Shown: one piece after another, positions 1 to 64,000 of the stretch
How positions within the stretch are numbered: the stretch's first letter is position 1
Layout: the number at the start of each line of letters is the position of its first letter
Program-made: the position numbers and the translations under genes
The notes under the pieces: generated by a model
What the model saw: the letters and a program-made list of their open reading frames with translations, nothing else
Databases searched by the model: none
What the model was told of the DNA's origin: nothing
NCBI GenBank assembly: GCA_001567115.1
Contig: LMZT01000169.1
Location: 46-64,045 of the forward strand
DNA length: 64,000 bases
Source of the DNA: Candidatus Hinthialibacteria bacterium OLB16
GTDB taxonomy: Bacteria; Hinthialibacterota; Hinthialibacteria; OLB16
Reading direction: 5' to 3'

Positions 1-95
1 GCGCCCGACATACTACAACCCAAAAGACAGTTCATCCCCGGCTTGCACCGGGGAACCAATGGAATCCCCTGCCACTGGATTCCCGCTTTCGCGGG

Positions 96-163
96 AAAGA
101 CGATGAAGGGGGAGGGAATGAGGATTGAGAAAACGGTAAAGACGATGAATGGGGTGGGAATTG
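96..163. repeat. Two copies of a ~26 bp direct repeat (aaagacgatgaaKggggWgggaat), period 42 bp, next to tRNA-Ala and flanked by two short GC hairpins (36-53, 81-96)
   Basis: Read directly: 96-120 and 138-163 are 22/24 identical; hairpins ccccgg-cttgca-ccgggg and tcccgc-tttc-gcggga lie just upstream. Confidence 0.5.
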
Positions 164-206
164 CCTGGTGCAGGGGCGGCATTCATGGCGCCCGGTGAAC
201 TGGACA

Positions 207-282
207 TGGTGGAGCTGAGGGGGATCGAACCCCTGACCTCAGGCTTGCAAAGCCCGCGCTCTCCCAGCTGAGCTACAGCCCC
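207..282 (-). tRNA. tRNA-Ala (anticodon TGC)
   Basis: Reverse complement reads GGGGCTGTAGCTCAGCTGGGAGAGCGCGGGCTTTGCAAGCCTGAGGTCAGGGGTTCGATCCCCCTCAGCTCCACCA. It has a canonical cloverleaf, a G3:U70-type Ala acceptor, a CTTTGCAAG anticodon loop and an encoded CCA. Confidence 0.95.
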
Positions 283-439
283 ATGATTGAGTTCATCTGA
301 AATTTCCGCTGCATTTCGACTGAAGTCAAGTCCCATTGGCTGCTTTCGGTTCTTCCTTTGCCGGAGTTTCTGTCTTCCTGCTTTTGTGTATATTATCCCG
401 CAATGGGTTGAATATTCCCGCAAATAAGGAGACACAATC

Positions 440-1228
440 ATGCCACGCATCAGACAATCTTTCTGCTATGGCCTGTTTGCAGATGAGGGGCGCTCGGTGG
501 AGCAGGTATTACGCGATGCTGCCGATATCGGCCTCAAAGCGGTCGAGATTTGGGGGCGCCAGCATGCTCCTTTCGATGAAATCTGTGAAAAGGCAGGAGA
601 AGCTGGTCTGGCAGTCTCCAGCATGTGTGGCCATGAGAGCCTCGAAGATGGCCTCAACAAGCGTGAAAACCGCAACCGTATTGAGGATGAATTGCTGGCC
701 AGCATTGAAATCGCCCGGACCAGAAAAATTTCAGGGCTGATCTGTTTCTCTGGGAACCGTAATGCCGGCCAGAGCGATGAAGAAGGGATCGAAGCCTGTG
801 TCGAAGGGCTGAACCGGGTAAAAAAAGCCGCCGAGTCTGCGGGTGTGAATCTGAATCTGGAACTTCTCAACAGCAAAGTGGATCACCCTGGCTATCAGTG
901 TGACCACACTGCCTGGGGGGTGGAGGTTGTCAAGCAGGTCAACAGTCCGAATGTGAAGCTGCTCTATGACATTTATCACATGCAGATTATGGAAGGGGAT
1001 GTGATTCGGACCATCCGGAACAACATCCAGCATATCGGGCATTTCCACACAGCCGGAAATCCAGGGCGCAATGATATGGACCACACACAGGAAATGGACT
1101 ATATCGGGATCTGCCGTGCCATTGCCTCAACCGATTACCCGCTTTTTGTCGGCCATGAATTCATCACACATCGATCCAGCAAAATGCAGGGACTCAAAGA
1201 GGCATTCGAAATCTGCGATCAGGGGTGA
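440..1228 (+). CDS. Sugar phosphate isomerase/epimerase (xylose-isomerase-like TIM barrel, hydroxypyruvate isomerase family)
   Basis: 262 aa ORF; RBS aaggag 8 nt upstream of ATG; Hyi-like motifs (VEIWG, HFHTAGNPGRNDMD, GHEF). Confidence 0.75.
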   Translation: MPRIRQSFCYGLFADEGRSVEQVLRDAADIGLKAVEIWGRQHAPFDEICEKAGEAGLAVSSMCGHESLEDGLNKRENRNRIEDELLASIEIARTRKISGLICFSGNRNAGQSDEEGIEACVEGLNRVKKAAESAGVNLNLELLNSKVDHPGYQCDHTAWGVEVVKQVNSPNVKLLYDIYHMQIMEGDVIRTIRNNIQHIGHFHTAGNPGRNDMDHTQEMDYIGICRAIASTDYPLFVGHEFITHRSSKMQGLKEAFEICDQG

Positions 1229-1263
1229 AACCCGGCTTGCTCATCGCTGCCTGGCATATTAAA

Positions 1264-1298
1264 GGCTGGAGGATGCTTCATCAAAGCAGCCTCCAGCC
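1264..1298. terminator. Bidirectional stem-loop between convergent genes
   Basis: GGCTGGAGGaTGCTTcatcaAAGCAgCCTCCAGCC, a near-perfect 15-bp stem, between the + gene ending at 1228 and the - gene ending at 1347. Confidence 0.5.
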
Positions 1299-1346
1299 AC
1301 AACCAGCTAAATTACCAAACAGCAGCCGTGTCTGAATGGAGCATGT

Positions 1347-2144
1347 TCATGGATGGCCGGGAAGTCCCGGTCCGCCAGTGATGGCTCCCTCGACAATCTG
1401 GACGCTACGGCACAAAGTCAGGAACTTTTCCTTGGCGGCAGCCATGGTTTTCTCAGGGCCTGTCCCTTTGATATACCAGGGGCCACTGGGTGTTTCGACA
1501 ATCGCTCCCAGCATCATGTACCCTGTCTTCTCCGGCATCGGAGGCATCCCCGGCATCGAGGAAGCCAGCATGGTTCCGGGCACACTCACCAGTTTGATGG
1601 GATATTTGTCTCCCTTGATATCTTCAACCACTGCCTTGGATTTGGGATCCGATCCATCGGGCTGGCTGAACTGGCCAATCCAACGGTCGATGTTGTCCTG
1701 AATGGAGCCGCCGATCGGCGCGAAGAAGGCAATCTCTCCCTCCGAAGTGTCACCCTCCACAGGGGGAATGTTCACCTGGTAAATACGCATCATGGAGGTG
1801 GGTTGTTTGCTCTGCCATTCTTCAGGAACCAGAAACTGCATTTCATGCCCGGTGTTCTGGTCCACACCCTTGGCGACTTTAAAACCTGCAATCGGCTTCA
1901 GGGCTTCCGCCGGTTTGGCTGCCTGTGGAGCGGGGCTGCCCTTTTCTCCCTCCTGGGCAAGCTGGGCTTCCTGCTGGTGGCTGGAACCTACCTGGCCGGC
2001 ATCCCCGGTTGTGACGGTTTCTGTGCTGGGTTTCTTGTTTACCACCACCAGCTCCTGTTCGACTGAAGGCTCACGGGAGCACCCGGAAAAAAGGGTCAGG
2101 CTTGCCAGGATGCACACCCCCAGGCTCAGCTTCTGGATCAACAT
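1347..2144 (-). CDS. Probable lipoprotein / secreted protein of unknown function
   Basis: ORF 1347-2195; internal Met gives N-terminal MLIQKLSLGVCILASLTLFSGC (signal peptide with lipobox-like FSGC); Gln/Pro-rich low-complexity linker then a globular C-terminus. Confidence 0.55.
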   Translation of the reverse strand: MLIQKLSLGVCILASLTLFSGCSREPSVEQELVVVNKKPSTETVTTGDAGQVGSSHQQEAQLAQEGEKGSPAPQAAKPAEALKPIAGFKVAKGVDQNTGHEMQFLVPEEWQSKQPTSMMRIYQVNIPPVEGDTSEGEIAFFAPIGGSIQDNIDRWIGQFSQPDGSDPKSKAVVEDIKGDKYPIKLVSVPGTMLASSMPGMPPMPEKTGYMMLGAIVETPSGPWYIKGTGPEKTMAAAKEKFLTLCRSVQIVEGAITGGPGLPGHP

Positions 2145-2324
2145 ATTCAAACTCCTTTTAATGGCATGTTTTTTTGTGAATCGATGCTGATTCATTTTAT
2201 GCGGAATGGTTCATCTGTCCACTGGTCGAGCCACTCAGGCTGCAAACCCCTGTTCCTGTTCTCAGGAAAAGTTTTTAATGGGTTATCACTATTCCAAGAT
2301 CTGTATGCAAAGGAGTACCGCCCC

Positions 2325-2900
2325 GTGTCCCGAAGTGTTGCTGAACTTAAACAGCTCGCGCTGTATGAAAAACAGACTTTTCACAGGACTGTGTCCACCG
2401 AGGTGTACCTGACTGAAGAGGGAGGCCTGTCGATCTGCAAACTGCATGATAACTACCATGATATGGAACTTGCGCTGCTGATCGATCTCGAAACCTTTGT
2501 CATCAAAGACATCGCAGTTATCATGAACCGCCATCCTTTTGAAGACTGCATCCGATCCTATGTCAGTTATGAACGTCTGATCGGCTTGAAGGTCATGGGT
2601 GGGGGTGTGTTGCACCAGGTTCACCAGCTGATCCCCCGTGTGGATGGCTGCACTCACCTCTATACCGCTCTGGAGGCGGCCTTGCGTGCCCTGTTCATCG
2701 GTGCCGGTTATGAAGGCATCCGCAGCCGGACCACTCCCGGTTCTCGCGCCGAGCACCAGGAGATGCTTCGTCAGCATCCCCTGACAAAGAACACCTGTGT
2801 CAGCTTCCGAACCGATGGAAAGTTTCCTGAATCTCCTGCAGTGTTCCTTGGGAAGCTCGAATCAAAATCCAGTGGGACGGATAACCGGAATGAAAGGTGA
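2325..2900 (+). CDS. Hypothetical protein (about 190 aa); start inferred at GTG 2325
   Basis: Frame-3 ORF 2166-2900. The only strong RBS (AAGGAG at 2310-2315) precedes GTG at 2325. The upstream part of the ORF overlaps the divergent lipoprotein gene. Confidence 0.4.
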   Translation: MSRSVAELKQLALYEKQTFHRTVSTEVYLTEEGGLSICKLHDNYHDMELALLIDLETFVIKDIAVIMNRHPFEDCIRSYVSYERLIGLKVMGGGVLHQVHQLIPRVDGCTHLYTALEAALRALFIGAGYEGIRSRTTPGSRAEHQEMLRQHPLTKNTCVSFRTDGKFPESPAVFLGKLESKSSGTDNRNER

Positions 2901-3930
2901 CAGGCCTCTGCCGGTTCAGGAAATGCTGGAGGGAATCCTCTCGCTGCAGAGGAAGCTTCGGGACCATATCCATCGGCAATTGCTCAGGCAGAGTGGCTAT
3001 GGTTCAGCCATGGTGGCTTTCGAGGCTCCTTCCGACACCATCTATACGATCGACCGGCAGTGTGAGGAAGTGCTTCTTCCTGAGCTCGAAAGCCTTTCAA
3101 AGAAGGTCTCTTTTGTCCTGATTGCCGAGGGAATTTCTGATGACAGGCCGATTCCTTTTCCTGAAGGAAGGGACCCCTCGGACTGCCTGTACCGCATTAT
3201 CCTCGATCCGATCGATGGGACACGCATGTTGATGTATGACAAGCGAAGCGCCTGGTCGCTGGCGGGGGTGGCAGTCAATCGTGGCGAATCCACTTCCCTC
3301 GAGGATATCTGCATGGCTGCCATGACAGAAATCCCTGTTTCGAAACAGACCATCGGGGATGTGGTGTGGGCCTGTCAGGGAGAGGGTTGTCATGGGTGGA
3401 GGGAAAACCTGCTGGATGGCTCTCGCCACGCCTGGAATCCCTCTCCGAGCCGTGCCGAAAATCTGGACCATGGTTTCGCCCAGGTCACCAAATTTTTCCC
3501 CGGGCGAAAAGCACTGGTATGCAAGCTGGAGGAAGACCTCCTGGCTCATCTCGGCGCATTCGACAAAGAGAACCGTTGCCTGGTTTTTGATGATCAGTAC
3601 CTCTCAACCGGTGGGCAGATTTATGAAATCCTCGCCGGGCATGACCGTTTCCAGGCGGATCTGAGGGCTTCGATGCGCGCCCTTGATGATCCGGAATCCG
3701 CTCCACCCGGAATGGCCTGCCATCCCTATGATATCTGCACTGCCCTGCTTGCTCGAGAAGCAGGAATCATTGTGACCGATATCCATAACCAGCCGCTCAA
3801 TGCTCCTCTCGATACAACTACCGAACTTGACTGGATTGCCTATGCCAATCCGGCCCTTCAAGCCAGAATGGCCCCGGTTCTCAGCGAACTTCTCCTCCGT
3901 TACGGATTGTCGCGGAGGACAATCCAATGA
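2887..3930 (+). CDS. Inositol monophosphatase family protein (IMPase/FBPase-like)
   Basis: ILDPIDGT metal-binding motif and the WSLAG motif; start trimmed to MKGDRPL/MLEGIL relative to ORF 2797. Confidence 0.75.
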   Translation, partial: GMKGDRPLPVQEMLEGILSLQRKLRDHIHRQLLRQSGYGSAMVAFEAPSDTIYTIDRQCEEVLLPELESLSKKVSFVLIAEGISDDRPIPFPEGRDPSDCLYRIILDPIDGTRMLMYDKRSAWSLAGVAVNRGESTSLEDICMAAMTEIPVSKQTIGDVVWACQGEGCHGWRENLLDGSRHAWNPSPSRAENLDHGFAQVTKFFPGRKALVCKLEEDLLAHLGAFDKENRCLVFDDQYLSTGGQIYEILAGHDRFQADLRASMRALDDPESAPPGMACHPYDICTALLAREAGIIVTDIHNQPLNAPLDTTTELDWIAYANPALQARMAPVLSELLLRYGLSRRTIQ

Positions 3931-4649
3931 CCACACGAAAAGTGCTGTTCATCCAGCCGATCGGTTGTGAAGGTCCGGGTTTGATCGAGGAAACACGACC
4001 ATCGGAATTCGAGCCGGAAATCTGCCGGCCGGTGATCGGGCAGCCCATTCCAGGCGATGCGGACCCCTATGCAGCTCTGGTTCTCCTTGGCGGCCCGATG
4101 GGGGTTTATGAAACAGAAAAGTACCCCTGGCTGCTTGATCTCTTTGAGCTGATTCGCCAGGGGGTCGAGAGGGATCTTCCGATTCTCGGCATCTGTCTCG
4201 GCTCGCAGGCGCTGGCTGCCGCGCTGGGGGCTGAGGTAAAGCCTTCCGGCCTTCAGGAAATCGGCTGGCACCCGGTCACTCTCAACTCGGAAGGGCAGAG
4301 AGATCCGCTCCTGAGCCTGCTGCCCAGCCCAATCGAGGTTTTTCATTGGCATGGAGACCGTTGGGAACTCCCGCCCGGCGCAACTCTGCTGGCCTCCTCG
4401 GCAATGTGTGATCATCAGGCATTCCGTGTTGGCCAGCACCAGTATGGCTTCCAGTTTCATATCGAGGTGACTCCAGAAACTCCGCCAATCTGGGCTGAAG
4501 CCTACCATGAGGACCTGCTCCGGCATCCGGGCGTTCCATCGCCGGAAGACATCTCCGTTCAGTCAGCACAGTATGGCCCCATCCTTGAGCAATACAGTCG
4601 TGTTATATTCACGAAGTTCTGGCAGATGGTTCACGAACATTCAAAATGA
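3927..4649 (+). CDS. Class I glutamine amidotransferase-like protein (GATase1, GMP-synthase-like)
   Basis: LGICLGSQALAAALG nucleophile-elbow Cys and the FHWHGD motif; ATGA overlap with the upstream gene. Confidence 0.75.
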   Translation: MTTRKVLFIQPIGCEGPGLIEETRPSEFEPEICRPVIGQPIPGDADPYAALVLLGGPMGVYETEKYPWLLDLFELIRQGVERDLPILGICLGSQALAAALGAEVKPSGLQEIGWHPVTLNSEGQRDPLLSLLPSPIEVFHWHGDRWELPPGATLLASSAMCDHQAFRVGQHQYGFQFHIEVTPETPPIWAEAYHEDLLRHPGVPSPEDISVQSAQYGPILEQYSRVIFTKFWQMVHEHSK

Positions 4650-4667
4650 TGTGAGAGGAATGGGACA

Positions 4668-5087
4668 ATGTTAAAAGGAAAACTGCTGCACCCGGAAATC
4701 CTTGGCGCACTGGCTGGTGCAGGCCATGGATCGAAAGTATTGATAACAGATGGCAACTTTCCTCACTCTACAAAAGCAGGATCCCAGGCCCAGCTGGTTT
4801 ACCTCAACCTGGCTCCGGGAAAAGTCCTGGTCACAGAGGTTCTCCAGTCCATATTAACAGTAATTCCAGTCGAGTCTTTCGAAGTTATGCAGCCTGCTGA
4901 TGGGAAGGATGCGCCGATTTTCAAGGAGTTTCGTAAATTGATCGGAACTCGTGTTCCCATGACCCGGCTCGAACGATTTGCATTTTATGATGCCGCAATC
5001 GATCCGGATGTCTGCCTGCTCATTGCGACAGGCGATCAGCGCCTGTATGCCAATATCCTGCTGACCATTGGTGTCGTGGCACCCTGA
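4668..5087 (+). CDS. RbsD/FucU family sugar mutarotase (D-ribose pyranase / L-fucose mutarotase)
   Basis: 139 aa; MLKGKLLHPEILGALAGAGHGSKVLITDGNFP is the conserved RbsD/FucU N-terminus. Confidence 0.8.
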   Translation: MLKGKLLHPEILGALAGAGHGSKVLITDGNFPHSTKAGSQAQLVYLNLAPGKVLVTEVLQSILTVIPVESFEVMQPADGKDAPIFKEFRKLIGTRVPMTRLERFAFYDAAIDPDVCLLIATGDQRLYANILLTIGVVAP

Positions 5088-5094
5088 GGCCATG

Positions 5095-5952
5095 ATGCAG
5101 ATTGTCTCTTCCCCTGAGGAAATGAGGCGGATTGCCCAGCAGGTCCGTCAGGAGGGGAAAACCATTGGTTTTGTGCCAACCATGGGATACCTTCACGAAG
5201 GCCATCTTTCACTGGTCCAGAAAGCGAAAAAAGCCAGCGATTTCACTGTGGTCTCTCTGTTCGTGAATCCCACTCAGTTTGGCCCGCAGGAAGACCTCGA
5301 TCGATATCCTCGAGACTTCCATCGCGATCGGGAACTGCTCGAAAATGAATCGGTGGACCTGCTTTTCGCGCCTGAAAAATCGGCACTCTATCCAGAGGGT
5401 TTCTCGACAGTGGTTCGTGTGGAAGGGTTGACCGACCGCCTGTGCGGGCAGAGCCGCCCCTGGCATTTCGGGGGGGTCACACTGATTGTCTGCAAGCTGT
5501 TTCATCTGGTTCAGCCACAAGCGGCCTGGTTTGGCCAGAAAGATTATCAGCAGTGCCAGGTGATTCGACGCATGGTCAGGGATCTCGATTTCGGCATTCA
5601 AATTCATGTATGCCCGATCATCCGTGAAAACGATGGGCTGGCGATGTCTTCCCGGAACAGATACCTCCAGCCTGAGGAAAGGAAACAGGCTCCAGTTCTG
5701 GTAAGATCTCTTGCAGCAGCCAATCAACTTTTCCTGGAGGATGAAAGGTCCGCAGCCCGGCTGGTATCGGCAATTCACTCCACCCTGGCCAGAAGCCCGG
5801 AGGCGCGAATTGATTATGTCGAAGTGGTGGATGCGGAAAGCCTCGAGCCAATTGAAACCGTGGTGGATCCCGCAGTGGCAGTGATTGCAGTCTATTTCGG
5901 TCAAACACGGCTGATCGATAACCATATACTCGGAGAGGATTTGAGCTACTGA
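5095..5952 (+). CDS. panC: Pantoate--beta-alanine ligase
   Basis: VPTMGYLHEGHLSLV HIGH-like motif, FVNPTQF and FGQKDYQQ motifs; start set at MQIVSS. Confidence 0.9.
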   Translation: MQIVSSPEEMRRIAQQVRQEGKTIGFVPTMGYLHEGHLSLVQKAKKASDFTVVSLFVNPTQFGPQEDLDRYPRDFHRDRELLENESVDLLFAPEKSALYPEGFSTVVRVEGLTDRLCGQSRPWHFGGVTLIVCKLFHLVQPQAAWFGQKDYQQCQVIRRMVRDLDFGIQIHVCPIIRENDGLAMSSRNRYLQPEERKQAPVLVRSLAAANQLFLEDERSAARLVSAIHSTLARSPEARIDYVEVVDAESLEPIETVVDPAVAVIAVYFGQTRLIDNHILGEDLSY

Positions 5953-5955
5953 ATC

Positions 5956-8300
5956 ATGGCAAGGAGCGTATACATCCGTATGGTGCTTGTTCTCTCATCT
6001 GTTCTCTGTCTGGCCGGGGTTTCTGCACAATCTCCGCTGGAGAGCCACACCCTGGTTCTGGATTCTCCCGCAATGACCTGGGATGAAGGGCTTCCTCTTG
6101 GAAATGGGCTTCTGGGTGGCCTGGTGTGGGGTGATGGCGGCCCCCTCAAGATCTCGCTGGATCGAACCGACCTATGGGATCTTCGCCCGGTCCCACAATA
6201 TGATACCCCGGACTACAACTATGCGGCCATGCGCGAGTGGGTGAAGCAGAAACGCATCGAGGATCTTCACCGTTTGTATGATGATCCTTATGGCAATGCC
6301 GGACCGACAAAAATTCCTGCTGGACGGATCGAATTTACATTGGGAGAAAATCTTCCTTTCAAAAAGGCGGAACTTCCTCTGGCGCCTGCCTGTGCGCGTG
6401 TTTCATTCGATGGCGCGAATCAGGTTCGTGCGCTGATCCATGCGGTCGAACCCATCGGCATGATCGAAGTGAGTGGGATCAGCCCGAAAGATGTCCGGGT
6501 AATCGCTCCGCCATTTTCAGGCGAGGTCAAGGATCCGGCCGCCCCGAATAAAATCAGCGCCGGAGACCTGGCTTCTCTCGGGTATCCTGCCCCGGTGATG
6601 ATCCAGGAAGCGACTGCCCAGGGATACACCCAGCAGGGCTGGGGAGATTTTCATTTTGCGGTGTACCTCGAATGGCGGGAAGTGGAACTTCCACAGGATG
6701 CAGGGAAGAAGAAACCTGCCCGCTCCTGGCGGGGAGTCTGGTCAATTGCCACCTCCAGTGAGGGTTCTGATCCTTTGGCGGTTGCCCGAATGCGTGTCAG
6801 GAAAGCCCTGCTTGAGGATTGGATGAATCTTCAAGCAAGCCACCTTCTGGCCTGGCTGGATTACTGGAAGAAGAGTTCCATCGAAATCCCGGACAAAGTA
6901 ATCGAAAAGCAGTGGTACCTGGACATGTACAAATTCGGTTCAGCAGCACACCGAAATCATCCACCCATATCTCTGCAAGGCCCCTGGACTGCCGATGATG
7001 GGAAATTGCCCCCTGGAAAGGGGATTATCATCATGACCTCAACACCGAGCTGTGTTACTGGCCCTGCTACACAGGCAACCACCTCGATGAGGGACTCGGT
7101 TTCCTTGACTGGCTCTGGAAAACCAAACCGAATTGCGAAACCTGGACCAGGCGCTTTTTTGGAAAACCCGGTTTGAATGTTCCGATGACAGCCGATCTGA
7201 ATAACAACCAGATTGGCGGGTGGCACCAGTACACTCACTCATCCACCACCGCGGCCTGGCTGGCACACCACTTTTATCTCCATTGGAGATACAGCACCGA
7301 TGAGGCCTTTCTTAAGGAGCAAGCCTACCCATACCTCAGGGAGACCGCTGTCTTCCTGGAGGCCATCACTGAGAAAGGGGAGGATGGCCAGCGAACCCTT
7401 CCTCTCAGTTCTTCCCCGGAGATCCATGACAATCGTCTGGAGGCCTGGTTCCCTTCGATCACCAATTATGACCTGGCGCTGATCCGTTGGACCTTTGCAA
7501 AAACTGCCGAACTGGCTGATCGCCTGGGTCTGGAATCCGATGCCTCACACTGGCGGGAGGTTCTGGCAGAAATGCCTGAATTTGCTCTTTCGGATAAAAC
7601 CGGGGGCCTGCTTGTGGCAAAGAATATCCCCCTTCAAGACTCTCATCGCCACCTCTCCCATCTCATGGCGATTCATCCCCTCGGGCTGATAACCTGGGAA
7701 AACGGGGAAAAAGACCAGAAGGTAATTCTGGCAGCCCTCGAGGAAATGGACCGTCTGGGAACCTCCCAGTGGTGTGGTTACAGTTTCGCCTGGAAGGCCA
7801 GCATGGCTGCCAGGGCGCGCGATGGGAAACGGGCCGCAGAAGCGCTCAGAATCTTCGCTGAAGCCTTCTGCCTCAGGAACAGCTTCCATGCCAATGGCGA
7901 CCAGAGCGGGAAAGGGTACTCCAACCTGACCTATCGTCCCTTTACCCTCGAAGGGAATTGTGCGGCCGCAGCCGGGCTGCAGGAGATGCTCCTGCAGAGC
8001 TATTCAGGCGAAATCCGCATCTTCCCCGCGATTCCGGATGACTGGAAGGAAGCCTCCTTTGATTCTCTGCGCGCCGAGGGGGCATTCCTGGTTTCAGCCC
8101 AGAGAGCGATGGGGCAAACCCAACGAGTGGAAATACAATCGGAGAAAGGCGGAGCCTGTCATCTCGAAAACCCATTCCCGGATGGCGGCTTCGAGGTTGT
8201 GGAGGGGAAATCCGAGAAAGTTTCTGCAAAGGATTCTCTGATCCTCATCGAATTGCTCCCCGGGGAAAAAGTCGCTTTGACATGGAGGAAAAAGATATGA
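5956..8300 (+). pseudogene. GH95-family glycoside hydrolase (alpha-L-fucosidase-like), interrupted by a 1-nt deletion in a C5 run at 7009-7013
   Basis: ORFs 5956-7176 (frame 1) and 7173-8300 (frame 3). Frame 3 reads back to PPWKGDYHHDLNTELCYW right after frame 1 reads LQGPWTADDGKLPP. Adding one C restores a continuous protein of about 780 aa. Signal peptide plus GH95 N-terminal LGNGLLGGLVWG motif. Confidence 0.8.
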
Positions 8301-9109
8301 AGCCACGAGCCCTTGTTCTGACAGGTTTCGGCATCAACTGCGATTATGAGACCAGCTATGCCCTGTCCATGCCGGAGGTGGGAATGGAGGTGGATAACTG
8401 CCATTTGAATGATCTGGTCGAGGATCCATCACGGCTGGATCAGGCTCAGATGGCCGTGATTCCCGGCGGGTTTTCTTATGGAGACCACATTGGCTCAGGC
8501 AGGGTGCTGGGGAACCGCCTGCGAACCCGTGCCGGTGCATCGCTGCTGAAATTTGTCGATGAGGGCAAGCTGATTTTGGGGATATGCAATGGATTCCAGG
8601 TGCTTGTCAAAATGGGCTTGCTTCCTGGCAATCCCATCGGCGCCGAAAATCCATGGAAGCAGACAGCCACTCTGATGCGCAATGATTCCGGGCGTTTCGA
8701 GGATCGCTGGGTGCGAATGAAGGTCCGCCCCGGCCATCACTGCCCATTTCTCGAAGGGATCGATTCATTGTTTCTGCCATCGCGCCATGGGGAAGGGAAG
8801 CTGGTTTTCGCCGAGGGCATTCTCGAAGAAGCGATTGCGCATCAGCAGGATGTTCTTCGTTACTGCGATTCAGATGGGGTTCCGACCTCCCGATACCCAC
8901 TCAATCCAAATGGGTCGGAAGATAATCTGGCGGGCTTGTGTGATCGCACCGGACGCATCTTTGGTTTGATGCCGCACCCGGAAGCTTATCTCCATCGGAC
9001 CAACCACCCCTCCTGGACCCGTGAAGAGCTTCCCGAGGAGGGGCAGGGAGTTGCCTTGTTCCGCAATGCCGCCAACTATATCCGTGAGGAACTTGGCTGT
9101 ACTGCCTGA
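8297..9109 (+). CDS. purQ: Phosphoribosylformylglycinamidine synthase subunit PurQ (glutaminase)
   Basis: ALVLTGFGINCDYE, GGFSYGDH, GICNGFQVL and MPHPE motifs. Confidence 0.9.
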   Translation: MKPRALVLTGFGINCDYETSYALSMPEVGMEVDNCHLNDLVEDPSRLDQAQMAVIPGGFSYGDHIGSGRVLGNRLRTRAGASLLKFVDEGKLILGICNGFQVLVKMGLLPGNPIGAENPWKQTATLMRNDSGRFEDRWVRMKVRPGHHCPFLEGIDSLFLPSRHGEGKLVFAEGILEEAIAHQQDVLRYCDSDGVPTSRYPLNPNGSEDNLAGLCDRTGRIFGLMPHPEAYLHRTNHPSWTREELPEEGQGVALFRNAANYIREELGCTA

Positions 9110-9135
9110 AAAGACACAGAAAGGGAAATTCATCA

Positions 9136-9468
9136 ATGTTCAAAGGTTTAGGGGATCTTGCCGGGCTGGTAAAAAACGCCCGTGATATTCAGCAGAAGGT
9201 GGAAGAACTGAAAGCTTCTCTGGCTGAAGTTACGGCAGAAGGGGTTTCCGGAGGCGGACTGGTGCGAGTTCGAGGAAAAGGAGATGGCACTATCCTTTCC
9301 GTTGAAATCGATGAGCAGACTGTCAGAGATGGGGATGTCGAGATGCTCCAGGATCTCGTTCTTGCGGCGATAAACAGCTATAACCAGAAGCTTGCTGAAC
9401 TGCGAAGGGAAAAAATTACCGAACTCACCGGGGGGTTGCTGCCTCCCGGGTTCGATCTCGGATTATGA
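9136..9468 (+). CDS. ybaB: YbaB/EbfC family nucleoid-associated protein
   Basis: 110 aa; MFKGLGDLAGLVKNARDIQQK conserved N-terminus; upstream of recR as is usual. Confidence 0.85.
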   Translation: MFKGLGDLAGLVKNARDIQQKVEELKASLAEVTAEGVSGGGLVRVRGKGDGTILSVEIDEQTVRDGDVEMLQDLVLAAINSYNQKLAELRREKITELTGGLLPPGFDLGL

Positions 9469-10076
9469 AGGGATTTCAGAATCTCCCCACAATTGAGAAT
9501 CTGATCACTGAGCTGAACCGCCTCCCCGGCATCGGGCCGAAATCTGCGACTGCGCTGGCTTACCATCTCGTCCACCTTCCAGCGGAAAGGCTGAACCGCC
9601 TGGCAGAGACCATCTCGGCTATACCGGGAAAAATCCTGAACTGTTCGATCTGCGGCAATCTGACTGAAGAAAACCCCTGCCGGATTTGCTCCGATCCGGG
9701 CCGTGATCATACGATGATCTGTGTGGTTGAGAAACCAATGGATGTTCTTTCCATTGAGAGGACAGGAATTTATCGGGGACTGTACCATGTGCTGGGAGGA
9801 GTCCTGTCTCCTCTGGATGGAATTGGTCCGGCCCAGATTCGAATCCGTGAATTGCTTGAACGCCTCAAATCAGCGGAGGTCAAAGAAATCATTCTCGCCA
9901 CAAATCCCTCCATAGAAGGGGAGGCGACTGCCTCTTATCTGTGCGATACTATCGCCCCACTGGATCTTGGAATTACAGTTACCCGCTTTTCACGAGGTCT
10001 GCCGGTTGGTGGTGAACTGACCTACACAGATACCGAAACGCTTTCACTGGCTCTTCAGAGCAGAAAGCCTTTCTGA
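9465..10076 (+). CDS. recR: Recombination protein RecR
   Basis: RLPGIGPKSA HhH motif, C4 zinc finger CSICGNLTEENPCRICSD and a Toprim domain. Confidence 0.9.
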   Translation: MKGFQNLPTIENLITELNRLPGIGPKSATALAYHLVHLPAERLNRLAETISAIPGKILNCSICGNLTEENPCRICSDPGRDHTMICVVEKPMDVLSIERTGIYRGLYHVLGGVLSPLDGIGPAQIRIRELLERLKSAEVKEIILATNPSIEGEATASYLCDTIAPLDLGITVTRFSRGLPVGGELTYTDTETLSLALQSRKPF

Positions 10077-10207
10077 ATTTGCTCCACCAGGCAGCGGAGG
10101 TCTTTCCCCTTTGCCTTCCGGTCTTTTCTTGGCTTGGAATCTGCCTTCACTCTGAGGGTATTCAGGCACTGAAAAAAAAGAGCGAAATTTCAACATAAAC
10201 AAAACAA

Positions 10208-10235
10208 GCCCGCAGGGAACATCTCCTCTGCGGGC
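10208..10235. terminator. Stem-loop between convergent recR and anti-sigma genes
   Basis: GCCCGCAG-ggaacatctcct-CTGCGGGC (8-bp stem). Confidence 0.45.
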
Positions 10236-10265
10236 CTGCCGCTGCTACCGGAAATTTGATCTGTA

Positions 10266-12458
10266 TCAATTCGATTTGAGGTCTTTGGCCAATCCGATCA
10301 GCTGAATGAACTCGGAGCGGTATCCTTCCTTGTCCTGGCCTTTGCCCTGCTGAGCCAGGTTTAATGCCATATCGAAAGTTGCCCCGCCGCGAAAGGGGGA
10401 ATTTCTCAACACCATTCCGAAGGCGGCCACAGAGGCTGCGAACCGGAAATCCACAGAAGTGCTTTCCCAGCCCCCATTGGAATCGATTGCAGGAATTTCG
10501 AGCAGATGACTGTTGTCTTCAGCGGGAAGTTTATAACGCAGCTTGAGATTGAAGCTCTCCCGGCTCTGGACAGTCTCCAGGGGGCGCGGAGTTGGGTTGG
10601 CCTGGTATTTCAACGGGTCAACTCCAGCGACATTGACAGCGACCCCGACAGGAACAACCTCATACAGAGCGGTCAGTGTGTGGCCTGCGCCGATTTCACC
10701 GGCATCCTTGCGGTCATCATTGAAGTCCTGGGCAGCCATGATCCGATTTTCATAACCGATCAGGCGATATGCGCCAACAACTCCCGGATTGAATTCGACT
10801 TGAATTTTAACATCCTTGGCGATGGTGATCAGTGTTCCGGCGATCTGCTCAACCAGCACCTTACGGGCTTCCCGGAGGTTGTCGATGTAAGCGTAATTCC
10901 CATTTCCTTTGTCAGCCAGTGTTTCCAGAGTGGCATCTTTATAATTCCCCATCCCAAATCCAAGCACCGAAAGGAACACCCCTGATTTAGCCTTCTCGGT
11001 AATCAGGCTTTCCAGCTCCTCGGAAGAGGTGACACCTACATTGAAGTCCCCATCGGTGGCGAGGATGACCCGGTTGATGCCCTCTTTGATGAAGTTATCC
11101 AGAGCAGTTTTGTACGCCAGCTGGATGCCAGCAGCCCCATGGGTCGAGCCTCCCGCTTCCAGTTTTTCGATTGCTGCACGAATCGTGGCTTTATCGCTGC
11201 AGGCAGTCGATGGAAGCGCCAGCCCCGAATTGCCCGCATAAGTTACAATGGCGACCCGGTCGGTTTCTTTGAGCTGCCCCAGGAGAAGCTGCAACCCACT
11301 TTTCACTAATGGGAGCTTATTTTCCGGCTCCATGGATCCGGACACATCGATCAGAAAAACCAGATTGGCTGCGGGGCGCTGGGTCTCCGGGATTTCGCGA
11401 CCTTTGAGAGCGATTCTGGCCAGACGGTGTCCTGAGGCCCAGGGGCAGTCGGCCCATTCAATATGCACCGCAAAGGGTTCATCTCCTGCTGGCGGTGTAT
11501 AGTCATAAGGAAAGTAATTCAGGAGCTCTTCGATTCGGACCGCATCTCCAGGTGGCAGATCTCCCTGATCCAGGAATCGGCGCACATTGGAGTAAGATGC
11601 GGTATCCACGTCGATCGAAAAGGTCGAAAGCGGTTCATCCTGCGGCCTTCGAAATGGGTTATCAATGATCCCCGCATACACTTCCTGGCCTTCCGGTTGT
11701 TGAACCTCCTCAGGCCGTTCGAATCGGGCCTCACCTTCCCCCTTAGATTCCCATCGAACAGGTGATACCTCAACCAAAGAAGAATCTGGAGAGACGGCAT
11801 AATAAAAATCTTTGCCGGTTCGTTCTGAATGTGAGTGTTCATTCAAGGCAAGGCCGATTTCAGGCATTTTTCTGTTGAGCGACCCAGCCCGAGAAAACAT
11901 CTTTTGGAGGCTGGGAGGAGCCGCAGGTGGAACTACAGCGAGAGGTTCTGGCATAATGGGGCTGCTGGCAGGCAGTTCAACTGCCTTGGCCACCTGGATA
12001 CTTTCTGTCGGTTTCGTTTCATTTAGTGGTTGATTTGTTGAGGAGATCCCTGAAACAGATCCCTTCGGCTGCACCGATTCAGCAAGGTTCGGGCGAGAAC
12101 GGACTTTTAAATAATTGGGCTGTGCCAGCATCAGAATTCCGGCACAAAACAACAGGGCGCACATTCCCCAGGCGAGGCGGGGAAACAGAAAAGCCCCTCC
12201 CCACCATCCGCTGCGCTTTTCAACCGTTGCCTGTCCAGCACTGCCATGGATATGCCTCTTCTGCTCTTTCGTCAGAGCCGGAACCGGTTCTTTTTTCAAT
12301 TCAGCCGCAAGGACTCCTGCCAGTTCCCTGATCTCATGGATTGACTGCTGAGTTTCCGGGTCATTGGCAATCTCCTGCTCAAACTGCCGGCACTCGTTGC
12401 TGTCCATTTCATCGAGGGCGTATGCGGTCAAACGGGGATCATCTGGATTGATTTTCAT
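10266..12458 (-). CDS. Anti-sigma factor fused to a periplasmic von Willebrand factor A domain (YfbK-like)
   Basis: 730 aa. N-terminal anti-sigma domain (MKINPDDPRLTAYALDEMDSNECRQFE), one TM helix, a YfbK-type N-terminal region (NPFRRPQDEPLSTFSIDVDTASY) and a vWA MIDAS (LVFLIDVSGSM ... ILATDGDFN). 13-nt gap to the upstream ECF sigma gene. Confidence 0.8.
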   Translation of the reverse strand: MKINPDDPRLTAYALDEMDSNECRQFEQEIANDPETQQSIHEIRELAGVLAAELKKEPVPALTKEQKRHIHGSAGQATVEKRSGWWGGAFLFPRLAWGMCALLFCAGILMLAQPNYLKVRSRPNLAESVQPKGSVSGISSTNQPLNETKPTESIQVAKAVELPASSPIMPEPLAVVPPAAPPSLQKMFSRAGSLNRKMPEIGLALNEHSHSERTGKDFYYAVSPDSSLVEVSPVRWESKGEGEARFERPEEVQQPEGQEVYAGIIDNPFRRPQDEPLSTFSIDVDTASYSNVRRFLDQGDLPPGDAVRIEELLNYFPYDYTPPAGDEPFAVHIEWADCPWASGHRLARIALKGREIPETQRPAANLVFLIDVSGSMEPENKLPLVKSGLQLLLGQLKETDRVAIVTYAGNSGLALPSTACSDKATIRAAIEKLEAGGSTHGAAGIQLAYKTALDNFIKEGINRVILATDGDFNVGVTSSEELESLITEKAKSGVFLSVLGFGMGNYKDATLETLADKGNGNYAYIDNLREARKVLVEQIAGTLITIAKDVKIQVEFNPGVVGAYRLIGYENRIMAAQDFNDDRKDAGEIGAGHTLTALYEVVPVGVAVNVAGVDPLKYQANPTPRPLETVQSRESFNLKLRYKLPAEDNSHLLEIPAIDSNGGWESTSVDFRFAASVAAFGMVLRNSPFRGGATFDMALNLAQQGKGQDKEGYRSEFIQLIGLAKDLKSN

Positions 12459-12470
12459 GGTCGTCCTCCT

Positions 12471-13019
12471 TTACACCTGCAGACTGTCGTGTGACAGCCG
12501 CTGACGAAGTGTTTTCATTCCGGCATGGATCAGAACTCCCACATGGCTGATGGAGTGGCCGGTAATTTCACTGATTTCGCGATAGGAAAGCCCTTCCTGG
12601 AATTTGAGACGGATCACCTCCTGCTGGTTTGACGGGAGGCCTCCCAGGGCTTTATAGACATGATGAACTTTCTGTTTGTTATCGAGTTGTTCGGATGGAC
12701 TGGGAGACTGGTTTTCCAGAACAGCCAACTCGGTGTCTTCCAACTGGCTCATACGATTCTCCTTTCTGAGCACATCGAGGGCACGATTTCGGCAGACCCG
12801 GAATAACCAGGCCGGGAGATGATCCCTGACCTGTTGTGACCTTTCCGCACATAACTTCAGAAAGGTGTCCTGGACCACATCCCGTGCTGATTCGATGCTG
12901 CCGAGAAACCTGTGAGCGTAACGGATCAATGGTCCCTCATACTGGTCAAGCGCGGCGCGGATCCACTCTTTATCGTCCCTGTTTGTTTCGGTTCCCATTT
13001 TCCCTCCGGAGGTTTTCAA
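12471..13019 (-). CDS. RNA polymerase sigma-70 factor, ECF subfamily
   Basis: 182 aa; region 2 (DVVQDTFLKL ... WLFRVCRNRALD) and region 4 HTH (LSYREISEITGHSISHV). Confidence 0.85.
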   Translation of the reverse strand: MKTSGGKMGTETNRDDKEWIRAALDQYEGPLIRYAHRFLGSIESARDVVQDTFLKLCAERSQQVRDHLPAWLFRVCRNRALDVLRKENRMSQLEDTELAVLENQSPSPSEQLDNKQKVHHVYKALGGLPSNQQEVIRLKFQEGLSYREISEITGHSISHVGVLIHAGMKTLRQRLSHDSLQV

Positions 13020-13303
13020 CCGATTCTACCTTTTAATACGGCTGACCCGGAATTTTCTTAGCAGGATTTTTTCCTGAAAGCTTTTGTTGAAGAGGAAACT
13101 GGCCTGAGATGACACGCCCCTCATGTGCATTGCAAGTCCTCATTGGATTGGGAAGTCCATCAAACCATTGAATATGGCCGATAACGAGTACAGATATTCG
13201 AGTATTTGGGTTGACTCTCATTTCGGTGCAGTTCTAACCTGCTCTAAAAGAAAAGGATATTCTTCGAAAAGTATGTCCAAATCGCTGCGATAACCGGAAG
13301 GAG

Positions 13304-14713
13304 TTGGCTATGAGCTGCACATTCGGGGTTGTTGTTGGCAATCGTGGTTTTTTTCCGGATGAACTGGCCCGGACCGGGAGAGAGGAGATCCTCGATGCTT
13401 TGAAAAGAGCGGGGCACAAGGCGATCTGCCTGACACCCGAGGAGACCAGGTACGGCTCAGTTGAGACTCGTGAAGATGCCAGAAGATGCGCCAGCCTTTT
13501 TCGCGAGCATTCCAGCGACATTATCGGCATCATTGTTACACTGCCCAATTTCGGGGATGAAAAGGGGATTGCGGAAACCATCCGGATGGCTGCGCTGGAT
13601 GTTCCGGTCCTGGTTCAGGCGACCCCGGATGATCCCAAAGCCTGCGATATCAAAAACCGCAGGGATTCATTTTGTGGAAAGATGTCGGCCTGCAACAACC
13701 TTCGCCAGTATGGCATTCCATTCAGCCTGACTCAAAGCCACACGGTTCACCCGTTGACCGATGAGTTCCAGGCCGATCTGGACTCCTTCGCGGGGGTCTG
13801 CCGGGTGGTAAAAGGAATGAAACATGTACGGGTCGGCGCAATCGGAGCACGTCCGGCTGCATTCAATACAGTCCGGTACAGCGAAAAGATCCTTGAAAGC
13901 CATGGCATCTCAGTTGAGACACTCGATCTCTCGGAAGTTTTTGGAAGAGCCGCCAGGCTGGGTGATGCCGATGCGAAAGTTCGAGAAAAAATTGCCATCC
14001 TGCGGGATTATGTGAATACAGAAGGAATCATCGATATCCATATCCTCAAGATGGCCAAACTGGGAGTGGTCATCGATGAATATATCGAAGCCAATGAACT
14101 CGATATCTGTGCAGTCCAGTGCTGGACCTCCATGGAGGAATACTATGGGGTCGTCCCATGTGCTCTGATGAGCCTGTTGAGCAACTCCCTCTTTTCGAGC
14201 GCCTGTGAAGTCGATGTAACCGGAGCACTGGGCATGCATGCCCTGAGGCTTGCGACAGGCTCTCCGAGTGCGATTCTCGACTGGAACAACAATTATGGAG
14301 ATGATCCGGACAAATGTGTTGTTTTTCACTGCAGCAACATCCCGCGCCATTTCCTGGAGAATCCCGCCATGGACTACCAGAACATCATTGCGGGCAGTGT
14401 CGGGAAAGAAAACACTTTTGGAACTATTATCGGACGGATCAAAACAGGCCCACTCACCTTCACACGCTTTTCGACCGAAGATGAGCTGGGGTCCATTCGG
14501 GCATACCTGGGAGAAGGAGAGTTTGTGAATGACAGCCTGAAGACCTTCGGTGGATATGGGGTTGCCCATATTCCGAATCTGCAGGATCTTCTGAGATTCA
14601 TCTGCAGGAATGGTTTTGAGCATCATGTCGCCATGAGTCTGTCGAGCTGCGCTCCAATCCTGTTTGAGGCCTTCACTCAGTACCTTGGGTACGACACATA
14701 TTACCATCGATGA
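13304..14713 (+). CDS. L-fucose/L-arabinose isomerase family protein; genomic context suggests L-arabinose isomerase
   Basis: 469 aa FucI-like fold protein, placed directly upstream of araB/araD homologs. Confidence 0.65.
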   Translation: MAMSCTFGVVVGNRGFFPDELARTGREEILDALKRAGHKAICLTPEETRYGSVETREDARRCASLFREHSSDIIGIIVTLPNFGDEKGIAETIRMAALDVPVLVQATPDDPKACDIKNRRDSFCGKMSACNNLRQYGIPFSLTQSHTVHPLTDEFQADLDSFAGVCRVVKGMKHVRVGAIGARPAAFNTVRYSEKILESHGISVETLDLSEVFGRAARLGDADAKVREKIAILRDYVNTEGIIDIHILKMAKLGVVIDEYIEANELDICAVQCWTSMEEYYGVVPCALMSLLSNSLFSSACEVDVTGALGMHALRLATGSPSAILDWNNNYGDDPDKCVVFHCSNIPRHFLENPAMDYQNIIAGSVGKENTFGTIIGRIKTGPLTFTRFSTEDELGSIRAYLGEGEFVNDSLKTFGGYGVAHIPNLQDLLRFICRNGFEHHVAMSLSSCAPILFEAFTQYLGYDTYYHR

Positions 14714-14736
14714 ATACAGGGCGATCCGGAGAAATC

Positions 14737-15791
14737 AGGTGAAACAGGCAGTTCTCTGCGGCCCCCGCAGATTTGAGATTCGATCCGAAAAGGCCCCGAT
14801 TCCCGGTTCGGGAGAGGCGCTGATCCGAATTGGACTGGTGGGGATTTGCGGCTCCGATATGCATCTGTATCGTGATGGCCGGATCGGAGAGATCCGCATG
14901 GATTCTGCTTTTGTCATCGGCCATGAATGCATGGGAACTGTCGAGGATGTCGGTCCGGGGGAGGACAGTTCATGGGTCGGAAAACGAGTCGCAATCGAGC
15001 CGGCCCTGCATTGCGGGCTTTGCGAATACTGCTGTGCCGGCCATGCCAACCTCTGCCCCCGGGTGGCATTTCTGGGCCTGCCTCCAACAAGCGGGGCGAT
15101 GACAGAACTCATGACATACCCACTTCACCTTCTGGAGCCTCTCTCAGATACGATCACAGATGAGGGCGCGGTGGTTCTCGAACCACTGGCGGTCGCACTT
15201 CATGCGATCCGCCTGGTCAAAGTTCAACCTGGACAGACCATCGTGATTCTTGGGACTGGAGTATTGGGAACCTGTGTCCTGTCGCTTCTTTCTCTCTATC
15301 GTGGAGTGGAAACCCTGTGTGTTGATATCCTGCCGGACCGCCTTGCCAGGGCTGAGAAGCTGGGGGCTTCCAGAACCCTGCTGGCCCGGGCTGGCGATCG
15401 GAAAAGGATTGCCGGAGAGATAATGGAGCTCACCCGGGGAAGGGGAGCGCAGGTGGTTTTCGAATGCGCCGGTTCAGAAGAAACTCTCTGGAATATGGCT
15501 GAGGTTGCAGCGGCTGGTGGCCATGTCGCAGTTATCGGGACAAATCCCGAGGACCGGATCGGCTTTGCCAGTGGCAGCGCACGGCGCAAAGGTTTGACAT
15601 TCCGATTTGTCAGGCGCAGCTTGAATACCCTCAAGCCATGTATTTCTCTCGCGGAGAAAGGGCTGATTTCTCCGGGAGAACTGGTCACCCACACCTTTAA
15701 GGCTTCACAGGTCGGGGAAGCCTTTGAAATGGTGGACCGTTACGAGGATGGGATCCTTAAGGCGGTCATAGATATGACAAAATGGTCATAA
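14737..15791 (+). CDS. Zinc-dependent alcohol (polyol) dehydrogenase, MDR family (sorbitol/L-arabinitol dehydrogenase-like)
   Basis: GICGSDMHLY and GHECMG catalytic Zn motifs, CGLCEYCCAGHANLC structural Zn, Rossmann ILGTGVLG; start set at GTG 14737 after AGG. Confidence 0.75.
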
Positions 15792-15843
15792 CGGGAAAAT
15801 CGTATCCCGGCAGGTTTCACTAAAAGAGGAGGCGGGAAAAGTC

Positions 15844-17532
15844 ATGAGTCATTATGCCCTCGGACTGGATTTCGGTACCAATTCGGTGCGTGCATTAATT
15901 GTCGATACCCACACAGGAGAGGAAGTGGAAACCTCTGTCTGGAATTACTCACATGGCGAATCAGGGATTCTCATCGATCCGAAAGATCCGCTGCTTGCAC
16001 GCCAGCATCCACAGGATTATATCGATGGAACCATTGCCAGTACCCGGGCGGCCCTCGAGGATGCCCGGAAAACCAAATCCTTCTCTCCACAGGATATTAT
16101 CGGGATCGGTGTCGATACCACAGGGAGCACTCCCCTGCCTGTTGATTCGGAGGGAATTCCATTAGCACTCGATTCCAGATTCGCGAATAATCTCTCAGCG
16201 ATGGCCTGGTTGTGGAAGGATCATACCGGCCATTCCGAAGCCGAAGAGATCACAAGAATGGCCGCAGCACAACACCCCGAGTATCTGGCGAAATGTGGGG
16301 GAACCTATTCATCCGAATGGCTCTGGTCCAAGGTCCTGCACTGCCTCAGGACTTCCCCGGAAGTGTATCAGGCTGCTGCTTCATGGGTTGAAATTGCTGA
16401 CTGGATCCCGGCCTTCCTGACCGGCACTGCCCATCCCTCCAAAATCAGGCGGGGGATTTGCGCCGCTGGCCATAAAGCGATGTTCAATCCAGCCTGGAAA
16501 GGGTATCCCGATGTGGAATTTCTGGCAGGGATTGAACCGGACCTTGCGAAGCTGCGCAATTCATTGCCGGATCAGGCTTACACTGTGGCCGATACCGCCG
16601 GGCAGCTGACAGAGGAATATGCCGGCAAACTGGGCCTGCGCCCTGGCATCCCGGTCGCTGTTGGCGCATTCGATGCTCACCTTGGGGCAGTTGGCTGCGG
16701 AATTACCCCCGGAGTTCTGGTAAAGATCATCGGAACCTCGACCTGCGACATGATGGTTTCACCATTCGATCAGAACCTGGCGGATATTCCAGGCCTGTGC
16801 GGCATCGTGCCAGGATCCATCCTTCCCGGTTCTTTTGGCCTTGAGGCGGGGCAGTCCGCAGTTGGGGATATCTTCAACTGGTTTGTCAATTCAATGCGCC
16901 CGGGTGGACCAGAGGCTGGTTCACATGAAGCATTGACCCGGGGAGCTGAAGTTCTCAAACCTGGAGAATCAGGGCTTCTTGGCCTCGACTGGCATAATGG
17001 AAACCGCACAGTCCTGGTTGACCAGCGTCTGACTGGAGCGCTGTTCGGCATGACTTTGCATACCACCCCTGCTGAGATCTACAGAACCCTGATTGAATCG
17101 ACCGCTTTCGGGGCGCGTGTCATTCTTGAACGATTTGAAGAATATGGAGTCAAGGTCGAGCGGGTTGTCAACTGTGGCGGAATTTCGATCAAGAACCCGC
17201 TGGTCATGCAAATCCTTGCCGATGTAACCAGCCGGACCATGGAGGTCTCACGCAGTGAGCAGACCTGCGCTTTGGGGGCAGCCATGGCGGGTGCGGTGGT
17301 TGCCGGTGCTTCCTCAGGCGGTCATGCCGATTTCGCTTCCGCCGCAAAGGCAATGACCGGGATCCGGGATAAGAAATACATCCCTGATCCGAAGGCAGTG
17401 GCTGTCTATGAGCAGCTTTTCAGACTGTACCGCAGACTCCATGATATTTTCGGGACACATCAGTATGGCGAGAATCAGTTCAGCCTGATGAAGGACCTGA
17501 TGGCTATTCGCGACAAGGTGCGTGGAGTGTGA
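15844..17532 (+). CDS. araB: Ribulokinase (FGGY family)
   Basis: 562 aa, collinear with E. coli AraB: LGLDFGTNSVRALIVD, GIGVDTTGSTP, YSSEWLWSKVLH, GAFDAHLGAVG, CALGAAMAGAV. Confidence 0.9.
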   Translation: MSHYALGLDFGTNSVRALIVDTHTGEEVETSVWNYSHGESGILIDPKDPLLARQHPQDYIDGTIASTRAALEDARKTKSFSPQDIIGIGVDTTGSTPLPVDSEGIPLALDSRFANNLSAMAWLWKDHTGHSEAEEITRMAAAQHPEYLAKCGGTYSSEWLWSKVLHCLRTSPEVYQAAASWVEIADWIPAFLTGTAHPSKIRRGICAAGHKAMFNPAWKGYPDVEFLAGIEPDLAKLRNSLPDQAYTVADTAGQLTEEYAGKLGLRPGIPVAVGAFDAHLGAVGCGITPGVLVKIIGTSTCDMMVSPFDQNLADIPGLCGIVPGSILPGSFGLEAGQSAVGDIFNWFVNSMRPGGPEAGSHEALTRGAEVLKPGESGLLGLDWHNGNRTVLVDQRLTGALFGMTLHTTPAEIYRTLIESTAFGARVILERFEEYGVKVERVVNCGGISIKNPLVMQILADVTSRTMEVSRSEQTCALGAAMAGAVVAGASSGGHADFASAAKAMTGIRDKKYIPDPKAVAVYEQLFRLYRRLHDIFGTHQYGENQFSLMKDLMAIRDKVRGV

Positions 17533-18260
17533 ATTACAGAAAACTGCGTGAGAATGTCTGCAGAATGAACCTCGAGATTGTCGAGGCCGGTCTGGTGTTG
17601 CTGACCTGGGGCAATGCCAGCGCAGTGGACAGAGAAAATGGAGTCCTGGCCATCAAGCCCAGCGGAATCGACTACAGGCAGCTGGCTCCCGAACACATTG
17701 TCATTGTCTCCCTGGCAAATGGGCAACCAATGGGTGGGGATCTGCGGCCATCCTCGGATACCCCAACCCATCTGGAACTCTATCGGAGTTTTCTGGAGGT
17801 CGCTGCGATTGTCCACACTCATTCACAATCCGCGACAGCCTTTGCTCAGGCGGGCCTGCCTGTGCCCTGTTTTGGCACCACACAGGCAGACCACTTCTGT
17901 GGTGATATTCCTGTGACACGTCCACTCACCCGGAAAGAGGTGGAACAGGAATACGAGGCCAATACCGGCAGGGTCATTGTCGAGTGCTTCCAGACCCGCA
18001 ATCTCGATCCCTCTCATGTTCCTGGAGTTCTGGTGAACCAGCATGGCCCCTTTGCCTGGGGAAATGGATGTCGTAGTGCGGTTGAAAACGCCATGGTCCT
18101 CGAGGCCTGTGCCCAGATGGCTCTCTCCTCGAAAAGGTTAAACCCGGCTCTCGGATCGATCCCCGAGTTCCTGCTGCATAAGCATTTCTTTCGCAAGCAT
18201 GGGGCAGGAGCCTACTATGGACAGGGGAACCATGTTTCCAGCCAGCCCGATGGAATATAG
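17529..18260 (+). CDS. araD: L-ribulose-5-phosphate 4-epimerase
   Basis: LTWGNASAVDRE, KPSGIDY, PSSDTPTH, IVHTHS, HGPFAWG and KHFFRKHGAGAYYGQ all match AraD; GTG start overlaps the araB stop. Confidence 0.9.
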   Translation: MNYRKLRENVCRMNLEIVEAGLVLLTWGNASAVDRENGVLAIKPSGIDYRQLAPEHIVIVSLANGQPMGGDLRPSSDTPTHLELYRSFLEVAAIVHTHSQSATAFAQAGLPVPCFGTTQADHFCGDIPVTRPLTRKEVEQEYEANTGRVIVECFQTRNLDPSHVPGVLVNQHGPFAWGNGCRSAVENAMVLEACAQMALSSKRLNPALGSIPEFLLHKHFFRKHGAGAYYGQGNHVSSQPDGI

Positions 18261-18277
18261 GGCACAGGCATCCCGCA

Positions 18278-19171
18278 ATGCATCGGCTTAAAAACCGCAT
18301 CAAATGGATCCTCCAGCGAATCCTGGGGTTCCAGGGCTATCTGCTGGTTTTTTCGTTCTTCAAAATCATCACTTTCCGTTGGGATCGTGCCGAAGGAGAA
18401 GCCTTCCGGCATTTCCTGACACTGCTGCCGGGGAAGGGAATCCTCATCGATGCGGGGGCGAATATCGGAATCATGACCGTCCTGGCAGCAAGGCGGTTTC
18501 CTCAGGTGGTGATCCATGCATTCGAACCCCTTCCGCCCAATTTCCAGGCTCTGTCAAGAATTGTGGACCTGTTCCGGTTGAAAAATGTCGTCCTGCATCC
18601 AGCAGGTCTTGGGGCCAGTGAACAGCAGGTTCAGATGCGGCTGCCGATTGTGGATGGAATTCGCCAGCAGGGAATCAGCCATGTACTCGATGGTCGGGAG
18701 GTGGATCATTCCGGCAGTGATTACAATGTCCGTCTCGAAACAATCGATCAGCACTTCCATGAGTGTGGTGGGCGTGTTGTTGGCCTCAAGGTGGATGTCG
18801 AAGATTATGAGCGATTTGTTTTCGAGGGAGCCAGGAAGGTCCTCCAGCGCGACCACCCCTGGATTTATGCCGAGCTGTGGGAGTCGGACAACCGTGAGGC
18901 CTGCTTCCGCCTGTTGGAGCCGTTGGGATATACCGCCTGGGTGTGGAGCCGGGCGGAGAAAAAACTGGTGGTTTTTAACCACGCCGATTCGAATGCGTTG
19001 TATTTTTTCTTCAACCCCCAGCTGGTGTGTGAGGGAGCGCTGCCCAGTTCATCATCCTTTCGAGCAAGCCCTCTTTCCTCATGGAACCTGAAATTCCTAT
19101 TTCCCCTGTTCTCTCCCGGCATTCCTGTGGTTATATTCCTTTTAATCGGACCTTATGCCATCCGAAATTGA
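18278..19171 (+). CDS. FkbM family methyltransferase
   Basis: LIDAGANIGIMTVLAARRFPQVVIHAFEP SAM-binding motif; the C-terminal 40 aa may be read-through. Confidence 0.65.
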   Translation: MHRLKNRIKWILQRILGFQGYLLVFSFFKIITFRWDRAEGEAFRHFLTLLPGKGILIDAGANIGIMTVLAARRFPQVVIHAFEPLPPNFQALSRIVDLFRLKNVVLHPAGLGASEQQVQMRLPIVDGIRQQGISHVLDGREVDHSGSDYNVRLETIDQHFHECGGRVVGLKVDVEDYERFVFEGARKVLQRDHPWIYAELWESDNREACFRLLEPLGYTAWVWSRAEKKLVVFNHADSNALYFFFNPQLVCEGALPSSSSFRASPLSSWNLKFLFPLFSPGIPVVIFLLIGPYAIRN

Positions 19172-19196
19172 TAAAGAACCGATTGGAGCGAAAAAC

Positions 19197-20189
19197 ATGA
19201 CGACCAAAAAGACCCGTCCAGACTCAAAAGGAACCTGGGTCACATACCGTCCGGATATCAAGGTTCTCGATTGCACTGTCCGCGATGGCGGGCTGATCAA
19301 CAACCACAACTTCGAAGATTCATTTGTCAAAGCGGTTTATGACACATGTGTGGCTGCCGGAATCGATTATATGGAAATCGGCTACAAAGGTTCCAAAGAA
19401 CTCTATCTGCCCACCGAGCATGGGAAATGGAAGCACTGCACTGAAGATGACATGCGCAGGATTGTCGGTGACAACCCGACTGACCTGAAACTCAGCGCAA
19501 TGGCCGATGCGGACCGTTGTGACTACCACAATGATATCCTTCCCAAAGATCAGAGTGTCCTCGACATGATCCGTGTGGCCTGTTACATCAACCAGATTCC
19601 GACTGCCATCGACATGGTCAAAGATGCCACTGACAAGGGATATGAAACCTGTGTCAATATCATGTCGGTCTCGACTGTTCAGGAGAAAGACCTGCTGGAA
19701 GCCCTGGAAGTTTTAGCCGAAACTCCCGCGGAAACTGTTTACCTGGTGGACAGCTTCGGTTCGCTTTATTCAGAAGAGATCCATGATTTCACCAAGATGT
19801 ACATGCGTGCTTTGAAAGGAACCGGCAAACAGATCGGGATTCATGCGCACAACAACCAGCAGCTGGCCTATGCCAATACGATCGAGGCGCTCATCAGTGG
19901 CGCGAGCATGCTGGATGCGACCATCAATGGGATGGGAAGAGGGGCAGGGAACTGCCCGATGGAGCTGCTGATCGGTTTCCTTCACAATCCAAAATTCAAG
20001 TTGCGGCCGATTCTGGAATGCATTCAGGAAGTCTTCCTTCCCATGCAGGATCAGATGGAATGGGGCTATCAGCTGGCCTATATGGTGACCGGCCAGCTCA
20101 ACCAGCACCCGCGTTATGCCATCAAGCATCGTGAGGGTGATACCCCGGATGATATCATCACCTTTTATGACCAGATGACCAGTGATTGA
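19197..20189 (+). CDS. HMGL-like (pyruvate carboxyltransferase fold) aldolase family protein
   Basis: LDCTVRDGG motif, then GIHAHNNQQLAYANT and GMGRGAGN. Confidence 0.7.
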   Translation: MTTKKTRPDSKGTWVTYRPDIKVLDCTVRDGGLINNHNFEDSFVKAVYDTCVAAGIDYMEIGYKGSKELYLPTEHGKWKHCTEDDMRRIVGDNPTDLKLSAMADADRCDYHNDILPKDQSVLDMIRVACYINQIPTAIDMVKDATDKGYETCVNIMSVSTVQEKDLLEALEVLAETPAETVYLVDSFGSLYSEEIHDFTKMYMRALKGTGKQIGIHAHNNQQLAYANTIEALISGASMLDATINGMGRGAGNCPMELLIGFLHNPKFKLRPILECIQEVFLPMQDQMEWGYQLAYMVTGQLNQHPRYAIKHREGDTPDDIITFYDQMTSD

Positions 20190-20215
20190 GTTGGTGATCC
20201 TCAAAACAAATATGA

Positions 20216-20965
20216 GTGAGGTATGCAGCCATGCGAAACAAAATGGATTTGCTCCTGTTGGCAGGAGTGCTGCTTCTCAGCATGATGACCACAGATTCCA
20301 GGGGGGAATCTCTCGTGCCCGGGCAGCAGGCAGTGACGTTTGAAAAGGATATCCGGGTGACCTTGCACTACCTGCTCTATCTTCCGCCGGATTATGGGAA
20401 AGACCCTGATCAGAAATGGCCCCTGATGCTTTTCCTGCATGGGGCTGGAGAGCGTGGCAGTGACCTCGATAAAATCAAAAAGCATGGCCCGCCCAGGCTG
20501 ATTTCTGAGGGAAAAACTTTTCCATTTATTATTGTCTCGCCACAGTGCCCATCCGATGACTGGTGGTCAAGCGATCAGCTTTTCCCTCTGCTCGATGATG
20601 TCGAGTCTCGTTATCCCGTGGATAAAGAACGTGTTTATGCCACTGGCATCAGCATGGGTGGCTTCGGGACCTGGACTTTGGGGATGGAGCAGCCGGATCG
20701 GTTCGCGGCAATTGCTCCAATCTGTGGAGGGGGTGAGCCAATCCTGGCTTTCCGTTATCGCCACCTGCCCATCTGGGCTTTTCATGGAGCCAAGGATGAT
20801 GTGGTTCCACTGCGAAGGTCCGAGGAAATGGTGGAAGCGATCCGGAAGGCTGGAGGCGATGCCAAACTGACAGTTTATCCGGATGCCCGGCATGATTCCT
20901 GGACTGCCACCTATGAAAACCCTGAGCTCTATGACTGGTTCCTCCAGCATAAGCGGCGGAAATAA
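20216..20965 (+). CDS. Secreted alpha/beta-hydrolase esterase (phospholipase/carboxylesterase family)
   Basis: Signal peptide, LFLHGAGERG and GISMGGFG nucleophile-elbow motifs. Confidence 0.75.
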   Translation: MRYAAMRNKMDLLLLAGVLLLSMMTTDSRGESLVPGQQAVTFEKDIRVTLHYLLYLPPDYGKDPDQKWPLMLFLHGAGERGSDLDKIKKHGPPRLISEGKTFPFIIVSPQCPSDDWWSSDQLFPLLDDVESRYPVDKERVYATGISMGGFGTWTLGMEQPDRFAAIAPICGGGEPILAFRYRHLPIWAFHGAKDDVVPLRRSEEMVEAIRKAGGDAKLTVYPDARHDSWTATYENPELYDWFLQHKRRK

Positions 20966-21085
20966 GTCCACGGCCTTCGAACCGTGTTGGCACCGCGAGG
21001 GTGGCTTTCAGCTCATGGCTTGATCTTGGAGGTTCTGGCTGGCAGATGCCTTGTTCCTGAATCCCTGGAACCATAAGATGAAGGC

Positions 21086-23379
21086 ATGTCAATAGTTTTT
21101 TCCTCCTGCTCGCGGCATCGGCCATCCGAATCCGGACGAATCCGTTGGTCTTTGGTCTTGATCCTGGTCCCGATTTTCGTTCTGGCAGGCTGGTGGCTCA
21201 AAGATTCCTTAACAAGAGTTCAGCCTCGTGAACCCAAACGAAAAGTTGTCGTTCTGGGCTTTGATGGTGTCGATCCCAGGCTCTGCCGCGAATTCATGGA
21301 TAAAGGAGCGCTTCCCAACCTCAGCCAGCTCAGCAGGCAAGGCACTTTCCGTGAGCTCGGAACTGTCAACCCATCCCAATCCCCGGTGTCCTGGAGTTCG
21401 TTTGCAGTGGGGGGAGACCCCGGGCAGCATGGAATTTTCGATTTTCTTACACGCACCGGAGATGATCCGACCTATCTTCCCAGTCCGGAGTCTTTCGTTG
21501 GCCAGATTGAAGCCCGCTTCTTCGGAGGTATTCCTGTGCGTCTACCCAAGGCCATCAACAAGCGTGGTGGCAGAGCCTTTTGGGATTACGCTGCGGAGAG
21601 CGGAATCAGGACAGCCCTGGTTCTGGTGCCGGTTACCTTCGCTCCGCCCTGTCTGCCAAATGGCCTGGCGATCTCCGGCCTGGGTGTGCCCGACCTGTGT
21701 GGGACACAGGCCACCTATTTTATCTGACTTCCAATCCTCGAAAGGTCGGGGTCGCTCAGATGACAGAGTTCGGAGGACTGGTCACCCTGCTGAAACGGTC
21801 AGGTGATTCATACCACGCCCAGCTGGTGGGACCTCCCTCGCCTCTCTGGAAACAGGAAAAATCCAGAAAGTCCGATGCGCTGAAAAAGCAGAAGGATTCC
21901 ATCAAATCTCCCGGCCTTTTGCTGGATGAAAAACAGAAAATCCAATCGGAAATCGACCGGCTTCAGAATGACCTGAGTGCGTTTACCGCCCATCCCCAAC
22001 GGTTGTCGATGCCGATCGAAGTGGTGCCCTTATCGGAACCTGGCACAGCGCGGATAACCATCGATCAGGATGAAAAGGTGGTGGCTGTGGGGAAATGGAG
22101 CGAGTGGTATCGAGTTCGCTTCAAGGTGACCCGTTTCATTTCAGCCCATGGCATCTGCAAGGTTCTGCTTCAATCTGTGACTCCGGATGTGCGCCTGTAT
22201 GTCTCACCCATCGAGATCGATCCCGAACGCCCGGCTGTCCCGATCTGCTGCCCACCCAATTACACACGGCAGCTGGCCCAAAAAATCGGCCTGTTTAAGA
22301 CACGGGGATGGGAGTCAGATACCGCTGGATTGAAGGAGGGAGCACTGGATGAAAAAGCCTTCATCGAAGACACCTTTGAGGTCATGGATAAACATGCCGA
22401 AATGGCTCTCGAGGTCCTGCATGAGGATGATTGGGGGCTTTATGTTGCGGTTCTCTCAGAAACGGACCGGGTCAGTCATGTGATGTGGCGGCTGATCGAC
22501 CCCCGGCATCCGGCTTATGATCCGGTTCTGGCTGCGGAGTATGGTGATTCGATCGAGAAAGTCTACCGCAAGATGGATGACCTGGTGGGAAAATTCCTCA
22601 ATGAAATTGACCCTCTGACGACTGATCTCTATATCATCTCGGACCATGGTTTCCGGTCCTTTCATACCGGGGTGAACCTCAACACCTGGCTGTCTCAGAA
22701 TGGACCAGGTGGAGATGCTTCACGCCCGTTCATGAAACTGAGGCTTCCTGCGAACCGCCAGTATAACCTTCAGGATCTGTTTTCCGGAAACACCGATTTC
22801 TTTAAGGCAAGCATACATGATCCGGTGGAGGGAACCACGAAAACCGAGTATTATGTCAACTGGAATGAGACCCGCGCCTTTGCGCTCGGGCTGGGATCGA
22901 TTTTTATCAACCTCCGTGGGCGGGAAACATGGGGATGTGTGGCACGGGCGGACTACAATGCAGTCTGTGATGAGATCATTCAAGGGCTTGAAAGCCTTGT
23001 CGACCCGGCAACTGGAAAGCGTGTGATCCGAAAGGTCTACCGTGGCCTGGAAATCTACCATGGCCCTTATGCGAATATTGACAGCGTTGCATTCCCGGAC
23101 CTTGTGGTCGGTTTCGAGGAAGGATATCGAGTTGGCTGGCAATCCACTCTGGGAGGGATCACTGATCAGGTGCTTGTTCCGAACCGGGATAAATGGAGTG
23201 GGGATCACTGTGGCATCGATCCCTCGCTCACGAGTGGAATTCTCTTTGCCAACCGACCTGTCGAGGCCTCCAGAACTGAGATCATCGATATCGCTCCGAC
23301 AATTCTCGACTCTCTGGGTGTTCCTTATCCCACACTTCAGGGGCGATCTTTTGCCAGAGAAGGTACTGCCAATCCATGA
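21086..23379 (+). pseudogene. Alkaline-phosphatase-superfamily type I phosphodiesterase/nucleotide pyrophosphatase-like protein, interrupted by a 1-nt deletion in a T4 run at 21718-21721
   Basis: ORFs 21086-21727 (frame 2) and 21580-23379 (frame 1). The N-terminal part has VVVLGFDGVDP ... SPVSWSSF ... HGIFDF; the C-terminal part has YIISDHGF. Adding one T gives the continuous read ...GTQATYFYLTSNPRKVG... Confidence 0.8.
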
Positions 23380-26210
23380 GTGAAGCAGCGGCCATTCAGA
23401 AAGCCCCCGGTCTCGATCCGATCGTTCTGGATCTTCGGAAATTTCACCAGGAAGGCCTTGAAAGAATCTCTGCCAGGCACCGCTCAGGCGCGGGTGGATT
23501 GCAGATCGTCGATGAGACCACCGGGCTGATTGACCAGCTGGTGATGAAGGTCTGGCAGCATGCCCTGCGGGAAGGGTCAAAGAATTCGGCGGTGGATTTC
23601 TCCAAAGCGCCTCCGCGGGTGGCGCTGGTGGCGATTGGGGGGTATGGCCGAGCACAGCTCCACCCCCGTTCGGATATCGATATCCTCTTCCTGCATCAGA
23701 AGAAGCTGACTCCGGTGGAAGAGGAGCTGATCAAATCCAGCCTGCGCACTCTCTGGGATGTCGGCCTGGACATTGGCCATTCGGTCCGGACAGTCAATGA
23801 CTGCATACGCATGGCGGGATCGGATCTCAATACCCAGACCTCCCTGCTCGAAAACCGGTTCCTGGCTGGATACCGCCCCCTCTATGAGGAATTCCACAAA
23901 AGGTACCGAAACTTCATGGCGGGAAGAGGAATCCAGAAGTTCATTGAACAGAAAGAGGCCGAACGCCAGGAACGCTACCGCCGCCATGGTGATACGATTG
24001 CCATCCAGGAACCCAATATAAAAGAAGGCGCAGGCGGCCTCCGCGATCTGCACCACTCCATCTGGCTGGCGCTGGCCATGTATGACATCCCTTCACTGGC
24101 AGGGATCCGCCGCCATGGGCTGGTGCGGGAGCCTTTCTATGGAGTTCTGCAGGATGCGGTCGATTTCATTCTGCGCATCCGGAATGAGCTCCACCTGGCC
24201 TTGAAAACCAACTCCAACCGCCTGACCTTCGAAATCCAGGAGCAGGTGGCCAAGTCGTTCCGCTATCAGGATGAAGGTGGAAACCTCGCTGAGGAACGGT
24301 TCATGCGGGACTATTATGCGGCCGCATCCAATATCCAGCAGTTTGCGGATCGCATGACCAACCACTGCCTGAAGCCATCTCGCTGGCAGTCCTGGCTCTC
24401 TCTGATCAACCGGCGGCAGTATGCGGATGGCTTTACCATCCTCGATGGAGTCCTTCGTGTCAAAGAACCGGAAACCTTCTTTCTGGGCCATCCGGCGCGG
24501 ATCATCCGCATGTTCGAAATATCCCAGGAAACCGGCTGTGCGTTCGATGGCGAAATTCTGACCGAACTGACACGAATCCTGAGCAGCATGACCCCTGAAG
24601 ATTTCAATGATCCCCGGGAAATTGGCCCGAAAATCATGGCGATGATCTCGAAAAAGGGGCGTGTCGGGCCTGTGATGCGGGGCTTTTATGAAACCGGGCT
24701 GCTGGATCTGCTGATGCCTGAATTTTCTGTGATCAAATTCCTTCCGCGGCGGGATTTGTATCATCGCTATACAGTGGATGAGCATTCTGTCCTGACATGC
24801 GAAATTCTGGATGGGCTGGCGGATGAACATCATCCCGAATCCCCCTGCCTGCCGGTGGAGGAGCTGGCCTCACGCTTTCCGGATGCTCATCGGCGCTGGC
24901 GCTGGTGGACCGAAAAACCGGTCATATACAAACCCACTGGCGAGGCTGATTCCCCCGATAAAACAGATACCATGACGCTGCCGATCTTCAGCCAGACCGG
25001 AGCCTCCATCATCGACGAAATCAAAAAACTCTACAGTGAAACCACCAAACCCGGACTGCTCTATCTGGCCACCTTCCTCCATGATGTCGGCAAGGGCCGG
25101 GGAGGGGATCATCAAATCAAAGGGGCGAATCTGGCCTGCGGGATCTGCCGGAGGCTGGGGCTGAATGATCCCGATACCGATCTGGTGATCTTCCTGATCG
25201 AAAAGCATCTCGAATTTGCCAAAGTCGCCTTCCGTTTCGACACACAGGATTTTGCAACTGTTCAGGAATTCGCTTCCTGGTGTGACACACGAGAGAAACT
25301 GGATTACCTCTACCTGCTCACACTGGCCGATATCTGGGCGGTGAACACCGACCTTCTCACTGAATGGAAACTGTCCATGCTGCACCAGTTCTATCGTGAG
25401 GTTCGCGCATTCCTCGATGACCGTGCGGCGGTTGAAGCCAAACATGCTGAAGAGCAGACCAGAGTCTGCACAAAATTCCTTTCAGAACTTCCCAGGGATA
25501 TTACCGAGGTCGAATCCGAGACTCATTTGCAGCGGATGCCGAATGAGTACCTGATGAAACAAAGCTTCGAGACCATCCACCACCATCTGAGACTCCTGAG
25601 AAAATACACCGGGGAACACCCGATTGTCGGCTGCCGCCAGACTTTGCCGAATATTCTCGAGGTTGCATCGATTCAACCTTCGAAGATCGGTGATTTCATG
25701 AGAACTGTCCGCCCGCTTTCATCCCTGGGCCTGAGCATTTCTGAGGCGCGAATCTTTGTCCGGGACGACGGGGTTGCATTCACAACCCTGATGGTGGTTC
25801 ACCAGGAGGGTTCCGAGTTCGGGGATGAAATGATCCAGCGTGTCATCGATCGTTCCATGGACTCCCTCGAGGATCGCTGGGAAGAGAACTGGAATCCACA
25901 GCCTTTACGGCTTCATGATCGTGGGAGGTCCCGCCTGACACCCACAGTTGAAGTCCTCAACAATGTCTCTTCGAAATACACTGTGGTTGAAGTTCGCTGC
26001 GCCGATGCAATCGGGGTCCTGGTTCAGATTGCCACTGTCTTCGCCAAGTACGGCCTGGATATCGGGTTCGCGCGAATTCACACAGAAGGGCAGCGCGTGA
26101 TTGATACCTTCTATGTCCTCGATACAAACCGGCGGAAATTTGAAGAGCCTCAAAAGATCAACTGGCTTAAAAACTCGATGGTCAAGGCATTGAACGAGCT
26201 GCTCGGATGA
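23376..26210 (+). CDS. glnD: Bifunctional [protein-PII] uridylyltransferase/uridylyl-removing enzyme
   Basis: 944 aa; nucleotidyltransferase GGYGRAQLHPRSDIDILFL, HD domain (FLHDVGKG), two C-terminal ACT domains. Confidence 0.9.
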   Translation: MSEAAAIQKAPGLDPIVLDLRKFHQEGLERISARHRSGAGGLQIVDETTGLIDQLVMKVWQHALREGSKNSAVDFSKAPPRVALVAIGGYGRAQLHPRSDIDILFLHQKKLTPVEEELIKSSLRTLWDVGLDIGHSVRTVNDCIRMAGSDLNTQTSLLENRFLAGYRPLYEEFHKRYRNFMAGRGIQKFIEQKEAERQERYRRHGDTIAIQEPNIKEGAGGLRDLHHSIWLALAMYDIPSLAGIRRHGLVREPFYGVLQDAVDFILRIRNELHLALKTNSNRLTFEIQEQVAKSFRYQDEGGNLAEERFMRDYYAAASNIQQFADRMTNHCLKPSRWQSWLSLINRRQYADGFTILDGVLRVKEPETFFLGHPARIIRMFEISQETGCAFDGEILTELTRILSSMTPEDFNDPREIGPKIMAMISKKGRVGPVMRGFYETGLLDLLMPEFSVIKFLPRRDLYHRYTVDEHSVLTCEILDGLADEHHPESPCLPVEELASRFPDAHRRWRWWTEKPVIYKPTGEADSPDKTDTMTLPIFSQTGASIIDEIKKLYSETTKPGLLYLATFLHDVGKGRGGDHQIKGANLACGICRRLGLNDPDTDLVIFLIEKHLEFAKVAFRFDTQDFATVQEFASWCDTREKLDYLYLLTLADIWAVNTDLLTEWKLSMLHQFYREVRAFLDDRAAVEAKHAEEQTRVCTKFLSELPRDITEVESETHLQRMPNEYLMKQSFETIHHHLRLLRKYTGEHPIVGCRQTLPNILEVASIQPSKIGDFMRTVRPLSSLGLSISEARIFVRDDGVAFTTLMVVHQEGSEFGDEMIQRVIDRSMDSLEDRWEENWNPQPLRLHDRGRSRLTPTVEVLNNVSSKYTVVEVRCADAIGVLVQIATVFAKYGLDIGFARIHTEGQRVIDTFYVLDTNRRKFEEPQKINWLKNSMVKALNELLG

Positions 26211-26214
26211 TGGG

Positions 26215-27168
26215 ATGACGGAAGCCCACCCGGAAAACGATCCCGGACGGTTTCTCCTGGCCACTCTGCCGGGGATGGGCGCCTCTTCCTGGAAGCGCCT
26301 GGAAGAGGCCATCGGACCTCCATCTGCAGTCTTGCAGGCATCCGGGGAGGAGTTACTCAACAGTGGCATTCGCCCCGACCTGGCTCGTGAAATTCTTTCC
26401 GCCCAGGCACGGCTCGATGAGACCGGTGAACTGCTTGGCGACTGCCTGACGGCCGGAATTCAGATCTTTTACCCGGAGTCAGAAGGAGTACCGCTTCGTT
26501 TGATCAGCGCCACTCCGGACTGGCATATCCTGACACTCCTGGGAGATCCGGGCCTTCTTGATGCCACGACTGTAATCGGGATGGTCGGCAGACGGCAGGC
26601 AACAGAGGTGGGGGTGCAGCTGGCCTTTGATCTGGCTGCCGGCCTGGCTGGCGAGGGTGTGGCGGTGCTGTCGGGAATGGCCCAGGGCATCGATCAATCC
26701 TCTCATGTCGGGTGCCTTTCCGAGGGAGGCAGCACCATCGCTGTGCTGCCGATGGGGATCATGCGCTTCCTGCGTGAAAACAGGCGCTGGAGGCTGATTC
26801 AGGATGCTTTGGAGGCAGGCAAGCTGCTCCTCATATCGGGTGCTCATCCATTGCAGAAATGGGATGTCTCCGAAGCGATGCGGCGGAATGGCTGGATCGC
26901 TGCCTGGAGCGATGTGCTGGTTGTTGTCGAAGCTGGAACACAGGGAGGGACCTGGAAGACAGCCCGCTCCGCCCGTAAGAAGGGGAAGCAGGTTCTGGTT
27001 TTTACTGGATTTGATGGGAATGAGGCGGGTGTCGGAAACAGCAATCTGATCCGGAGCCTGTCAGCCACTCCGCTCGATGCAGGACTGCCGGTATCAGAGC
27101 TGGTCGGGCGAATTCTGCAGGTGGCTGCAGATTCCTTCGATATCTGTCGCGATAAACTTCTGGATTGA
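26215..27168 (+). CDS. dprA: DNA-processing protein DprA (Smf family)
   Basis: Rossmann-like DprA core (VIGMVGRRQATEVG ... VLSGMAQGIDQSSH ... LISGAHP). Confidence 0.75.
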   Translation: MTEAHPENDPGRFLLATLPGMGASSWKRLEEAIGPPSAVLQASGEELLNSGIRPDLAREILSAQARLDETGELLGDCLTAGIQIFYPESEGVPLRLISATPDWHILTLLGDPGLLDATTVIGMVGRRQATEVGVQLAFDLAAGLAGEGVAVLSGMAQGIDQSSHVGCLSEGGSTIAVLPMGIMRFLRENRRWRLIQDALEAGKLLLISGAHPLQKWDVSEAMRRNGWIAAWSDVLVVVEAGTQGGTWKTARSARKKGKQVLVFTGFDGNEAGVGNSNLIRSLSATPLDAGLPVSELVGRILQVAADSFDICRDKLLD

Positions 27169-27225
27169 TCGATACGCTGCAGGTTCTGATATCGGTCTGT
27201 AGCCGCCACCTCCTTGAGATCAAGT

Positions 27226-27264
27226 AAAAAACCCCCACCCGGGGTGATCCAAGTGGGGGTTTTC
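27226..27264. terminator. Rho-independent bidirectional terminator
   Basis: aaaaaACCCCCACccggggtgatccaaGTGGGGGTtttc: GC stem flanked by an A-run and a T-run, between convergent dprA and the prepilin-like gene. Confidence 0.7.
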
Positions 27265-27284
27265 AAATTGTCTGCTCGAAGAGC

Positions 27285-27995
27285 TCAGAACGAGGTCAGA
27301 GGAATGTATTCCCGTTTGGCAAAGGGAATATCATTGGCAACAACCATCCAGAGGTCCCCTTTGCTTTTGGTTCCATTGGTTGGTGTGTATGCCAGCCCGA
27401 TCCCGCGTGGGTCGGAGCCTCGCACCCAGTGTCCTGCAATCAGGTCCGGCCCCGCCACAAAATAGGCCGAATAGCGAATCCATTTTGGATTATCGCCTTT
27501 CCCGAGCGGGTTGTCATAACGTGAATCCATACCCACCGGAATGGTTCCATCGGACCAGGGGTCCACCGTTTTTGCGGAATCTATGAATTTGTTAGGTGTG
27601 GTCAATGGGCAGTGGACGTTCTGCGCATAAAAAGTATTTTGATCCATAAGGTAAGTCAGGCCACCTTTGGAAGGGTTGTAATTCGCGGTAAGAGGGCAGG
27701 GGAGGGTTGGAATCGGGCTGGATTTATTGCGCGATTTGCGTGTCGGGATCGCAGGATCGTTATAATCGGAATAAAGGAACCCATACAGGGTCATGTGGTT
27801 CAGGACAGCGGTCTCCATGGTTTTCAGATTGCCTTTGGCCTTGGCCACGCGGGCTCTCTCCTGTGCCTCCAGGAAGTTTGGGAGAGCGATTGAGATCAGA
27901 ATAAGGATAATTGCAATTACGATCAAAAGCTCAATCAGAGTAAATCCAGACCGCCCTTCCGATCGCCTGCCGAATCGGTTGTGACAACAGGGCAT
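27285..27995 (-). CDS. Prepilin-type N-terminal cleavage/methylation domain protein (type II secretion pseudopilin-like, PVC-type paralog family)
   Basis: GFTLIELLIVIAIILILISIALPNFLEAQ class III signal; C-terminal motif YTPTNGTKSKGD shared with the 47401 paralog. Confidence 0.8.
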   Translation of the reverse strand: MPCCHNRFGRRSEGRSGFTLIELLIVIAIILILISIALPNFLEAQERARVAKAKGNLKTMETAVLNHMTLYGFLYSDYNDPAIPTRKSRNKSSPIPTLPCPLTANYNPSKGGLTYLMDQNTFYAQNVHCPLTTPNKFIDSAKTVDPWSDGTIPVGMDSRYDNPLGKGDNPKWIRYSAYFVAGPDLIAGHWVRGSDPRGIGLAYTPTNGTKSKGDLWMVVANDIPFAKREYIPLTSF

Positions 27996-28349
27996 TATCA
28001 CTCCTCCTTTATTTGTAAAATGAACAGGTCGCCTGTTCATTATAAATTTACCCCCGCCGGGCAGGGCTTGTCAATTGTGAATCGCCGTTTTTTTTCGGCT
28101 GTCTGCCCTTTTCAGCTTTTTATCAAGCAGGCGGGATGAAATTGAACCCGACATGGTTTCATCGGCAAGCAAAAAACACTAACAAGTAATAGAGATCTAG
28201 ATTATTGAATCGCCACTATGATTGGTTTGAACAAAAAAATCTATTCAGATGGGCTGATTTTTCTTGACATGGTTTGGTGAGAGGAGCATCCTTTTTCAGC
28301 CCTCTAAGAGGGTTGATTCTGAGGTCATATCAGAAAGGAGTACGATGAG

Positions 28350-29849
28350 ATGAAAGAAAAGTTGTTCGTGTTGTGTCTGTTCATGTTGTTCGTTTCTCCG
28401 GTGTTTGCTCAATGCCCCAATGCCAGTCCGGCGGATGTTGGGGTGGATGTCCTGATTCCTGAAAGACTGATGTTCGATAATGATGTCGATAACCTGGGCA
28501 ACTGGGAGCCATACACCTCTGCTTTCGGCGATGGAACACTTGCCCTGGCAGCTAACTCTGAATCCAATCCTCCTCAAGAAAATACGGAACGTGTTGTCGT
28601 CGCTTTCTTCAACAATGATAATTCAGTCGTCGAGGTGCCTGGCTTTTACAGTGGAGTCAATCCGGCGGTCAGCTGGGATGGAAATAACGATACCAACCGG
28701 CAGAACGGCAACCCGCCACGCATCGCCTGTGACAAGCGTCCCGGGGCAACAAAGTACCTGGTTGGAAACGAATGCACCCCTTGGGATTTCCCAGCCCTTT
28801 TTCCGAACTGGGGAAGCGGATTCGGGTACGCTGCTACAGTCGGATGCACCCAGCTGCTCCAGAAGTCCGGGAATACCCCTGTCCCGATCAGCCCGGTTAT
28901 CGATCCCACTTATGGAACAGCGACCAGCGGCAGTCAGATTGGCCACATTCGCTTCGGTGGCGAAATCCGCGCTCTTTCTAATGGCAATTTTATCTGTGTG
29001 GTCGAAGATCGCTCGGGCGAGTTTCCCGGAGCCACCGGGAATGTTCCGGTTGGCAGCATCCTCGATGGCAATACCGGCCAGAAAATCGGGGATTCTTTCA
29101 GCACGAATCTGACTGATCCCTCATTCGGCGATATCTGGAGTGGCGTGGCTGCATTCAATGGTGGGTTTGCAGTGAAGCCGGATATGGGTGCTTCCGGCAA
29201 CAAGATTTTTTTCTGGAACAATGCGGGAACCGCACAGGGTGAGTGGGAAAGAATCGTGCGTATGGATCCCAATGATCCGCTTCCCCCTGCCAATGGGAAC
29301 ACCTCTTCGATCTCCCAGGGCGGACGTGGTGATGGGTTCCGTATCGATTCGGATATCCGCAGCAACTACATCTATTTTGCCGGGCGTGGAATCGATGCGA
29401 CCGGGACCGGTGAAGCGGGTGTGTATGTGACCAAAATCAGCGCCCAGACCCGCCAGACTGTCAAAGAAGCCTATGTCACCCAGGAATTCACCGCACAGCC
29501 GGATCGTGTGAATGTCTGCGCGGATGAAAATGACAATGTTTTCGTATGCTGGAATGACAGCAGCAACACCGGCATGCCGCAGGTGATCGGAAGATTCTAT
29601 GACAGCAACCTGGACCCGCTGACAGAATGCTTCCTGGTTTTCGAAAGCAGCGAAGCAAACCCAGGAGAGGTTGTTGATGGATTCACTGTCAATGCGCCAT
29701 CCTGCGCCATGATCAATGGCCGTGTTCTGGTCACTGCACGGGTCTCCGATAATGCAGTTGTTGGCACGAAGTATGTCGGCCAGGACCAGATCGCCACAGT
29801 CCTTAAAGTTCCGGGGCAGTCCAGTGTCAAAAACTGGGATAAATATTGA
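28350..29849 (+). CDS. Secreted Cys-containing protein of unknown function
   Basis: 499 aa; signal peptide MKEKLFVLCLFMLFVSPVFAQ; Gly/Asn/Asp-rich, beta-rich composition; no recognisable catalytic motif. Confidence 0.6.
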   Translation: MKEKLFVLCLFMLFVSPVFAQCPNASPADVGVDVLIPERLMFDNDVDNLGNWEPYTSAFGDGTLALAANSESNPPQENTERVVVAFFNNDNSVVEVPGFYSGVNPAVSWDGNNDTNRQNGNPPRIACDKRPGATKYLVGNECTPWDFPALFPNWGSGFGYAATVGCTQLLQKSGNTPVPISPVIDPTYGTATSGSQIGHIRFGGEIRALSNGNFICVVEDRSGEFPGATGNVPVGSILDGNTGQKIGDSFSTNLTDPSFGDIWSGVAAFNGGFAVKPDMGASGNKIFFWNNAGTAQGEWERIVRMDPNDPLPPANGNTSSISQGGRGDGFRIDSDIRSNYIYFAGRGIDATGTGEAGVYVTKISAQTRQTVKEAYVTQEFTAQPDRVNVCADENDNVFVCWNDSSNTGMPQVIGRFYDSNLDPLTECFLVFESSEANPGEVVDGFTVNAPSCAMINGRVLVTARVSDNAVVGTKYVGQDQIATVLKVPGQSSVKNWDKY

Positions 29850-29888
29850 TCTGCTGAGACTTCTTCAGTCCAGGACTGATGTTATCGT

Positions 29889-29918
29889 GAAGGCCGGTGG
29901 GATACCCCATCGGCCTTC
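29889..29918. terminator. Stem-loop between convergent genes
   Basis: GAAGGCCG-gtgggatacccat-CGGCCTTC. Confidence 0.45.
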
Positions 29919-29936
29919 TACTTTGATATGCCAGAT

Positions 29937-30878
29937 TTACTGATGTGATGTGCCCCGTCGCAGGATCCGCCTGTATCGATACACTCCCCGAAAGAGCAGG
30001 GCAGACAGGCTCTCACCCAGATAAAACTGGCGGCGAACCCTCCAGGAAGCCCCCGGCAGCCAGCTCTGTTCATCCACAGGGTCTCTTTCGATGAGCGCTC
30101 CGGTCTCGACCTCAGCCGCGACCGATTCAATTCCCGAAGCTTGTGCAGATTGAATGGTGGTCCCTTCAACAACCCGGGAGCCACCGGCGAACTGGCAATG
30201 AATTTTCTTTCCGATATAGGGCAGGGTAATCTGTGAGGGTCCGCTGCAGTTGGAAAAAATGACCGGTGCCCCAACAAACTTCGAGATCTTCTCCGGCAGG
30301 AGTCTGACACAATTTCTATGGTAATCCCGGAAGGTTTTTCCACCGACCGGGAGCGAAGATTTCTCGAAATCCGGCCATGCAGCTGAAATCGCGACCAGAT
30401 CCGGTTTCTGTTTATGGTAAAACTCCCAGAGGGCTGGAAAGACCATATCCGCGCAGATGCCCACAGCAATCCGTCCGATGACTGTTTCAATCACACAGGG
30501 CAGCACCCCTCGATTCCAGCTGGCATTTTCAACAGTGGAAACATGAATCTTTCGATATTTGCCGCAATATCCCCGTGGATCGGTGACGACAGAAACATTA
30601 TAAATATGGCATCCGGCCGCCTCAGCCATTCCAGCGATAAGCACCATACTGTACTTTTTCGACTGCTGTTCGAGCCAGGAACTCAATGGACCGGGGATCG
30701 GTTCACCTTGCGGGAAATCCGGCCCGACATCGTAACCAGACATCCCCATCTCTGGCAGAACCGCCAGTTTGACTTCCTGCGATGCGAGGCAGGATATTTG
30801 CGACTCTATGGCAGCCAGCCGGTCCGGCAGACTCTGGGGGTTACCGGGAAGCTGGATTGCGGCTACTTTAATTTTCAT
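29937..30878 (-). CDS. Carbon-nitrogen hydrolase family protein (nitrilase/amidase superfamily)
   Basis: MKIKVAAIQL start; catalytic E (LAVLPEMG), K (YRKIH) and C (GICADMVFP) triad. Confidence 0.75.
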   Translation of the reverse strand: MKIKVAAIQLPGNPQSLPDRLAAIESQISCLASQEVKLAVLPEMGMSGYDVGPDFPQGEPIPGPLSSWLEQQSKKYSMVLIAGMAEAAGCHIYNVSVVTDPRGYCGKYRKIHVSTVENASWNRGVLPCVIETVIGRIAVGICADMVFPALWEFYHKQKPDLVAISAAWPDFEKSSLPVGGKTFRDYHRNCVRLLPEKISKFVGAPVIFSNCSGPSQITLPYIGKKIHCQFAGGSRVVEGTTIQSAQASGIESVAAEVETGALIERDPVDEQSWLPGASWRVRRQFYLGESLSALLFRGVYRYRRILRRGTSHQ

Positions 30879-30968
30879 GGCGAAAGTCGCCCGAGCATCC
30901 AGTGAAAGGCCAGGGTTTTTCAAGCGCTCCTTTCACCCAATTTACCTCAGAAATATTGAGTAATAAAT

Positions 30969-31700
30969 GTGAATCACAATTCCGCATCGATTGATACAGA
31001 GCAAAACCCACTTGTCCGTCTGACCCATGTTCGCAGAACCTACACCGCCGGAGAAATGGATATTGAAGTTCTGCGGGATGTGAATCTTACTGTGGCCCAG
31101 GGCGAATCGATCGCCATTCGTGGCGTTTCCGGTTCGGGGAAATCCACCCTGCTGAATATTATGGGGGGAATTGACTGTGCAACCTCCGGGCAGGTGGAGG
31201 TATGTGGATGGACATTGAATGGATTATCATCGAAAGAATTCACCCGTTTTCGCCGGGAAAAGGTTGGCTTCATTTTTCAGTTTTATAATCTGCTTCCCAC
31301 CCTTTCAGCCCTTGAAAATGTCATGGTCGGCCCTGAATCAGCCGGATTTCCCCAATCGAAAGCCCGTGCCAGAGCGGAAGAATACCTTGAGGCGGTGGGC
31401 CTCGCCGATAAAGCCTGGAAATTTCCCGAGCAGCTTTCCGGAGGTGAGCAGCAAAGAATTGCGATTGCGCGCGCTCTTGCGAAAGAACCGCCCCTCATTC
31501 TGGCGGATGAGCCTACTGGCAGCCTGGATGAGGATACCGCCGCCATGGTGCTGCAGCTCCTCGACCGCCTCAAACTGGAGCACCGCCTGACCTTTATCGT
31601 TGTAACACACAACCCGGCCCTTTCCGATCACACCGATCGCAGCCTCTTTCTGCACAACGGGTCCCTGTCCGAGCTCACACCGAATCGGATCGCCCACTGA
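30969..31700 (+). CDS. ABC transporter ATP-binding protein (MacB/LolD-like)
   Basis: Walker A GVSGSGKST, signature LSGGEQQRIAIARAL, Walker B ILADEPTGSLD. Confidence 0.85.
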   Translation: MNHNSASIDTEQNPLVRLTHVRRTYTAGEMDIEVLRDVNLTVAQGESIAIRGVSGSGKSTLLNIMGGIDCATSGQVEVCGWTLNGLSSKEFTRFRREKVGFIFQFYNLLPTLSALENVMVGPESAGFPQSKARARAEEYLEAVGLADKAWKFPEQLSGGEQQRIAIARALAKEPPLILADEPTGSLDEDTAAMVLQLLDRLKLEHRLTFIVVTHNPALSDHTDRSLFLHNGSLSELTPNRIAH

Positions 31701-31701
31701 C

Positions 31702-34059
31702 ATGAAGCTTCTGGTGACCCATGTAGTGCGTGCCGGCTGGCGCATTCGATACCGCCTTGCAGCGGTGGCACTGGTGGTTGCGGCTGGATTCGGAATCTAT
31801 GCGGGTGTCTATTCAGCCATCGATCTCCTGTTCGATCGTCGAAACCAGGAGTTTGAGGAAGGGCATGTGGCGGACCTTGAAGTCCGTTTTGCTCCGGAAG
31901 ATTCCCAGCGAATCCCAGATCTCGGCAGCCTGCCAGGCATCGCTGAATCTGAAAGCCGGCTGGTCTTCCCCGGCCAGATGATGCTGGCGGATCAACCACC
32001 GCTGCTGACTTTGATGGTCACGATCGACCCGGTCAATGGAGGCCATATCAACCGGCTGAAGATCCTGGAAGGCGAGGGGATCTCCCGGGACAAACCGGAC
32101 CATGTCGTCATTGATCGCAACATGGCCGCTTTCCATCATCTCAAGCCAGGGGATTCCATCGAACTGGTTATGGCCGATGAGTCCTACCACCTGAAGGTAT
32201 GCGGGATCGGCCTCTCGCCGGAGTTCCTTCTTGCACCCGCCAACCCGCGAGTTTTCATTCCCTCCAAAGGCTCCCTGGGGGTGGTGTATGGGCTTCCCCA
32301 GTTGATTCAGGAACGGGTTGGGCTGCCGATGGTCAACAGCCTGCTGATCCGGCTTAAGCCCGGAGAATCTGTCGAAAAGTGGACCGATGAAATCCTCTCG
32401 AAGCTCGAAGGGCAGCTCCTGCTCGATCAGGTGATTCCCAGCACTGAGCAGTTCGGGAGCCGTTTCCTCGAATTAAGCCTGAATGCATTCCGTGTCTGCC
32501 TCCCGGCGCTGGTGATTGTTTTTGACCTGACTGCCTTTCTGGTGACATTCTTTTTGCTCTTTCAATGGATTGTTCAGGAACGCCGTGAGATCGGCAACCT
32601 GATGGCTTTCGGCTACGACCGTGGGGTGATTGGCCTGGCCTATCTGATTCCGGTGGCGATCCTGGGGATCATCGGCAGTGTGGTGGGCCTGGCGGTTGCG
32701 CTGGCAGCCTCCTGCCTTTTTTCAACCAATTATGCCGATTCCATCGGTTTTCCTCATCCGGAGCTGGCACTCATTCCACACCATATCCTGGTGGGTGTGG
32801 GCGGGGTTGGGGTCATTCTTCTGGCAGCGGTCTCCTGGCCGTTGATCTGGTTATTGCGTCTGACTCCTCTCGAGGCGGTTCGTGAGTCGATGGGGCAGGG
32901 AACTGACCGGCTGGGGATCCTGAAACAGATTCTGGCCTGGCTTCCAGGGCGCATCTGGCTGCGATATGCCATGCGAAATCTGGCGAGAAGAAAATCGATC
33001 TCGGCCATGACCATCCTCTCGGTTGCAGCGGGGTTGGGAGTCACGATCTCCTTCTTCATCAATCTGACTTCGAATGCCGGGACAGCGGTCAACATGATTC
33101 GGAATGATCCCTGGAGTGCCATCCTCGAGTTATTCGCCCCGGTGCCGATTGAAGATGCCCGTGAATTCGAGGCAGTCGATGGAGTTGAGAAGGCTGTTCC
33201 ATTCACCAAACTTTCAGCCCGGCTTGCTGGCCCTTTATCAAAGGAGAACATTGCAATTGGTGGAATTCCTCCGGAATCCGGAATCCGTCAACCGGAAATT
33301 CTGGCTGGCCGGGGCCTGCAGGCGGGGGATCAGGAGGCCCTGGTCCTCGAGAGGAACCTGGCGGAAAAATGTGGTGTACAGATCGGGCAGAAAGTCACGA
33401 TCGATTCCTTCGGAAAGAAAAAAGAAGCAACTGTGGTGGGTTTTCTCTCCGGTGCCCTTCCGGGTGAAGCTTATGTCCCTCTTTCCTGGGCACAGGATAT
33501 CCAGGAGTCCGGGGACCTCTGTTCCGGTTTCTTTCTGATATTCAAGGGAGACCCTGAGCAGACCCGAAAGTCGCTCTTCGAGAAAGGGAATATTGCCCAG
33601 ATTACACTGAAAACAGAGATCGTGGCTAAAATTCTGGAAACCACAGGTGAGAAGGTCGGCATCATCCGCCTCGGAGCGATATTCAGTGTGGTGATTACCC
33701 TCCTGTTTATTTTCTGCAGTGTGTCTTTCACAATCCTTCAGAGGAAGCAGGAATATGTCATGCTGCGGGTGCTCGGGATGAGCGATGGCTCCATTGTCTC
33801 GACCATCATTGCGGAAGTCCTGTTCCTTGGATTGATCGCTGTTTTGCTGGCGATTCCTGTCGGCTACCAGACAGCTCACTTCCTGAACAGCCGTGTCTCG
33901 GAAGCCTGGTTCAATGTGACCCTGGTTGCCGAGATCGGTGATTTTCTGAAAACCCTGATTCCCGGGCTGCTGTTGATGCCGATTGCCGCTCTCGGGGCAA
34001 TCCGGCAGATTTTGCGTGAACCCCTGGACCGAAGCCTGAGAGAACGGCAGTGTGGTTGA
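31702..34059 (+). CDS. ABC transporter permease, FtsX-like, with two FtsX domains and large extracytoplasmic loops
   Basis: 785 aa; two 4-TM FtsX-type bundles; start overlaps the ATPase stop. Confidence 0.75.
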   Translation: MKLLVTHVVRAGWRIRYRLAAVALVVAAGFGIYAGVYSAIDLLFDRRNQEFEEGHVADLEVRFAPEDSQRIPDLGSLPGIAESESRLVFPGQMMLADQPPLLTLMVTIDPVNGGHINRLKILEGEGISRDKPDHVVIDRNMAAFHHLKPGDSIELVMADESYHLKVCGIGLSPEFLLAPANPRVFIPSKGSLGVVYGLPQLIQERVGLPMVNSLLIRLKPGESVEKWTDEILSKLEGQLLLDQVIPSTEQFGSRFLELSLNAFRVCLPALVIVFDLTAFLVTFFLLFQWIVQERREIGNLMAFGYDRGVIGLAYLIPVAILGIIGSVVGLAVALAASCLFSTNYADSIGFPHPELALIPHHILVGVGGVGVILLAAVSWPLIWLLRLTPLEAVRESMGQGTDRLGILKQILAWLPGRIWLRYAMRNLARRKSISAMTILSVAAGLGVTISFFINLTSNAGTAVNMIRNDPWSAILELFAPVPIEDAREFEAVDGVEKAVPFTKLSARLAGPLSKENIAIGGIPPESGIRQPEILAGRGLQAGDQEALVLERNLAEKCGVQIGQKVTIDSFGKKKEATVVGFLSGALPGEAYVPLSWAQDIQESGDLCSGFFLIFKGDPEQTRKSLFEKGNIAQITLKTEIVAKILETTGEKVGIIRLGAIFSVVITLLFIFCSVSFTILQRKQEYVMLRVLGMSDGSIVSTIIAEVLFLGLIAVLLAIPVGYQTAHFLNSRVSEAWFNVTLVAEIGDFLKTLIPGLLLMPIAALGAIRQILREPLDRSLRERQCG

Positions 34060-34144
34060 TACGAAGGCCAATCGAAAGAAGAATCCTCTCCATCCGACTG
34101 GGATGGTTTGGCAGCCTGGCACAGGATGCCCGGATTGAACCGGG

Positions 34145-35152
34145 TCAGTTACAACGGGCGTATCTCCTCATTTCATGGAGGTTTTCATGGGGAGTGTCTC
34201 TCGGAACTTCACAACCTGCAGAGACAACATAATTTGGACCGCTTTCCTTGTGGCACCTTTCTGTTTCTCTGAGGACAAAATCCGGGGTTCCATTTCTCAG
34301 GACTGAGACCGGATCGATGTTTCCGAGCAAAACCTGCCCGGGACCCATTCTGTCCCGCGCTTCGCTTACCGGGTTGAGATAATCGAGATCGACTATTTCA
34401 CATCCCAGCTGGCCGATTCCTTCGGACAGGTGGCGTGTGTTTCCGCAGATATGCAGGCGAACCCTTCCACCCATGGCATGGATGCCATCCACAAGTTTCT
34501 TCTCATACGGCCAGATCAGGTCCTGATAGAATTTCTTTCCTACCAGGGATGCAGCTGCATCTCCCATGCCGATGATATCCGCCCCGGCTTCGATCTGCGC
34601 CTTTGCGAAACACAACTCCATTTCGAGGATGAATTCAAACAGGTCGCGGACAAATCCAGGATCATCATAGAAATCCAGCAGGATCGTGTTGATTCCACGC
34701 AAATCCGCAGCTTCCGCGCATGGCCCTTCCACCCAGCCTTCAACCAGCTTGTCATTTTTGACCTTGTCTTTGAGCAGGGCCACTCCTTCGACACGGTCCT
34801 GCATCCGCCCGCCTCCCAGCGGATCTGGAACCTTCAATCGGGCAAGCGATTTTTTGTCATGCAGGAGGGCATGGGATTCATCGATGGCGGGGGGTTGATC
34901 TTCAAAGTAAACAACTCTCGCACCGCAATCCGAGGCTTCCCGTGCCGGATCGGATATGGTCGAAACATGGTCGATATCGAATGTTTCGGCCACATGCAGC
35001 TGGCATCTCGCCAGGACACGATGGTCCCGGGCATAATCCCCATATTTCTCACCGGTGAGGCCTGCCGCGAACATCATTGTAATCGGCATGAAAGGCAGGG
35101 AATCGGTTGGCTTTCCTTCAATCGTGTTCAGAACTCTCTCCAGACCATTCAT
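34145..35152 (-). CDS. Uroporphyrinogen decarboxylase (URO-D) family protein (MtaA/CmuA-like methyltransferase fold)
   Basis: Start MNGLERVLNTIEGKPTDSLPFMP preceded by a GAGGAGG RBS; URO-D fold conserved regions. Confidence 0.65.
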   Translation of the reverse strand: MNGLERVLNTIEGKPTDSLPFMPITMMFAAGLTGEKYGDYARDHRVLARCQLHVAETFDIDHVSTISDPAREASDCGARVVYFEDQPPAIDESHALLHDKKSLARLKVPDPLGGGRMQDRVEGVALLKDKVKNDKLVEGWVEGPCAEAADLRGINTILLDFYDDPGFVRDLFEFILEMELCFAKAQIEAGADIIGMGDAAASLVGKKFYQDLIWPYEKKLVDGIHAMGGRVRLHICGNTRHLSEGIGQLGCEIVDLDYLNPVSEARDRMGPGQVLLGNIDPVSVLRNGTPDFVLRETERCHKESGPNYVVSAGCEVPRDTPHENLHEMRRYARCN

Positions 35153-35381
35153 GTTCGAATCCTCCTCGCTTCGGGAATGCCTCGATCTTACATCTTTACC
35201 CAGCTGGATAGCAGGTGCCCCGCCTGTTTTTTCCCGGGTCCGAGGCCTCCCCTTCGAAAGGTATTGATACCTCTCCAGACCCATACAACTTGCAACTGGC
35301 GGTATCAAGAGATAAATTACAACCATCTTGTCCGAAAAAGAAATGAACACATCGACCGGGTGAAATCAGGCTTTGAATTGA

Positions 35382-36779
35382 ATGATGCTGCGCCGTATAT
35401 CTGGTTTTTTGGTACTCCTTCTAGCCTTTTCACTCCTGGTGGCCTGGCGCTGTATTTCTCCGCGGATGGCCACTTCGCCACGGCTACCGATTCCAGCCAA
35501 CCACCCCTCTGCACAAACAAGCGGTGCTTCGGAGGGAAACCCGGGATCACTCAGTGTGGGGACAGGCAAACCCGGGCCTGAAACTGGTGTGTGGCCCTGT
35601 TTTCGAGGTCCAGCTCGCAATGGGATTGTCACCTCTCCACGAATTACAGCCTGGCCGGAAAAAGGTTTGCAGCCTCTCTGGAAAATCAAGGCAGGGGAAG
35701 GCCATGCGGGTGTGGCCATTGATTCCGGACGGGTGTTCCTTCTCGACTATGATGAGAGCCGGAAAGAGGATGCCATTCGCTGCCTGTCATTCACCACAGG
35801 AGAAGAGATCTGGCGCTATTCCTATTCGGTTAAAATCAAGCGGAACCATGGCATGTCGAGAACAGTTCCCGCTGTCGCCGGGGATTATGTGGTCACACTC
35901 GGCCCCAAGTGCCATTTATGCTGCCTGCAGGCTGCAAGCGGCGAACTGGTCTTCAAAAAGGATCTGGTGAAGGAATACGGCACCCGCATCCCGGAGTGGT
36001 ATGCCGGCCAATGCCCCTTGATCGATGATGGCCGTCTGATCCTTGCGCCGGGAGGCTCCTGCCTGATGACCGCAATCGAACTGGCTACTGGAAACACCCT
36101 CTGGCAGACCCCGAACCCGGAGGGCTGGCAGATGAGCCACTCCTCGATCCTGGCAATCGATTTCGAAGGGGAACGGATGTACATCTGGTGCTCATCCGAT
36201 GGAGCGGTCGGAATCCGAGCGGCGGATGGGGCACTGCTGTGGTCACTGCCCGAATGGAAAATCAAAATCGCTACCATCCCCACCCCCATCGAGATCGGTC
36301 CGGGAAAAATCCTGTTCACAGGCGGATATAATGCCGGAGCGGCAGCCTATCAGCTCGAACACCATGAAGGTGGAATTCGCCCAGCCGAGGTCTTTCGTTG
36401 CGATGCAAAAACCTATGGATCCGACCAGCAGACTCCGGTTTTCCATAATGGCCTTGTTTTCGCTGTGATTCCGGGCGGGAAACCAGCCTGTCTGACTCCT
36501 GATGGGAAAAGACAGTGGATTGAGGAGGATTACAACTTCGGTTTAGGCCCGTATCTGCTTTTCGATGACAAGATGCTGATCCTCGATGATGATCACAACA
36601 AGCCTGGGGAGTTGACCCTTTTCCAGATCGAGCCTGCAGGGTTGAAGCGTCTTGCCGGTGCAAAAGTCATCGAAGGTCATGATGCCTGGGCGCCGATGGC
36701 CTATGCCGATGGGCGGATCATTCTCCGGGATGCCACCACACTGGTGTGCCTGGATGTGTCAGGAAGTGGGGCTCCATGA
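35382..36779 (+). CDS. PQQ-like beta-propeller repeat protein (BamB/YVTN-type), signal-anchored
   Basis: N-terminal hydrophobic segment, repeated W-x-Y/F-x-G beta-propeller blades (LWKIKAGEGHAGVAIDSGRVFL, LWQTPNP..., LLWSLPEW...). Confidence 0.65.
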   Translation: MMLRRISGFLVLLLAFSLLVAWRCISPRMATSPRLPIPANHPSAQTSGASEGNPGSLSVGTGKPGPETGVWPCFRGPARNGIVTSPRITAWPEKGLQPLWKIKAGEGHAGVAIDSGRVFLLDYDESRKEDAIRCLSFTTGEEIWRYSYSVKIKRNHGMSRTVPAVAGDYVVTLGPKCHLCCLQAASGELVFKKDLVKEYGTRIPEWYAGQCPLIDDGRLILAPGGSCLMTAIELATGNTLWQTPNPEGWQMSHSSILAIDFEGERMYIWCSSDGAVGIRAADGALLWSLPEWKIKIATIPTPIEIGPGKILFTGGYNAGAAAYQLEHHEGGIRPAEVFRCDAKTYGSDQQTPVFHNGLVFAVIPGGKPACLTPDGKRQWIEEDYNFGLGPYLLFDDKMLILDDDHNKPGELTLFQIEPAGLKRLAGAKVIEGHDAWAPMAYADGRIILRDATTLVCLDVSGSGAP

Positions 36780-37708
36780 AAAACCTGACTGCCTTCCTCA
36801 AAACCTTCTGTGGGCCGGTTCTGCTGATTCTGGCTGGCATGGCATTTGGCTACTTTGCCACCCTCAAAGCCTATCCGCCTTCCCCCCATTCCGAGGGCAA
36901 ACCAGCGGCCTCAGTCCAGCTCAAATGCATCACCATCAGCCCGGATGACCGTATTTATGTGGGAGGATCCTTTGGGATTGCTGAGGTGAATACGGACCTG
37001 CAATTGAAATCACTCTTTGAACTCCCGGAAGTGGCCCAGGCTCTGGCGGCTGACACGGAGGGGAATTTTTACATTGGTTACCCGGCTGCAATTGAGAAAA
37101 GGGACTCGAAAGGGGACCTGCTGCTGCGCTGGGGGCGAGGGGGATGCGGTGGGGATGCATTCAGTTATGTTACTGGCATTGCAGTCGATGCCTCCAATGT
37201 CTTCGTCGCCGATGCCGGGCTCCGGACTGTTTTCCGGTTTTCAACCGATGGCATTCCCCTGAATGAAATATCCGGAAAGACAACAGGAGCCACAGGCACC
37301 GGTTTCTTCGTTCCAACCCCCTATTTCGATTGTGCTGTCAAAGATCAGTCCCTGTATGTCACTAATCCTGGCTGCCTGAGGGTCGAGCGCTATACCTATA
37401 AGGGGGATCTGCTCGGCTACTGGGAGCAGTCATTCGATGATCCGGACCATTTTCCCGGCTGCAGCAATCCGACACACCTGGCCATTTTCCCTGACCTGCA
37501 TGTTGCCGCTTCTCAAAAAGGGAAAGCCTATGTCCGGATTTACACAAGCGAGGGCAAGCCGGTTCTCGATCTCGGGCGGGATATTTTTCCTGAAAGCACA
37601 CGAGGCCTTGATGCAGCGGTAGACAGCAAAGGCCTGCTGTATGTAGTCGATCCACATGCACTTTGTGTCCGTAAGTTCGATATCTCAGCTGCGGCGGGAA
37701 AATCATGA
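36776..37708 (+). CDS. NHL-repeat beta-propeller protein with N-terminal TM anchor
   Basis: ATGA overlap with the upstream gene; TM helix FCGPVLLILAGMAFGYF; NHL-like blades (FYIGYPAAIEKRDSKGDLLLRWG, VTGIAVDASNVFVADAG, LLYVVDPHALCVRKFD). Confidence 0.6.
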   Translation: MKNLTAFLKTFCGPVLLILAGMAFGYFATLKAYPPSPHSEGKPAASVQLKCITISPDDRIYVGGSFGIAEVNTDLQLKSLFELPEVAQALAADTEGNFYIGYPAAIEKRDSKGDLLLRWGRGGCGGDAFSYVTGIAVDASNVFVADAGLRTVFRFSTDGIPLNEISGKTTGATGTGFFVPTPYFDCAVKDQSLYVTNPGCLRVERYTYKGDLLGYWEQSFDDPDHFPGCSNPTHLAIFPDLHVAASQKGKAYVRIYTSEGKPVLDLGRDIFPESTRGLDAAVDSKGLLYVVDPHALCVRKFDISAAAGKS

Positions 37709-37744
37709 ACCGAACCGAGCCGCACATCATCCTGATGGGAGGAG

Positions 37745-38317
37745 ATGAAGATGAGTAAACCAGATCCAGCCGAGGGCCGAAGATCCTTTCTTGAAAAAAT
37801 GACCAAAGGAGTCAGCTTCTTTGCCTTGGGAGGAGTGACCGGCAAGCTGCTTTCCAATGCCCTGCGTGAAGAAATGGTCTGGCAGATCGATCCACTGAAA
37901 TGTATTCAGTGTGGCAATTGTGCGACTGCCTGTGTCCTGACCCCCTCCGCAAGCAAATGTTACCATGATTTTTCGATGTGTGGTTACTGCCGGGTCTGTA
38001 CCGGATTCTTTCCAACCGATCCGACCACACTGGATGAAGGTGCGGAGAATCAGCTCTGCCCGGTCGGAGCGATCCAGAGGAAATTCGTCGAAGAGCCTTA
38101 TTATGAATATGAGATCGATCGAACACTCTGCATCGGGTGCGCACGCTGCGCCAAAGGGTGCACATCCTATGGGAATGGCTCCCTGTATATGCAGATCGAT
38201 CGCACCCTGTGTGTGAACTGTAACCAGTGCGCCATAGCGCTGGTTTGTGAAGGCAAAGCATTTTCAAGAGTGCCTGTGGAGCAACAGTATGTCCTGAAAG
38301 GCTCCAGAATGTCATGA
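37745..38317 (+). CDS. Tat-exported ferredoxin-type protein with four [4Fe-4S] motifs (NapG/MauM-like)
   Basis: Twin-arginine motif GRRSFLEK then a hydrophobic region; four CxxCxxCxxxC(P) clusters (CIQCGNCATAC, CGYCRVCTGF, CIGCARCAKGC, CVNCNQCAIALVC). Confidence 0.8.
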   Translation: MKMSKPDPAEGRRSFLEKMTKGVSFFALGGVTGKLLSNALREEMVWQIDPLKCIQCGNCATACVLTPSASKCYHDFSMCGYCRVCTGFFPTDPTTLDEGAENQLCPVGAIQRKFVEEPYYEYEIDRTLCIGCARCAKGCTSYGNGSLYMQIDRTLCVNCNQCAIALVCEGKAFSRVPVEQQYVLKGSRMS

Positions 38318-39423
38318 AGGGCTTTGGGGTCGCATGTTGCCTGCTGCTGGCGGCCATTCCAGGCGGGTATGCCGAACGCAGGTTCCCACCTCCGGACTTT
38401 GAAACCGGCTACACCCAGCCACCGGTTGTTTTCCAGGAGGTTCGGACCCCTGTATCGCAATATGTTGACCTCACTCTGCTGGTCGTCTGTCTGGCCATTG
38501 GAACCTGGCTGCTGCATTACCGTCGGAGCCGGCGTGGAATTTTTCTCCTGGGGCTGTTTGCAGTCCTCTACTTCGGTTTTTATAAAAATGGCTGCATCTG
38601 CCCGATCGGGTCGATTCAGAATGTGACACTCGCACTGCTGGATCCCCATTACCCCATCTCTCTTGCTGTCATCGGGATATTCATTGCGCCTCTTTTGTTC
38701 TCTCTCTTTTATGGAAGGGTATTTTGTGGAGGAGTTTGCCCGCTGGGGGCAATCCAGGATCTTTTTCTGTTCCGGACCCTGAGGGTTCCACGGTGGCTCG
38801 AGGGAAGCCTGGGGCTGTGCCGTTATTTTTACCTCGGCATTGCCATCTATACAGTGGCAGAGTATTCGCGCTTTGTGATCTGCGAATACGATCCCTTTGT
38901 GGGCTTTTTCCGTATGAGCGGACTCCCCTGGAAATTAGGCCTGGGTGCGGCGCTGCTGGGAATCGGGCTGTTTATCCCACGCCCCTATTGCCGCTACCTG
39001 TGCCCTTATGGCGGCTTGTTATCACTGCTGGCGCGCAGGTCATCCACCTGGGTGAGAATCACCCCCACAGACTGCACAAACTGCACATTGTGTGATGCGG
39101 CCTGCCCTTATGAGGCCATTCTCCGCCCGGAAGAACCGATTCGCCCTGAAGGAAGCTGGCGCTTCAAAATTATTCTGGCCAGCCTGGGGGTGATGGCGCT
39201 GTTTATTGCATCTGGATTCTATCTTTTCGGAACCGCCCTGAGTGGAATCCTCCTCAGTACCTGGTTTGGTGTCGTTATCGCTTCAAAAATGATGACCCAG
39301 GCCTTTTCGAACCGCCGCAACCACTTTGAGACCGATCACGCGGCCTGTTTATCCTGTGGCCGCTGTTACGAATACTGCCCTTATGGAAAGACAATGCAGG
39401 AGATCGATGCACATGCTGGATAA
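38314..39423 (+). CDS. Integral-membrane iron-sulfur protein, NapH/MauN/CcoG-like
   Basis: 4 TM helices with two CxxxCP motifs (FCGGVCPLG, YCRYLCPYGG) and two C-terminal ferredoxin motifs (CTNCTLCDAACPYE, CLSCGRCYEYCPYG); ATGA overlap with the upstream gene. Confidence 0.8.
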   Translation: MKGFGVACCLLLAAIPGGYAERRFPPPDFETGYTQPPVVFQEVRTPVSQYVDLTLLVVCLAIGTWLLHYRRSRRGIFLLGLFAVLYFGFYKNGCICPIGSIQNVTLALLDPHYPISLAVIGIFIAPLLFSLFYGRVFCGGVCPLGAIQDLFLFRTLRVPRWLEGSLGLCRYFYLGIAIYTVAEYSRFVICEYDPFVGFFRMSGLPWKLGLGAALLGIGLFIPRPYCRYLCPYGGLLSLLARRSSTWVRITPTDCTNCTLCDAACPYEAILRPEEPIRPEGSWRFKIILASLGVMALFIASGFYLFGTALSGILLSTWFGVVIASKMMTQAFSNRRNHFETDHAACLSCGRCYEYCPYGKTMQEIDAHAG

Positions 39424-41140
39424 TCTCCTGGCATTGTTTGACAGGAAAACTACAATTTACCTTGTCGCTGCAAGCGGAGTGTTTTCGCTGGTTGTCATAA
39501 TTGGCCTCTGTTTTGATGGGCTGTGGTATCGCCCGATGCCTGTCTTTGATGTCCCGCTTCTTGAGATGAGGGAGACACTGAGAAAGAACCCTCAAGACCA
39601 GGCCTTGCGTGAAGAGATTCGCCATCTGGACCAGGTGGTTCGCCAGGATTTCATCACCACAAGAAAGCGTCTGCTGGTTGGAGGATACCTCCTGTTCTTC
39701 AGCCTCCTGATTTTTGTCCTGTCGTTGCGAAGATGGACTGTGCTGCAGCAGAAATTGCCGGAACCCCTCCTGTTGTCTCAGCTGGCCGAGCATCCCCAGG
39801 CACAAATGAATTTATTCAGAACTCTCGCCTTTTTCTGCATCCCGCTGGCGCTGCTCTCACTCTATGGGCTTTCATATCTGAAGCACCACCCCCAAATCGT
39901 AAATGAGGCAGGTCTTCAGGCTCCTCAACCACCAGGGCCACCGCTCGAAATTCTGGTGCCTGACAATCAGAAATGGCCTCAACTGCGCGGGCCAAAGGGG
40001 TCAGGGGTTGTCGATGATCCCAATCTGCCTGTTTCATGGGATGTCGAGAAGGCTGAGAATCTTGTCTGGAAAGTTGAAATTCCGGGGAAAGGCCACAGCT
40101 CGCCAGTGATCTGGGGGGATCGCCTTTATATCACGACCGGGGATTTCGAAAGCCGGAAGGTCCTCTGCTACCAGCGAAGTGATGGGAACCTGGTGTGGTC
40201 CTGTGCACTGAGGACCAATGCACAGCTGGATGAAGAGCTGAAGGAAGATGAGGGGGATACCGGCCTGGCTGCTCCGACTGCTGTCACCGATGGACATTAC
40301 ATTGTCGCATTCTTCGGAACCAATGAGATTGCCGGAATCGACAGAGAGGGCCGCCAGATCTGGTCAAGATGGTTCGGCCCTCCGGACAGTGATTTCGGAA
40401 TTGCATCTTCTCCCATTCTCTCCGGGTCAACCGTTTACCTGCAGCTGGATCAGGGAAGCAAAGAAAAGAAGCATTCCATGCTCTATGCTCTGGATATTGC
40501 CAGCGGAAAGCCCCGTTGGGAGATCCCCCGTGAGGTCCCCTGCTCCTGGAGCACTCCGATTCTGGTTGAAAGCAATGGACGGAGCGAACTGATCACTGCC
40601 GCCGATCCATGGGCCATATCGTATGATCCGGTCAGTGGAAAGGAAATCTGGCGCGCGAAAGTTTTGTCCGGTGCAGTTGCACCCATGCCCGCATCCTGCA
40701 ATGGATTCTTTTTTACAGCGACAGAATATTCACAGCTGGCCGCCATCAAAACGGGTGGGCAAGGCGATATCACCGAAACCCATGTGGCCTGGACCATGGA
40801 AAGTGACCTCCCGGATGTAGCCGGCATGGTCACTGATGGAAAACTGCTGATCCTTCCCAATGGGACCGGTAAGGTGCGCTGCTTCGATGTATTGACTGGA
40901 AAACGAATCTGGACTCAGGAGTATGACAATGGTTTCTGGTCAAATCCAACCCTGAATGGTGATCTTGTCTATATGACTGATATGGAAGGGACGACTTTCA
41001 TTTTCAAACTGGCTGATAAATACGAAGAGGTTGGCCAGGGGAAATTCGGAGAGCCTGTTCTGACTTCATTTGCTGTCGCAGACTCACGTTTCTATGTCCG
41101 CGGCGAAAAATACCTTTATTGCCTGGGGAAACCCCAATGA
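39407..41140 (+). CDS. Membrane-anchored PQQ-like beta-propeller repeat protein
   Basis: Two N-terminal TM helices then an 8-blade PQQ-type propeller (LVWKVEIPGKGHSSPVIWGDRLYITT ..., KPRWEIP..., KEIWRAKV..., KRIWTQEYD...). Confidence 0.7.
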   Translation: MHMLDNLLALFDRKTTIYLVAASGVFSLVVIIGLCFDGLWYRPMPVFDVPLLEMRETLRKNPQDQALREEIRHLDQVVRQDFITTRKRLLVGGYLLFFSLLIFVLSLRRWTVLQQKLPEPLLLSQLAEHPQAQMNLFRTLAFFCIPLALLSLYGLSYLKHHPQIVNEAGLQAPQPPGPPLEILVPDNQKWPQLRGPKGSGVVDDPNLPVSWDVEKAENLVWKVEIPGKGHSSPVIWGDRLYITTGDFESRKVLCYQRSDGNLVWSCALRTNAQLDEELKEDEGDTGLAAPTAVTDGHYIVAFFGTNEIAGIDREGRQIWSRWFGPPDSDFGIASSPILSGSTVYLQLDQGSKEKKHSMLYALDIASGKPRWEIPREVPCSWSTPILVESNGRSELITAADPWAISYDPVSGKEIWRAKVLSGAVAPMPASCNGFFFTATEYSQLAAIKTGGQGDITETHVAWTMESDLPDVAGMVTDGKLLILPNGTGKVRCFDVLTGKRIWTQEYDNGFWSNPTLNGDLVYMTDMEGTTFIFKLADKYEEVGQGKFGEPVLTSFAVADSRFYVRGEKYLYCLGKPQ

Positions 41141-41973
41141 TTGTCACAGGTCAACAGGAGATCGTGCTTGCTGAGGTTGACCGGATTGTAGAAACAGTCG
41201 GCGGCAATGGCCAGCAGGTTATACAAATTCTCCAGGCGATACAGGAAAAATACCGCTATCTTCCCACAGAAGCGCTGGAGCGTGTTTGTGAGCTCACTGA
41301 TATATCACCGGCACGCATTGCAGGGGTTGCATCATTTTATTCCCAGTTCCGATTCAACCCGGTGGGGCTGCATCAGATCCGGGTGTGCCATGGAACTGCC
41401 TGCCATGTCAAAGGCTCAGCTCTGGTCCAGGATTCCATTGAACGGCACCTTGATATCGGAATGGACAGGGACACGACAACCGATGGCCTTTTCACAGTTG
41501 AAAAAGTTGCCTGTCTGGGATGCTGCACTCTTGCTCCGGTTGTTCAGATCGATGACCTTGTTTATGGGGGTCTGACACCCGACAAGGTTCCTGTAGTCAT
41601 CAGAAGCTTCCTGAATAATCCACAGCTGCGCAATGGCTCGGTTGAAACACAGGCAGATGATGAAGCAATCGAGAATGTTTTCGGTGAAATTCGGATCGGA
41701 CTGGGATCCTGCTGTGTTGCCAAAGGAAGCGACCGGTTGAAAACCGCGCTCGAAGATGCGATTCGAGAAACAGGCGCACGCGCTGTCGTCAAAAGGGTTG
41801 GCTGTGTGGGAATCTGCCATCAGACCCCACTCATCGAAGTGATTGCTCCCGACCAGACATCTCATCTCTATGCCGACCTCAAACCGACTGAAGCAAAGAA
41901 CCTTGTCGTCAAACATTTTCCCGAGGCGGTCGGTTTTCAAGAAAATCAGCCATTCTCTCAACCGTGTGCTTGA
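41137..41973 (+). CDS. NuoE-like [2Fe-2S] subunit fused to a thioredoxin-like [2Fe-2S] ferredoxin domain (HndA+HndB-like)
   Basis: NuoE motifs VCHGTACHVKGS ... CLGCCTLAPVVQID; second domain IGLGSCCVAKGS ... VGCVGICHQTPLIEV. The 3' end overlaps the next ORF in a different frame (possible fusion, see findings). Confidence 0.75.
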   Translation: MIVTGQQEIVLAEVDRIVETVGGNGQQVIQILQAIQEKYRYLPTEALERVCELTDISPARIAGVASFYSQFRFNPVGLHQIRVCHGTACHVKGSALVQDSIERHLDIGMDRDTTTDGLFTVEKVACLGCCTLAPVVQIDDLVYGGLTPDKVPVVIRSFLNNPQLRNGSVETQADDEAIENVFGEIRIGLGSCCVAKGSDRLKTALEDAIRETGARAVVKRVGCVGICHQTPLIEVIAPDQTSHLYADLKPTEAKNLVVKHFPEAVGFQENQPFSQPCA

Positions 41974-43507
41974 AAAAATATTCCAGGATGATGCCTGGGA
42001 ACCGGTTGACAGATTTTCCATTCATGTTCGTGATGAACCGGTTTCTGCCTTTCTGAGCCGCCAGATCCACATTGCGACAGAGCATGGAGGAACACTGAAT
42101 CCATTTGATCTCGAGGAGTACATCCACCACCAGGGATTCGCTGCACTTAGAAAGTGCCTTGAATCGTATACGCCCGCCCAGATCATCGACCAGATTGCTG
42201 AAAGCGGATTGAGAGGAAGAGGGGGCGCCGGTTTTCATTCAGCGACAAAGTGGCGAAAGGTCCGCGAATCTCCCGGAGAGATCAAATATGTCATCTGTAA
42301 TGGGGATGAGGGTGATCCAGGAGCATTCATGGACCGGATGCTGCTCGAATCCTTCCCGTTCCGTGTCATCGAAGGAATGATTATCGCGGCTTATGCTGTC
42401 GGCGCATCCGAGGCTATCTTCTATGTGCGTGCAGAATACCCGCTGGCTTTGAAAGTCCTCCGGCGAGCGCTGGCGCTTTGTGAAGGGAATGGTTATATCG
42501 GCGGCAATATCCTGGGGAGTGATTACTCAATTCATTTCCATATCGCCGAGGGAGCCGGAGCCTTTGTTTCCGGGGAAGAAACTGCACTGCTGGCATCAGT
42601 TGAAGGGAAGAGAAGCATCCCGAGAATCAGGCCGCCTTACCCTGCGGAAAAAGGGCTATGGGATCAGCCCACGCTCATCAACAATGTCGAAACATATTCC
42701 CTGGTGCCATGGATTCTGCGTGAAGGGGCTGAGTCCTTTGCAGCCCTTGGAACAGCCACCAGCAAAGGGACCAAAGTGTTTGCCCTTGCAGGAAAAGTGA
42801 AACGGGGTGGTTTGATCGAAGTGCCGATGGGGATCACCATCCGGGAGGTTGTTAATGAAATTGGTGGCGGTGTTGCAGATGGAAGGCAGTTCAAAGCGGT
42901 TCAGGTAGGTGGCCCGTCTGGCGGCTGTGTTCCTGCAGCACTTGCTGATACTCCCATAGATTTCGAAGCGCTCCAGTCAATCGGGGCCATCATGGGATCC
43001 GGTGGGCTGGTCGTTTTGGATGATACGGATTGCATGGTGGACATTTCCAGATACTTTCTGCAGTTCACTCAGAATGAGAGCTGTGGGAAATGCACACTGT
43101 GCCGCATTGGTTCCAAGCGGATGCTTGAAATTGTCACCCGTTTGTGTGAAGGGAAAGGGCGGCCACAGGATATAGGCATTCTCGAAGAGCTGTCTGCCGG
43201 AATGAAAGCGGCCAGCTTCTGTGGTCTGGGAAAAACCGCCCCCAATCCGGTCTTGACTTCGCTCCGTTATTTTCGTGAGGAATATCTTGCGCATGTGGAA
43301 GGCCGCTGCCCGGCCGGAAAATGCAAGGCATTGATCCGCTACAGGATTGAGGACCACTGTATTGGCTGCACAATCTGCGCACAGCACTGTCCAGTCGGTG
43401 CAATCCATTCAATCCCCTACCAGCTGCATACCATCGATGATTCACTCTGTGTGCGTTGCGACATGTGCCGTTCGGCCTGTCCCGAGAAAGCAGTCAAGGT
43501 GGTTTGA
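41843..43507 (+). CDS. NuoF-like NAD(P)H-binding flavoprotein subunit with C-terminal 2x[4Fe-4S] ferredoxin domain (HydB/HndC/StnB-like)
   Basis: SGLRGRGGAGF, FMN/NADH-binding GDEGDPGAF, ESCGKCTLCR 4Fe-4S, C-terminal CIGCTICAQHCP and CVRCDMCRSACP. The true start is uncertain: either GTG near 41957 or fused to the upstream gene through a T4 homopolymer frameshift at 41934-41937. Confidence 0.8.
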   Translation: MLPTRHLISMPTSNRLKQRTLSSNIFPRRSVFKKISHSLNRVLEKIFQDDAWEPVDRFSIHVRDEPVSAFLSRQIHIATEHGGTLNPFDLEEYIHHQGFAALRKCLESYTPAQIIDQIAESGLRGRGGAGFHSATKWRKVRESPGEIKYVICNGDEGDPGAFMDRMLLESFPFRVIEGMIIAAYAVGASEAIFYVRAEYPLALKVLRRALALCEGNGYIGGNILGSDYSIHFHIAEGAGAFVSGEETALLASVEGKRSIPRIRPPYPAEKGLWDQPTLINNVETYSLVPWILREGAESFAALGTATSKGTKVFALAGKVKRGGLIEVPMGITIREVVNEIGGGVADGRQFKAVQVGGPSGGCVPAALADTPIDFEALQSIGAIMGSGGLVVLDDTDCMVDISRYFLQFTQNESCGKCTLCRIGSKRMLEIVTRLCEGKGRPQDIGILEELSAGMKAASFCGLGKTAPNPVLTSLRYFREEYLAHVEGRCPAGKCKALIRYRIEDHCIGCTICAQHCPVGAIHSIPYQLHTIDDSLCVRCDMCRSACPEKAVKVV

Positions 43508-43510
43508 CCC

Positions 43511-45499
43511 ATGCCAGATATGGTTTCACTGATAATTGATGGCATACCGGTCCAGGTGGCCTCGGGAGAGACGATCCTCCAGGCTGCAGAGAAATCCGGC
43601 ATTCAAATCCCCACACTCTGCTTCATGGAAGGCCTTGCCGACCTGGAATCCTGCGGTGTGTGTGTGGTCGAAGTGGAGGGAAACCCAAATCTTCTTCCAT
43701 CCTGTGTATCGAGATGCCTGCCTGATATGAAAATCCGTACTGATTCCGAAAAGGTTCGAAAGGCCAGGAAGCTGGCACTCGAACTGTTGTTGTCGGACCA
43801 TCTCGGGGATTGCCAGGCGCCCTGTGAACTGGCCTGTCCTGCGGAAATTGACATCCCCGAGTTCATTCGGCAGATACGATACAACCATCCGGACAAAGCC
43901 CTGCGAGTTATTCTGGAAAAGATCGCCTTTCCGGGAGTTCTCGGCAGGATCTGTCCCAAGTTCTGTGAAGGTGTCTGTCGTCGTGGGGAATATGATGAGC
44001 CTGTTTCTATCTGCTCCCTGAAAAGATTTCCGGCAGACATCGTTCCACAGGATATTAAACAGCAGCAGCACTCTGCTGTTGTCAGGTCCGGAAAGAAAGT
44101 TGCAATCCTCGGTTCTGGTGTCGTTGGCCTGACTGCAGCCTATTATCTCACACTCGCCGGGCATGAGTGTATTGTCTTTGAGGCTGCACCGAGGCCTGGC
44201 GGGGCGATGAGGAATATCATTCCGGAATTTCGACTTCCCGCACAGGTGATTGATGATGAAATTGCGGACATTCAATCACTTGGTGTCAAGATTCACTGCA
44301 ACCAGGCCCTCGGAAAGGATGTTTTCCTGGATGACCTGCGAAATGAATATGATGCAATTCTGCTGGCTATTGGTGCAAATGGGGAAAAACATCCAACCTT
44401 CTCCGGTTCTGATCTGGGCCAATCGTGTTTCAACTTCCTCGAACAGGTTGCCTATGGTGCCTGCACATCGGTTGAGAAAAATGTAGTCATCATCGGCTCC
44501 GGGCCTACCTCTCTGGATTCTGCAAGAACATGCCTGCGGCTGGGAGCTGAAGAAGCCACCATGATAATCCCGTCTTCGCAGCGCACCCATTTCTTCTTTA
44601 CACCGCAACTGCAATACGCGCTTGAAGAAGGTGTCAAGATTCATTATGACAGTGAGATATTATCCACTGCCATCGGAGCAAACCGGCAGATTTCGTGTGA
44701 AGTGAATACCTCTGGAGATCGTTGGGTGATAACTGCGGACCAGATTTTCCTCTCCGGGCATGTCGAGGCTGATGTCCAGCTGCTGGAAGAACTCGGATTC
44801 AAAACCCTCCGGGGAGGAGTCCAGATTGATAAGAAGACCCTGGAAACAAATATCCCGGGGGTCTTTGCGGCCGGCAACATCGCCCAGTCCGGCCGGTATG
44901 CGGTCCATGGCTCGGCTTCAGGCCGGATTGTTGCCGAGTCTATTCATCGTTACCTCACTGGCATCCCGCCACAGCCCGAATGGATCAATGTTCGGATGCA
45001 GCATCTGACAGAGGATGAAAAGGAACTTCTGGGGAAAGACCGGCATGACATTTCACGATTGATGGATTTGATTCTTTCTCCTGAATTCCGTTCCCATAAT
45101 TTCGAGGAATTCAATCAGGGACTCACTACAGATGCAGCGATCAAGGAAGCGGCACGCTGCCTGAACTGTGATTGCGCCAGCAAAAGAGAGTGCTCACTTC
45201 GCATCCAGTCGACATTATGCGATGCAAATCCACGGGCATTTCGTGGAGACAGGCCGGCCTTTGAAAAAGATGATTCACACCCGGATATTGTTTATGAATC
45301 CGGCAAGTGCATCAAATGCGGGCGCTGCATTGCTATTGCGGAGCAGCACCGTGAAAAGTATGGCTTGACCTACATCGGCAGGGGATTTTCAGTCAAAGTG
45401 CAGACACCGATCATGGGAAAAATCGCCGAGGGCCTTTCTCTGGTTGCGATTGAATGTGCCAAGGCCTGTCCGACCGGAGCACTCTCCAGAAAGCGGTGA
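43511..45499 (+). CDS. Fusion of a NuoG-N-terminal-type [2Fe-2S]/[4Fe-4S] ferredoxin domain with a glutamate-synthase-small-subunit-like (GltD/NfnB) FAD/NAD(P)H oxidoreductase (StnA-like)
   Basis: N-terminus IDGIPVQVASGETILQAAEKSGIQIPTLCF ... CGVCVVEVEG; dinucleotide folds KKVAILGSGVVGLTAAYYL and VVIIGSGPTSLD; AGNIAQ; C-terminal Cys cluster CIKCGRC. Confidence 0.8.
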   Translation: MPDMVSLIIDGIPVQVASGETILQAAEKSGIQIPTLCFMEGLADLESCGVCVVEVEGNPNLLPSCVSRCLPDMKIRTDSEKVRKARKLALELLLSDHLGDCQAPCELACPAEIDIPEFIRQIRYNHPDKALRVILEKIAFPGVLGRICPKFCEGVCRRGEYDEPVSICSLKRFPADIVPQDIKQQQHSAVVRSGKKVAILGSGVVGLTAAYYLTLAGHECIVFEAAPRPGGAMRNIIPEFRLPAQVIDDEIADIQSLGVKIHCNQALGKDVFLDDLRNEYDAILLAIGANGEKHPTFSGSDLGQSCFNFLEQVAYGACTSVEKNVVIIGSGPTSLDSARTCLRLGAEEATMIIPSSQRTHFFFTPQLQYALEEGVKIHYDSEILSTAIGANRQISCEVNTSGDRWVITADQIFLSGHVEADVQLLEELGFKTLRGGVQIDKKTLETNIPGVFAAGNIAQSGRYAVHGSASGRIVAESIHRYLTGIPPQPEWINVRMQHLTEDEKELLGKDRHDISRLMDLILSPEFRSHNFEEFNQGLTTDAAIKEAARCLNCDCASKRECSLRIQSTLCDANPRAFRGDRPAFEKDDSHPDIVYESGKCIKCGRCIAIAEQHREKYGLTYIGRGFSVKVQTPIMGKIAEGLSLVAIECAKACPTGALSRKR

Positions 45500-45627
45500 C
45501 TCAGTGAGCTGTACCGGTGGATAGGTATCTCTGCTCCAACCCATGGGGCAGTGTGGCTCTCTGCTATCTTTAACAGAATCAAAGATCGTTGTGCTCGCCC
45601 TGAAAAAAGTGGATACGCAGGCCAGCC

Positions 45628-47084
45628 TCAGCCCAGCCCCAGCCTTTGAATCTTTTTCAATAACCCCCGCCGGGTCAGCCCAAGCATCTCCGCTGCATGG
45701 GTTTTGTTTCCATTCGTTTCCTGCAGAGCTTTCCGAATCAGACGTTTTTCCAGGAGATTGGTGACCTCTCTGAGAGATGAGGAATCAGCTTCGAGGTCCG
45801 GAATGTATGGCGCTTTTCCTAAGGAAAGCAGAATTTTTCGAGAGACCAATTCTTCTGTAAGGATGGAGTCGTATTTCCCCAGGATGACCATCTGCTCAAT
45901 TTCATGTTTGAGCTGGCGGCAATTGCCAGGCCAGGAGTAATCAAGAAACATCCGCATGACCCTGGGGTGGATCTTTTTAGGCTCCAAACCCGCTTCCTTA
46001 ACCGCCTGATCCAGGAAATACTCCACCAGAATAGGGATCTCCTCAGGGCGTTCCTGGAGTGATGGAACTGTGATCGTCAACACACTCAGCCGGTAGAAGA
46101 GGTCCTCACGGAACTTTTCCTTCTGCGATCCAGCGTTCCAAATCCTGGTTGGTTGCAGCAATGATGCGCGCATCCACTTGAATGGTGCGTGTCCCACCCA
46201 CCCGTTCAAAAACGCCCCGATTCCAGAAACCTGAGCAGCTTGGCTTGTATGTTCATGGGGGCATCGCCGATCTCATCCAGAAGAAGAGTTCCCCCCTCAG
46301 CCATTTCGACCATCCCCTTCTTGATGGAGTTAGCCCCGGTAAATGCCCCTTTTTCATGGCCAAAGAGCTCGGATTCCATCAATGTTTCCGTCATGTTGGC
46401 ACAGTTCAAATCAATAAAGGGTTTGCTTTTCCGGCTCGAGTTTTCATGAAGAATTTCGGCAATCAGATTTTTTCCCGTGCCAGTCTCTCCCTGAATCAGC
46501 ACCGGAGCATCGTTATCGGAAAACAGTTCCAGACGGCGCCGGAGATCCTTCATCGCTTTCGATGCACAGATAAGGCGGTCGAAAGCAAACATCTGAGACA
46601 AGTTGCGTGTTTTCCCCGGTTCTAAAGCCAGCGGGACATTGAAAGTGCGGCCTGCGATATCCTCCACAAGCTCCATCACCGCAAAGATTTCCCCACTCTT
46701 ATCACGAAGTGGGATTGCCACAACCTCAAAATGCTTGAAGACAATGCCTTCCTGATTGCGGCTGGGAGCAACACGCCGGACTAATTTTCCGGTCTGGAAT
46801 GCAATTTTCGAGGCACACCAGGGGCAGACTTCCTCGCGTTGATCGTCATTCATATAGGCCTGAAAACAAAATGCCGCCGCCCGAGTTGGTCTATCCGGGA
46901 AAAATGACTGCTGGTGCTGGTTGACGTAGATAATCCGCATATCGCGGTTGACGATATTGATCCCGAAGGGGAGTGCATCTAAAGCGGACAGCGCAAAATC
47001 CTGCACTGAGAAAGGGAGTAAGTCCTCCACAATCCGCTCACCATTAGAGCCGGTCAGACTGGTGATAGATTTCTTTGTCGACAT
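45628..47084 (-). pseudogene. Sigma-54-dependent transcriptional activator (PAS sensor, AAA+ and Fis-type HTH), interrupted by two 1-nt homopolymer insertions near 46208-46212 and 46115-46118
   Basis: ORFs 46206-47084 and 45628-46209. A third frame between them reads [31 protein letters not shown], the conserved sigma54-interaction region. Walker A GETGTGK, GAFTGA motif, ESELFGHEKGAFTGA, C-terminal AAEMLGLTRRGL HTH. Confidence 0.85.
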
Positions 47085-47286
47085 AGGCGGCCAATCGTTT
47101 TCTAGTGTGAATGACAGTTCTCATCCAGGAAAAGCAGATGTGAACGAAGTATCGAGGTGGAACCTTTACGTCCACTCTGATGAATATGAGTGGATGGGCT
47201 TCTACCAGTTTCTTTTTGTGCGGCGGGCCGCTTCAGAAGGGCTTTTGGGTTGTAAATCCAGATATTCACGGAACACTGGTCTCACT

Positions 47287-47302
47287 TGGCCTGGTCTTTG
47301 CT
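47287..47302 (+). promoter_or_regulatory. Candidate sigma-54 (-24/-12) promoter TGGCCT-N5-TTGCT upstream of the prepilin-like/LamG genes
   Basis: tTGGCCtggtcTTTGCt matches the TGGCAC-N5-TTGCW consensus with correct GG to GC spacing. It lies about 100 bp upstream of the 47401 ATG and is divergent from the sigma54 activator gene. Confidence 0.55.
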
Positions 47303-47400
47303 CACATGGTCTGCTGAGCGAATCTGATATGAATAATGTACCTGATTAGCTGAAGCAAGGCAACGAGTCCAGCGGGTCAGAGGGTAAAAAGGAGGACTGA

Positions 47401-48036
47401 ATGCGGCTCAACCAGGGGTTTACCTTGATAGAACTTTTGATTGTTATCGCGATCATTCTAATTTTGATTTCTATTGCCCTTCCCAACTTTCTTGAGGCGC
47501 AACTCAGGGCAAAGGTGACTAAAGCGATGGGAGAAATGAAATCTCTCTCGATTGCGGTTGAAGCCTATGCTTCGGACCGATCCAACAGCAACAGACCCTA
47601 CCTTTTCGGTGAATTTGTTCAGGATAGGCCAATGTACCGGTGGACCTATGGTTATGCCCCTGATTCACTGACAACACCAGTCGCCTACATCAAGATCCAT
47701 CCAGAAGATCCTTTTAATCATGGGGAATTCAGCATATATGGCGGACAGCAGCTCAATTATCCAGCGGGCCATCTGCACCGGCATTACCGCATCGCTCCTC
47801 GAACTCCCTATACAGGTTTCAATTCGGCCTGGACGGAAGATAGCTGGCGAACCTATCTATGGCCAATGATGACCAAGCAATGGGGGGCGTTTCAGTCGAA
47901 TTATATTCTGGTCAGTGTCGGTCCGGATAAGGTGGAAGATATCATTCCAGCCTACCACCCTCTGGTCTACTCCCCTACCAATGGGACAAAAAGTCTCGGA
48001 GATATCGGTATCCATTCCGGCGGCATTGGAAGATAA
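47401..48036 (+). CDS. Prepilin-type N-terminal cleavage/methylation domain protein (paralog of 27285-27995)
   Basis: MRLNQGFTLIELLIVIAIILILISIALPNFLEAQ; C-terminal YSPTNGTKSLGD motif; RBS aaaggagg. Confidence 0.8.
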   Translation: MRLNQGFTLIELLIVIAIILILISIALPNFLEAQLRAKVTKAMGEMKSLSIAVEAYASDRSNSNRPYLFGEFVQDRPMYRWTYGYAPDSLTTPVAYIKIHPEDPFNHGEFSIYGGQQLNYPAGHLHRHYRIAPRTPYTGFNSAWTEDSWRTYLWPMMTKQWGAFQSNYILVSVGPDKVEDIIPAYHPLVYSPTNGTKSLGDIGIHSGGIGR

Positions 48037-48120
48037 ATCTTTAATTTAAACAAGTTTTCAGGCTGTAACGTGCCTTTGTGCTGAGGGCATGCCGAATCGA
48101 ATAGAAGGAGGCTAAAGACA

Positions 48121-49614
48121 ATGTACCGTAGTTTTCTTATTGTGGCTCTGTTGGCAGGACTGGGTGGGCTGGCATTTTCCCAGAATACAACTGATTGGAC
48201 TCAACCTTACGAGGCAGATGCAGGCGCTGTGGATTTATACCATTTCTACGATGGCGCACTCGGCGGGGAACAGGAAATTGTCGACTATGCGGCCCCATAT
48301 TTATGGGGTTGGACTCATAATGGCACGGGAGCCGCACCGCTTCATGTGCCCTCGATGCCTGGATTTGGGGAGTGTATTCAATTGGATGGAATCGATGACC
48401 GTGGTGAGTTTCCTCCCGATGGGGGCGGCGCTCACAATGTGTACTCAAACGACCTTTCTGTTGAAGCCTGGATCAATCCTGTAAACCTTTCCGGAATCCA
48501 CAGGATTGTACATATGCACGGTACAGTCAGTTTCTATAGCGATGGGTCCAACCTGGTTATGTGGCTGTTTGGCAATGATGGGGGAAATATGTGGTTCCCG
48601 GCTACCACCAACAACCCGCTGACTGCAGGAGAGTGGAGCCATGTCGCCGGGACATACCATTACAACGGCGACGGGACTGCGGTCGCCAAGTTTTATGTGA
48701 ATGGCAGCCTCGAGGGAACTCAAAATCTTTCCAGCGGTGCTTTGCCATTAGGCAATGCGCGCAACACCAACTGGCAGATGCTGGGCAGCACCTCCTGGGG
48801 AAGCGAGTATTTCGAAGGGAAAATGGATGAAGTCCGGATCTCCAATGTGGTGCGTGAATATGTCCCGTTAAATCCACCCAATCTGACTGACTGGACCAAA
48901 CCTTTCGATCCTGATGCCGATACTGTTTTCCTGTTTCATACCGAGTTGGATAACGGAAATCCTCAGTTTGTTGTTAATTCAGGCCCCAGTCAGTGGGGGG
49001 CATGGGCAGACCCCATCACAAATGACTCCCATGGAAGCCAACGGTTTGCAACAGAAGTCCCTTCTCCGGAATTTGTGACCAGCATCTACTCTTCAGGGAA
49101 TTCCACTTCATGGCCAAGATGGCATGCGCTTGTGAATGATGTCTTTGCAATTACTCCGCTGGAGAACCAGCTCACGCTCGAAGCCTGGATTCGTCCCGAT
49201 TCAGTTCAAGCCTCAGGTGATGTCATTCAACGAATTATCAGCTGCAACAACTGTTATTTTCTTTACCTGTTCAATAATGAAATCGAGGTTTGGTTGAAGT
49301 ATTCCGATAATACCGATGCTGCGTTTCGGACAACCGGTGCCAATGTCCCGGCAGGGGTCTGGAGCCATCTGGTGGCGCAATGGAATGGCGCCGAACAAAC
49401 TCTGAGTATTTTCATGAATGGCCAGCTGCTGGGATCAGTAGAAGTTCCTGACAAACCGAACCTGAGAACGCCCACAAACACCGACTGGCTGGTGATGTGT
49501 TCTCCACCCTGGAACGCTGAATTGTTTGCCGGCTATATCGATGAAGTTCGCATTTCCAAGGTGGCTCGGTATGAGGATAATGTGACCTCTGTCAGTAACT
49601 GGGATTTGTACTAA
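48121..49614 (+). CDS. Secreted protein with two tandem LamG/concanavalin-A-like lectin domains
   Basis: Signal peptide; internal duplication, each half ending ...SEYFEGKMDEVRISNVVREY / ...AELFAGYIDEVRISKVARYE (the LamG F-x-G-x-hDEVRIS signature). Confidence 0.75.
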   Translation: MYRSFLIVALLAGLGGLAFSQNTTDWTQPYEADAGAVDLYHFYDGALGGEQEIVDYAAPYLWGWTHNGTGAAPLHVPSMPGFGECIQLDGIDDRGEFPPDGGGAHNVYSNDLSVEAWINPVNLSGIHRIVHMHGTVSFYSDGSNLVMWLFGNDGGNMWFPATTNNPLTAGEWSHVAGTYHYNGDGTAVAKFYVNGSLEGTQNLSSGALPLGNARNTNWQMLGSTSWGSEYFEGKMDEVRISNVVREYVPLNPPNLTDWTKPFDPDADTVFLFHTELDNGNPQFVVNSGPSQWGAWADPITNDSHGSQRFATEVPSPEFVTSIYSSGNSTSWPRWHALVNDVFAITPLENQLTLEAWIRPDSVQASGDVIQRIISCNNCYFLYLFNNEIEVWLKYSDNTDAAFRTTGANVPAGVWSHLVAQWNGAEQTLSIFMNGQLLGSVEVPDKPNLRTPTNTDWLVMCSPPWNAELFAGYIDEVRISKVARYEDNVTSVSNWDLY

Positions 49615-49720
49615 CCCGTGGCTGACTGAAAGCAGTCTTTACAGTATCCATAGTGAGATGAATCGTACCCCAGCGGCATGTTGACCGGATTCGGCACATG
49701 CGCTGGGAAACAAGAAATCA

Positions 49721-49737
49721 ATGACGCTATGCGTCAT
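49721..49737. promoter_or_regulatory. Perfect 7-3-7 palindrome ATGACGC-tat-GCGTCAT about 35 bp upstream of the ribokinase start; candidate operator
   Basis: Read directly from the sequence. Confidence 0.35.
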
Positions 49738-49769
49738 GGCAGGGCACAAAAGATTGAGTCGTCAGACAA

Positions 49770-50750
49770 ATGACTACCAGAACAACTACACCTTCCATAA
49801 TTGTGACCGGCTCGGCCAACCTGGATTTCTGTGTCTCCGTTCCACGTTTACCCCAACGTGGTGAGACCTTGATTGGTGAAGACATGCATACCTTTTTCGG
49901 TGGAAAGGGGGCCAATCAAGCCATCGCAGCAGCACGTCTGGGGGGTGATGTCGGATTCATCGCCAAATTAGGTGATGATGCTTTCGGAGCTCAGTACCTT
50001 CGCCATCTCAGGCACGAAGGAATCGATACCTCCTGTGTCTCTTTCGCTCAAAACTGTCCGACTGGCACAGCCCAGATCATAGTCGAAGAGCTCGGACAAA
50101 ATATGATCGTGGTTTCTCCCTCCGCAAACATGCGGATCAGCCTCTCAGATCTGCATCAGGCGGAACACATTATCGCTGCAGCTGGAATTCTGCTGCTTCA
50201 AATGGAAATCCCTCAGGAGATTGTCGAAGGTGCCATCAGAATCGCCAACCGGCAGGGTGTTCAGGTCATACTGAATCCCTCCCCTGTTGATTCACGGTTC
50301 CAATTCAAAGGGCTTGAGATTGATTACCTGGTGGTCAATGTTGTGGAAGCGGAAACCATTACCGGAATTACCTGCCGGGATCTGCAGACGCTCAGTGAAG
50401 CAGCGGAGTGTCTGGTATCCATGGGTGCTCGAAATGTGGTGATCACACGCGGGCGAGAGAGCACACTGGTCGATTGCCATGATACGATTGAGTTCGTTCC
50501 AACTATCCATGTGGACTCAGTGGATGCTGTTGGTGCAGGAGACACATTTGCGGGGGCATTGGCGGTTGCGCTTACTGAGAAAATGGACATTATTTCGGCG
50601 GTCCGGTTTGCCAACTGTGCCGGGGCTCTCGCCACCACCCGCCTCGGTGCTCAGGCTGCAATGCCCTTCCGGGCAGAGGTTGAAGAATGCCTGACTTCTA
50701 ACCTTGATATGGCAGAAAAGACAAAGAGCCGAATGAGCCGTTACACTTGA
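49770..50750 (+). CDS. rbsK: Ribokinase (PfkB family)
   Basis: GGKGANQAIAAARLG and DAVGAGDTFAGAL motifs; TGSANLDF N-terminal. Confidence 0.8.
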   Translation: MTTRTTTPSIIVTGSANLDFCVSVPRLPQRGETLIGEDMHTFFGGKGANQAIAAARLGGDVGFIAKLGDDAFGAQYLRHLRHEGIDTSCVSFAQNCPTGTAQIIVEELGQNMIVVSPSANMRISLSDLHQAEHIIAAAGILLLQMEIPQEIVEGAIRIANRQGVQVILNPSPVDSRFQFKGLEIDYLVVNVVEAETITGITCRDLQTLSEAAECLVSMGARNVVITRGRESTLVDCHDTIEFVPTIHVDSVDAVGAGDTFAGALAVALTEKMDIISAVRFANCAGALATTRLGAQAAMPFRAEVEECLTSNLDMAEKTKSRMSRYT

Positions 50751-50865
50751 TGCGGAGGGATTCCTGCCCGGAAGCAGTGACAAACCCTGGTGAACCCGGC
50801 GCGATTAAAATATAACCCTGCCAGCTCACAATTAATCATAAGCTCCCTTCGGCAAAGGATTTCTC

Positions 50866-53853
50866 ATGAAAAGTTTCGTTTATCAGGTGCTGGACAGGCT
50901 CCTGATGCCATGTTTTCTGTTTGCTTGTTTTTGCTGTATCACTCTGGCAGCCGGAGCAATGGAGACCATGAACAATAGAATGGATTCGGCTCTGCTGTTC
51001 GAGACCGAGCTCGACCCCGTTTATCTCAGGTGGATTATGGGCCCTGGTGAGTTGCGAGGCTTCTGGTTTGCCCATCCTTGTGAAGAGACGAAAGAGCGTA
51101 CTGGCGCCAACACCTTCTCCTCACACATAAGTCTTCACCTCCTGGAGGATCCTGAAAGTCCGGACGGCTTCCGGATCGAATCACCCTTTGTTCCATCCCA
51201 TTCCACTGTGGAGATGGGCTTCCATTCCGGCAGGCCGATGGCAGAGGTTCGTATCTTGATCAGCACCGCTTTCGAAGGAGCGGCAGGAAAGGCTGAACTC
51301 TATCGGATTGAAGAAGATCAAAAGCGGATATTTGCGGGATCCAGCGAGCAGGTGAATGCGCGGAAAGACAGCTGGGGTAATCGTCAAACCTGAGGGGCAT
51401 AACCAGAATTTCCCGGCCGGCCAGTATGTTCTCAAGGTTGCATCACGGCGGATGCGGGTGGAAGTCTGGCCTGGCCCATCGGCCAGCCCTGAGACCTGGA
51501 TCGGATTTCCTGATGAAAGTGAGAAACCGCACCAGCAGCAGACTGCACTCCTTGCCACTGTTTCTTATGTTGATGGAACTGCCAGCCAACTCCGCAAAGA
51601 TGAAGAACAAAGGCCATGGCTCTCACTCGGAAGCCATGATCCTGGCTCCGAAGCCGAGGAGGCCAGGATGTTTTTCAACATCGATCTCGGAGAACACAAC
51701 AATCCCTTCTTCATCTACTATCCACCTTCTTTCCAGGCTGCCTTCCCCAATGCCTTCATGCAGGATATTGATGGAAATCGGATCAAAATTGACTCGAACC
51801 CCATCGGTGAAGTCGAAAACCCTGTGCCGGCGGTAGATGATCCGGATTTGCGCAGACTCTCAAAGAAGCTCATAAAACAGGGCGTGGAGTCTTTACGAGG
51901 ATCCCCATGGCTTCGTTACTATGTGATCGCGGGTGAGGAATGCTATCCCGACTACTTTGGAATGCTTCCGGTGGGTGACTTTCGAAAGGCATTCACCGAT
52001 CGTTTTAATCTCTATTCCCACCAGGAGAAATGGGGGCTGGCTTTTGACCGGGAGGCATTTCGTGCCGATCCCGATGGGCCTCTCGGAAAGGCATGGTACC
52101 TTTTTCGGGAACATGCCATGGCCGACCGTGCGGCCGACTACATGCACACATTTCTGGAGAACGACTCGGAGCATCCAGTTTTCTACCCGACTCATGGGAA
52201 TCCCTTTTTCGGCCTGGGCCAAAGCGGGAGAAAACAGTTGGGATATTCGCCCGGATTGATTGCGGGAGCCTGTGATGGTTTTGAGACCGGCCAAATCTCG
52301 ATTGACACGGATGTGGAATTTCTGAATCTGCTGACACTTTCCCATAACACCTCCTGGGGTGTTCCTGTGGTTTCACCACGTCTTGGAAATAAAACACTGG
52401 ATCCATCTGCTCGAGGAGGCGGAAGAAGCTTCACCCCTACTATGCTTCGCCGCCTCTTCTATGAAGCCATTGGGCATGGTGTCTGGCATGCCGGCCTCCT
52501 GCAGTGGACCGGGGTATTGGGAGATGGTGAGTGGTTCATCAGGGACACTCCGGCTGAACAGGAAGCGCTTCAAGTTTTCAAAGAGGTTGAGTCTGCTTCG
52601 CCATATTTGACAGGAATGAGCCGACTGCAATCCAGAGTTGGCCTGTATATCTCCGATAGCACCTGGATTCATAAGGGCTGGCAGGCCCGTTGGACAGGTT
52701 TTTACCAGGATGCCCTCTGGGACCATTGGCAAATTGCGTTGGTGGGTGACCAGCTGCTTGGTGAGGAACTCGCTTCGAAAATCCCGGTACTCGTTTCTCT
52801 CGATAATACATTGATCGATTCGCAGGCTATTCAAAGACTCAAGGAATACAAGAAGGCTGGAGGTTGCCTCATTCGCTGGGGCGAATTTGGGCAAGCAGAT
52901 GAACTGGGGACTCCATTCGAGGGAGATCCGTTTAAGGATGCCCATGGTGTGGTGGATGTCCAATCTCCCCCTGATGAATCTCAGAGGGAGCTGATGAATG
53001 CCTGCACTACAGGATTGGGAGCGCACAAACATGTCACTCGATATCAGGCAGCTCCTTTTGTGGCCATAAAAGAAGCCATTCTTTCCAGAGTTCCGGAATC
53101 TTATCTGTGCCCAGTAAAAATTGAGGCAGCCGGCCGGATTCATGCCTACACCCTGACCGATGGCTGGAATCTGGTGACGGTTCTTGTGAACCACGAAAGC
53201 CAATCGACAGCTCCGGAGGAAGTCCAAGAAACTGGCATTGGAAACAGATCGGTGTGCCTTCAGAGGCTTCAGGCAAACCCAAACCGGGAACCGCAACTCT
53301 GACTCTGAAGGGAGCCGGCAGTGCTCTGATATGGATGACTCCCGGCGCTGTCCCTGCCGATATTGGAAAGCAGCTCAAATTAAGCCGGGAAATCCTCGAT
53401 CGCTGGGTTGAATGGGGAGTGGATGTGGAAACATACCGAGCCTGTTTAAGTGAAGCAGATACAGCCCGATCTGCTGGCCTCGATGCGAAAGCTCATGCCC
53501 TGTCTGCACGGATTGTGAATGGCCTGGGAATTAATGCGAGTCTTGTTGAAAATGCCTCTGGTGTCTCAAAAATCCGTGCTTCAGTTTTTGATTCATCCGG
53601 AAAGCCAGTTTCGGGAGCCTCCGTCATTTGCCGTCTGGTTCCAGGAAAATTCCACTGGCTCTCCCTCGAGGAGCCTGCACCCGGAATCTACGAGGGAGAG
53701 ATTACGAAGGAGAACCTTCCGGATTTATACAATCCTGGCAAGGGATGCTATGAACCTTACTCCGGTCCGCTAAGGCTGATTGTTCATTCCAGTCAGGGTG
53801 GGCAGGATGGCTTCTGCCTCCGGACCCTCTCATTGGAGAAGAGGATTCCCTGA
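50866..53853 (+). pseudogene. Large (about 990 aa) secreted glycoside-hydrolase-like protein with GH42-type (GATase1-like) middle domain, apparently split into three ORFs by homopolymer indels
   Basis: ORFs 50866-51393, 51356-53302 and 53254-53853 overlap head to tail in different frames, with no RBS or starts at the junctions (G/A runs near 51364-51377 and the A3 run at 53242-53244). N-terminal signal peptide; VLVSLDNTLIDSQAIQRLKEYKKAGGCLI resembles the beta-galactosidase trimerisation domain. Confidence 0.45.
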
Positions 53854-53859
53854 TTCCCC

Positions 53860-55887
53860 ATGCGGAGGCCATTAAAGATTCTCATTACCTTGGGTGCACT
53901 GGCTCTGATCCCAATCATGGTGGAGCGCACAGGGGAAAAGGTTAAAGCCTATCCGGGAGCCTCCAGTGCTCATGCAGAACTTGAACGCGGCCTGGATTTC
54001 CTGATGACCGGCAAGAATATCCCGATGGATTTTTTGAGCGCCATCGAGAAATTTTCCCAGGTTGCCCCTGAACATGGAGCGACATCACTCGAGGCTGAAA
54101 TCGCTGAATTTCTCTCTGCCTGGTGTATCTGGGCTGATCCATCTTCTGACAACAAACGCAAAGAGATGGCCCTATCGGATTTTCAATTGAAATATCCGGA
54201 TTCCCCTTTTCTTGCCCATGCCCTTTTCATGCGTGCCCTTATTGAATCCACGTCGATACCACAAACAGGGCCGGATACCGCAATATCCACGTATAAAAAG
54301 ATCGTCCAGGATTATCCCGACAGCACCCTTGCGGACCTTTCAAGGCTGGCTCTGGCCGGGCTCCATCGGGAGCAGGTGCATGATCTTCGCGAGTCAGCCC
54401 GCTGGTATGGGGAAGTGGTAAGGAGTGGAACGGACACTTTTCTGCTTCATGAGATCGAGCTTTTTCATTACCTCCAGGCGAAAATGCTGCAAGAGGCTGG
54501 CGATGCTGATGAGGCCCGCAGGATATACCATGCCATTCTGGAATCTGAGAAAAAATCAGCGGGAAACTGGAAAGACCGCGCCCTCGATCGTCTTGCTGAG
54601 CTAGGAGAAAAAGTGCAGGACGAATCCTGGGGAGAGGTCCAGCAGACCTCTTTCCCCATGCAAAATCATTCCTTTAGTTCCGACAAGCCGATCACCCTTC
54701 GTATCAGCTCCTGGATTCTCGAAAAGAAAGGGATGCTTGAAGCCTTTACACAGATCGGAGAGAAATACCACGAACACAACCCGGATGTGACGATTGAATG
54801 GATCAGCCTGCCTTATACGGGATACCACGACTGGCTGCAGACTCAGATTCTAAGCGACGAAATTCCCGACATCGTGCAAATTGATAATGGAACTGCAGTT
54901 CGGTATGGAGCTTATCAAGGGAAGCTGGTGGACATCTCCCCCTACCTGGAAAAGCCCAACAACTATACCGGTGTCCGTTGGGCAGAGATGTTCTGGCCAC
55001 AATTCCTGATCGAGGCCCGCGATCCGGTCAAAAGGAGAAACTGGGTCGTGTCATGGGCCTCTGAGAACAGCGCGTTCATTTATAATAAGGATGCTTTTCG
55101 AAAAGCTGGTCTCATCAAACGTGATAACTCCGGGAATGCTGTCAGAGACAGTTCGGGAAAAGAGGTGGTGGATGAACCTGAAACCTGGGCTGACCTGATT
55201 ACCGCCTTTCAGAAACTCGAACAGTCTGGTTATTATGGAGAGGTCTGCAATTTCCATCCCGACCCGGCCCCCTTGATCTGGCAAATGCCTTACATCACCA
55301 AGCAGATTTACGACAACCTGATCCCCAAACTGGATGTGATTGTTCCGGATGACTCTCCGGATGTGTTCGAGATTGCCAAATGCCTGCTGGATGGAACTCT
55401 GGATCTCCGTGATGGCGAAGTATCCGAACTCTGGCGCCTCCTCTATGAAAAGAGCGAATATTGGGTGCCTGGTTCCACAGCCATGGATATCCGGGATGCC
55501 TTCAATGATTTTCTACGGGGCAAGGCGGCCACTCTTCATTGGGTTTCAACAGACCTCGCGGATTTTGAAGACAAGGCTGACTTTGAACTGGGTGTCTTTC
55601 CTTTTCCTTCCCTGGAAGGGACTCCTTATTTTGATGGGCTTTATAATGAGACTCCCAGCCTGAGAGCATTCGAGTTTTCGATTCCACGGGTTACCGAATC
55701 ACGGAACACATTGCCTGCTGCGATGGATTTCCTTATGTACCTGACATCCCCGGAGGCTCAAAGGGTCATGGTAGACAAAGGAAACACCATTCCCCCTATC
55801 CGTGGAATCCAGCCCTCCAGGCGTCTTGAGCCCTTCATGCGGGCCATCGGCAGACGCGGAACTCATACCACTTTCTTTAATCCTTAA
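53860..55887 (+). CDS. ABC transporter extracellular solute-binding protein (carbohydrate, family 1) with an about 250-aa N-terminal TPR-like helical extension
   Basis: Signal peptide; the SBP core begins ITLRISSWILEKKGMLEAFTQIGEKYHEHNPDVTIEWISLPYTGYHDWLQ. Confidence 0.7.
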   Translation: MRRPLKILITLGALALIPIMVERTGEKVKAYPGASSAHAELERGLDFLMTGKNIPMDFLSAIEKFSQVAPEHGATSLEAEIAEFLSAWCIWADPSSDNKRKEMALSDFQLKYPDSPFLAHALFMRALIESTSIPQTGPDTAISTYKKIVQDYPDSTLADLSRLALAGLHREQVHDLRESARWYGEVVRSGTDTFLLHEIELFHYLQAKMLQEAGDADEARRIYHAILESEKKSAGNWKDRALDRLAELGEKVQDESWGEVQQTSFPMQNHSFSSDKPITLRISSWILEKKGMLEAFTQIGEKYHEHNPDVTIEWISLPYTGYHDWLQTQILSDEIPDIVQIDNGTAVRYGAYQGKLVDISPYLEKPNNYTGVRWAEMFWPQFLIEARDPVKRRNWVVSWASENSAFIYNKDAFRKAGLIKRDNSGNAVRDSSGKEVVDEPETWADLITAFQKLEQSGYYGEVCNFHPDPAPLIWQMPYITKQIYDNLIPKLDVIVPDDSPDVFEIAKCLLDGTLDLRDGEVSELWRLLYEKSEYWVPGSTAMDIRDAFNDFLRGKAATLHWVSTDLADFEDKADFELGVFPFPSLEGTPYFDGLYNETPSLRAFEFSIPRVTESRNTLPAAMDFLMYLTSPEAQRVMVDKGNTIPPIRGIQPSRRLEPFMRAIGRRGTHTTFFNP

Positions 55888-55915
55888 TGAGATCGGGATC
55901 GTGAAAGAACCTTGA

Positions 55916-57310
55916 TTGGGCCCGAAGGGCGGAACAAAAGTGACTTGGATGAGCTCAACCAGCCTTCTCGGATCCATTCCCAACTACACTTATTTCAGAA
56001 GCGCTACAGGTGGCACTCGAGAGGTTTATCAGGACTGGCGGAAAGAGAGATTGCAGGAATTCCTCGACAATCTCCAGAAATACTTTGTATGGGCATATGG
56101 GCGTGCGGTTCGTGAATATGCCGAAGACCTCCATGCTGAAATCAGGCGGCACAATCATGACTGGATCGGCCTGTTCCGCAGCACATGGATGCAGGAAACT
56201 CCACCGGATCCGGGAAACGCTCTGGCAGCTTTTGAAGATATCTGGCGGACACTTAACGATCAATATTCGATGATCCTCCTTTGCCAGCGGGTAACAGGCT
56301 CCCATCTTGGTTCTTTTGATGTTGAGTCTCCACCCATCCCGTACCGGACACTGAAAAACATTCAGCGTTTTTTCATTCTTCTGATCGCCTCGATTTTCAG
56401 CCTGGGCCTGGTCGTGATGATCTGGCGGGGAACACTGGATGCGCTTTTAAAGGATGGAAGGGTTCTCTCGGTTTTCCTTCCCACAGTGCTGCTGCTCGGA
56501 ACCTTCTGCTACTTCCCGGCGGGATCCGCTATCTATCACGCCTTTTTCAAGTGGAATGGAGCGGACATTTCCGAGTTCATCGGACCTCAGAATTTCCGGA
56601 ACCTTTTGGCAGATGGGGTCTTATCTGGATCTTTCGCCATCATGGGGGTGTTTCTCATCGCCAGTATCCTGAAACTGACTCCAACCATCGTTGTAGCAGT
56701 TGTGCTCTTCCATTTGGCAAGCAGAACTCTTCAGTACTGGTTCCGGGTTGCTTTTGTCCTGCCGCTCATCATTCCATCGATCGTCGGGATGCTTGTGTGG
56801 AAGTATTTCTACAAGATGGATGGAGGAGTGCTGAATGCCTTGCTCCTGCGCCTCGATGTCATCCAGGTTCCTGTCAACTGGCTCGGCTCCGAAAATACAG
56901 TGGTTCCAGCACTCCTCTTTATCGGGTTTCCATTCGTTTCCACCATCGGGGTCTTGATATTGATGGCGGGCTTGCAGGCGATTCCGGGATCTGTTTTCGA
57001 GGCAGCAGAGCTGGATGGCTGTGGGGCTGTCCGTCGTTTCTGGCTGATCGAGATGCCGTTGATTATGGGGCAGGTCAAACTCAACCTCGTATTGACTACA
57101 ATCGGCACCCTTCAGGAATTCGCCCTGCCATTGATTCTGACACGTGGAGGACCCAATAACGCCTCGATGCTCCCTGGTTTATGGATGTATCTGAATGCCT
57201 TTTCCTATGGAAAGATGGGCTATGCGTCAGCCTTGGGTGTCGTGATGTTCCTTATTATTCTCGGGTTCACACTTGTGAATATGAAGGTGGCAAAAAGCCA
57301 TGTCGATTAA
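55916..57310 (+). CDS. Carbohydrate ABC transporter permease (MalF/UgpA-type) with an about 150-aa N-terminal cytoplasmic extension
   Basis: EAAELDG signature loop, 6 TM helices. Confidence 0.75.
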   Translation: MGPKGGTKVTWMSSTSLLGSIPNYTYFRSATGGTREVYQDWRKERLQEFLDNLQKYFVWAYGRAVREYAEDLHAEIRRHNHDWIGLFRSTWMQETPPDPGNALAAFEDIWRTLNDQYSMILLCQRVTGSHLGSFDVESPPIPYRTLKNIQRFFILLIASIFSLGLVVMIWRGTLDALLKDGRVLSVFLPTVLLLGTFCYFPAGSAIYHAFFKWNGADISEFIGPQNFRNLLADGVLSGSFAIMGVFLIASILKLTPTIVVAVVLFHLASRTLQYWFRVAFVLPLIIPSIVGMLVWKYFYKMDGGVLNALLLRLDVIQVPVNWLGSENTVVPALLFIGFPFVSTIGVLILMAGLQAIPGSVFEAAELDGCGAVRRFWLIEMPLIMGQVKLNLVLTTIGTLQEFALPLILTRGGPNNASMLPGLWMYLNAFSYGKMGYASALGVVMFLIILGFTLVNMKVAKSHVD

Positions 57311-58193
57311 TGGCCCCACATCCGCTCCCATGGAGATGCTCAAAACCAGTGTGCTCCTGTTGGTCTGCCTGTTTATCCTCTTCCCGGTCTACCTGATGCT
57401 GGTGATCAGTGTAAAGGACAACACCCAGTTTCTCGAAGCTCCATTTGTCCCGACCTGGCCGTTTCATTACGAAAATTATGTTACCGCCTGGGAATATGTT
57501 GGCCCCTATATTCTGCGGACCTTGTTCGTGGCGGTGGTTTCGACCTTCTGGGCAGTCTTCCTGGGATCCCTCTGCGCTTTTGTCCTTGCACAGTATGAGT
57601 TCGTTGCCAGAAAATTGATCTTCACATTTGTCGTCGCATTGATGATGATTCCCGGCATCCTTAACCTGATACCCCTTTATGTGCTGGTGGTACACATGGA
57701 CCAGGGGGTGCGTGAACTTGGAAGGTGCCTTTCTGGCTGGACCGGGTGGGGAGAAGATATCCGATTTCTGAATACTGTCTGGGTTCTGATCATTCCTGCT
57801 GCTGCAGGCGGACAAGTCATGCTGGTTTACGTTTTACGGACCTTCTTCCAGTCACAACCCCGCTCTTTATTTGAGTCCGCGCAGTTAGATGGCGCAGGCC
57901 TTTTTCAGATTTATTATCACATAGCCCTGCCCCTGGCACGCCCCATCATTGGCACCATGGCCATCATTAATGCGGTTGCTCTCTGGAATGACTACATCTG
58001 GCCCTTGGTTGTCCTGCAGCGCGATCACTACACACTGTCTGTCGGTTTGAAATACATGGAAAGCTTGAATCTCATTCAGTATGGGCCACTGATGGCGGGT
58101 TATCTGATTGCCAGTATTCCGCTCGTGATTCTCTTCTTTTTCTCGATGCGGCTTTTCATCGAAGGACTGGCCAGCGGGGCTATCAAAATGTAA
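57300..58193 (+). CDS. Carbohydrate ABC transporter permease (MalG/UgpE-type)
   Basis: ESAQLDGAG signature; about 20-aa insertion (HMDQGVRELGRCLSGWTGWGEDIRF) between TM helices. Confidence 0.75.
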   Translation: MSINGPTSAPMEMLKTSVLLLVCLFILFPVYLMLVISVKDNTQFLEAPFVPTWPFHYENYVTAWEYVGPYILRTLFVAVVSTFWAVFLGSLCAFVLAQYEFVARKLIFTFVVALMMIPGILNLIPLYVLVVHMDQGVRELGRCLSGWTGWGEDIRFLNTVWVLIIPAAAGGQVMLVYVLRTFFQSQPRSLFESAQLDGAGLFQIYYHIALPLARPIIGTMAIINAVALWNDYIWPLVVLQRDHYTLSVGLKYMESLNLIQYGPLMAGYLIASIPLVILFFFSMRLFIEGLASGAIKM

Positions 58194-58207
58194 GGAGGAT
58201 TTTTCAA

Positions 58208-59161
58208 TTGTCTACACTTATCATAGATGTCGACACTGCATTGGGAATTGAGGGAGGAGATATCGATGACGCCCTGATGATCGCTTATCTGGCGGGTCAA
58301 TCGAATTGGGCTGGTCTGGCTGGAATTTCTGTTGTTGCAGGAAATGTATCGCTCAGTTCAGGCGTCAAATCGACACTTTATATTTGCGATCTCCTCGGCC
58401 TCGATGTCCCTGTTTTCCCCGGAGCAGCGGCTCCAGCAGATCGGCCGTTGAAGACTGGACACTCCCTCGTCATGGGTAATGCAAACAGTGACGAGAAATG
58501 GATTTTCAGCCACAACCCGGTTCGAGAACCTGAGATAATGAGCTTTTGCGAATGGGTTGGCCACCGGGATCCATCCTTCCGTTTCACCCTCCTTGCTACC
58601 GGCCCCATGACGAATGTCGCAGATCTCCTGCTGAAAAATCCTTCATGTAAATACCAGATTGAACAGATTGTTTCGATGGGAGGGTGGTTTTTTGGTGAGG
58701 AGCGCCATCCAGAGTTCAATATGATGGTCGATCCCCCCGCTGTCTCCACTGTGTTTCAGAGTGGCATTCCCCTGACCATAGTCCCCCTGGAAATGACTCT
58801 TAAGACATGCCTGATGCCCGATGATATCGTTCAATGGCTGAACTATGGGGAGGTTGGACAGGCTTTCCATGATGGAACTCTGTCATGGATGAGTCAGATG
58901 AAATCCATTCGCGGCCAGGAGGGCTGCCACCTGCATGACCCCCTGGCAGCGGTCGCCCTGCTGCATCCAGAGATCATAGAAACTGTTGGCATCATCCCTT
59001 CGATTGATCTGGAGACCGGGAAAACGGATGTTCTATCGGAAGATCCCCACAGTGTAGTAAGAGTGGTCCGGAGTTTTGACAACGCTAAATTCCAGGAACT
59101 TCTGCTGAAGGGAATTGGTGTTGCGTTCGAGACAGCTTCCAGGCCAGCTCTCCTGGAGTGA
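58208..59161 (+). CDS. Nucleoside hydrolase (IU-NH family)
   Basis: N-terminal IIDVDTALGIEGGDIDDALMIAY (the DxDxxxDD Ca-binding motif); TGPMTNVA. Confidence 0.8.
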   Translation: MSTLIIDVDTALGIEGGDIDDALMIAYLAGQSNWAGLAGISVVAGNVSLSSGVKSTLYICDLLGLDVPVFPGAAAPADRPLKTGHSLVMGNANSDEKWIFSHNPVREPEIMSFCEWVGHRDPSFRFTLLATGPMTNVADLLLKNPSCKYQIEQIVSMGGWFFGEERHPEFNMMVDPPAVSTVFQSGIPLTIVPLEMTLKTCLMPDDIVQWLNYGEVGQAFHDGTLSWMSQMKSIRGQEGCHLHDPLAAVALLHPEIIETVGIIPSIDLETGKTDVLSEDPHSVVRVVRSFDNAKFQELLLKGIGVAFETASRPALLE

Positions 59162-59473
59162 TGACTGGCATTCTACGCCATGGTGCTTCGGGGATCTGCC
59201 GGCCTGGTCGCCTGAGGGCCATGTAAAGACAGCGCCCAACCCAAATATCCCGGAGTTGTGTGGCTTCACACGGCTCCCTGCTATCTGAACCCCCATTTCC
59301 TGAATCTTTCACAGATGCCTGTGGTCCTACCTGAAAAGGTGTCACACCCCCCACTCAGGCTTGTAAAGATTCGTTGAACTGTCCAGACGAGCCGATAATA
59401 AGGTCGATCATTGTTTGTTTGTGCTGGCAGTTTTCAACCAGATGAAGAGCATCTTAACACACGGAGGGCATAA

Positions 59474-61714
59474 ATGATGGGACAATTCTCAGATCAAAGC
59501 ATGGAGATCCAGGATTCCACAGCTTGTTTTCAAAGAATTTATGCTCATTCATTGCCAGGTCAGCCTGTTGAGGCCTGGCAGCCCCTTCTGGATCATCTCA
59601 GACAGGTTGCAACGCTTGCAGCTGAGTTCTGCGGAGACTTTGGGTCGTCGGACTGGGGATGGAATGCAGGAATGCTCCATGATGTTGGGAAAGCCTCCAG
59701 GGTATTCCAAGGTTATTTACGGCGGGAAAACCAATTGGATGATGAAGAGTATGATGAAGTCGGAGGGCGGATTAATCACTCCAGCGCAGGGGCGGCATTG
59801 GCCGAAGAAATCCACAACAAGAGGAACCACCCTCTCGGAAGAATATTAGCATATCTTGTCGCAGGGCATCATGCGGGCCTCCCTGATTATTCCACATGCG
59901 ACTCATACAGAGGGGCACTTACCTTCCGTCTAAAGGAAGGTGAAGACCACCTCAAGTCCATTCGAACTGAATCGCAAATTATCCAGGCTGGGCAAAGGTC
60001 TCTTGCTTCGTTACCCCGATTTGTAAAGGCCGATAATTTTCATTTCTGGATGCGTATGCTTTTCTCTGCTCTGGTGGATGCAGATTTCCTCGACACAGAA
60101 GCGTTCATGGATCCACGGAAAAGCCGGCTACGTGAGGATGGCATATCATTGTCGGCGCTCAAAAAAGCTCTTGACCTTCATCTCACGCAAATGGCCCAAC
60201 AATGCGCGGCTACACCTGTTAATGAGGTTCGCCGTGTAATATTGGAAGCCTGCCGCTCCGCTGCGCTTCTTGAACCAGGCCTGTTCTCTTTATCGGTGCC
60301 CACCGGGGGAGGAAAAACACTTTCAGGGATGGCCTTTGCACTAGACCATGCTCTCAATCATGGGAAGAAGCGAATTATCTATGTCATCCCTTATACAAGC
60401 ATCATCGAACAGACTGCCAGAATTCTGGGTGACATATTTGGATCAGAAAATGTAGTCGAGCATCACAGCAATCTGGACACAGAACGTGAAACTCCCCGTA
60501 CACGAATGGCATCTGAGAACTGGGATGCTCCGATAATAGTTACAACCAATGTTCAATTTTTTGAATCCCTTTATGGGGCGCGGGCAGGCCGATGCAGAAA
60601 ACTTCACAATATTGTGAATAGTGTAGTCATTCTGGATGAGGCTCAGCTTGTTCCCCCGAACCTTCTCCAGCCGTGCACTGCCGCCATTAAAGACCTGACT
60701 CATAATTATGGTGTGACATTGCTTCTTTCCACGGCTACTCAGCCTGCATTACCTGGCCTTGAACCACGTGAAATCATTCCAGCGGATCTGGATCTCTATC
60801 TGCGCTTGAATCGCACTGAAATCCTCCTGCCAGAGAATCTGAATGATAAAATGTCGTGGGAAGATCTCGCTGATCGTATTAAAGAGTATGACCAGGTCCT
60901 CTGTATCGTCAACACAAGGCGTGACTGTCATGATCTGTTTTGTCTGATGCCTGAAGGGACTGTTCATCTTTCAGCCCTGATGTGTGGCGAGCATCGGTCC
61001 GTGGTTATCCAAAGAATCAAAGATTGCCTCCAATCTGGTCAGCCGATCCGGGTTATAAGCACTCAGCTGGTCGAAGCCGGAGTTGATATTGATTTCCCTG
61101 TTGTTTATCGAGCTCTCTCAGGTCTGGATTCAATCTTTCAGGCAGCTGGCCGTTGCAATCGGGAAGGTCGCCTGCGGAAGGGGCTTGTCACGGTTTTTAT
61201 TCCACCCAAGGGACCACCCATCGGGCTTCAACGCAAAGGTGTAGATACCACAAAAGAATTAGCTTCTCTCCGTGACTTTGACCTGGATGATCCAAAAATC
61301 TTCAGACGGTATTTCTCTCTCTTTTACTCCAAGGTGACTGAAACTGGAGAGAAATTGCTGAAAGAGCTGAAGCCCTCTGACTCCTGCACTCTGGATATGT
61401 CGTTTCGGTCAGTCGCAAATGAATTTCATCTGATTGATGAGCAGGGGCAAAGGCCGGTCATTGTCCGGTATGGAAGGGGAAACCAGCTGGTTGGCGAACT
61501 TGCCAAAACAGGCCCCAATCGTGACCTGTTGAGGAGACTACAACGCTTTATAGTTAATTTGCCGACGCGAATTGCCGATAGAATGGTGAATGATGGGCTT
61601 CTTGAGGAGGTCTGGCCAGGCTTTCTGGCTCAATGTTCCCCCTCTATCTATGTTGATTCGACAGGGCTTGATGTCTTCAGAGAGACACTTCCCGTTGAGG
61701 ATATATTGCTGTGA
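59474..61714 (+). CDS. cas3: CRISPR-associated helicase/nuclease Cas3 (HD domain plus SF2 helicase)
   Basis: HD motifs (HSLPG, LHDVGK, VAGHHAGLP); helicase motif I VPTGGGKT, motif II ILDEAQ, motif VI QAAGRCNREG. Confidence 0.85.
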   Translation: MMGQFSDQSMEIQDSTACFQRIYAHSLPGQPVEAWQPLLDHLRQVATLAAEFCGDFGSSDWGWNAGMLHDVGKASRVFQGYLRRENQLDDEEYDEVGGRINHSSAGAALAEEIHNKRNHPLGRILAYLVAGHHAGLPDYSTCDSYRGALTFRLKEGEDHLKSIRTESQIIQAGQRSLASLPRFVKADNFHFWMRMLFSALVDADFLDTEAFMDPRKSRLREDGISLSALKKALDLHLTQMAQQCAATPVNEVRRVILEACRSAALLEPGLFSLSVPTGGGKTLSGMAFALDHALNHGKKRIIYVIPYTSIIEQTARILGDIFGSENVVEHHSNLDTERETPRTRMASENWDAPIIVTTNVQFFESLYGARAGRCRKLHNIVNSVVILDEAQLVPPNLLQPCTAAIKDLTHNYGVTLLLSTATQPALPGLEPREIIPADLDLYLRLNRTEILLPENLNDKMSWEDLADRIKEYDQVLCIVNTRRDCHDLFCLMPEGTVHLSALMCGEHRSVVIQRIKDCLQSGQPIRVISTQLVEAGVDIDFPVVYRALSGLDSIFQAAGRCNREGRLRKGLVTVFIPPKGPPIGLQRKGVDTTKELASLRDFDLDDPKIFRRYFSLFYSKVTETGEKLLKELKPSDSCTLDMSFRSVANEFHLIDEQGQRPVIVRYGRGNQLVGELAKTGPNRDLLRRLQRFIVNLPTRIADRMVNDGLLEEVWPGFLAQCSPSIYVDSTGLDVFRETLPVEDILL

Positions 61715-61763
61715 ACCGACAGGTTTGCCTGGCATGCCTGTTTAATTGAGAAAGGAGGTTTTT

Positions 61764-62477
61764 ATGAAGGGCTTCAGCCTCGAAGTAAGTGGAGAATTTG
61801 CTTGCTTTACCCGTCCTGAAATGAAGGTCGAGCGTGTCAGCTATGATGTCATCACACCATCCGCTGCGCGTGCGATTTTCGAGGCGATCTTGTGGAAGCC
61901 AGCAATCCGATGGCGTGTGACGAGGATTGAAGTGCTGGCTCCCATCCGCTGGACGTCTATCAGAAGGAACGAAGTGGAGAAGACAGCTTCGCCACGATCA
62001 GAAGGATTCTTTGTGGAAAATGCTCGACAACAGCGGGCAGGTCTAGTTTTAAGGGATGTCAGGTACAGGCTTTTTGCGGAGTTTGACTTTATTCCGCCTG
62101 ATCAGCGATCCAGGAGCCAGAATCCTGTACCGGAATGGCTGGTCGACAGTGAGGAAGCCAATGAGCTCCAGCGATCCGATAATCGGGCAGATGAAACCGA
62201 AGCAAAATATGCCGCCATGTTCGAGCGTCGAGCAAGAAAAGGTCAATGTTTTACCCAGCCATATCTCGGCTGCAGGGAATTCTCATGTGGTTTTAACCTT
62301 GCCGGCAAAGATGTTTCGGGGGTTTCCCCGATAGAAGAAACCCGTGATTTAGGGTGGATGATCTACGATCTCGATTTTTCCGATCCGGATGACCCCAAGC
62401 CGATGCTGTACCGGCCCATCATGGATCAGGGATGTATTTCAGTCCCACATCCGGACAGCACGGAGGTTCACCGATGA
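61764..62477 (+). CDS. cas5: CRISPR-associated protein Cas5, subtype I-C (Cas5d)
   Basis: MKGFSLEVSGEFACFTRPEMKVERVSYDVITPSAARAIFEAILWKP is the hallmark Cas5d N-terminus. Confidence 0.8.
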   Translation: MKGFSLEVSGEFACFTRPEMKVERVSYDVITPSAARAIFEAILWKPAIRWRVTRIEVLAPIRWTSIRRNEVEKTASPRSEGFFVENARQQRAGLVLRDVRYRLFAEFDFIPPDQRSRSQNPVPEWLVDSEEANELQRSDNRADETEAKYAAMFERRARKGQCFTQPYLGCREFSCGFNLAGKDVSGVSPIEETRDLGWMIYDLDFSDPDDPKPMLYRPIMDQGCISVPHPDSTEVHR

Positions 62478-64000
62478 TACTTCAGGCACTTGCGGAATAT
62501 TTTGATCGAAAAGCAGCTGACCCAGACTCTGACATTGCTCCTTCCGGGTTTGAATGGAAGGAAATTCCTTATGTGATCATCCTTAAACATGAGGGTAATC
62601 CGATCAATATTTCATCTACCTATGAGATAGAAGGTAAGAAGAAAAAAGCAAAAACGTTTTTTTGGTTCCTATTTCGGTAAAAAGAGGAAATAATATTGCT
62701 GCTAACCTCCTTTGGGATAAACCAGAATACGCTATCGGAATCCCTCAGGAAGGAATGTCGAATCGAGCAAATGACCAACACGCTTCCTTCATCAAGCGAA
62801 TTAATGATTTGGGTGATGTCCAGGATGATGGCCTGGAATCAGTCAAAAAGTTCCTTCGGATCCAGGATAAAGTGAAGGTTCTCTCTGTTTATGAGGCTTG
62901 GGAAAATCTCTGTAAGGAATGGGGAAATATTTCGTTCAGCCTTGTGGGCGAAGAAACATTGGTTCTGGACCGGCCCTTAGTAAAAGAGGCTATAAAAAAA
63001 CAAACCCAACAAGAGAATATCCAGGAAACAAGCATCTGTCTTATTTCTGGAGACAGGCAACCAATTGAGAGACTTCATAACCAGATTAAGAATGTAAAAG
63101 GTGCACAGAAATCTGGAGCTAATATCGTATCCTTTAACCTAGCTCCTTTTTGCTCATATCGGAAAAAACAAGGAGCAAATGCCCCCATCGGGAAAGACTC
63201 CGCTTTTGCCTATACCACCGCCTTGAACTACCTGCTAAATGATAATTCCACACAACGTTTACAGGTGGGTGATGCTTCTACAATATTTTGGGCTGAAAGG
63301 AAAAGTGACTTTGAAACAGCAATGACCGATATATTCGGTAATCCTCCGGAAGATCATCCGGATCGTTGCGTCAATGCTGTCAAAAGCCTTTTCAAATCTG
63401 TCGAGTCTGGGTGTCTGGCAATTGAATCGGAAAAGACACGGTTTTATGTGCTTGGACTTTCACCAAACGCATCCCGGATCTCTATCCGGTTCTGGATTGT
63501 GGATACAGTGGCTGGGATGGCTGGAAAAATTGTCCAGCACTTTAAAGACCTGGAAATTATCCATGGACCCAAGGATAAAGACACGCTCTCACTTTTCCGT
63601 CTTTTAGTATCCACTGCTGTTTTAGGAAAATCCGAAAATATTGCCCCTAACCTGGCGGGAGATACCATGCGCTCCATCCTGGAGGGGCTGCCTTATCCCC
63701 GAACATTGCTCGATGCGACAGTCCGCCGGATCCGGGCCGAGCATGAAATCACTTATGCCCGTGCATCACTTATCAAAGCCTGTATTAATCGTTCGACACG
63801 TTTCAATAACCCTGAAAACAAGGAGGAAATAAAAGTGAGTCTGGACAAAAGCAACACGAACATCGGCTACCGGCTCGGAAGGCTCTTTGCCGCATTGGAG
63901 AAGATTCAGTCCGAAGCCAATCCAGGAATCAACGCGACGATTCGAGATCGTTTTTATGGAGCGGCTTCTGGAACCCCTGTTACTGTCTTCAGCAATCTGA
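62474..64000 (+). pseudogene. cas8c: CRISPR-associated protein Cas8c/Csd1 (type I-C), with a frameshift in a T7 run at 62657-62663; runs off the window end
   Basis: MILQALAEYFDRKAADPDSDIAPSGFEWKEIPYVIILKHEG (Csd1 N-terminus) in frame 2 stops at 62680. Frame 1 continues from the T-run as LVPISVKRGNNIAANLLWDKPEYAIGIP ... RFYVLGLSPNASRISIRFW ... IGYRLGRLFAALEKIQ ... RDRFYGAASGTPVTVF without a stop, to position 64000. Confidence 0.75.

Follow-up and report, generated by a model that had tools for sequence, protein, structure and literature searches.

The deposited genome of Candidatus Hinthialibacteria bacterium OLB16 includes a stretch of 64,000 nucleotides (the window) in which several genes are interrupted by breaks of the reading frame. 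Are these genes true pseudogenes, or does the sequence still carry errors introduced when it was determined? The original prediction, which was made from the letters of the window, listed at least nine such sites, placed each of them at a homopolymer and preferred sequencing or assembly error (of a long-read or flow-based kind) to pseudogenisation. Our analysis upholds this preference on the grounds of a PGM source, intact orthologues, lesions limited to indels and a PGM-like error spectrum. Since the genes are intact in all other assemblies of the species, the breaks are very probably leftover Ion Torrent errors in a metagenome-assembled genome, and the broken genes are not true pseudogenes.

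Comparison with assemblies of the same species

The reference set, drawn from independent assemblies of the same species, comprised 41 loci with 399,639 aligned bases at 98.8-99.9% nucleotide identity, and the number of relatives covering a lesion site ranged from one (1/1) to 16 (16/16) loci. The comparison at the DNA level took in the window except for positions 1-134 and 29663-33279; the genes within the latter interval have lengths equal to those of their counterparts in the relatives. Set against these loci, 25 indel events are private to the window, comprising 19 single-base insertions, 4 single-base deletions, one 16-bp deletion and one 25-bp deletion. Coding sequence holds 20 of the 25 (including the 16-bp deletion), and eight genes are disrupted. 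The events are unevenly spread, since the region from 41.9 to 62.7 kb contains 20 of all 25.

Every lesion is missing from all covering loci among the 41 others; the exception is the Logan run SRR29904083, which may or may not be independent. The genes were found intact in all 41 loci of the other assemblies, which is the outcome of the comparison with orthologous loci that the original prediction had proposed. The only indels seen in these assemblies are two in-frame events of 3 nt and two intergenic events of 1 nt, with no frameshifting indel among them.

The lesions that disrupt the eight genes are as follows.

5956-8300, plus strand: GH95 gene; the run C5 at 7009-7013 is one C short of that in the relatives
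19014/19015 (junction), plus strand: FkbM-type methyltransferase gene; a single G, present in 8 of 8 relatives, is missing outside any run
21086-23379, plus strand: type I phosphodiesterase gene; T4 at 21718-21721 is one T short (T5 in 11 of 11 relatives)
41137-43507, plus strand: fused NuoE-NuoF-like gene; C3 at 41920-41922 has one C extra (C2 in the single covering relative)
45628-47084, minus strand: sigma54 activator gene; A5 at 46208-46212 (T5 in gene sense) has one base extra (4 in relatives) and is the first frame break; T4 at 46115-46118 (A4 in gene sense) has one base extra (3 in relatives) and is the second
46868-46889, minus strand: patch within the sigma54 activator gene, with single-base insertions of A at 46871, C at 46874 and G at 46888
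50866-53853, plus strand: gene of a conserved 1000-aa protein; the first break is G4 at 51374-51377, with one G extra (G3 in relatives); the second is the junction 53210/53211, where 16 bp are missing (relatives have ATGT[T/C]TCTTTGAAACC)
53860-57310, plus strand: solute-binding-protein/permease fusion gene; seven single-base insertions at 55886-55960
62474 to the window end, plus strand: cas8c/Csd1 gene; A5 at 62650-62654 and T7 at 62657-62663 each have one base extra (A4 and T6 in 5 of 5 relatives)

Reversion of the 20 coding indels returned all eight ORFs to exactly the lengths found in the relatives, with 98.3-100% amino-acid identity, and no nonsense mutation or internal stop was present in the eight repaired ORFs. 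Three-frame translation combined with Pfam searches also revealed that the halves of the split GH95, phosphodiesterase, sigma54 activator and cas8c/Csd1 genes continue one and the same domain. The GH95 protein (781 aa when intact) is split into 406 and 371 aa, and the phosphodiesterase (764 aa) into 213 and 539 aa (KXK28713 and KXK28714), while the methyltransferase acquires a false C-terminus and reaches 297 aa in place of the 251 aa of the relatives. NuoE and NuoF form one fused protein of 789 aa in the relatives, which the inserted C splits in the window. The 1000-aa protein is annotated in pieces of 175, 648 and 199 aa, and the binding-protein/permease fusion (1147 aa) as 675 and 453 aa; the insertions in the latter (A at 55886, G at 55914, C at 55921, A at 55933, A at 55943, G at 55947 and C at 55959) span 75 bp. 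The two insertions in cas8c jointly shift the frame of a gene whose intact product (Csd1) has 589 aa, and a strain only 3 substitutions away over 5.1 kb encodes this full-length protein.

The sigma54 activator (483 aa in the relatives) bears, in addition to its two frame breaks, three insertions within 18 bp, which are together in-frame and scramble seven residues: DRQLGRRICFQ is changed to DRPTRAAAFCFQ, and 13 of 13 other members of the cluster keep DRQLGRRICFQ. At the GH95 site, C6 is found in 13 of the 16 covering loci and a six-base variant containing T in the other 3; a pattern scan of metagenome_contigs over this site gave a sole match, WBZO01000823.1, with the intact allele, and the window is absent from that collection. 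The 662-aa flavoprotein, when searched against genome_contigs, matched only distant relatives (at most 35% identity).

Five further private events are intergenic.

333/334 (junction), no strand: 25 bp missing; in the relatives the site is flanked by the 6-bp direct repeat CATTGG
28171-28176, no strand: A6 with one A extra (A5 in 5 of 5 relatives)
48085-48087, no strand: G3 with one G extra (G2 in relatives)
49700/49701 (junction), no strand: one C missing (CC in relatives)
59287-59289, no strand: one-base insertion giving GAA (GA or AA in 8 of 8 relatives)

The 25-bp deletion at 333 is probably a genuine polymorphism of the strain and not an error.

These results refine the list of sites from which we started. 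All of the homopolymers named in it are present at the positions given, and the breaks proposed for the GH95, phosphodiesterase and sigma54 activator genes (two in the last) were borne out, the relatives having C6, T5, A4 and T3, respectively. The break assigned to T7 in cas8c is real and the account of it incomplete, as the adjacent A5 run carries an insertion too. A break between NuoE and NuoF also exists, although it lies not at T4 (41934-41937) but in the C3 run 14 nt upstream. For the gene described as GH42-like, the first lesion falls within the range proposed, and the second proved to be the 16-bp deletion and not A3 at 53242-53244; the label itself had to be dropped, as neither Pfam (queried with the fragments and with the intact 1000-aa relative) nor a PDB sequence search gave any match. 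The breaks listed do exist, but the list lacked the events at 19014/19015, 46871-46888 and 55886-55959, together with the intergenic ones at 333, 28171, 48085, 49700 and 59288.

Error spectrum

The claim that each break sits at a homopolymer holds only in part: 9 of the 23 single-base events are located in runs of at least four bases, compared with 6.8% expected by chance (p = 1e-5), whereas two insertions (zero-length over-calls) and one deletion lie outside any run. Insertions and deletions both occur, as had been stated, in the proportion of 19 to 4. An adjacent base is copied by 17 of the 19 insertions (p = 3e-5). The mean true run length is 2.2 for insertions (n=19) and 3.5 for deletions (n=4), although these numbers are small. 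Among the deletions are C6 to C5 and T5 to T4; the under-calling of long runs has its exceptions in the insertions A5 to A6 and T6 to T7.

This spectrum agrees with that of the PGM as described by Bragg et al. (2013), who found that short runs are over-called, long runs under-called, and bases called at runs of zero length (PMC3623719). The same authors reported high-frequency indels (HFI) every 1-2 kb, which lead to frameshifts in assemblies (PMC3623719).

The window also has 111 private substitutions, of which 75 are synonymous, 31 nonsynonymous and 5 intergenic; third codon positions take 75 of the 106 in coding sequence. The excess of synonymous over nonsynonymous changes therefore indicates a lineage under normal purifying selection, whereas 20 of its 25 private indel events fall in coding sequence.

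Source data and the run SRR29904083

The broken products are exact matches to GenBank entries KXK28710, KXK28713/14, KXK28732 and KXK28736-40, which come from a 64,351-bp contig of OLB16 (LMZT). This record is a metagenome-assembled genome of 2016, that of 'Candidatus Hinthialibacteria (formerly Omnitrophica/OP3) bacterium OLB16'. In the source study, sequencing was performed exclusively on the IonTorrent PGM with 400-bp chemistry, and the reads were assembled with CLC (PMC4821891) at a bubble size of 5000 (PMC4821891). The study describes its drafts as having 'persistent frameshifts, common in IonTorrent data', which needed correction (PMC4821891); for this the script iontorrent_indel_correcter.pl was applied, followed by manual curation (PMC4821891).

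To judge by gene layouts and by coordinate offsets that stay constant, many of the lesions recur in contigs of the Logan run SRR29904083, a dataset that may or may not be independent. The lesions shared in this way are the splits of GH95, NuoEF and cas8c, those of the sigma54 activator together with its three-insertion patch, and, in the 1000-aa gene, both the additional G at 51374 and the deletion of 16 bp. Logan also has entries for the products of 213 and 297 aa, without naming a run; those of 675 and 453 aa are recorded from NCBI only and are absent from Logan. Neither the 675-aa binding protein nor the 785-aa permease had an exact match in the contig index, which apparently does not contain the OLB16 assembly. 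SRR29904083 is mentioned in none of the papers searched, and a search for PRJNA274364 led only to the source paper and to no run-level information. Should SRR29904083 consist of accurate reads of independent origin, the lesions would be real.

Discussion

The lesions of the window exist, are private to this assembly, are all indels and fit the error spectrum of the PGM. We infer that each individual lesion is, in all likelihood, an error of the reads or of their consensus rather than a real mutation. Such errors arise as follows. The PGM infers the length of a homopolymer from the size of the flow signal, and tends to over-call short runs (even to the point of calling a base where none exists) and to under-call long ones. 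Some of these errors are shared by most of the reads that cover a site and therefore survive into the consensus as single-base indels, which, in coding sequence, shift the frame, so that one gene is annotated as two or three fragments. The frameshift correction applied by the authors would have removed part of the errors and left those seen in the window. The seven insertions within 75 bp speak against this reading, as they form an extreme cluster even for PGM data. The uneven spread of the events, the 16-bp deletion and the insertions in the long runs A5 and T6 also count against it.

Were the lesions real, the OLB16 strain from Olburgen would represent a decaying or hypermutator lineage (e.g. 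one deficient in mismatch repair) which had recently acquired its frameshifts. Loss of mismatch repair favours single-base indels in runs, and the private substitutions do mark the window as a distinct lineage; the splits at GH95, NuoEF, the sigma54 activator, the 1000-aa gene and cas8c in the contigs of SRR29904083 point in the same direction. The remaining evidence is difficult to reconcile with such a history. All of the source data come from Ion Torrent, and persistent frameshifts are admitted by their authors. About 8 of some 57 genes would be broken, yet there are no nonsense mutations, and the private substitutions reflect strong purifying selection. Replication slippage is rare at runs as short as 0-2 bases, yet many of the insertions sit there, and those of the sigma54 activator and the transporter gene are clustered without any accompanying substitution. 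We know of no mutational mechanism that produces substitution-free clusters of this kind, and recombination with a divergent copy was ruled out as their source for the same lack of substitutions. Furthermore, cas8c is intact in the closely related strain mentioned above. Genuine decay of the whole set thus appears very improbable. The 16-bp deletion at 53210 is neither a homopolymer lesion nor one of the flow type, and it may be real or may be an assembly artefact; the broader proposition that the lesions are genuine, be it in part or as a whole, which in its modest version treats only this deletion as a real, strain-specific pseudogenising event, seems to us quite improbable as well. If SRR29904083 were independent and accurate, approximately one gene in seven would be frameshifted in the Olburgen OLB16 population, and the founding genome of a candidate phylum would belong to a hypermutator or rapidly decaying lineage.

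It is also conceivable, though unlikely, that some of the insertions were added after sequencing, by the correction script, by manual curation or by the CLC consensus across strain bubbles. The drafts were edited by script and by hand, the large bubble size was applied to a mixture of strains, the insertions at 46871-46888 add up to +3 and resemble a frame-restoring patch, and the two products beside the seven-insertion cluster are known from NCBI only. The offsets in SRR29904083 nevertheless imply that this patch and most of the lesions are present in the k-mers of that run, and the absence of the 675-aa and 453-aa products from Logan is explicable if its contigs break off at 55776, a known SNP site. 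We attach next to no probability to the breaks being functional, either as programmed ribosomal frameshift sites or as phase-variable homopolymer switches. The runs T7 (cas8c), A5 and C5 do look slippery, but the orthologues are single-frame at every site in all other assemblies, so that frameshifting is not conserved, and the tracts have one length per site among 5 to 16 other samples, contrary to what phase variation predicts. The tracts are, moreover, just 2-7 bases long, and several lesions are situated outside runs.

The value of the result lies in quality control and not in biology. The candidate phylum Hinthialibacterota was named after the OLB16 genome (PMC9324843). The fragments of its split genes stand as separate proteins (for example a 292-aa 'Nitrogen regulation protein NR(I)'), carry UPI identifiers and are present in NCBI nr and MetaClust. 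Pseudogene counts, completeness estimates, domain-architecture statistics and metabolic inference (e.g. concerning the NuoEF-like flavoprotein, the ABC transporter and the type I-C Cas8c) would go wrong if based on the OLB16 record. Later assemblies of the same species hold intact versions of all eight genes and can be used to polish or replace it.

Comparison with known systems

The window resembles genomes in which pseudogenes genuinely accumulate, such as those of recently host-restricted or mutator bacteria, in that a short part of the genome holds many interrupted genes. It differs from them in the lack of nonsense mutations, insertion-sequence insertions and large deletions within genes, in the purifying selection acting on its substitutions, and in the existence of near-identical strains with intact genes. 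The visible symptom is also that of the homopolymer frameshifts of 454 pyrosequencing or uncorrected nanopore and PacBio assemblies, where genes are also split at homopolymers and repair of one base restores the ORF; unlike uncorrected long-read assemblies, however, the present sequence is of Ion Torrent provenance. Nanopore errors are biased towards deletions, and the PGM is the better match for a surplus of insertions at very short runs. In comparison with PGM high-frequency indels, the density of lesions is strongly variable along the contig, with two tight clusters (one of 3 insertions in 18 bp, the other of 7 in 75 bp), and flow errors do not account for the 16-bp deletion. The overall density (approximately one per 1-3 kb), the resulting frameshifts in the assembly and the source platform agree with such indels, and the window shares with the general PGM profile the single-base nature of its indels, the predominance of insertions over deletions, the over-calling of short and under-calling of long runs, and the over-calls of zero length.

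Interrupted genes and their intact counterparts

Split genes were detected in the window by stop-to-stop ORFs, three-frame translation and Pfam scans, which revealed neighbouring same-strand ORFs carrying successive parts of single domains.

Split domains in the window
around 7009-7013: GH95 gene, Glyco_hyd_65N_2 followed by Glyco_hydro_95_cat (from profile position 86)
21718-21721: phosphodiesterase, flanked by Phosphodiest profile positions 1-112 and 148-323
near 41.9 kb: NuoE/F, thioredoxin-like 2Fe-2S domain followed by Complex1_51K
46209: sigma54 activator, exact end of Sigma54_activat positions 2-122; the absent segment is recoverable in a third frame (46115-46208), and AAA_lid_14 and HTH_8 come next
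62657-62663: cas8c, junction of Cas_Csd1 positions 1-57 and 54-498

Exact look-ups of intact neighbouring proteins yielded 41 loci of the same species (from Logan assemblies made independently for many runs, the NCBI MAGs GCA_013360365.1, GCA_009612915.1 and GCA_030837665.1, and the ENA assembly "Bacteria_OLB16"), aligned at 98.8-99.9% nucleotide identity over a total of 399,639 bases. This comparison with orthologous loci, which the original prediction had proposed, showed every affected gene to be an intact single ORF in all relatives retrieved; an intact cas8c was present even in a strain with only 3 substitutions over 5.1 kb relative to the window. The window is separated from every covering locus by 25 indel events: 19 single-base insertions, 4 single-base deletions, a 16-bp deletion at 53210 and a 25-bp intergenic deletion at 333. 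The 41 other loci combined contain just two 3-nt in-frame and two 1-nt intergenic indels. Reversion of the 20 coding indels restored eight ORFs of exactly the relatives' lengths (98.3-100% amino-acid identity), with no internal stop codons. In the 29.7-33.3 kb region, compared by gene length rather than DNA, the genes are as long as those of the relatives. Truncated calls occasionally occur in other assemblies too, since in GCA_013360365.1 (L033/L060, matching window positions 10266-12458) the vWF/YfbK-type gene was called as 562 aa, not 730 aa.

According to exact look-ups, the broken products are identical to deposited GenBank proteins of OLB16 (locus tags UZ16_OP3001003374 onward), encoded on a 64,351-bp contig.

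Affected genes: length in the relatives and deposited OLB16 products
GH95: 781 aa
methyltransferase: 251 aa; KXK28710 (297 aa)
phosphodiesterase: 764 aa (742-765 depending on called start); KXK28713 and KXK28714 (two halves)
fused NuoE-NuoF-like protein: 789 aa
sigma54 activator: 483 aa; KXK28732 (292-aa fragment)
conserved protein, function not assigned: 1000 aa; KXK28736, KXK28737 and KXK28738 (175, 648 and 199 aa)
solute-binding-protein/permease fusion: 1147 aa; KXK28739 and KXK28740 (675 and 453 aa)
Csd1: 589 aa

The original prediction, which listed homopolymer frame breaks, was thus essentially right: the private indels split genes that are intact in the relatives, all the homopolymers it named exist where it placed them, and six of its eight sites coincide with lesions. 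In NuoE/F the frame is broken by an additional C at 41920-41922 and not at T4 41934-41937, and in the 1000-aa gene the 16-bp deletion, rather than A3 53242-53244, is the second lesion. The cas8c break includes T7 62657-62663 but consists of two adjoining insertions (A4 to A5, T6 to T7) rather than a single one. Several lesions had been overlooked: a G deletion at 19014, five intergenic single-base events, seven insertions within 75 bp (55886-55959) that break the 1147-aa fusion, and three insertions in the sigma54 activator (46871, 46874 and 46888; net in-frame), which leave DRPTRAAAFCFQ where 13/13 other cluster members have DRQLGRRICFQ.

Gene neighbourhoods

The 1000-aa protein (window 50866-53853; 13465-16467 in the relative's locus L043) is encoded between a PfkB sugar kinase and the ABC transporter. 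Its earlier "GH42-like" label is unsupported, since the three ORFs in the window gave no Pfam match and the intact relative matched neither Pfam-A nor a PDB sequence. The 1147-aa polypeptide of all relatives (window 53860-57310; L043 16474-19917) joins an N-terminal TPR region to an extracellular solute-binding domain (SBP_bac_1/8) and a BPD_transp_1 ABC permease domain, an uncommon fused architecture concealed by the errors of the window.

NuoE and NuoF (window 41137-45499, context 36776-45499) are naturally fused in the relatives, the 789-aa product containing two thioredoxin-like 2Fe-2S, Nuo51 FMN and 4Fe-4S domains. Next comes a 662-aa protein (Fer2_4, a GltD-like Fer4_20/Pyr_redox_2 module and an Nqo3-like ferredoxin domain), and polyferredoxins and PQQ_2 beta-propeller proteins are encoded upstream. 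The cluster appears to specify a soluble NAD(P)H/ferredoxin oxidoreductase of an unusual kind.

Two further neighbourhoods were observed. A fucose-utilisation region (4668-18260) encodes a FucU/RbsD mutarotase, the GH95 alpha-L-fucosidase-type hydrolase, a fucose-isomerase-like protein, a zinc alcohol dehydrogenase, an FGGY kinase and a class II aldolase. Positions 59474-64000 cover the beginning of a type I-C CRISPR-Cas operon (cas3, cas5c/Cas5d, cas8c/Csd1), whose Cas3 protein is 100% identical across at least nine different sequencing runs.

Origin of the frame breaks

The window carries 111 private substitutions, 5 of them intergenic and 106 coding (75 synonymous, 31 nonsynonymous); third codon positions account for 75 of the coding changes. 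This ratio equals that of the species' polymorphisms as a whole, which indicates ordinary purifying selection on the lineage. The private substitutions bunch in short tracts (481-823, 1363-1506, 12275-12285 and 29139-29141), a distribution suggestive of recombination over small tracts or of locally diverging strains, and not of mutation spread evenly. Coding sequence contains 20 of the 25 private indels, nearly all frame-shifting, and no gene break in the window is caused by a nonsense mutation. Taken with the intact genes of the relatives, this pattern marks technical error that selection never acted on, rather than pseudogenisation. The events are unevenly distributed, with 20/25 in the 41.9-62.7 kb region.

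OLB16 corresponds to the OP3 bin of Speth et al. 2016 (LMZT00000000), whose only sequencer was an IonTorrent PGM (400-bp kit, 318v2 chip) and whose assembly was made with CLC (word size 35, bubble size 5000); the authors reported that frameshifts, a frequent fault of IonTorrent reads, persisted and needed correction (PMC4821891). This provenance, the private lesions and their spectrum support the original view that error, rather than pseudogenisation, broke the genes; that each single lesion is an error we infer. Most likely, flow-signal miscalls repeated in most reads at particular sites would have passed into the CLC consensus, and homology-based correction by the authors would have removed only some of them; each leftover miscall would then shift the frame, so that Prodigal called two or three fragments.

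Not every event need share this origin. The seven-insertion cluster is extreme, and the 675-aa and 453-aa products flanking it are recorded from NCBI only; consensus calling or curation may therefore have contributed. The 16-bp deletion falls outside the flow-type errors; it is a real event or else arose in assembly. The deletion at 333/334 is probably genuine strain variation, a slippage deletion: the missing intergenic segment, CATTGGATGCTGGCTCTGGATCCAT, is present in 6/6 other assemblies and is bordered in the relatives by a 6-bp direct repeat, CATTGG.

The proteins of the window, broken fragments included, are also encoded exactly by contigs of a single named Logan run, SRR29904083 (matching 5038-8393, 33717-42182, 42157-49735, 49717-52867, 52867-55777 and 57671-63882). 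Judged from gene layout and constant coordinate offsets rather than DNA, this run reproduces the GH95, NuoEF and cas8c splits, both sigma54 breaks, the three-insertion patch, the intergenic +G at 48085, the +G at 51374 and the 16-bp deletion; the 213-aa and 297-aa products occur in Logan as well, without a run name. A literature search found no record of its origin or platform. Were it an independent accurate-read dataset, the artefact conclusion would be reversed, which we consider very improbable. The simplest reading is that it represents the reads of Speth et al. 2016, or reads of that study's sludge from the same platform, and its agreement with the window is then not independent evidence. 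At least three of its ten contig ends lie at or beside known species SNP sites (e.g. 52867, 55776/7), which suggests a strain mixture in that run.

The importance of the breaks is solely practical: the fragments have entered public protein databases as products of a candidate phylum's founding genome (PMC9324843). Pseudogene calls, which the original prediction already distrusted within the window, and pathway calls should not be relied on when they come from an unpolished OLB16 record.

The indel spectrum agrees with the published PGM profile. Bragg et al. 2013 (PMC3623719) described over-calls at short homopolymers and under-calls at long ones, possible over-calls of zero-length and under-calls of length-one runs, and "high frequency indel" errors (approximately 1 per 1-2 kb of reference, mostly single-base) leading to frameshifts in assemblies. 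In the window, runs of at least 4 bases (6.8% of its length) hold 9/23 single-base events (p = 1e-5), and 17/19 insertions repeat a base next to them (43% expected; p = 3e-5). The mean true run length at insertions is 2.2, two insertions are zero-length over-calls, and the deletions include C6 to C5, T5 to T4 and one length-one under-call. Overall, the breaks belong to a familiar class of sequencing artefact, in an assembly known to come from Ion Torrent reads, and are not a biological feature.

What the first reader, a model, noticed from the sequence alone, without database searches (positions are those of the whole stretch)
35382..45499. Seven to eight translationally coupled genes joining periplasmic beta-propellers, NapG/NapH-like FeS proteins and a cytoplasmic NAD(P)H flavoprotein module: candidate undescribed trans-membrane electron conduit
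All genes are on the + strand with ATGA or short overlaps (36776, 38314, 39407, 41137, 43511). Products are a signal-anchored PQQ-like propeller, an NHL propeller with TM anchor, a Tat-exported 4x[4Fe-4S] ferredoxin (NapG/MauM-like) and a 4-TM CxxxCP FeS protein (NapH/MauN-like). They continue with a second PQQ-like propeller carrying two TM helices, a NuoE-Trx(-NuoF) protein and a NuoG-Nterm/GltD protein. NapGH-type pairs normally move electrons between the quinone pool and a periplasmic acceptor. Here they are joined to a soluble NAD(P)H-oxidising (Stn/Bfu/Hnd-like) module and to periplasmic propellers, with no catalytic subunit of a known terminal reductase or dehydrogenase. I do not recognise this combination as a described complex. 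It would fit a system that uses cytoplasmic NAD(P)H to reduce (or periplasmic donors to oxidise) an extracytoplasmic substrate bound by the propellers
Basis: partly seen in the sequence, partly recalled or inferred. Interest (0 to 1): 0.85.

Follow-up and report, generated by a model that had tools for sequence, protein, structure and literature searches.

The report
Membrane iron-sulfur conduit with propeller proteins
Seven tightly packed genes, kept together in hundreds of bacterial species from many phyla, appear to build an undescribed iron-sulfur "wire" across the cell membrane. It would link an NADH/NADPH/ferredoxin-handling flavoprotein inside the cell to three propeller-shaped proteins of unknown function outside it.

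Summary
There are seven + strand genes at 35382-45499, not eight, joined by ATGA or short overlaps. The apparent split at 41843-41973 comes from one extra T (41916) that six 99%-identical assemblies lack.

The cytoplasmic pair is a close relative of the solved NfnABC/StnABC electron-bifurcating enzymes (Bfu family). NfnC and NfnB are fused, and the NfnA-like protein lacks the usual C-terminal domain.

The envelope part consists of:
- a Tat-exported four-cluster ferredoxin;
- a seven-helix NapH-like protein with three extra invariant outer-face cysteines that NapH and NosR lack;
- three membrane-anchored propellers that are neither BamB nor PQQ dehydrogenases.

A relative of the NapH-like protein occurs in at least 599 species genomes. 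Among 55 loci that could be judged, 48 keep all five envelope genes and 47 keep the flavoprotein gene, usually 0-10 bases downstream. Natural fusions (propeller 1 with the NHL propeller; the propeller-3 membrane hairpin with NuoEF) support a single complex.

No curated family or searchable paper describes it. The substrate and the direction of electron flow remain unknown. I rate it a new variant of known kinds (NapH-like extracytosolic electron-transfer systems and Bfu enzymes), with high interest.

The parts
35382..36779 (+). G1: propeller of 465 aa held in the membrane by one N-terminal helix. It is 8-bladed, and invariant loop motifs sit at the equivalent position of successive blades: KRNHGMSRTP 153-163, PxWYxGQCP 204-212, MsHsS 251-255, QQTP 349-352, FGLGP 386-390. 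Five conserved Cys. Candidate catalytic or docking subunit.
   Evidence: Pfam PQQ_2 only. NCBIfam BamB scores 23.8 against 285 and PQQ alcohol dehydrogenase 17.3 against 480. Conservation. AF2 model pLDDT 88; best PDB folds are BamB and tetrathionate hydrolase at 15-18% identity. 512 clusters in the 50%-identity library reach E <= 1e-30.
36776..37708 (+). G2: N-terminal TM helix followed by a 6-bladed NHL-type propeller, 310 aa. Conserved ADAG, PxPYFD, NPG, FxGCxNP and KG motifs.
   Evidence: Pfam NHL. AF2 pLDDT 84; best folds are TRIM NHL, PknD, PAL and Vgb lyase at 12-19% identity. Conservation. Natural G1-G2 fusion proteins exist.
37745..38317 (+). G3: Tat-exported polyferredoxin of 190 aa, with an invariant RRxF motif and 17 conserved Cys (four [4Fe-4S]-type motifs).
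   Evidence: Fer4 families. Conservation in 80 sequences. Weak similarity to E. coli NapG. Best solved relative is WorS, the four-cluster subunit of the WorABCSL Bfu complex (9mqx_E, E = 3e-6).
38314..39423 (+). G4: NapH-like integral membrane Fe-S protein of 369 aa.
- Signal peptide, then a periplasmic RFPPPDFxxGY motif and 7 TM segments.
- Two cytoplasm-side CX3CP motifs (C138/C142 and C226/C230).
- A cytoplasmic 2x[4Fe-4S] ferredoxin domain split by two TM helices.
- Three family-specific invariant Cys plus Asp on the periplasmic side (C94, C96, C190, D193).
   Evidence: PF12801 scores 47 bits; NCBIfam NapH scores 69 against 234. Alignments. Invariant in 120 of 120 homologues. Hydropathy. 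No solved homologue of the membrane part.
39407..41140 (+). G5: three N-terminal TM segments with a conserved periplasmic loop (R72, D75, R79), then a periplasmic PQQ_2-type propeller, about 577 aa. It has few invariant polar residues. Likely a scaffold or membrane tether.
   Evidence: Topology follows from the L080 fusion of the TM1-loop-TM2 hairpin to cytoplasmic NuoEF.
41137..43507 (+). G6+G7: a single gene for an NfnC-NfnB (NuoE-Trx-NuoF) fusion, 789 aa when intact. It carries [2Fe-2S] C1, Trx-like [2Fe-2S] B5, the FMN/NADH site, [4Fe-4S] B1 and the C-terminal 2x[4Fe-4S] B3/B4 domain. In this assembly it is broken by a 1-nt insertion at 41916.
   Evidence: PDB: 9bov_B E = 3e-206, NfnB 9n5u_B E = 1e-199, StnB 8oh5_B E = 3e-197, aligned end to end from residue 184.
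43511..45499 (+). G8: NfnA-like protein of 662 aa. It has a NuoG-type [2Fe-2S] N-terminus, an inserted GltD/NfnL-like unit (two [4Fe-4S], FAD, NADPH Rossmann domain), then NuoG-type [4Fe-4S] motifs. It lacks the C-terminal Fdh-like domain of solved NfnA/StnC.
   Evidence: PDB: 9bov_A E = 1e-116, NfnA 9n5u_A E = 8e-108 and 8oh5_C E = 2e-103, all covering only residues ~5-700 of chains of 963-1178 aa. Orthologues in most phyla are 500-540 aa and lack residues ~289-411.

Best explanation
The seven genes encode one membrane-spanning redox complex with no haem-binding motif.

**Cytoplasmic face.** A Bfu-family flavoprotein module sits here: the NfnC-NfnB fusion G6/7 and the NfnA-like G8. It exchanges electrons with NADH at FMN. 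In the window's clade it also exchanges with NADPH at FAD, and probably with ferredoxin at the B3/B4 domain.

**Missing catalytic end.** The NfnA-like subunit has lost the usual C-terminal domain. I infer that its Fe-S chain, or alternatively the B3/B4 domain of G6/7, docks onto the cytoplasmic 2x[4Fe-4S] domain of the NapH-like protein G4.

**Across the membrane.** Electrons would pass through G4 by way of the site formed by the two CX3CP motifs on the inner face, then a family-specific Cys3-Asp site on the outer face. From there they reach the Tat-exported four-cluster ferredoxin G3.

**Periplasmic end.** G3 hands the electrons to, or takes them from, a substrate site on the membrane-anchored propellers. 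The most likely site is the ring of invariant loops on G1, working with the NHL propeller G2. G5 would tether and organise the assembly through its three-helix anchor.

**Net effect.** A periplasmic redox reaction becomes the 'third substrate' of a Bfu-type enzyme.

**Shown and inferred.**
- Shown: gene content, homologies, motifs, predicted topology, co-conservation and the fusions.
- Inferred: physical assembly, electron transfer across G4, cluster binding by the outer Cys triad, the catalytic role of G1/G2, and the direction of flow.

I lean slightly towards outward flow, that is, reduction of an extracytoplasmic acceptor by NADH plus reduced ferredoxin. Inward flow from a low-potential periplasmic donor is equally compatible with the data.
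For: **Conserved unit.**
- Among 55 loci that could be judged, 48 have all five envelope genes, 47 have NuoEF and 38 pass all seven thresholds.
- The median gaps at G3->G4, G4->G5, G5->G67 and G67->G8 are 3-6 nt. The G5->G67 junction overlaps in 20 of 52 loci.
- Flanking genes differ between lineages.

**Fusions.**
- G1-G2 fusion proteins exist.
- The G5 TM hairpin is fused to NuoEF in L080.

**Cytoplasmic module.**
- It is a Bfu-type module with all BfuB and BfuC features.
- G8 aligns with NfnA/StnC but stops before their C-terminal domain.

**Precedents.**
- A short BfuA plugs a bifurcating core into a four-cluster ferredoxin chain in WorABCSL (PMC12318220). G3's best solved relative is that WorS subunit.
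- Membrane-bound Bfu enzymes have been predicted (PMC9304861).
- NapH-like proteins have been proposed as modular trans-membrane electron carriers for periplasmic enzymes, including the propeller enzymes NirS and ExaA (PMC8238504).

**G4 topology.**
- An AxA-type signal peptide, positive-inside loops and alignment to NapH place the CX3CP motifs and both ferredoxin motifs inside, and C94/C96/C190/D193 outside.
- These outer residues are invariant in 120 of 120 homologues. E. coli NapH and S. meliloti NosR lack them.

**G3.** The Tat motif and 17 Cys are conserved.

**G1.** Its invariant motifs sit in the equivalent inter-strand loop of seven successive blades, and therefore on one face.

**No haem.** None of the seven proteins has a CxxCH motif.
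Against: - There is no experimental or structural evidence that the modules touch.
- A minority of loci lack the flavoprotein genes (L010, L012, L046, L063, L069). The envelope module can therefore work with another electron source, possibly quinol as in NapGH.
- In most phyla G8 lacks the NADPH-binding subdomain, so the cytoplasmic chemistry is not uniform.
- The window's G6/7 and G8 carry every cofactor motif of a soluble NfnABC and might work alone.
- The propellers have no recognisable cofactor or metal signature. Their closest folds (BamB, TRIM-NHL) are non-catalytic.
- No mechanism is established for electron passage through any NapH-family protein.
- The hairpin-NuoEF fusion rests on one metagenome-assembled genome.
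Confidence: 0.55

Rival explanations
1. Two separate systems lie side by side. One is a soluble NfnABC-type transhydrogenase that balances NADH, NADPH and ferredoxin. The other is an independent NapGH-like periplasmic system. They would share only regulation.
For: - G6/7 and G8 in the window retain all motifs of solved soluble NfnABC/Stn enzymes.
- Some loci hold the envelope genes without the flavoprotein genes.
Against: - G5->G67 adjacency persists across at least six phyla, with a median gap of 4 nt and 20 of 52 overlaps, while the flanking genes change.
- Most orthologues of G8 lack the NADPH subdomain and cannot be Nfn enzymes.
- G8 lacks the C-terminal domain of every solved NfnA/StnC.
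- In L080 the G5 hairpin is fused to NuoEF.
Confidence: 0.13
2. The system is linked to quinone. G4 acts like NapH as a quinol dehydrogenase or quinone reductase. The flavoprotein module would then be a non-pumping NADH (and ferredoxin):quinone oxidoreductase, and G3 and the propellers would draw electrons from the quinol pool. There would be no continuous Fe-S wire.
For: - G4 shares the NapH core (27% identity, both CX3CP motifs). NapH is regarded as the quinol-oxidising subunit (PMC8238504, citing Brondijk 2002).
- Loci without the flavoprotein module need another donor.
Against: - G4 scores far below the NapH cut-offs (69 against 234).
- It carries additional invariant outer-face Cys that NapH and NosR lack, which suggests a different hand-over chemistry.
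- No quinone-binding motif has been defined for this family, so the idea cannot be tested here.
- The tight coupling to a Bfu module would remain unexplained.
Confidence: 0.15
3. The electron chain serves maturation or maintenance rather than metabolism. On this view it keeps a periplasmic propeller enzyme, or an envelope-building process, in a reduced and active state. NosR does this for NosZ, and MauM/MauN for methylamine dehydrogenase. The process could also involve the MacB-type ABC transporter and GT4 glycosyltransferase that recur nearby. The propellers would be clients or scaffolds, not the terminal oxidoreductase.
For: - NapH/NosR-type proteins accompany periplasmic propeller enzymes: NosZ and NirS (PMC8238504) and methylamine dehydrogenase (my own knowledge).
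- Extra PQQ_2 propellers, a GT4 gene (28 loci) and a MacB-type ABC ATPase (27 loci) recur next to the cluster in several phyla. The window itself has ABC_tran plus FtsX/MacB_PCD at 30969-34059.
- The closest folds of G1, G5 and G2 are non-catalytic.
Against: - A module of up to roughly 19 Fe-S clusters and two flavins is heavy for a maintenance role.
- G1's invariant polar loop motifs look like an active site.
- The ABC and GT4 neighbours occur in only about a third of loci, and the window's permease is not detectably homologous to the 1100-aa form.
Confidence: 0.12

Closest known systems
NfnABC / StnABC electron-bifurcating transhydrogenase (Bfu family; PDB 9bov, 9n5u, 8oh5; PMC7483475, PMC11829005, PMC12018979)
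   Same: - G6/7 aligns end to end with NfnB/StnB (E down to 1e-206). The match includes the Trx-like B5 domain, the FMN/NADH site, B1 and the C-terminal B3/B4 ferredoxin domain.
- Its N-terminal 165 aa are a NuoE/NfnC domain.
- G8 aligns with NfnA/StnC over the NuoG-like N-terminus and the inserted GltD/NfnL-like FAD/NADPH unit.
   Different: - NfnC and NfnB are fused.
- G8 ends where the Fdh/NuoG-like C-terminal domain of NfnA begins.
- In most phyla the NADPH Rossmann subdomain is deleted.
- The genes are translationally coupled to membrane and periplasmic proteins, whereas Nfn/Stn are soluble.
NapGH quinol dehydrogenase of periplasmic nitrate reductase
   Same: The pairing is the same: a Tat-exported four-cluster ferredoxin with a membrane protein that carries two CX3CP motifs and a cytoplasmic 2x[4Fe-4S] domain. 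The two genes are adjacent and overlapping.
   Different: - G4 is 27% identical to E. coli NapH and far below the curated cut-offs.
- It has a signal peptide, the RFPPPDF motif, extra helices, an outer-face Cys3-Asp site, and two helices inserted in the ferredoxin domain.
- G3 is only generically NapG-like.
- No NapA, NapB or NapC gene, and no haem-binding motif, lies nearby.
'NapH-like' extracytosolic electron-transfer systems, including NosR/NirI and PceC (Meheust et al. 2021, PMC8238504; PMC5928378)
   Same: The concept is the same: a PF12801 membrane Fe-S protein used as a modular trans-membrane link to periplasmic oxidoreductases, some of which are beta-propellers (NosZ, NirS, ExaA).
   Different: - Those systems are defined by an ApbE-flavinylated FMN-binding domain. 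None lies within 10 kb here.
- The periplasmic hand-over is instead a Tat polyferredoxin plus a Cys-rich outer site that NosR lacks.
- The cytoplasmic partner is a Bfu-type flavoprotein.
WorABCSL, and the predicted membrane-bound Bfu enzymes Mbh-Bfu and Nuo-Bfu (PMC12318220, PMC9304861)
   Same: - A bifurcating BfuBC core is joined through a short, non-catalytic BfuA to a chain of [4Fe-4S] ferredoxin-like subunits.
- G3's best solved relative is WorS.
- Coupling of Bfu cores to membrane complexes has already been predicted.
   Different: - WorABCSL is cytoplasmic and ends in a tungsten enzyme.
- Mbh-Bfu and Nuo-Bfu use complex-I-type membrane arms.
- Here the membrane partner is NapH-like and the far end is periplasmic propellers with no known cofactor.
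Hmc/Tmc-type transmembrane redox complexes of sulfate reducers (own knowledge)
   Same: The layout is the same: a periplasmic Tat four-cluster ferredoxin, integral membrane subunits and a cytoplasmic Fe-S protein link periplasmic and cytoplasmic redox pools.
   Different: Those complexes use multihaem cytochromes c, cytochrome b and NrfD-like subunits, with a CCG-type cytoplasmic protein. None of these is present here.

Membership tests
NapGH (NapH: NCBIfam NF007013 / TIGR02163) | Membrane protein with two CX3CP motifs and a C-terminal pair of CxxCxxCxxxCP motifs | tested here: met
   C138/C142, C226/C230, C254-C264 and C345-C355 all align with E. coli NapH. They are invariant in 120 of 120 homologues.
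NapGH (NapH: NCBIfam NF007013 / TIGR02163) | Score at or above the curated family cut-off | tested here: not met
   69.2 bits against 234, and 67.3 against 213. Identity to E. coli NapH is 27%.
NapGH (NapH: NCBIfam NF007013 / TIGR02163) | Association with napA, napB and napC (molybdoenzyme and c-type cytochromes) | tested here: not met
   No molybdopterin or cytochrome c family among the called genes within 10 kb. No CxxCH motif in the seven proteins.
NapGH (NapH: NCBIfam NF007013 / TIGR02163) | Quinol oxidation | not testable with these tools
   This needs biochemistry. No sequence signature for a quinone site is defined for the family.
NfnABC / StnABC (Bfu family) | BfuB: NuoF-type FMN/NADH site and [4Fe-4S] B1, with an N-terminal Trx-like [2Fe-2S] domain and a C-terminal 2x[4Fe-4S] domain | tested here: met
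   Pfam Complex1_51K, NADH_4Fe-4S and Fer4_21, plus a Trx-like region. Full-length alignment to 9bov_B, 9n5u_B and 8oh5_B.
NfnABC / StnABC (Bfu family) | BfuC: NuoE-type [2Fe-2S] subunit | tested here: met
   PF01257 at 176 bits and NCBIfam NuoE at 144.6 against 141. It is present as the N-terminal domain of the same polypeptide.
NfnABC / StnABC (Bfu family) | NfnA: NuoG-like N-terminus with an inserted GltD/NfnL-like unit (two [4Fe-4S], FAD, NADPH site) | tested here: met
   Fer2_4, Fer4_20, Pyr_redox_2 (1-286 of 291) and Fer4_Nqo3. E = 1e-116 to 9bov_A. Orthologues in most other phyla lack the NADPH subdomain.
NfnABC / StnABC (Bfu family) | NfnA C-terminal NuoG/Fdh-like domain | tested here: not met
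   G8 (662 aa) matches only residues 5-672 of 1178 (9bov_A), 8-701 of 963 (9n5u_A) and 4-674 of 1172 (8oh5_C).
NfnABC / StnABC (Bfu family) | Electron-bifurcating NADPH:NAD+/ferredoxin activity | not testable with these tools
   This needs an enzyme assay.
Flavinylated NapH-like systems (Meheust 2021) | PF12801 NapH-like membrane protein | tested here: met
   Fer4_5 at 47.2 bits against 22.
Flavinylated NapH-like systems (Meheust 2021) | Extracytosolic FMN-binding domain and/or ApbE in the cluster | tested here: not met
   No FMN_bind or ApbE among the Pfam hits of the cluster or its 10-kb flanks. None appears among the recurrent neighbour families.
PQQ-dependent dehydrogenases (TIGR03075 and relatives) | Score at the family cut-off (full PQQ and metal site architecture) | tested here: not met
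   G1 scores 17.3 and G5 34.4, both against 480. G1 is about 130 aa shorter than PQQ alcohol dehydrogenases. The vicinal Cys pair C180-C181 is not conserved.
BamB (TIGR03300 / NF008351) | Equivalog score and lipoprotein signal | tested here: not met
   G1 scores 23.8 and G5 46.9, both against 285. G1 has a TM anchor without a lipobox (sequence). Fold similarity exists, but at only 15-18% identity.

The most novel reading that the evidence does not exclude
An all-iron-sulfur wire across the membrane, without haem and perhaps without quinone, makes a periplasmic reaction the third substrate of a flavin-based electron-bifurcating (Bfu) enzyme. Electron bifurcation or confurcation would then operate across the cytoplasmic membrane. 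G4 would carry a previously unseen outer-face Cys3-Asp cluster. G1 (with G2) would be a new family of cofactor-poor periplasmic redox enzymes. The system occurs in hundreds of species of Bacteroidota, Planctomycetota, Omnitrophota and other phyla.
Probability: 0.3. Interest if true: 0.9.

Novelty: new variant of a known kind. Interest (0 to 1): 0.77.

Why it matters
- **A gap in the Bfu family.** Bfu enzymes are a recently recognised and mechanistically debated class of electron-bifurcating enzymes. Many of their clades have no assigned third substrate (17 BfuB clades in PMC9304861).
- **A gap for NapH/NosR-type proteins.** These are suspected to carry electrons across membranes, but no one knows how.
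- **What this cluster offers.** It joins the two in a conserved operon that also occurs in cultured, tractable Bacteroidota. Both questions therefore become testable in one system: what a membrane-plugged Bfu core does, and how a haem-free Fe-S protein moves electrons across a bilayer.
- **Ecological reach.** It would also assign a function to a very large family of 'PQQ-like/BamB-like' propellers: 512 clusters at 50% identity, and more than 7000 clusters at 90% identity that reach E <= 1e-10. These are abundant in polysaccharide-degrading anaerobes of sediments, guts and bioreactors. It could reveal an unrecognised extracytoplasmic electron sink or source in their energy metabolism.

Tried and rejected
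- **Eight genes, or a programmed frameshift at 41843-41973.** Rejected. It is a single extra T in a homopolymer, absent from six 99%-identical assemblies. The same assembly has six more 1-nt insertions nearby.
- **G1/G5 as BamB or as PQQ dehydrogenases.** Rejected on curated scores and context.
- **G2 as a lactonase or lyase.** The fold search gave only generic NHL hits, so no assignment is possible.
- **A riboswitch or other RNA clue upstream of G1.** The Rfam gathering scan found only a tRNA at 210-282.
- **Sigma-54 control by the neighbouring activator gene.** There is no -24/-12 match between 35150 and 35382, and the window-wide count is at the chance level. The sigma-70 promoter scan was uninformative; terminator-like matches were about twice the shuffled expectation, with none at the 3' end of G8.
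- **A solved structure for the G4 membrane domain.** A PDB profile search returned only ferredoxin motifs.
- **Plasmid copies or annotated relatives.** Only distant NosR/NirI and YccM matches were found.
- **Literature.** Seven full-text searches found no description of the combination.
- **Measuring Cys-Cys distances in the AF2 models.** Coordinates are not exposed.
- **Invariance of the G4 motifs in the 80 genome loci.** This is partly circular, because the scan patterns contained those motifs. I re-tested on 120 independently retrieved homologues.

Full report
**1. The observation**

The region 35382-45499 holds a run of + strand ORFs with almost no intergenic space.

| Junction | What the sequence shows |
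|---|---|
| G1/G2 | ATGA overlap at 36776 |
| G2/G3 | 36-nt gap |
| G3/G4 | ATGA overlap at 38314 |
| G4/G5 | 17-nt overlap (start at 39407; alternative ATG at 39413) |
| G5/G6 | ATGA overlap at 41137 |
| G7/G8 | TGAcccATG at 43505-43513 |

- G1: PQQ_2 propeller.
- G2: NHL.
- G3: Fer4 motifs.
- G4: Fer4_5, NapH-like.
- G5: PQQ_2 propeller.
- G6-G7: NuoE-type thioredoxin-like [2Fe-2S], a second Trx-like domain, the NuoF FMN domain, NADH_4Fe-4S and a C-terminal dicluster domain.
- G8: Fer2_4, Fer4_20, Pyr_redox_2 and Fer4_Nqo3.

The one structural oddity is the 130-nt overlap of ORFs 41119-41973 and 41843-43507. It is an assembly difference. The window is 99% identical to six other assemblies of the same organism, among them NCBI GCA_023384255.1 and GCA_013360365.1. 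All six call a single 789-aa protein there. A base-by-base comparison shows one extra T at 41916 in a T-run, and six further 1-nt insertions at 46115-48085. The cluster therefore has seven genes.

**2. The cytoplasmic pair is an NfnABC/Stn-type (Bfu family) module**

- The intact G6/7 protein matches the B subunits of the three solved Nfn-Bfu/Stn enzymes: 9bov_B at E = 3e-206, NfnB 9n5u_B at 1e-199 and StnB 8oh5_B at 3e-197.
- For NfnB and StnB the alignment runs from residue ~184 to the C-terminus; for 9bov_B it comes in two pieces, residues 184-260 and 287-788. It covers the Trx-like [2Fe-2S] domain, the GRGGAGF FMN/NADH site, the [4Fe-4S] region and both C-terminal CxxCxxCxxxCP motifs.
- Residues 1-165 are a NuoE/NfnC domain. 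NfnC and NfnB are therefore fused.
- G8 matches the A subunits: 9bov_A at 1e-116, NfnA 9n5u_A at 8e-108 and 8oh5_C at 2e-103. The match reaches only to residue ~672-701 of chains of 963-1178 aa. G8 thus lacks the NuoG/Fdh-like C-terminal domain.
- In solved NfnABC, NADPH feeds FAD in NfnA. Electrons run along the NfnA clusters to the B1-FMN-C1 site. Ferredoxin binds between the NfnC C-terminal domain and the NfnB ferredoxin-like domain (PMC12018979).
- The Sporomusa enzyme was described as a bifurcating transhydrogenase (PMC7483475).

**3. The envelope part**

*G3.* It has an invariant RRxF twin-arginine motif and 17 conserved cysteines in four cluster-type motifs. It resembles E. coli NapG only weakly. 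Its best solved relative is WorS, the four-cluster subunit of the Bfu-family complex WorABCSL (9mqx_E, E = 3e-6; PMC12318220).

*G4.*
- It shares both CX3CP motifs and both ferredoxin motifs with E. coli NapH. Identity is 27%, and it scores 69 bits against the NapH cut-off of 234.
- It adds a signal peptide, often ending AxA, followed by an invariant RFPPPDFxxGY motif. It also has extra helices and two helices inserted into the C-terminal ferredoxin domain.
- It has three invariant cysteines and an aspartate (GCxCP at C94 and C96; CxYDP at C190 and D193).
- Hydropathy, the positive-inside pattern and the alignment to NapH place the CX3CP and ferredoxin motifs on the cytoplasmic side, and the Cys3-Asp residues on the periplasmic side.
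- S. meliloti NosR also lacks these residues. They are invariant in 120 of 120 homologues retrieved independently of those motifs. The 80 genome loci are biased on this point, because the scan patterns contained the motifs.
- A profile search of the PDB found no solved homologue of the membrane part.

*G1.*
- It has a single N-terminal helix. The AF2 model (pLDDT 88) is an 8-bladed propeller, closest to BamB and tetrathionate hydrolase at 15-18% identity.
- It fails the BamB and PQQ-dehydrogenase cut-offs by an order of magnitude.
- Its invariant residues form short motifs (KRNHGMSRTP, PxWYxGQCP, MsHsS, QQTP, FGLGP). These occupy the equivalent long loop of successive blades, and therefore one face of the propeller. 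Five cysteines are also conserved. This looks like an active site or a conserved docking face.

*G2.* It is a helix-anchored 6-bladed NHL propeller (pLDDT 84) with only generic fold neighbours.

*G5.* It has three hydrophobic segments in 63 of 68 orthologues, followed by a propeller with few invariant polar residues.

None of the seven proteins has a CxxCH haem-binding motif.

**4. Conservation**

- *G4 family.* G4 has thousands of metagenomic homologues.
- *Neighbourhoods of six homologues at 41-61% identity.* Four showed the same seven genes with different flanks. In one of these the NHL gene had moved to the end, and the Bacteroidales locus carried extra propellers. Two had only the five envelope genes.
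- *One-genome-per-species scan.* It hit its limit at 600 matching stretches, 599 of them confirmed. The best 80 loci cover:
  - Bacteroidota, including cultured Marinifilum fragile, M. flexuosum and Draconibacterium orientale;
  - Planctomycetota;
  - Omnitrophota;
  - Verrucomicrobiota;
  - KSB1, Calditrichota, Armatimonadia, Spirochaetaceae and Poribacteria.
- *Co-occurrence.* tblastn of the seven proteins shows colinear hits in most loci. Of 55 loci with enough flank, 48 have all five envelope genes, 47 have NuoEF, 43 have G8 and 38 pass all thresholds.
- *Spacing.* The median gaps are 6, 3, 4 and 3 nt at G3->G4, G4->G5, G5->G67 and G67->G8.
- *G1 family.* It has 512 clusters at 50% identity with E <= 1e-30. 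More than 7000 clusters at 90% identity reach E <= 1e-10.

**5. Fusions**

- Several proteins join a G1-type propeller to a G2-type NHL propeller (P0268, P0270, P0285, P0286, P0321).
- In a Puniceicoccaceae genome (L080) there is no G5 propeller at the usual position. The NuoE-Trx-NuoF protein instead carries, at its N-terminus, a TM1-loop-TM2 hairpin homologous to that of G5.
- NuoEF must be cytoplasmic, so the hairpin ends inside. This makes G5 N-in, with three helices and a periplasmic propeller. It also shows that the flavoprotein can be tethered to the membrane by this element. The evidence rests on one metagenome-assembled genome.

**6. Variation that constrains the mechanism**

- In Bacteroidota, Planctomycetota and Calditrichota, G8 is 500-540 aa (about 37 of 46 orthologues). 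It lacks residues ~289-411 of the window protein, which form the second Rossmann (NADPH) subdomain. The Fe-S motifs and the FAD-binding part are kept.
- The window's clade (L007, L008, L009, L013, L014, Omnitrophota-related) keeps the subdomain.
- A minority of loci lack both flavoprotein genes.
- The constant core is therefore G1-G5. The usual cytoplasmic partner is a BfuBC core with a short BfuA. NADPH is a lineage-specific addition.

**7. Mechanism proposed**

- The Bfu module sits at the inner face. Its BfuA-like chain has no catalytic end. I infer that this chain, or alternatively the B3/B4 domain, docks onto the cytoplasmic 2x[4Fe-4S] domain of G4.
- Electrons cross G4 through the CX3CP site and the outer Cys3-Asp site, and so reach G3 and then the propellers.
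- There are precedents. WorABCSL plugs a bifurcating core through a short WorA into four-cluster WorS subunits (PMC12318220). Membrane-bound Bfu enzymes have been predicted (PMC9304861). NapH-like proteins have been proposed as modular trans-membrane electron carriers for periplasmic enzymes, including the propellers NirS and ExaA (PMC8238504). Those systems are defined by flavinylated FMN-binding domains, which are absent here.
- The direction of flow is open. Outward flow would make an electron sink driven by NADH plus reduced ferredoxin, and would be helped by the membrane potential. Inward flow from a low-potential periplasmic donor would build membrane potential and could yield NADH and reduced ferredoxin by bifurcation. 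This bioenergetic reasoning is inference.
- The substrate is unknown. One untested idea is a periplasmic sugar/lactone couple. It rests on G2 relatives carrying SGL-type hits and on the carriers being polysaccharide degraders.

**8. Rivals**

I considered three, as set out in the rival explanations:
- two independent modules that merely lie side by side;
- a quinone-linked NapGH-like system;
- a maintenance or maturation role, possibly tied to the recurrent MacB-type ABC transporter and GT4 genes.

None is excluded. The tight cross-phylum coupling, the degenerate NfnA and the fusions favour a single complex.

**9. Known or new**

- No curated family names these proteins.
- Sources label them only as '4Fe-4S binding protein', 'NosR/NirI', 'polyferredoxin' or 'PQQ-like/BamB'.
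- Seven literature searches found no description. The library lacks most subscription journals, so a prior description cannot be ruled out.
- The parts belong to known kinds. The combination and several features are new: the outer Cys3-Asp site of G4, the G1 loop motifs, the NfnC-NfnB fusion with a truncated NfnA, and the G5 tether.

I classify it as a new variant of a known kind, with high interest.

Noticed in passing
window 41916, 46115, 46208, 46871, 46874, 46888, 48085: The window carries seven single-base insertions relative to six 99%-identical assemblies. They split the NuoE-Trx-NuoF gene. They also split the sigma-54 activator on the - strand (ORFs 45628-46209 and 46206-47084, against one 483-aa gene elsewhere). 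These look like assembly indel errors, or possibly strain-specific pseudogenes.
   Followed up: yes
window 5956-8300 and 21086-23379: Two more genes look split in the same way. One is a GH95 fucosidase, with its N-terminal domain in 5956-7176 and its catalytic and C-terminal domains in 7173-8300. The other is a type I phosphodiesterase (21086-21727 and 21580-23379). I did not check them against the other assemblies.
   Followed up: no
window 30969-34059; loci L025, L046, L088, L079, L009, L052: A MacB/FtsX-type ABC transporter recurs next to the cluster in several phyla: the ATPase in 27 of 82 loci, and a permease of about 1100 aa in 7. A GT4 glycosyltransferase (28 loci) and extra 370-420-aa PQQ_2 propellers recur as well. 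The window has ABC_tran and FtsX/MacB_PCD genes just upstream, separated from G1 by a divergent URO-D family gene (34145-35350, - strand). Its ATPase is 42% identical to the L025 one, but the permease is not detectably homologous.
   Followed up: partly
L080 14224-17679: In the Puniceicoccaceae locus the G8-like ORF runs on without a stop into a region with weak CCP_MauG (di-haem peroxidase) and cytochrome c hits. This could be a real fusion, an adjacent gene merged by an assembly error, or chance. MauG-type proteins accompany MauM/MauN in methylamine dehydrogenase clusters.
   Followed up: no
P0306; L009 1-3000: A G1-like propeller occurs fused to a squalene-hopene-cyclase/prenyltransferase-type alpha-alpha toroid domain (P0306). 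Locus L009 has SQHop_cyclase, polyprenyl synthase and Prenyltrans genes directly upstream of the ABC transporter and the cluster.
   Followed up: no
L062 3387-5160; L056 1445-3209: A LytTR-type two-component pair (His_kinase and Response_reg-LytTR) sits upstream of the cluster in Draconibacterium orientale and in a KSB1 genome. It is a possible regulator.
   Followed up: no
window 13304-18260: A fucose-type sugar utilisation set (L-fucose isomerase C-domain protein, zinc alcohol dehydrogenase, FGGY kinase, class II aldolase) lies here, with the GH95 gene upstream. This fits a polysaccharide- or fucose-degrading lifestyle for the organism.
   Followed up: no
window 47287-47302: The only sigma-54-like -24/-12 match near the sigma-54 activator gene (TGGCCTGGTCTTTGCT, two mismatches) lies upstream of the N_methyl pilin-like gene at 47401, not upstream of the cluster. 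The window-wide count of such matches is at the chance level.
   Followed up: partly

What the first reader, a model, noticed from the sequence alone, without database searches (positions are those of the whole stretch)
37745..39423. NapG/MauM-like and NapH/MauN-like ferredoxin pair without nap or mau catalytic genes
The Tat-exported four-cluster ferredoxin plus the 4-TM CxxxCP/two-cluster membrane protein form the quinol-dehydrogenase pair of periplasmic nitrate reductase and methylamine dehydrogenase loci. Here neither napA/napB nor mauA/mauB is present in the 64 kb window. The pair is instead embedded between beta-propeller genes and NAD(P)H flavoprotein genes, which implies a different electron donor/acceptor partner
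Basis: partly seen in the sequence, partly recalled or inferred. Interest (0 to 1): 0.6.

Follow-up and report, generated by a model that had tools for sequence, protein, structure and literature searches.

The report
Membrane iron-sulfur link to NADPH enzyme
The two ferredoxin-like genes are real, but they are not part of a nitrate-reductase or methylamine system: they are the membrane and periplasmic parts of a conserved, apparently undescribed gene module that couples a cytoplasmic NAD(P)H enzyme of the electron-bifurcating NfnABC type to exported beta-propeller proteins whose substrate is unknown.

Summary
Both ORFs exist exactly as described. One is a 190-aa ferredoxin with a twin-arginine signal and four Cys groups (37745-38317). 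The other is a 369-aa NapH/NosR-superfamily membrane polyferredoxin (38314-39423). Neither reaches the curated NapG/NapH scores. No NapA/B/C was found in the window or in 85 related loci.

The pair sits in a tightly packed seven-gene plus-strand cluster (35382-45499): PQQ_2 propeller, NHL propeller, ferredoxin, NapH-like protein, membrane-anchored propeller, NuoE-NuoF fusion, truncated NfnA. This order recurs in loci from at least nine phyla: ferredoxin 75/76, anchored propeller 65/66, NuoEF 53/56.

The cytoplasmic genes are close homologues of structurally solved NfnABC/Stn bifurcating transhydrogenases. Natural fusions (NapH-like::propeller; propeller anchor::NuoEF) argue for one physical complex.

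Best reading: a quinone-independent transmembrane Fe-S route between an Nfn-type NAD(P)H module and periplasmic propeller proteins. Direction and substrate are unresolved. I found no paper describing it. It is a new variant of known kinds (NapH-like conduits, the Bfu family).

The parts
30969..34059 (+). LolD-like ABC ATPase (30969-31700) plus FtsX/MacB-type permease (31702-34059). Possible accessory of the module, at lower confidence.
   Evidence: Pfam ABC_tran, FtsX and MacB_PCD. A LolD-like ATPase plus a large FtsX/MacB permease lies on the cluster strand in 23-35 related loci, upstream in Planctomycetota and L090 and downstream in Bacteroidota. The window permease itself gave no BLAST hit to the L020 permease, so orthology is not shown.
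35382..36779 (+). bp1: exported or membrane-anchored 8-bladed PQQ_2-type beta-propeller (465 aa). Candidate catalytic subunit.
   Evidence: Pfam PQQ_2 4.9e-21. AlphaFold2 pLDDT 89, eight blades, N-terminal helix 2-24. Nearest folds are BamB and tetrathionate hydrolase at 15-18% identity. Orthologue-specific invariant residues: K153 R154 N155 H156 G157 S159 R160 T161, Q210 C211, M251 H253 S255, Q349 T351. Present in 64/69 loci.
36776..37708 (+). NHL-repeat beta-propeller with an N-terminal membrane anchor (310 aa).
   Evidence: Pfam NHL 4.1e-05. PDB sequence hits to TRIM2/3 NHL domains. Start overlaps the bp1 stop by 4 nt. Present within the cluster in 69/74 loci.
37745..38317 (+). Four-cluster ferredoxin with a twin-arginine signal (190 aa), NapG-like in architecture only.
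   Evidence: Translation. Fer4 families. RR and all Cys groups conserved in 77 orthologues. No NapG/MauM model hit. Best PDB sequence hit is 9mqx_E, an Fe-S subunit, at 3e-06. Immediately upstream of the NapH-like gene in 75/76 loci.
38314..39423 (+). NapH/NosR/YccM-superfamily membrane polyferredoxin (369 aa): signal/anchor, about 7 TM, CxCP, 2 x CX3CP, two Cys4 motifs.
   Evidence: Invariant residues: R23 F24 P25 P27 F29; C94 C96; C138 C142; C190; C226 C230; C254/257/260/264; C345/348/351/355. No solved fold match.
39407..41140 (+). bp3: three N-terminal TM helices plus a PQQ_2 beta-propeller (577 aa). Likely scaffold that links the membrane and cytoplasmic parts.
   Evidence: Pfam PQQ_2 4.2e-24. 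Translation. Present in 65/66 loci. Fused to the C-terminus of the NapH-like protein in at least 7 cluster representatives. Its TM1-loop-TM2 anchor is fused to NuoEF in L076.
41137..43507 (+). NuoE-NuoF (BfuC-BfuB/NfnC-NfnB-like) fusion. In this window it is interrupted by a 1-nt insertion at 41916.
   Evidence: Pfam 2Fe-2S_thioredx, Complex1_51K, NADH_4Fe-4S and a C-terminal Fer4 pair. PDB: 9bov_B 3.7e-199, NfnB 9n5u_B 1.9e-192, HydB 8a6t_B. It is a single 787-789 aa gene in L001-L005. The insertion is an extra T in a TTTT run.
43511..45499 (+). Truncated NfnA/StnA-like subunit (662 aa): 2Fe-2S N-terminal domain, NfnL/GltD-like FAD/NADPH domain and Fe-S motifs. It lacks the Fdh-like C-terminal domain.
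   Evidence: Pfam Fer2_4, Fer4_20, Pyr_redox_2 and Fer4_Nqo3. PDB: residues 6-659 align to 5-672 of 9bov_A (1178 aa) at E 1e-116; NfnA 9n5u_A 8.4e-108; 8oh5_C 2.3e-103. Present in 46/50 loci.

Best explanation
The two genes are the periplasmic subunit (Tat-exported four-cluster ferredoxin) and the membrane subunit (NapH-superfamily polyferredoxin) of a conserved multi-subunit complex. Its cytoplasmic face is an NfnABC/Stn-type (Bfu-family) flavoprotein made of a NuoE-NuoF fusion and a truncated NfnA. Its periplasmic face carries three membrane-anchored beta-propeller proteins.

Proposed mechanism:
1. NADPH is oxidised at the FAD of the NfnA-like subunit.
2. The FMN/Fe-S site of the NuoEF subunit splits the electrons between NAD+ and a low-potential branch.
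3. In soluble Nfn that branch reduces free ferredoxin. Here it feeds the two cytoplasmic [4Fe-4S] motifs of the NapH-like protein.
4. Electrons cross the membrane through a cluster held by the two cytoplasm-facing CX3CP motifs, and then through a site formed by three invariant periplasm-facing cysteines (C94, C96, C190).
5. They reach the Tat ferredoxin and finally a propeller protein. bp1 is the best candidate, because it has an invariant Cys/His/Met/Arg-lined pocket. It would reduce an unidentified periplasmic substrate.

No quinone is needed.

Shown here: the gene content, the homologies, the conserved synteny, the fusions and the motif conservation. Inferred: the membrane topology, that the subunits form one complex, that the Fe-S chain spans the membrane, the outward direction of flow, and any catalytic role of bp1.
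For: - Operon structure: seven plus-strand genes with 4-17 nt overlaps or gaps of at most 36 nt.
- Conserved synteny: the collinear cluster occurs in Bacteroidota, Planctomycetota, Omnitrophota, Verrucomicrobiota, KSB1, Calditrichota, Spirochaetota, Armatimonadota, Poribacteria and Hinthialibacterota. Frequencies: ferredoxin 75/76, bp3 65/66, NHL 69/74, bp1 64/69, NuoEF 53/56, NfnA-like 46/50.
- Fusion 1: NapH-like::bp3 proteins of 973-1136 aa make up 10 of the top 150 representative clusters, and 7 of 7 tested carry a C-terminal PQQ_2 domain. P0291 aligns to bp3 residues 45-577 (E 7e-102) and lies between the ferredoxin and NuoEF genes.
- Fusion 2: in L076 the bp3 anchor is fused to the N-terminus of NuoEF.
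- Cytoplasmic genes match solved NfnABC/Stn subunits along their whole length, including the C-terminal 2x[4Fe-4S] ferredoxin-donating domain (mechanism from PMC11829005).
- Positive-inside charge alternation, averaged over 40 homologues, places the CX3CP and Cys4 motifs in the cytoplasm and C94/C96/C190 at the periplasmic face. These three Cys are invariant and absent from E. coli NapH and YccM.
- The twin-arginine motif is conserved.
- No nap genes and no FMN-binding or ApbE genes are near the cluster.
Against: - There is no biochemical evidence, and no multimer model could be run.
- A few loci have the ferredoxin/NapH-like/propeller block without NuoEF/NfnA-like genes within reach (L040, L059, L065, L088), so the two halves can be separated genetically.
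- The 80 loci are the closest of at least 599 relatives, so synteny is measured on one subfamily.
- The topology comes from a simple charge rule and a medium-confidence model (pLDDT 76, lowest in the Fe-S regions).
- No propeller shows a recognisable redox cofactor signature.
- Direction of electron flow is not tested; Bfu enzymes are reversible.
- Many loci also carry a GT4 glycosyltransferase, another propeller and a MacB-type ABC system. This hints at an envelope-related role that the simple 'terminal reductase' picture does not explain.
- In this window the NuoEF gene carries a frameshift.
Confidence: 0.6

Rival explanations
1. Same complex, opposite direction. The propellers are periplasmic dehydrogenases (PQQ-like fold). 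Their electrons travel inward through the ferredoxin and the NapH-like protein and are confurcated with NADH to make NADPH in the cytoplasm.
For: The PQQ_2 fold is shared with quinoprotein dehydrogenases. NapH-like proteins are reported next to the PQQ alcohol dehydrogenase ExaA in 172 genomes (PMC8238504). Tandem propeller paralogues in Bacteroidota resemble a substrate-diversified dehydrogenase set. Stn/Nfn enzymes are reversible (PMC11829005).
Against: Scores against PQQ-dehydrogenase models are far below cutoff: 17-34 bits against 480. The nearest folds are cofactor-less BamB and tetrathionate hydrolase. An all-[4Fe-4S] chain feeding a bifurcating site needs a very low-potential periplasmic donor, and none is suggested by the gene content.
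Confidence: 0.2
2. The pair is a true NapGH-type quinol dehydrogenase that passes menaquinol electrons to a propeller reductase. The adjacent NuoEF and NfnA-like genes encode an ordinary soluble Nfn transhydrogenase that is merely co-located.
For: Homology of the membrane protein to NapH and YccM. Four loci lack the Nfn-like genes nearby.
Against: Adjacency of NuoEF in 53/56 loci across many phyla. The bp3-anchor::NuoEF fusion and the NapH-like::bp3 fusions. The NfnA-like subunit is consistently truncated relative to soluble NfnA. The protein has subfamily-specific periplasm-facing Cys that NapH lacks, and it fails the NapH thresholds.
Confidence: 0.1
3. The module is a maturation or maintenance device rather than a respiratory or redox-balancing enzyme. 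By analogy with NosR/NirI/MauMN, it would supply reductant to build or keep active a cofactor or an envelope component. The GT4 glycosyltransferase and MacB-type ABC system found in many loci would fit this role.
For: NapH/NosR relatives recur next to propeller enzymes whose maturation they support (general knowledge; PMC8238504). A GT4 glycosyltransferase, an extra propeller and a LolD/FtsX-type ABC system are conserved on the same strand in 23-35 loci. The window has a MacB-type ABC pair just upstream.
Against: No target enzyme with a known cofactor is present in the cluster. GT4 and the extra propeller are absent from this window. The stoichiometric investment (a full Nfn-type enzyme) is large for a maturation role.
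Confidence: 0.1

Closest known systems
NapGH (E. coli periplasmic nitrate reductase quinol dehydrogenase); MauMN; NosGH
   Same: A Tat-signal four-cluster ferredoxin is encoded immediately upstream of a PF12801 membrane protein with CX3CP motifs and two Cys4 motifs. The membrane protein is 26% identical to NapH over 185 aa.
   Different: Scores lie far below the NapH/MauN cutoffs, and there is no NapG/MauM model hit. The membrane protein has an extra signal/anchor, an invariant RFPxPxF motif, an extra TM pair with CxCP, an invariant C190, and a TM hairpin between the two Cys4 motifs. No nap genes lie nearby. The conserved partner is an NAD(P)H enzyme rather than the quinone pool.
Flavinylated 'NapH-like' extracytosolic electron-transfer systems, NosR, PceC (Meheust et al. 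2021, PMC8238504)
   Same: A modular NapH-like transmembrane Fe-S protein serves periplasmic oxidoreductases, including beta-propeller enzymes (NirS, ExaA, NosZ).
   Different: Those systems are defined by an ApbE-flavinylated FMN-binding domain. No FMN_bind or ApbE gene is seen in this cluster or in its relatives. A Tat ferredoxin takes that place, and the cytoplasmic donor module is encoded in cis.
NfnABC / Stn (Bfu-family electron-bifurcating transhydrogenase; PDB 9bov, 9n5u, 8oh5)
   Same: NuoEF aligns to NfnB/HydB at E about 1e-199, including the C-terminal two-cluster domain. The 662-aa subunit aligns to the N-terminal domain plus NfnL-like region of NfnA at E 1e-116.
   Different: NfnC and NfnB are fused. 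NfnA lacks the Fdh-like C-terminal half. The genes are embedded in a membrane/periplasmic cluster, with fusions to a membrane anchor. The Bfu survey lists membrane-bound Mbh-Bfu and Nuo-Bfu types but nothing with NapH-like or propeller partners (PMC9304861).
Rnf complex
   Same: A membrane complex that joins an NAD(H)-binding subunit, a polyferredoxin and electron carriers on the outer face of the membrane.
   Different: There are no RnfA/D/E/G homologues and no covalent flavins. The architecture is different, and no ion-translocating subunits are evident.
E. coli YccM
   Same: A NapH-superfamily polyferredoxin of unknown function, 28% identical over 187 aa. Automated annotation names relatives of the window protein 'YccM'.
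   Different: YccM lacks the periplasm-facing Cys triad and the N-terminal motif, and it is not in such a cluster.
BamB / tetrathionate hydrolase / PQQ dehydrogenases (for the propellers)
   Same: Eight-bladed PQQ_2-type propeller fold.
   Different: Identity is 15-18%. Scores lie far below the BamB and PQQ-dehydrogenase cutoffs. bp1 has its own invariant pocket residues.

Membership tests
NapH / MauN (NF007013, TIGR02163) | Score at or above the curated family cutoff | tested here: not met
   69.2 bits against 234; 67.3 against 213.
NapH / MauN | Two CX3CP motifs plus two C-terminal CxxCxxCxxxCP motifs | tested here: met
   C138xxxC142P, C226xxxC230P, C254-C264P and C345-C355P are all invariant in 40 homologues. 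The two Cys4 motifs are separated by two TM helices, unlike in NapH.
NapH / MauN | Four TM helices with a cytoplasmic N-terminus | tested here: not met
   A signal/anchor plus about 7 helices are predicted. The N-terminal conserved motif lies on the predicted periplasmic side. This is a prediction only.
NapH / MauN | Encoded with napA/napB (or mauA/mauB) | tested here: not met
   No molybdopterin oxidoreductase or other nap/mau catalytic Pfam domain in the 51 largest window ORFs. No BLASTP hit to E. coli NapA/B/C in the window or in 85 loci. MauA/B were not searched with their own sequences.
NapH / MauN | Quinol oxidation | not testable with these tools
   Needs biochemistry.
NapG / MauM | Match to a NapG/MauM family model | tested here: not met
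   No such model appears among the nine NCBIfam hits at E <= 0.01. BLAST against E. coli NapG aligns only the signal peptide and cluster motifs.
NapG / MauM | Twin-arginine signal and four Cys groups | tested here: met
   RRSFLEK, with the RR conserved in at least 90% of 77 orthologues. Four Cys groups are conserved. Export itself was not tested.
NosR / NirI and flavinylated NapH-like systems | Periplasmic FMN-binding domain, or an ApbE / FMN_bind gene in the cluster | tested here: not met
   No FMN_bind or ApbE Pfam hit in the protein or its neighbours. The NosR model scores 38 bits against 1000.
Bfu family / NfnABC | BfuB core (FMN/NADH site, NADH_4Fe-4S) with a C-terminal 2x[4Fe-4S] domain, plus the BfuC [2Fe-2S] domain | tested here: met
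   Pfam Complex1_51K, NADH_4Fe-4S, Fer4 pair and 2Fe-2S_thioredx. Aligned to the end of NfnB/HydB chains at E 1e-180 to 4e-199.
Bfu family / NfnABC | NfnA with an N-terminal domain, an NfnL-like FAD/NADPH domain and an Fdh-like domain | tested here: inconclusive
   The N-terminal and NfnL-like parts are present (residues 6-659 align to 5-672 of 1178; E 1e-116). The Fdh-like domain is absent. That domain is described as a likely non-functional remnant (PMC11829005).
Bfu family / NfnABC | Electron-bifurcating activity | not testable with these tools
   Needs enzyme assays.
PQQ-dependent dehydrogenases | Score at or above the family cutoff | tested here: not met
   TIGR03075 scores 17.3 bits (bp1) and 34.4 bits (bp3) against 480.
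BamB | Score at or above the family cutoff | tested here: not met
   TIGR03300 scores 23.8 (bp1) and 46.9 (bp3) against 285. The similarity is at fold level only.

The most novel reading that the evidence does not exclude
This would be the first case of flavin-based electron bifurcation hard-wired to a transmembrane iron-sulfur chain. An Nfn-type enzyme would use NADPH, with NAD+ as co-acceptor, to push very low-potential electrons through a NapH-like protein to a periplasmic ferredoxin. From there they would reach a new family of propeller redox enzymes: bp1, with a Cys/His/Met/Arg pocket and a fold nearest to tetrathionate hydrolase, perhaps acting on an anionic sulfur or envelope substrate. 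It would be a quinone-independent periplasmic reductase system present in at least about 600 species from nine or more phyla.
Probability: 0.3. Interest if true: 0.85.

Novelty: new variant of a known kind. Interest (0 to 1): 0.66.

Why it matters
Known Bfu/Nfn enzymes hand their low-potential electrons to soluble ferredoxin inside the cell. Known NapH-type proteins are thought to draw on quinol or to work through covalently bound flavins. A conserved module that joins the two would be a new way of moving strongly reducing electrons across the cytoplasmic membrane without quinones.

It occurs in abundant sediment, wastewater and sponge-associated heterotrophs: Bacteroidota, Planctomycetota, Verrucomicrobiota, Omnitrophota, Hinthialibacterota and others. 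It would therefore affect how their redox balance and their periplasmic or extracellular chemistry are modelled.

It also gives testable roles to several large families now annotated only as '4Fe-4S binding protein' and 'PQQ-like beta-propeller repeat protein'. Cultured carriers exist (Draconibacterium orientale DSM 25947, Marinifilum fragile JCM 15579, M. flexuosum DSM 21950), so experiments are feasible.

Tried and rejected
- Nap/Mau membership: rejected on HMM cutoffs and on absence of partner genes.
- Sigma-54 control by the adjacent activator: no -24/-12 match upstream of bp1, and matches across the window are at the chance level (61 found against 67 expected). The promoter/terminator scan was uninformative.
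- Foldseek of the NapH-like model against the PDB: no match better than E 0.5, so no solved relative exists. PDB sequence searches for the ferredoxin, bp1, NHL and bp3 gave only generic hits.
- Apparent extra genes inside some clusters (L011, L019, L050, L072) are inserted unrelated genes: a DUF1016-like nuclease, an ATPase, a TonB receptor and glycogen phosphorylase.
- An apparent fusion in L083 is an assembly gap, a run of X.
- The URO-D/MtaA-like neighbour occurs only in the closest relatives, so it is not core.
- Eight literature searches (NapH-like, NuoEF/PQQ, polyferredoxin/GltD, Hinthialibacter, Bfu/NfnABC, YccM/NosR, PQQ-like/bifurcation, the Bfu survey) found no description of this cluster. 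The library does not cover most subscription journals, so this is absence of evidence only.
Full report
**Observation**

They are on the plus strand and overlap by 4 nt.

The first ORF begins MKMSKPDPAEGRRSFLEK, followed by a hydrophobic stretch. It carries four groups of cysteines typical of four-cluster ferredoxins. Pfam gives only generic Fer4 families. In an alignment of 77 orthologues the RR pair and all Cys groups are kept in at least 90% of sequences.

The second ORF hits Fer4_5 (PF12801), the NapH/NosR membrane Fe-S domain, and generic Fer4 families. Against NCBIfam it scores 69 bits for NapH (cutoff 234), 67 for NapH/MauN (cutoff 213) and 38 for NosR (cutoff 1000). The ferredoxin hits no NapG/MauM model at E <= 0.01.

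Pairwise comparisons agree:
- NapH-like protein against E. coli NapH: 26% identity over 185 aa.
- NapH-like protein against E. coli YccM: 28% over 187 aa.
- Ferredoxin against NapG: only the signal peptide and cluster motifs align.

So the pair is NapG/NapH-like in architecture and superfamily, but it is not a member of those families.

**No nap or mau genes**

Pfam scans of the 51 largest ORFs across the 64-kb window found no molybdopterin oxidoreductase or other nap/mau catalytic domain. BLASTP with E. coli NapA, NapB, NapC and NapG found nothing at E <= 1e-3 in six-frame ORFs of the window or of 85 related loci. MauA/MauB were not searched with their own sequences.

**Surroundings**

The pair lies inside seven tightly packed plus-strand genes:

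| Gene | Coordinates | Description |
|---|---|---|
| bp1 | 35382-36779 | PQQ_2 propeller |
| NHL | 36776-37708 | NHL-repeat propeller |
| ferredoxin | 37745-38317 | Tat-signal four-cluster ferredoxin |
| NapH-like | 38314-39423 | membrane polyferredoxin |
| bp3 | 39407-41140 | three TM helices plus PQQ_2 propeller |
| NuoEF | 41137-43507 | NuoE-NuoF fusion |
| NfnA-like | 43511-45499 | 2Fe-2S + GltD-like FAD/NADPH + Fe-S protein |

These assignments rest. All three propellers start with hydrophobic anchors preceded by basic residues, so they should face the periplasm.

Near-identical contigs come from Candidatus Hinthialibacteria (OLB16) / 'Omnitrophica COP1' assemblies. They show that NuoE-NuoF is a single 789-aa gene. 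The window has one extra T in a TTTT run at 41916 that splits it.

**Is the neighbourhood meaningful?**

The best 80 loci were fetched with 10-kb flanks. BLASTP of the window proteins against six-frame ORFs shows the same collinear order almost everywhere.

Taxa include Bacteroidota (among them the cultured Draconibacterium orientale, Marinifilum fragile, M. flexuosum and Paludibacter), Planctomycetota, Omnitrophota, Verrucomicrobiota, KSB1, Calditrichota, Spirochaetota, Armatimonadota and Poribacteria.

Counting only loci with enough flank:

| Component | Loci with it |
|---|---|
| ferredoxin | 75/76 |
| bp3 | 65/66 |
| NHL | 69/74 |
| bp1 orthologue | 64/69 |
| NuoEF | 53/56 |
| NfnA-like | 46/50 |

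Pfam-annotated contigs of more distant homologues agree. They also show a minority with the periplasmic/membrane block but no adjacent Nfn-like genes (L088; also L040, L059, L065).

An exhaustive HMMER scan of 1.84 billion representatives gives 321 clusters at E <= 1e-30.

One caveat applies. The 80 loci are the closest of the relatives, so these frequencies describe this subfamily and not all PF12801 proteins.

**Physical linkage**

Among the top 150 representatives, ten proteins are 973-1136 aa long. All seven that were scanned combine an N-terminal NapH-like part with a C-terminal PQQ_2 propeller.

P0291 aligns to bp3 residues 45-577 at 32% identity and E 7e-102. Its gene lies between the ferredoxin gene and the NuoEF gene.

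In a Puniceicoccaceae genome (L076) the propeller is missing. The first two TM helices of bp3 and the conserved loop between them are fused to the N-terminus of NuoEF, giving a 1019-aa protein. The alignment is 29% identity over 89 aa at E 2e-8.

Both fusions fit the predicted topology: the NapH-like C-terminus is inside, the bp3 N-terminus is inside, and the bp3 segment after TM2 is inside. Together they link NapH-like, bp3 and NuoEF.

**The cytoplasmic module**

- NuoEF matches NfnB/HydB chains of solved bifurcating enzymes at E 1e-180 to 4e-199, through to the C-terminal 2x[4Fe-4S] domain.
- Residues 6-659 of the 662-aa protein align to residues 5-672 of the 1178-aa chain 9bov_A (E 1e-116). 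It also matches NfnA 9n5u_A and 8oh5_C.
- It lacks the Fdh-like C-terminal half. The structural paper calls that half a probably non-functional remnant (PMC11829005).

In those enzymes NADPH is oxidised at the FAD of NfnA. A site made of FMN, cluster B1 and cluster C1 bifurcates the electrons. The low-potential electrons leave through clusters B3/B4 in the C-terminal domain of NfnB to ferredoxin (PMC11829005).

The Bfu survey describes membrane-bound Mbh-Bfu and Nuo-Bfu types and 17 clades of unknown function. It mentions nothing with NapH-like or propeller partners (PMC9304861).

**The membrane protein**

Alignments of 14 and 40 homologues show these invariant features:
- RFPxPxF near the N-terminus
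- G-C94-x-C96
- C138xxxC142P
- C190-x-x-D-P
- C226xxxC230P
- two Cys4 motifs

The AlphaFold2 model (pLDDT 76) gives helices at 46-70, 73-90, 117-133, 160-184, 205-217, 280-305 and 309-330. It has no match among solved structures.

Net charge of the loops, averaged over 40 sequences, alternates as follows:

| Predicted side | Net charges of successive loops |
|---|---|
| cytoplasmic | +4.0, +2.0, +3.1, +1.3 |
| periplasmic | -1.1, +0.4, 0.0, +0.5 |

This puts both CX3CP motifs and both Cys4 motifs in the cytoplasm. It puts C94, C96 and C190 at the periplasmic face. E. coli NapH and YccM have no cysteines at the corresponding places.

I infer that these residues complete a transmembrane Fe-S path. 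This has not been shown.

**The propellers**

bp1 models confidently (pLDDT 89) as an eight-bladed propeller. The nearest solved folds are BamB and tetrathionate hydrolase at 15-18% identity.

Its invariant polar residues sit in the D-to-A loops that lead into the innermost strands, the usual active-site face:
- D122 Y123 D124
- K153 R154 N155 H156 G157 S159 R160 T161
- Q210 C211
- M251 H253 S255
- Q349 T351
- D450

The tandem paralogues found upstream in Bacteroidota have a different conserved set. bp3 and NHL conserve mostly structural residues.

**Extended neighbourhood**

Clustering all other ORFs of the loci showed four more recurrent families on the cluster strand:
- a further BamB-like propeller (29 loci)
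- a GT4 glycosyltransferase (32 loci)
- a LolD-like ABC ATPase (about 30 loci)
- a large duplicated FtsX/MacB permease (23 loci)

They lie downstream in Bacteroidota, Calditrichota and Armatimonadota, and upstream in Planctomycetota.

The window has a LolD-like ATPase and an FtsX/MacB permease directly upstream (30969-34059). It has no GT4 or extra propeller, and its permease did not match the planctomycete one by BLAST. This hints at an envelope-linked role that I cannot explain.

**Interpretation**

The best-supported reading is a single complex that connects an Nfn-type NAD(P)H module through a NapH-like Fe-S membrane protein to a periplasmic ferredoxin and propeller proteins, without quinones.

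I favour outward flow (NADPH to periplasm) for three reasons. NapGH, NosR and PceC all feed periplasmic reductases. Nfn of Caldicellulosiruptor works from NADPH to ferredoxin. The propellers show no dehydrogenase cofactor. This step is inference.

The rivals are listed with their tests: inward confurcation, a plain quinol dehydrogenase with a co-located soluble Nfn, and a maturation or envelope role.

**Literature**

The closest published concept is the flavinylated 'NapH-like' systems of Meheust et al. 2021 (PMC8238504). Those are defined by FMN-binding domains, which are absent here.

Papers on Hinthialibacterota (PMC9324843), on Bfu enzymes and several keyword searches did not mention this cluster. 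The library is incomplete, so prior description cannot be excluded.

**Verdict**

- The interpretation (a different partner) is supported.
- The pair is not NapGH/MauMN. It belongs to a widespread, conserved and apparently uncharacterised module that combines two known kinds of system in a new way.
- Substrate and direction of electron flow remain open.

Noticed in passing
window 41916; 46115, 46208, 46871-46888; 45557-45559; 48085: Compared with three near-identical public contigs, the window has nine single-base insertions. They split NuoE-NuoF (an extra T in a TTTT run) and the sigma-54 activator at 45628-47084 (-), which is an intact 483-aa gene elsewhere. This looks like homopolymer or assembly error rather than biology, but that is unproven.
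   Followed up: partly
window 5956-8300 and 21086-23379: Two more genes look split into adjacent or overlapping ORFs: a GH95-like glycosidase (Glyco_hyd_65N_2 plus GH95 catalytic/C-terminal domains) and a type I phosphodiesterase (profile positions 1-112 and 148-323). This fits further frameshifts in the assembly.
   Followed up: no
window 34145-35350 (-): A URO-D/MtaA-CmuA-family methyltransferase-like gene lies divergent from the cluster. It is kept only in the closest relatives (L001-L003, L006, L007), so it is not part of the conserved module.
   Followed up: partly
window 30969-34059; loci L020, L028, L054, L081, L090 (upstream) and many Bacteroidota loci (downstream): A LolD-like ABC ATPase and a large FtsX/MacB-type permease recur on the cluster strand in 23-35 loci, often with a GT4 glycosyltransferase and another BamB-like propeller. 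Their role is unknown, and it suggests a link to the cell envelope.
   Followed up: partly
Bacteroidota loci, e.g. L016 141-6553, L035 154-6553, L011 2909-6668: One to five tandem PQQ_2 propeller paralogues (20-25% identical to bp1) lie upstream of bp1. They have their own conserved residues (E, Y, H, H at bp1 positions 210, 253, 438, 450), so they form a distinct conserved propeller family.
   Followed up: partly
window 59474-62477: Cas3 (HD plus helicase) and Cas5d genes sit at the end of the window, which fits a type I-C-like CRISPR-Cas locus.
   Followed up: no
window 27285-28040 (-), 47401-49614 (+): Prepilin-type N-methylation-motif proteins, one followed by a Laminin_G_3 protein. This is a pattern common in PVC-group and related bacteria.
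   Followed up: no
L088 3628-6156 (-): In a 10-Mb genome the cluster lacks adjacent Nfn-like genes. It is flanked by an 842-aa protein with a hydrazine-synthase-alpha-like (HZS_alpha) domain and by type II secretion genes.
   Followed up: no
L090 1-2999: In one relative, squalene-hopene-cyclase-like, polyprenyl synthase and prenyltransferase genes lie directly upstream of the ABC genes and the cluster. A terpenoid-cyclase-like ORF family recurs in five loci.
   Followed up: no
window 207-282 (-): tRNA-Ala (TGC). It is the only Rfam or ARAGORN hit in the window.
   Followed up: yes
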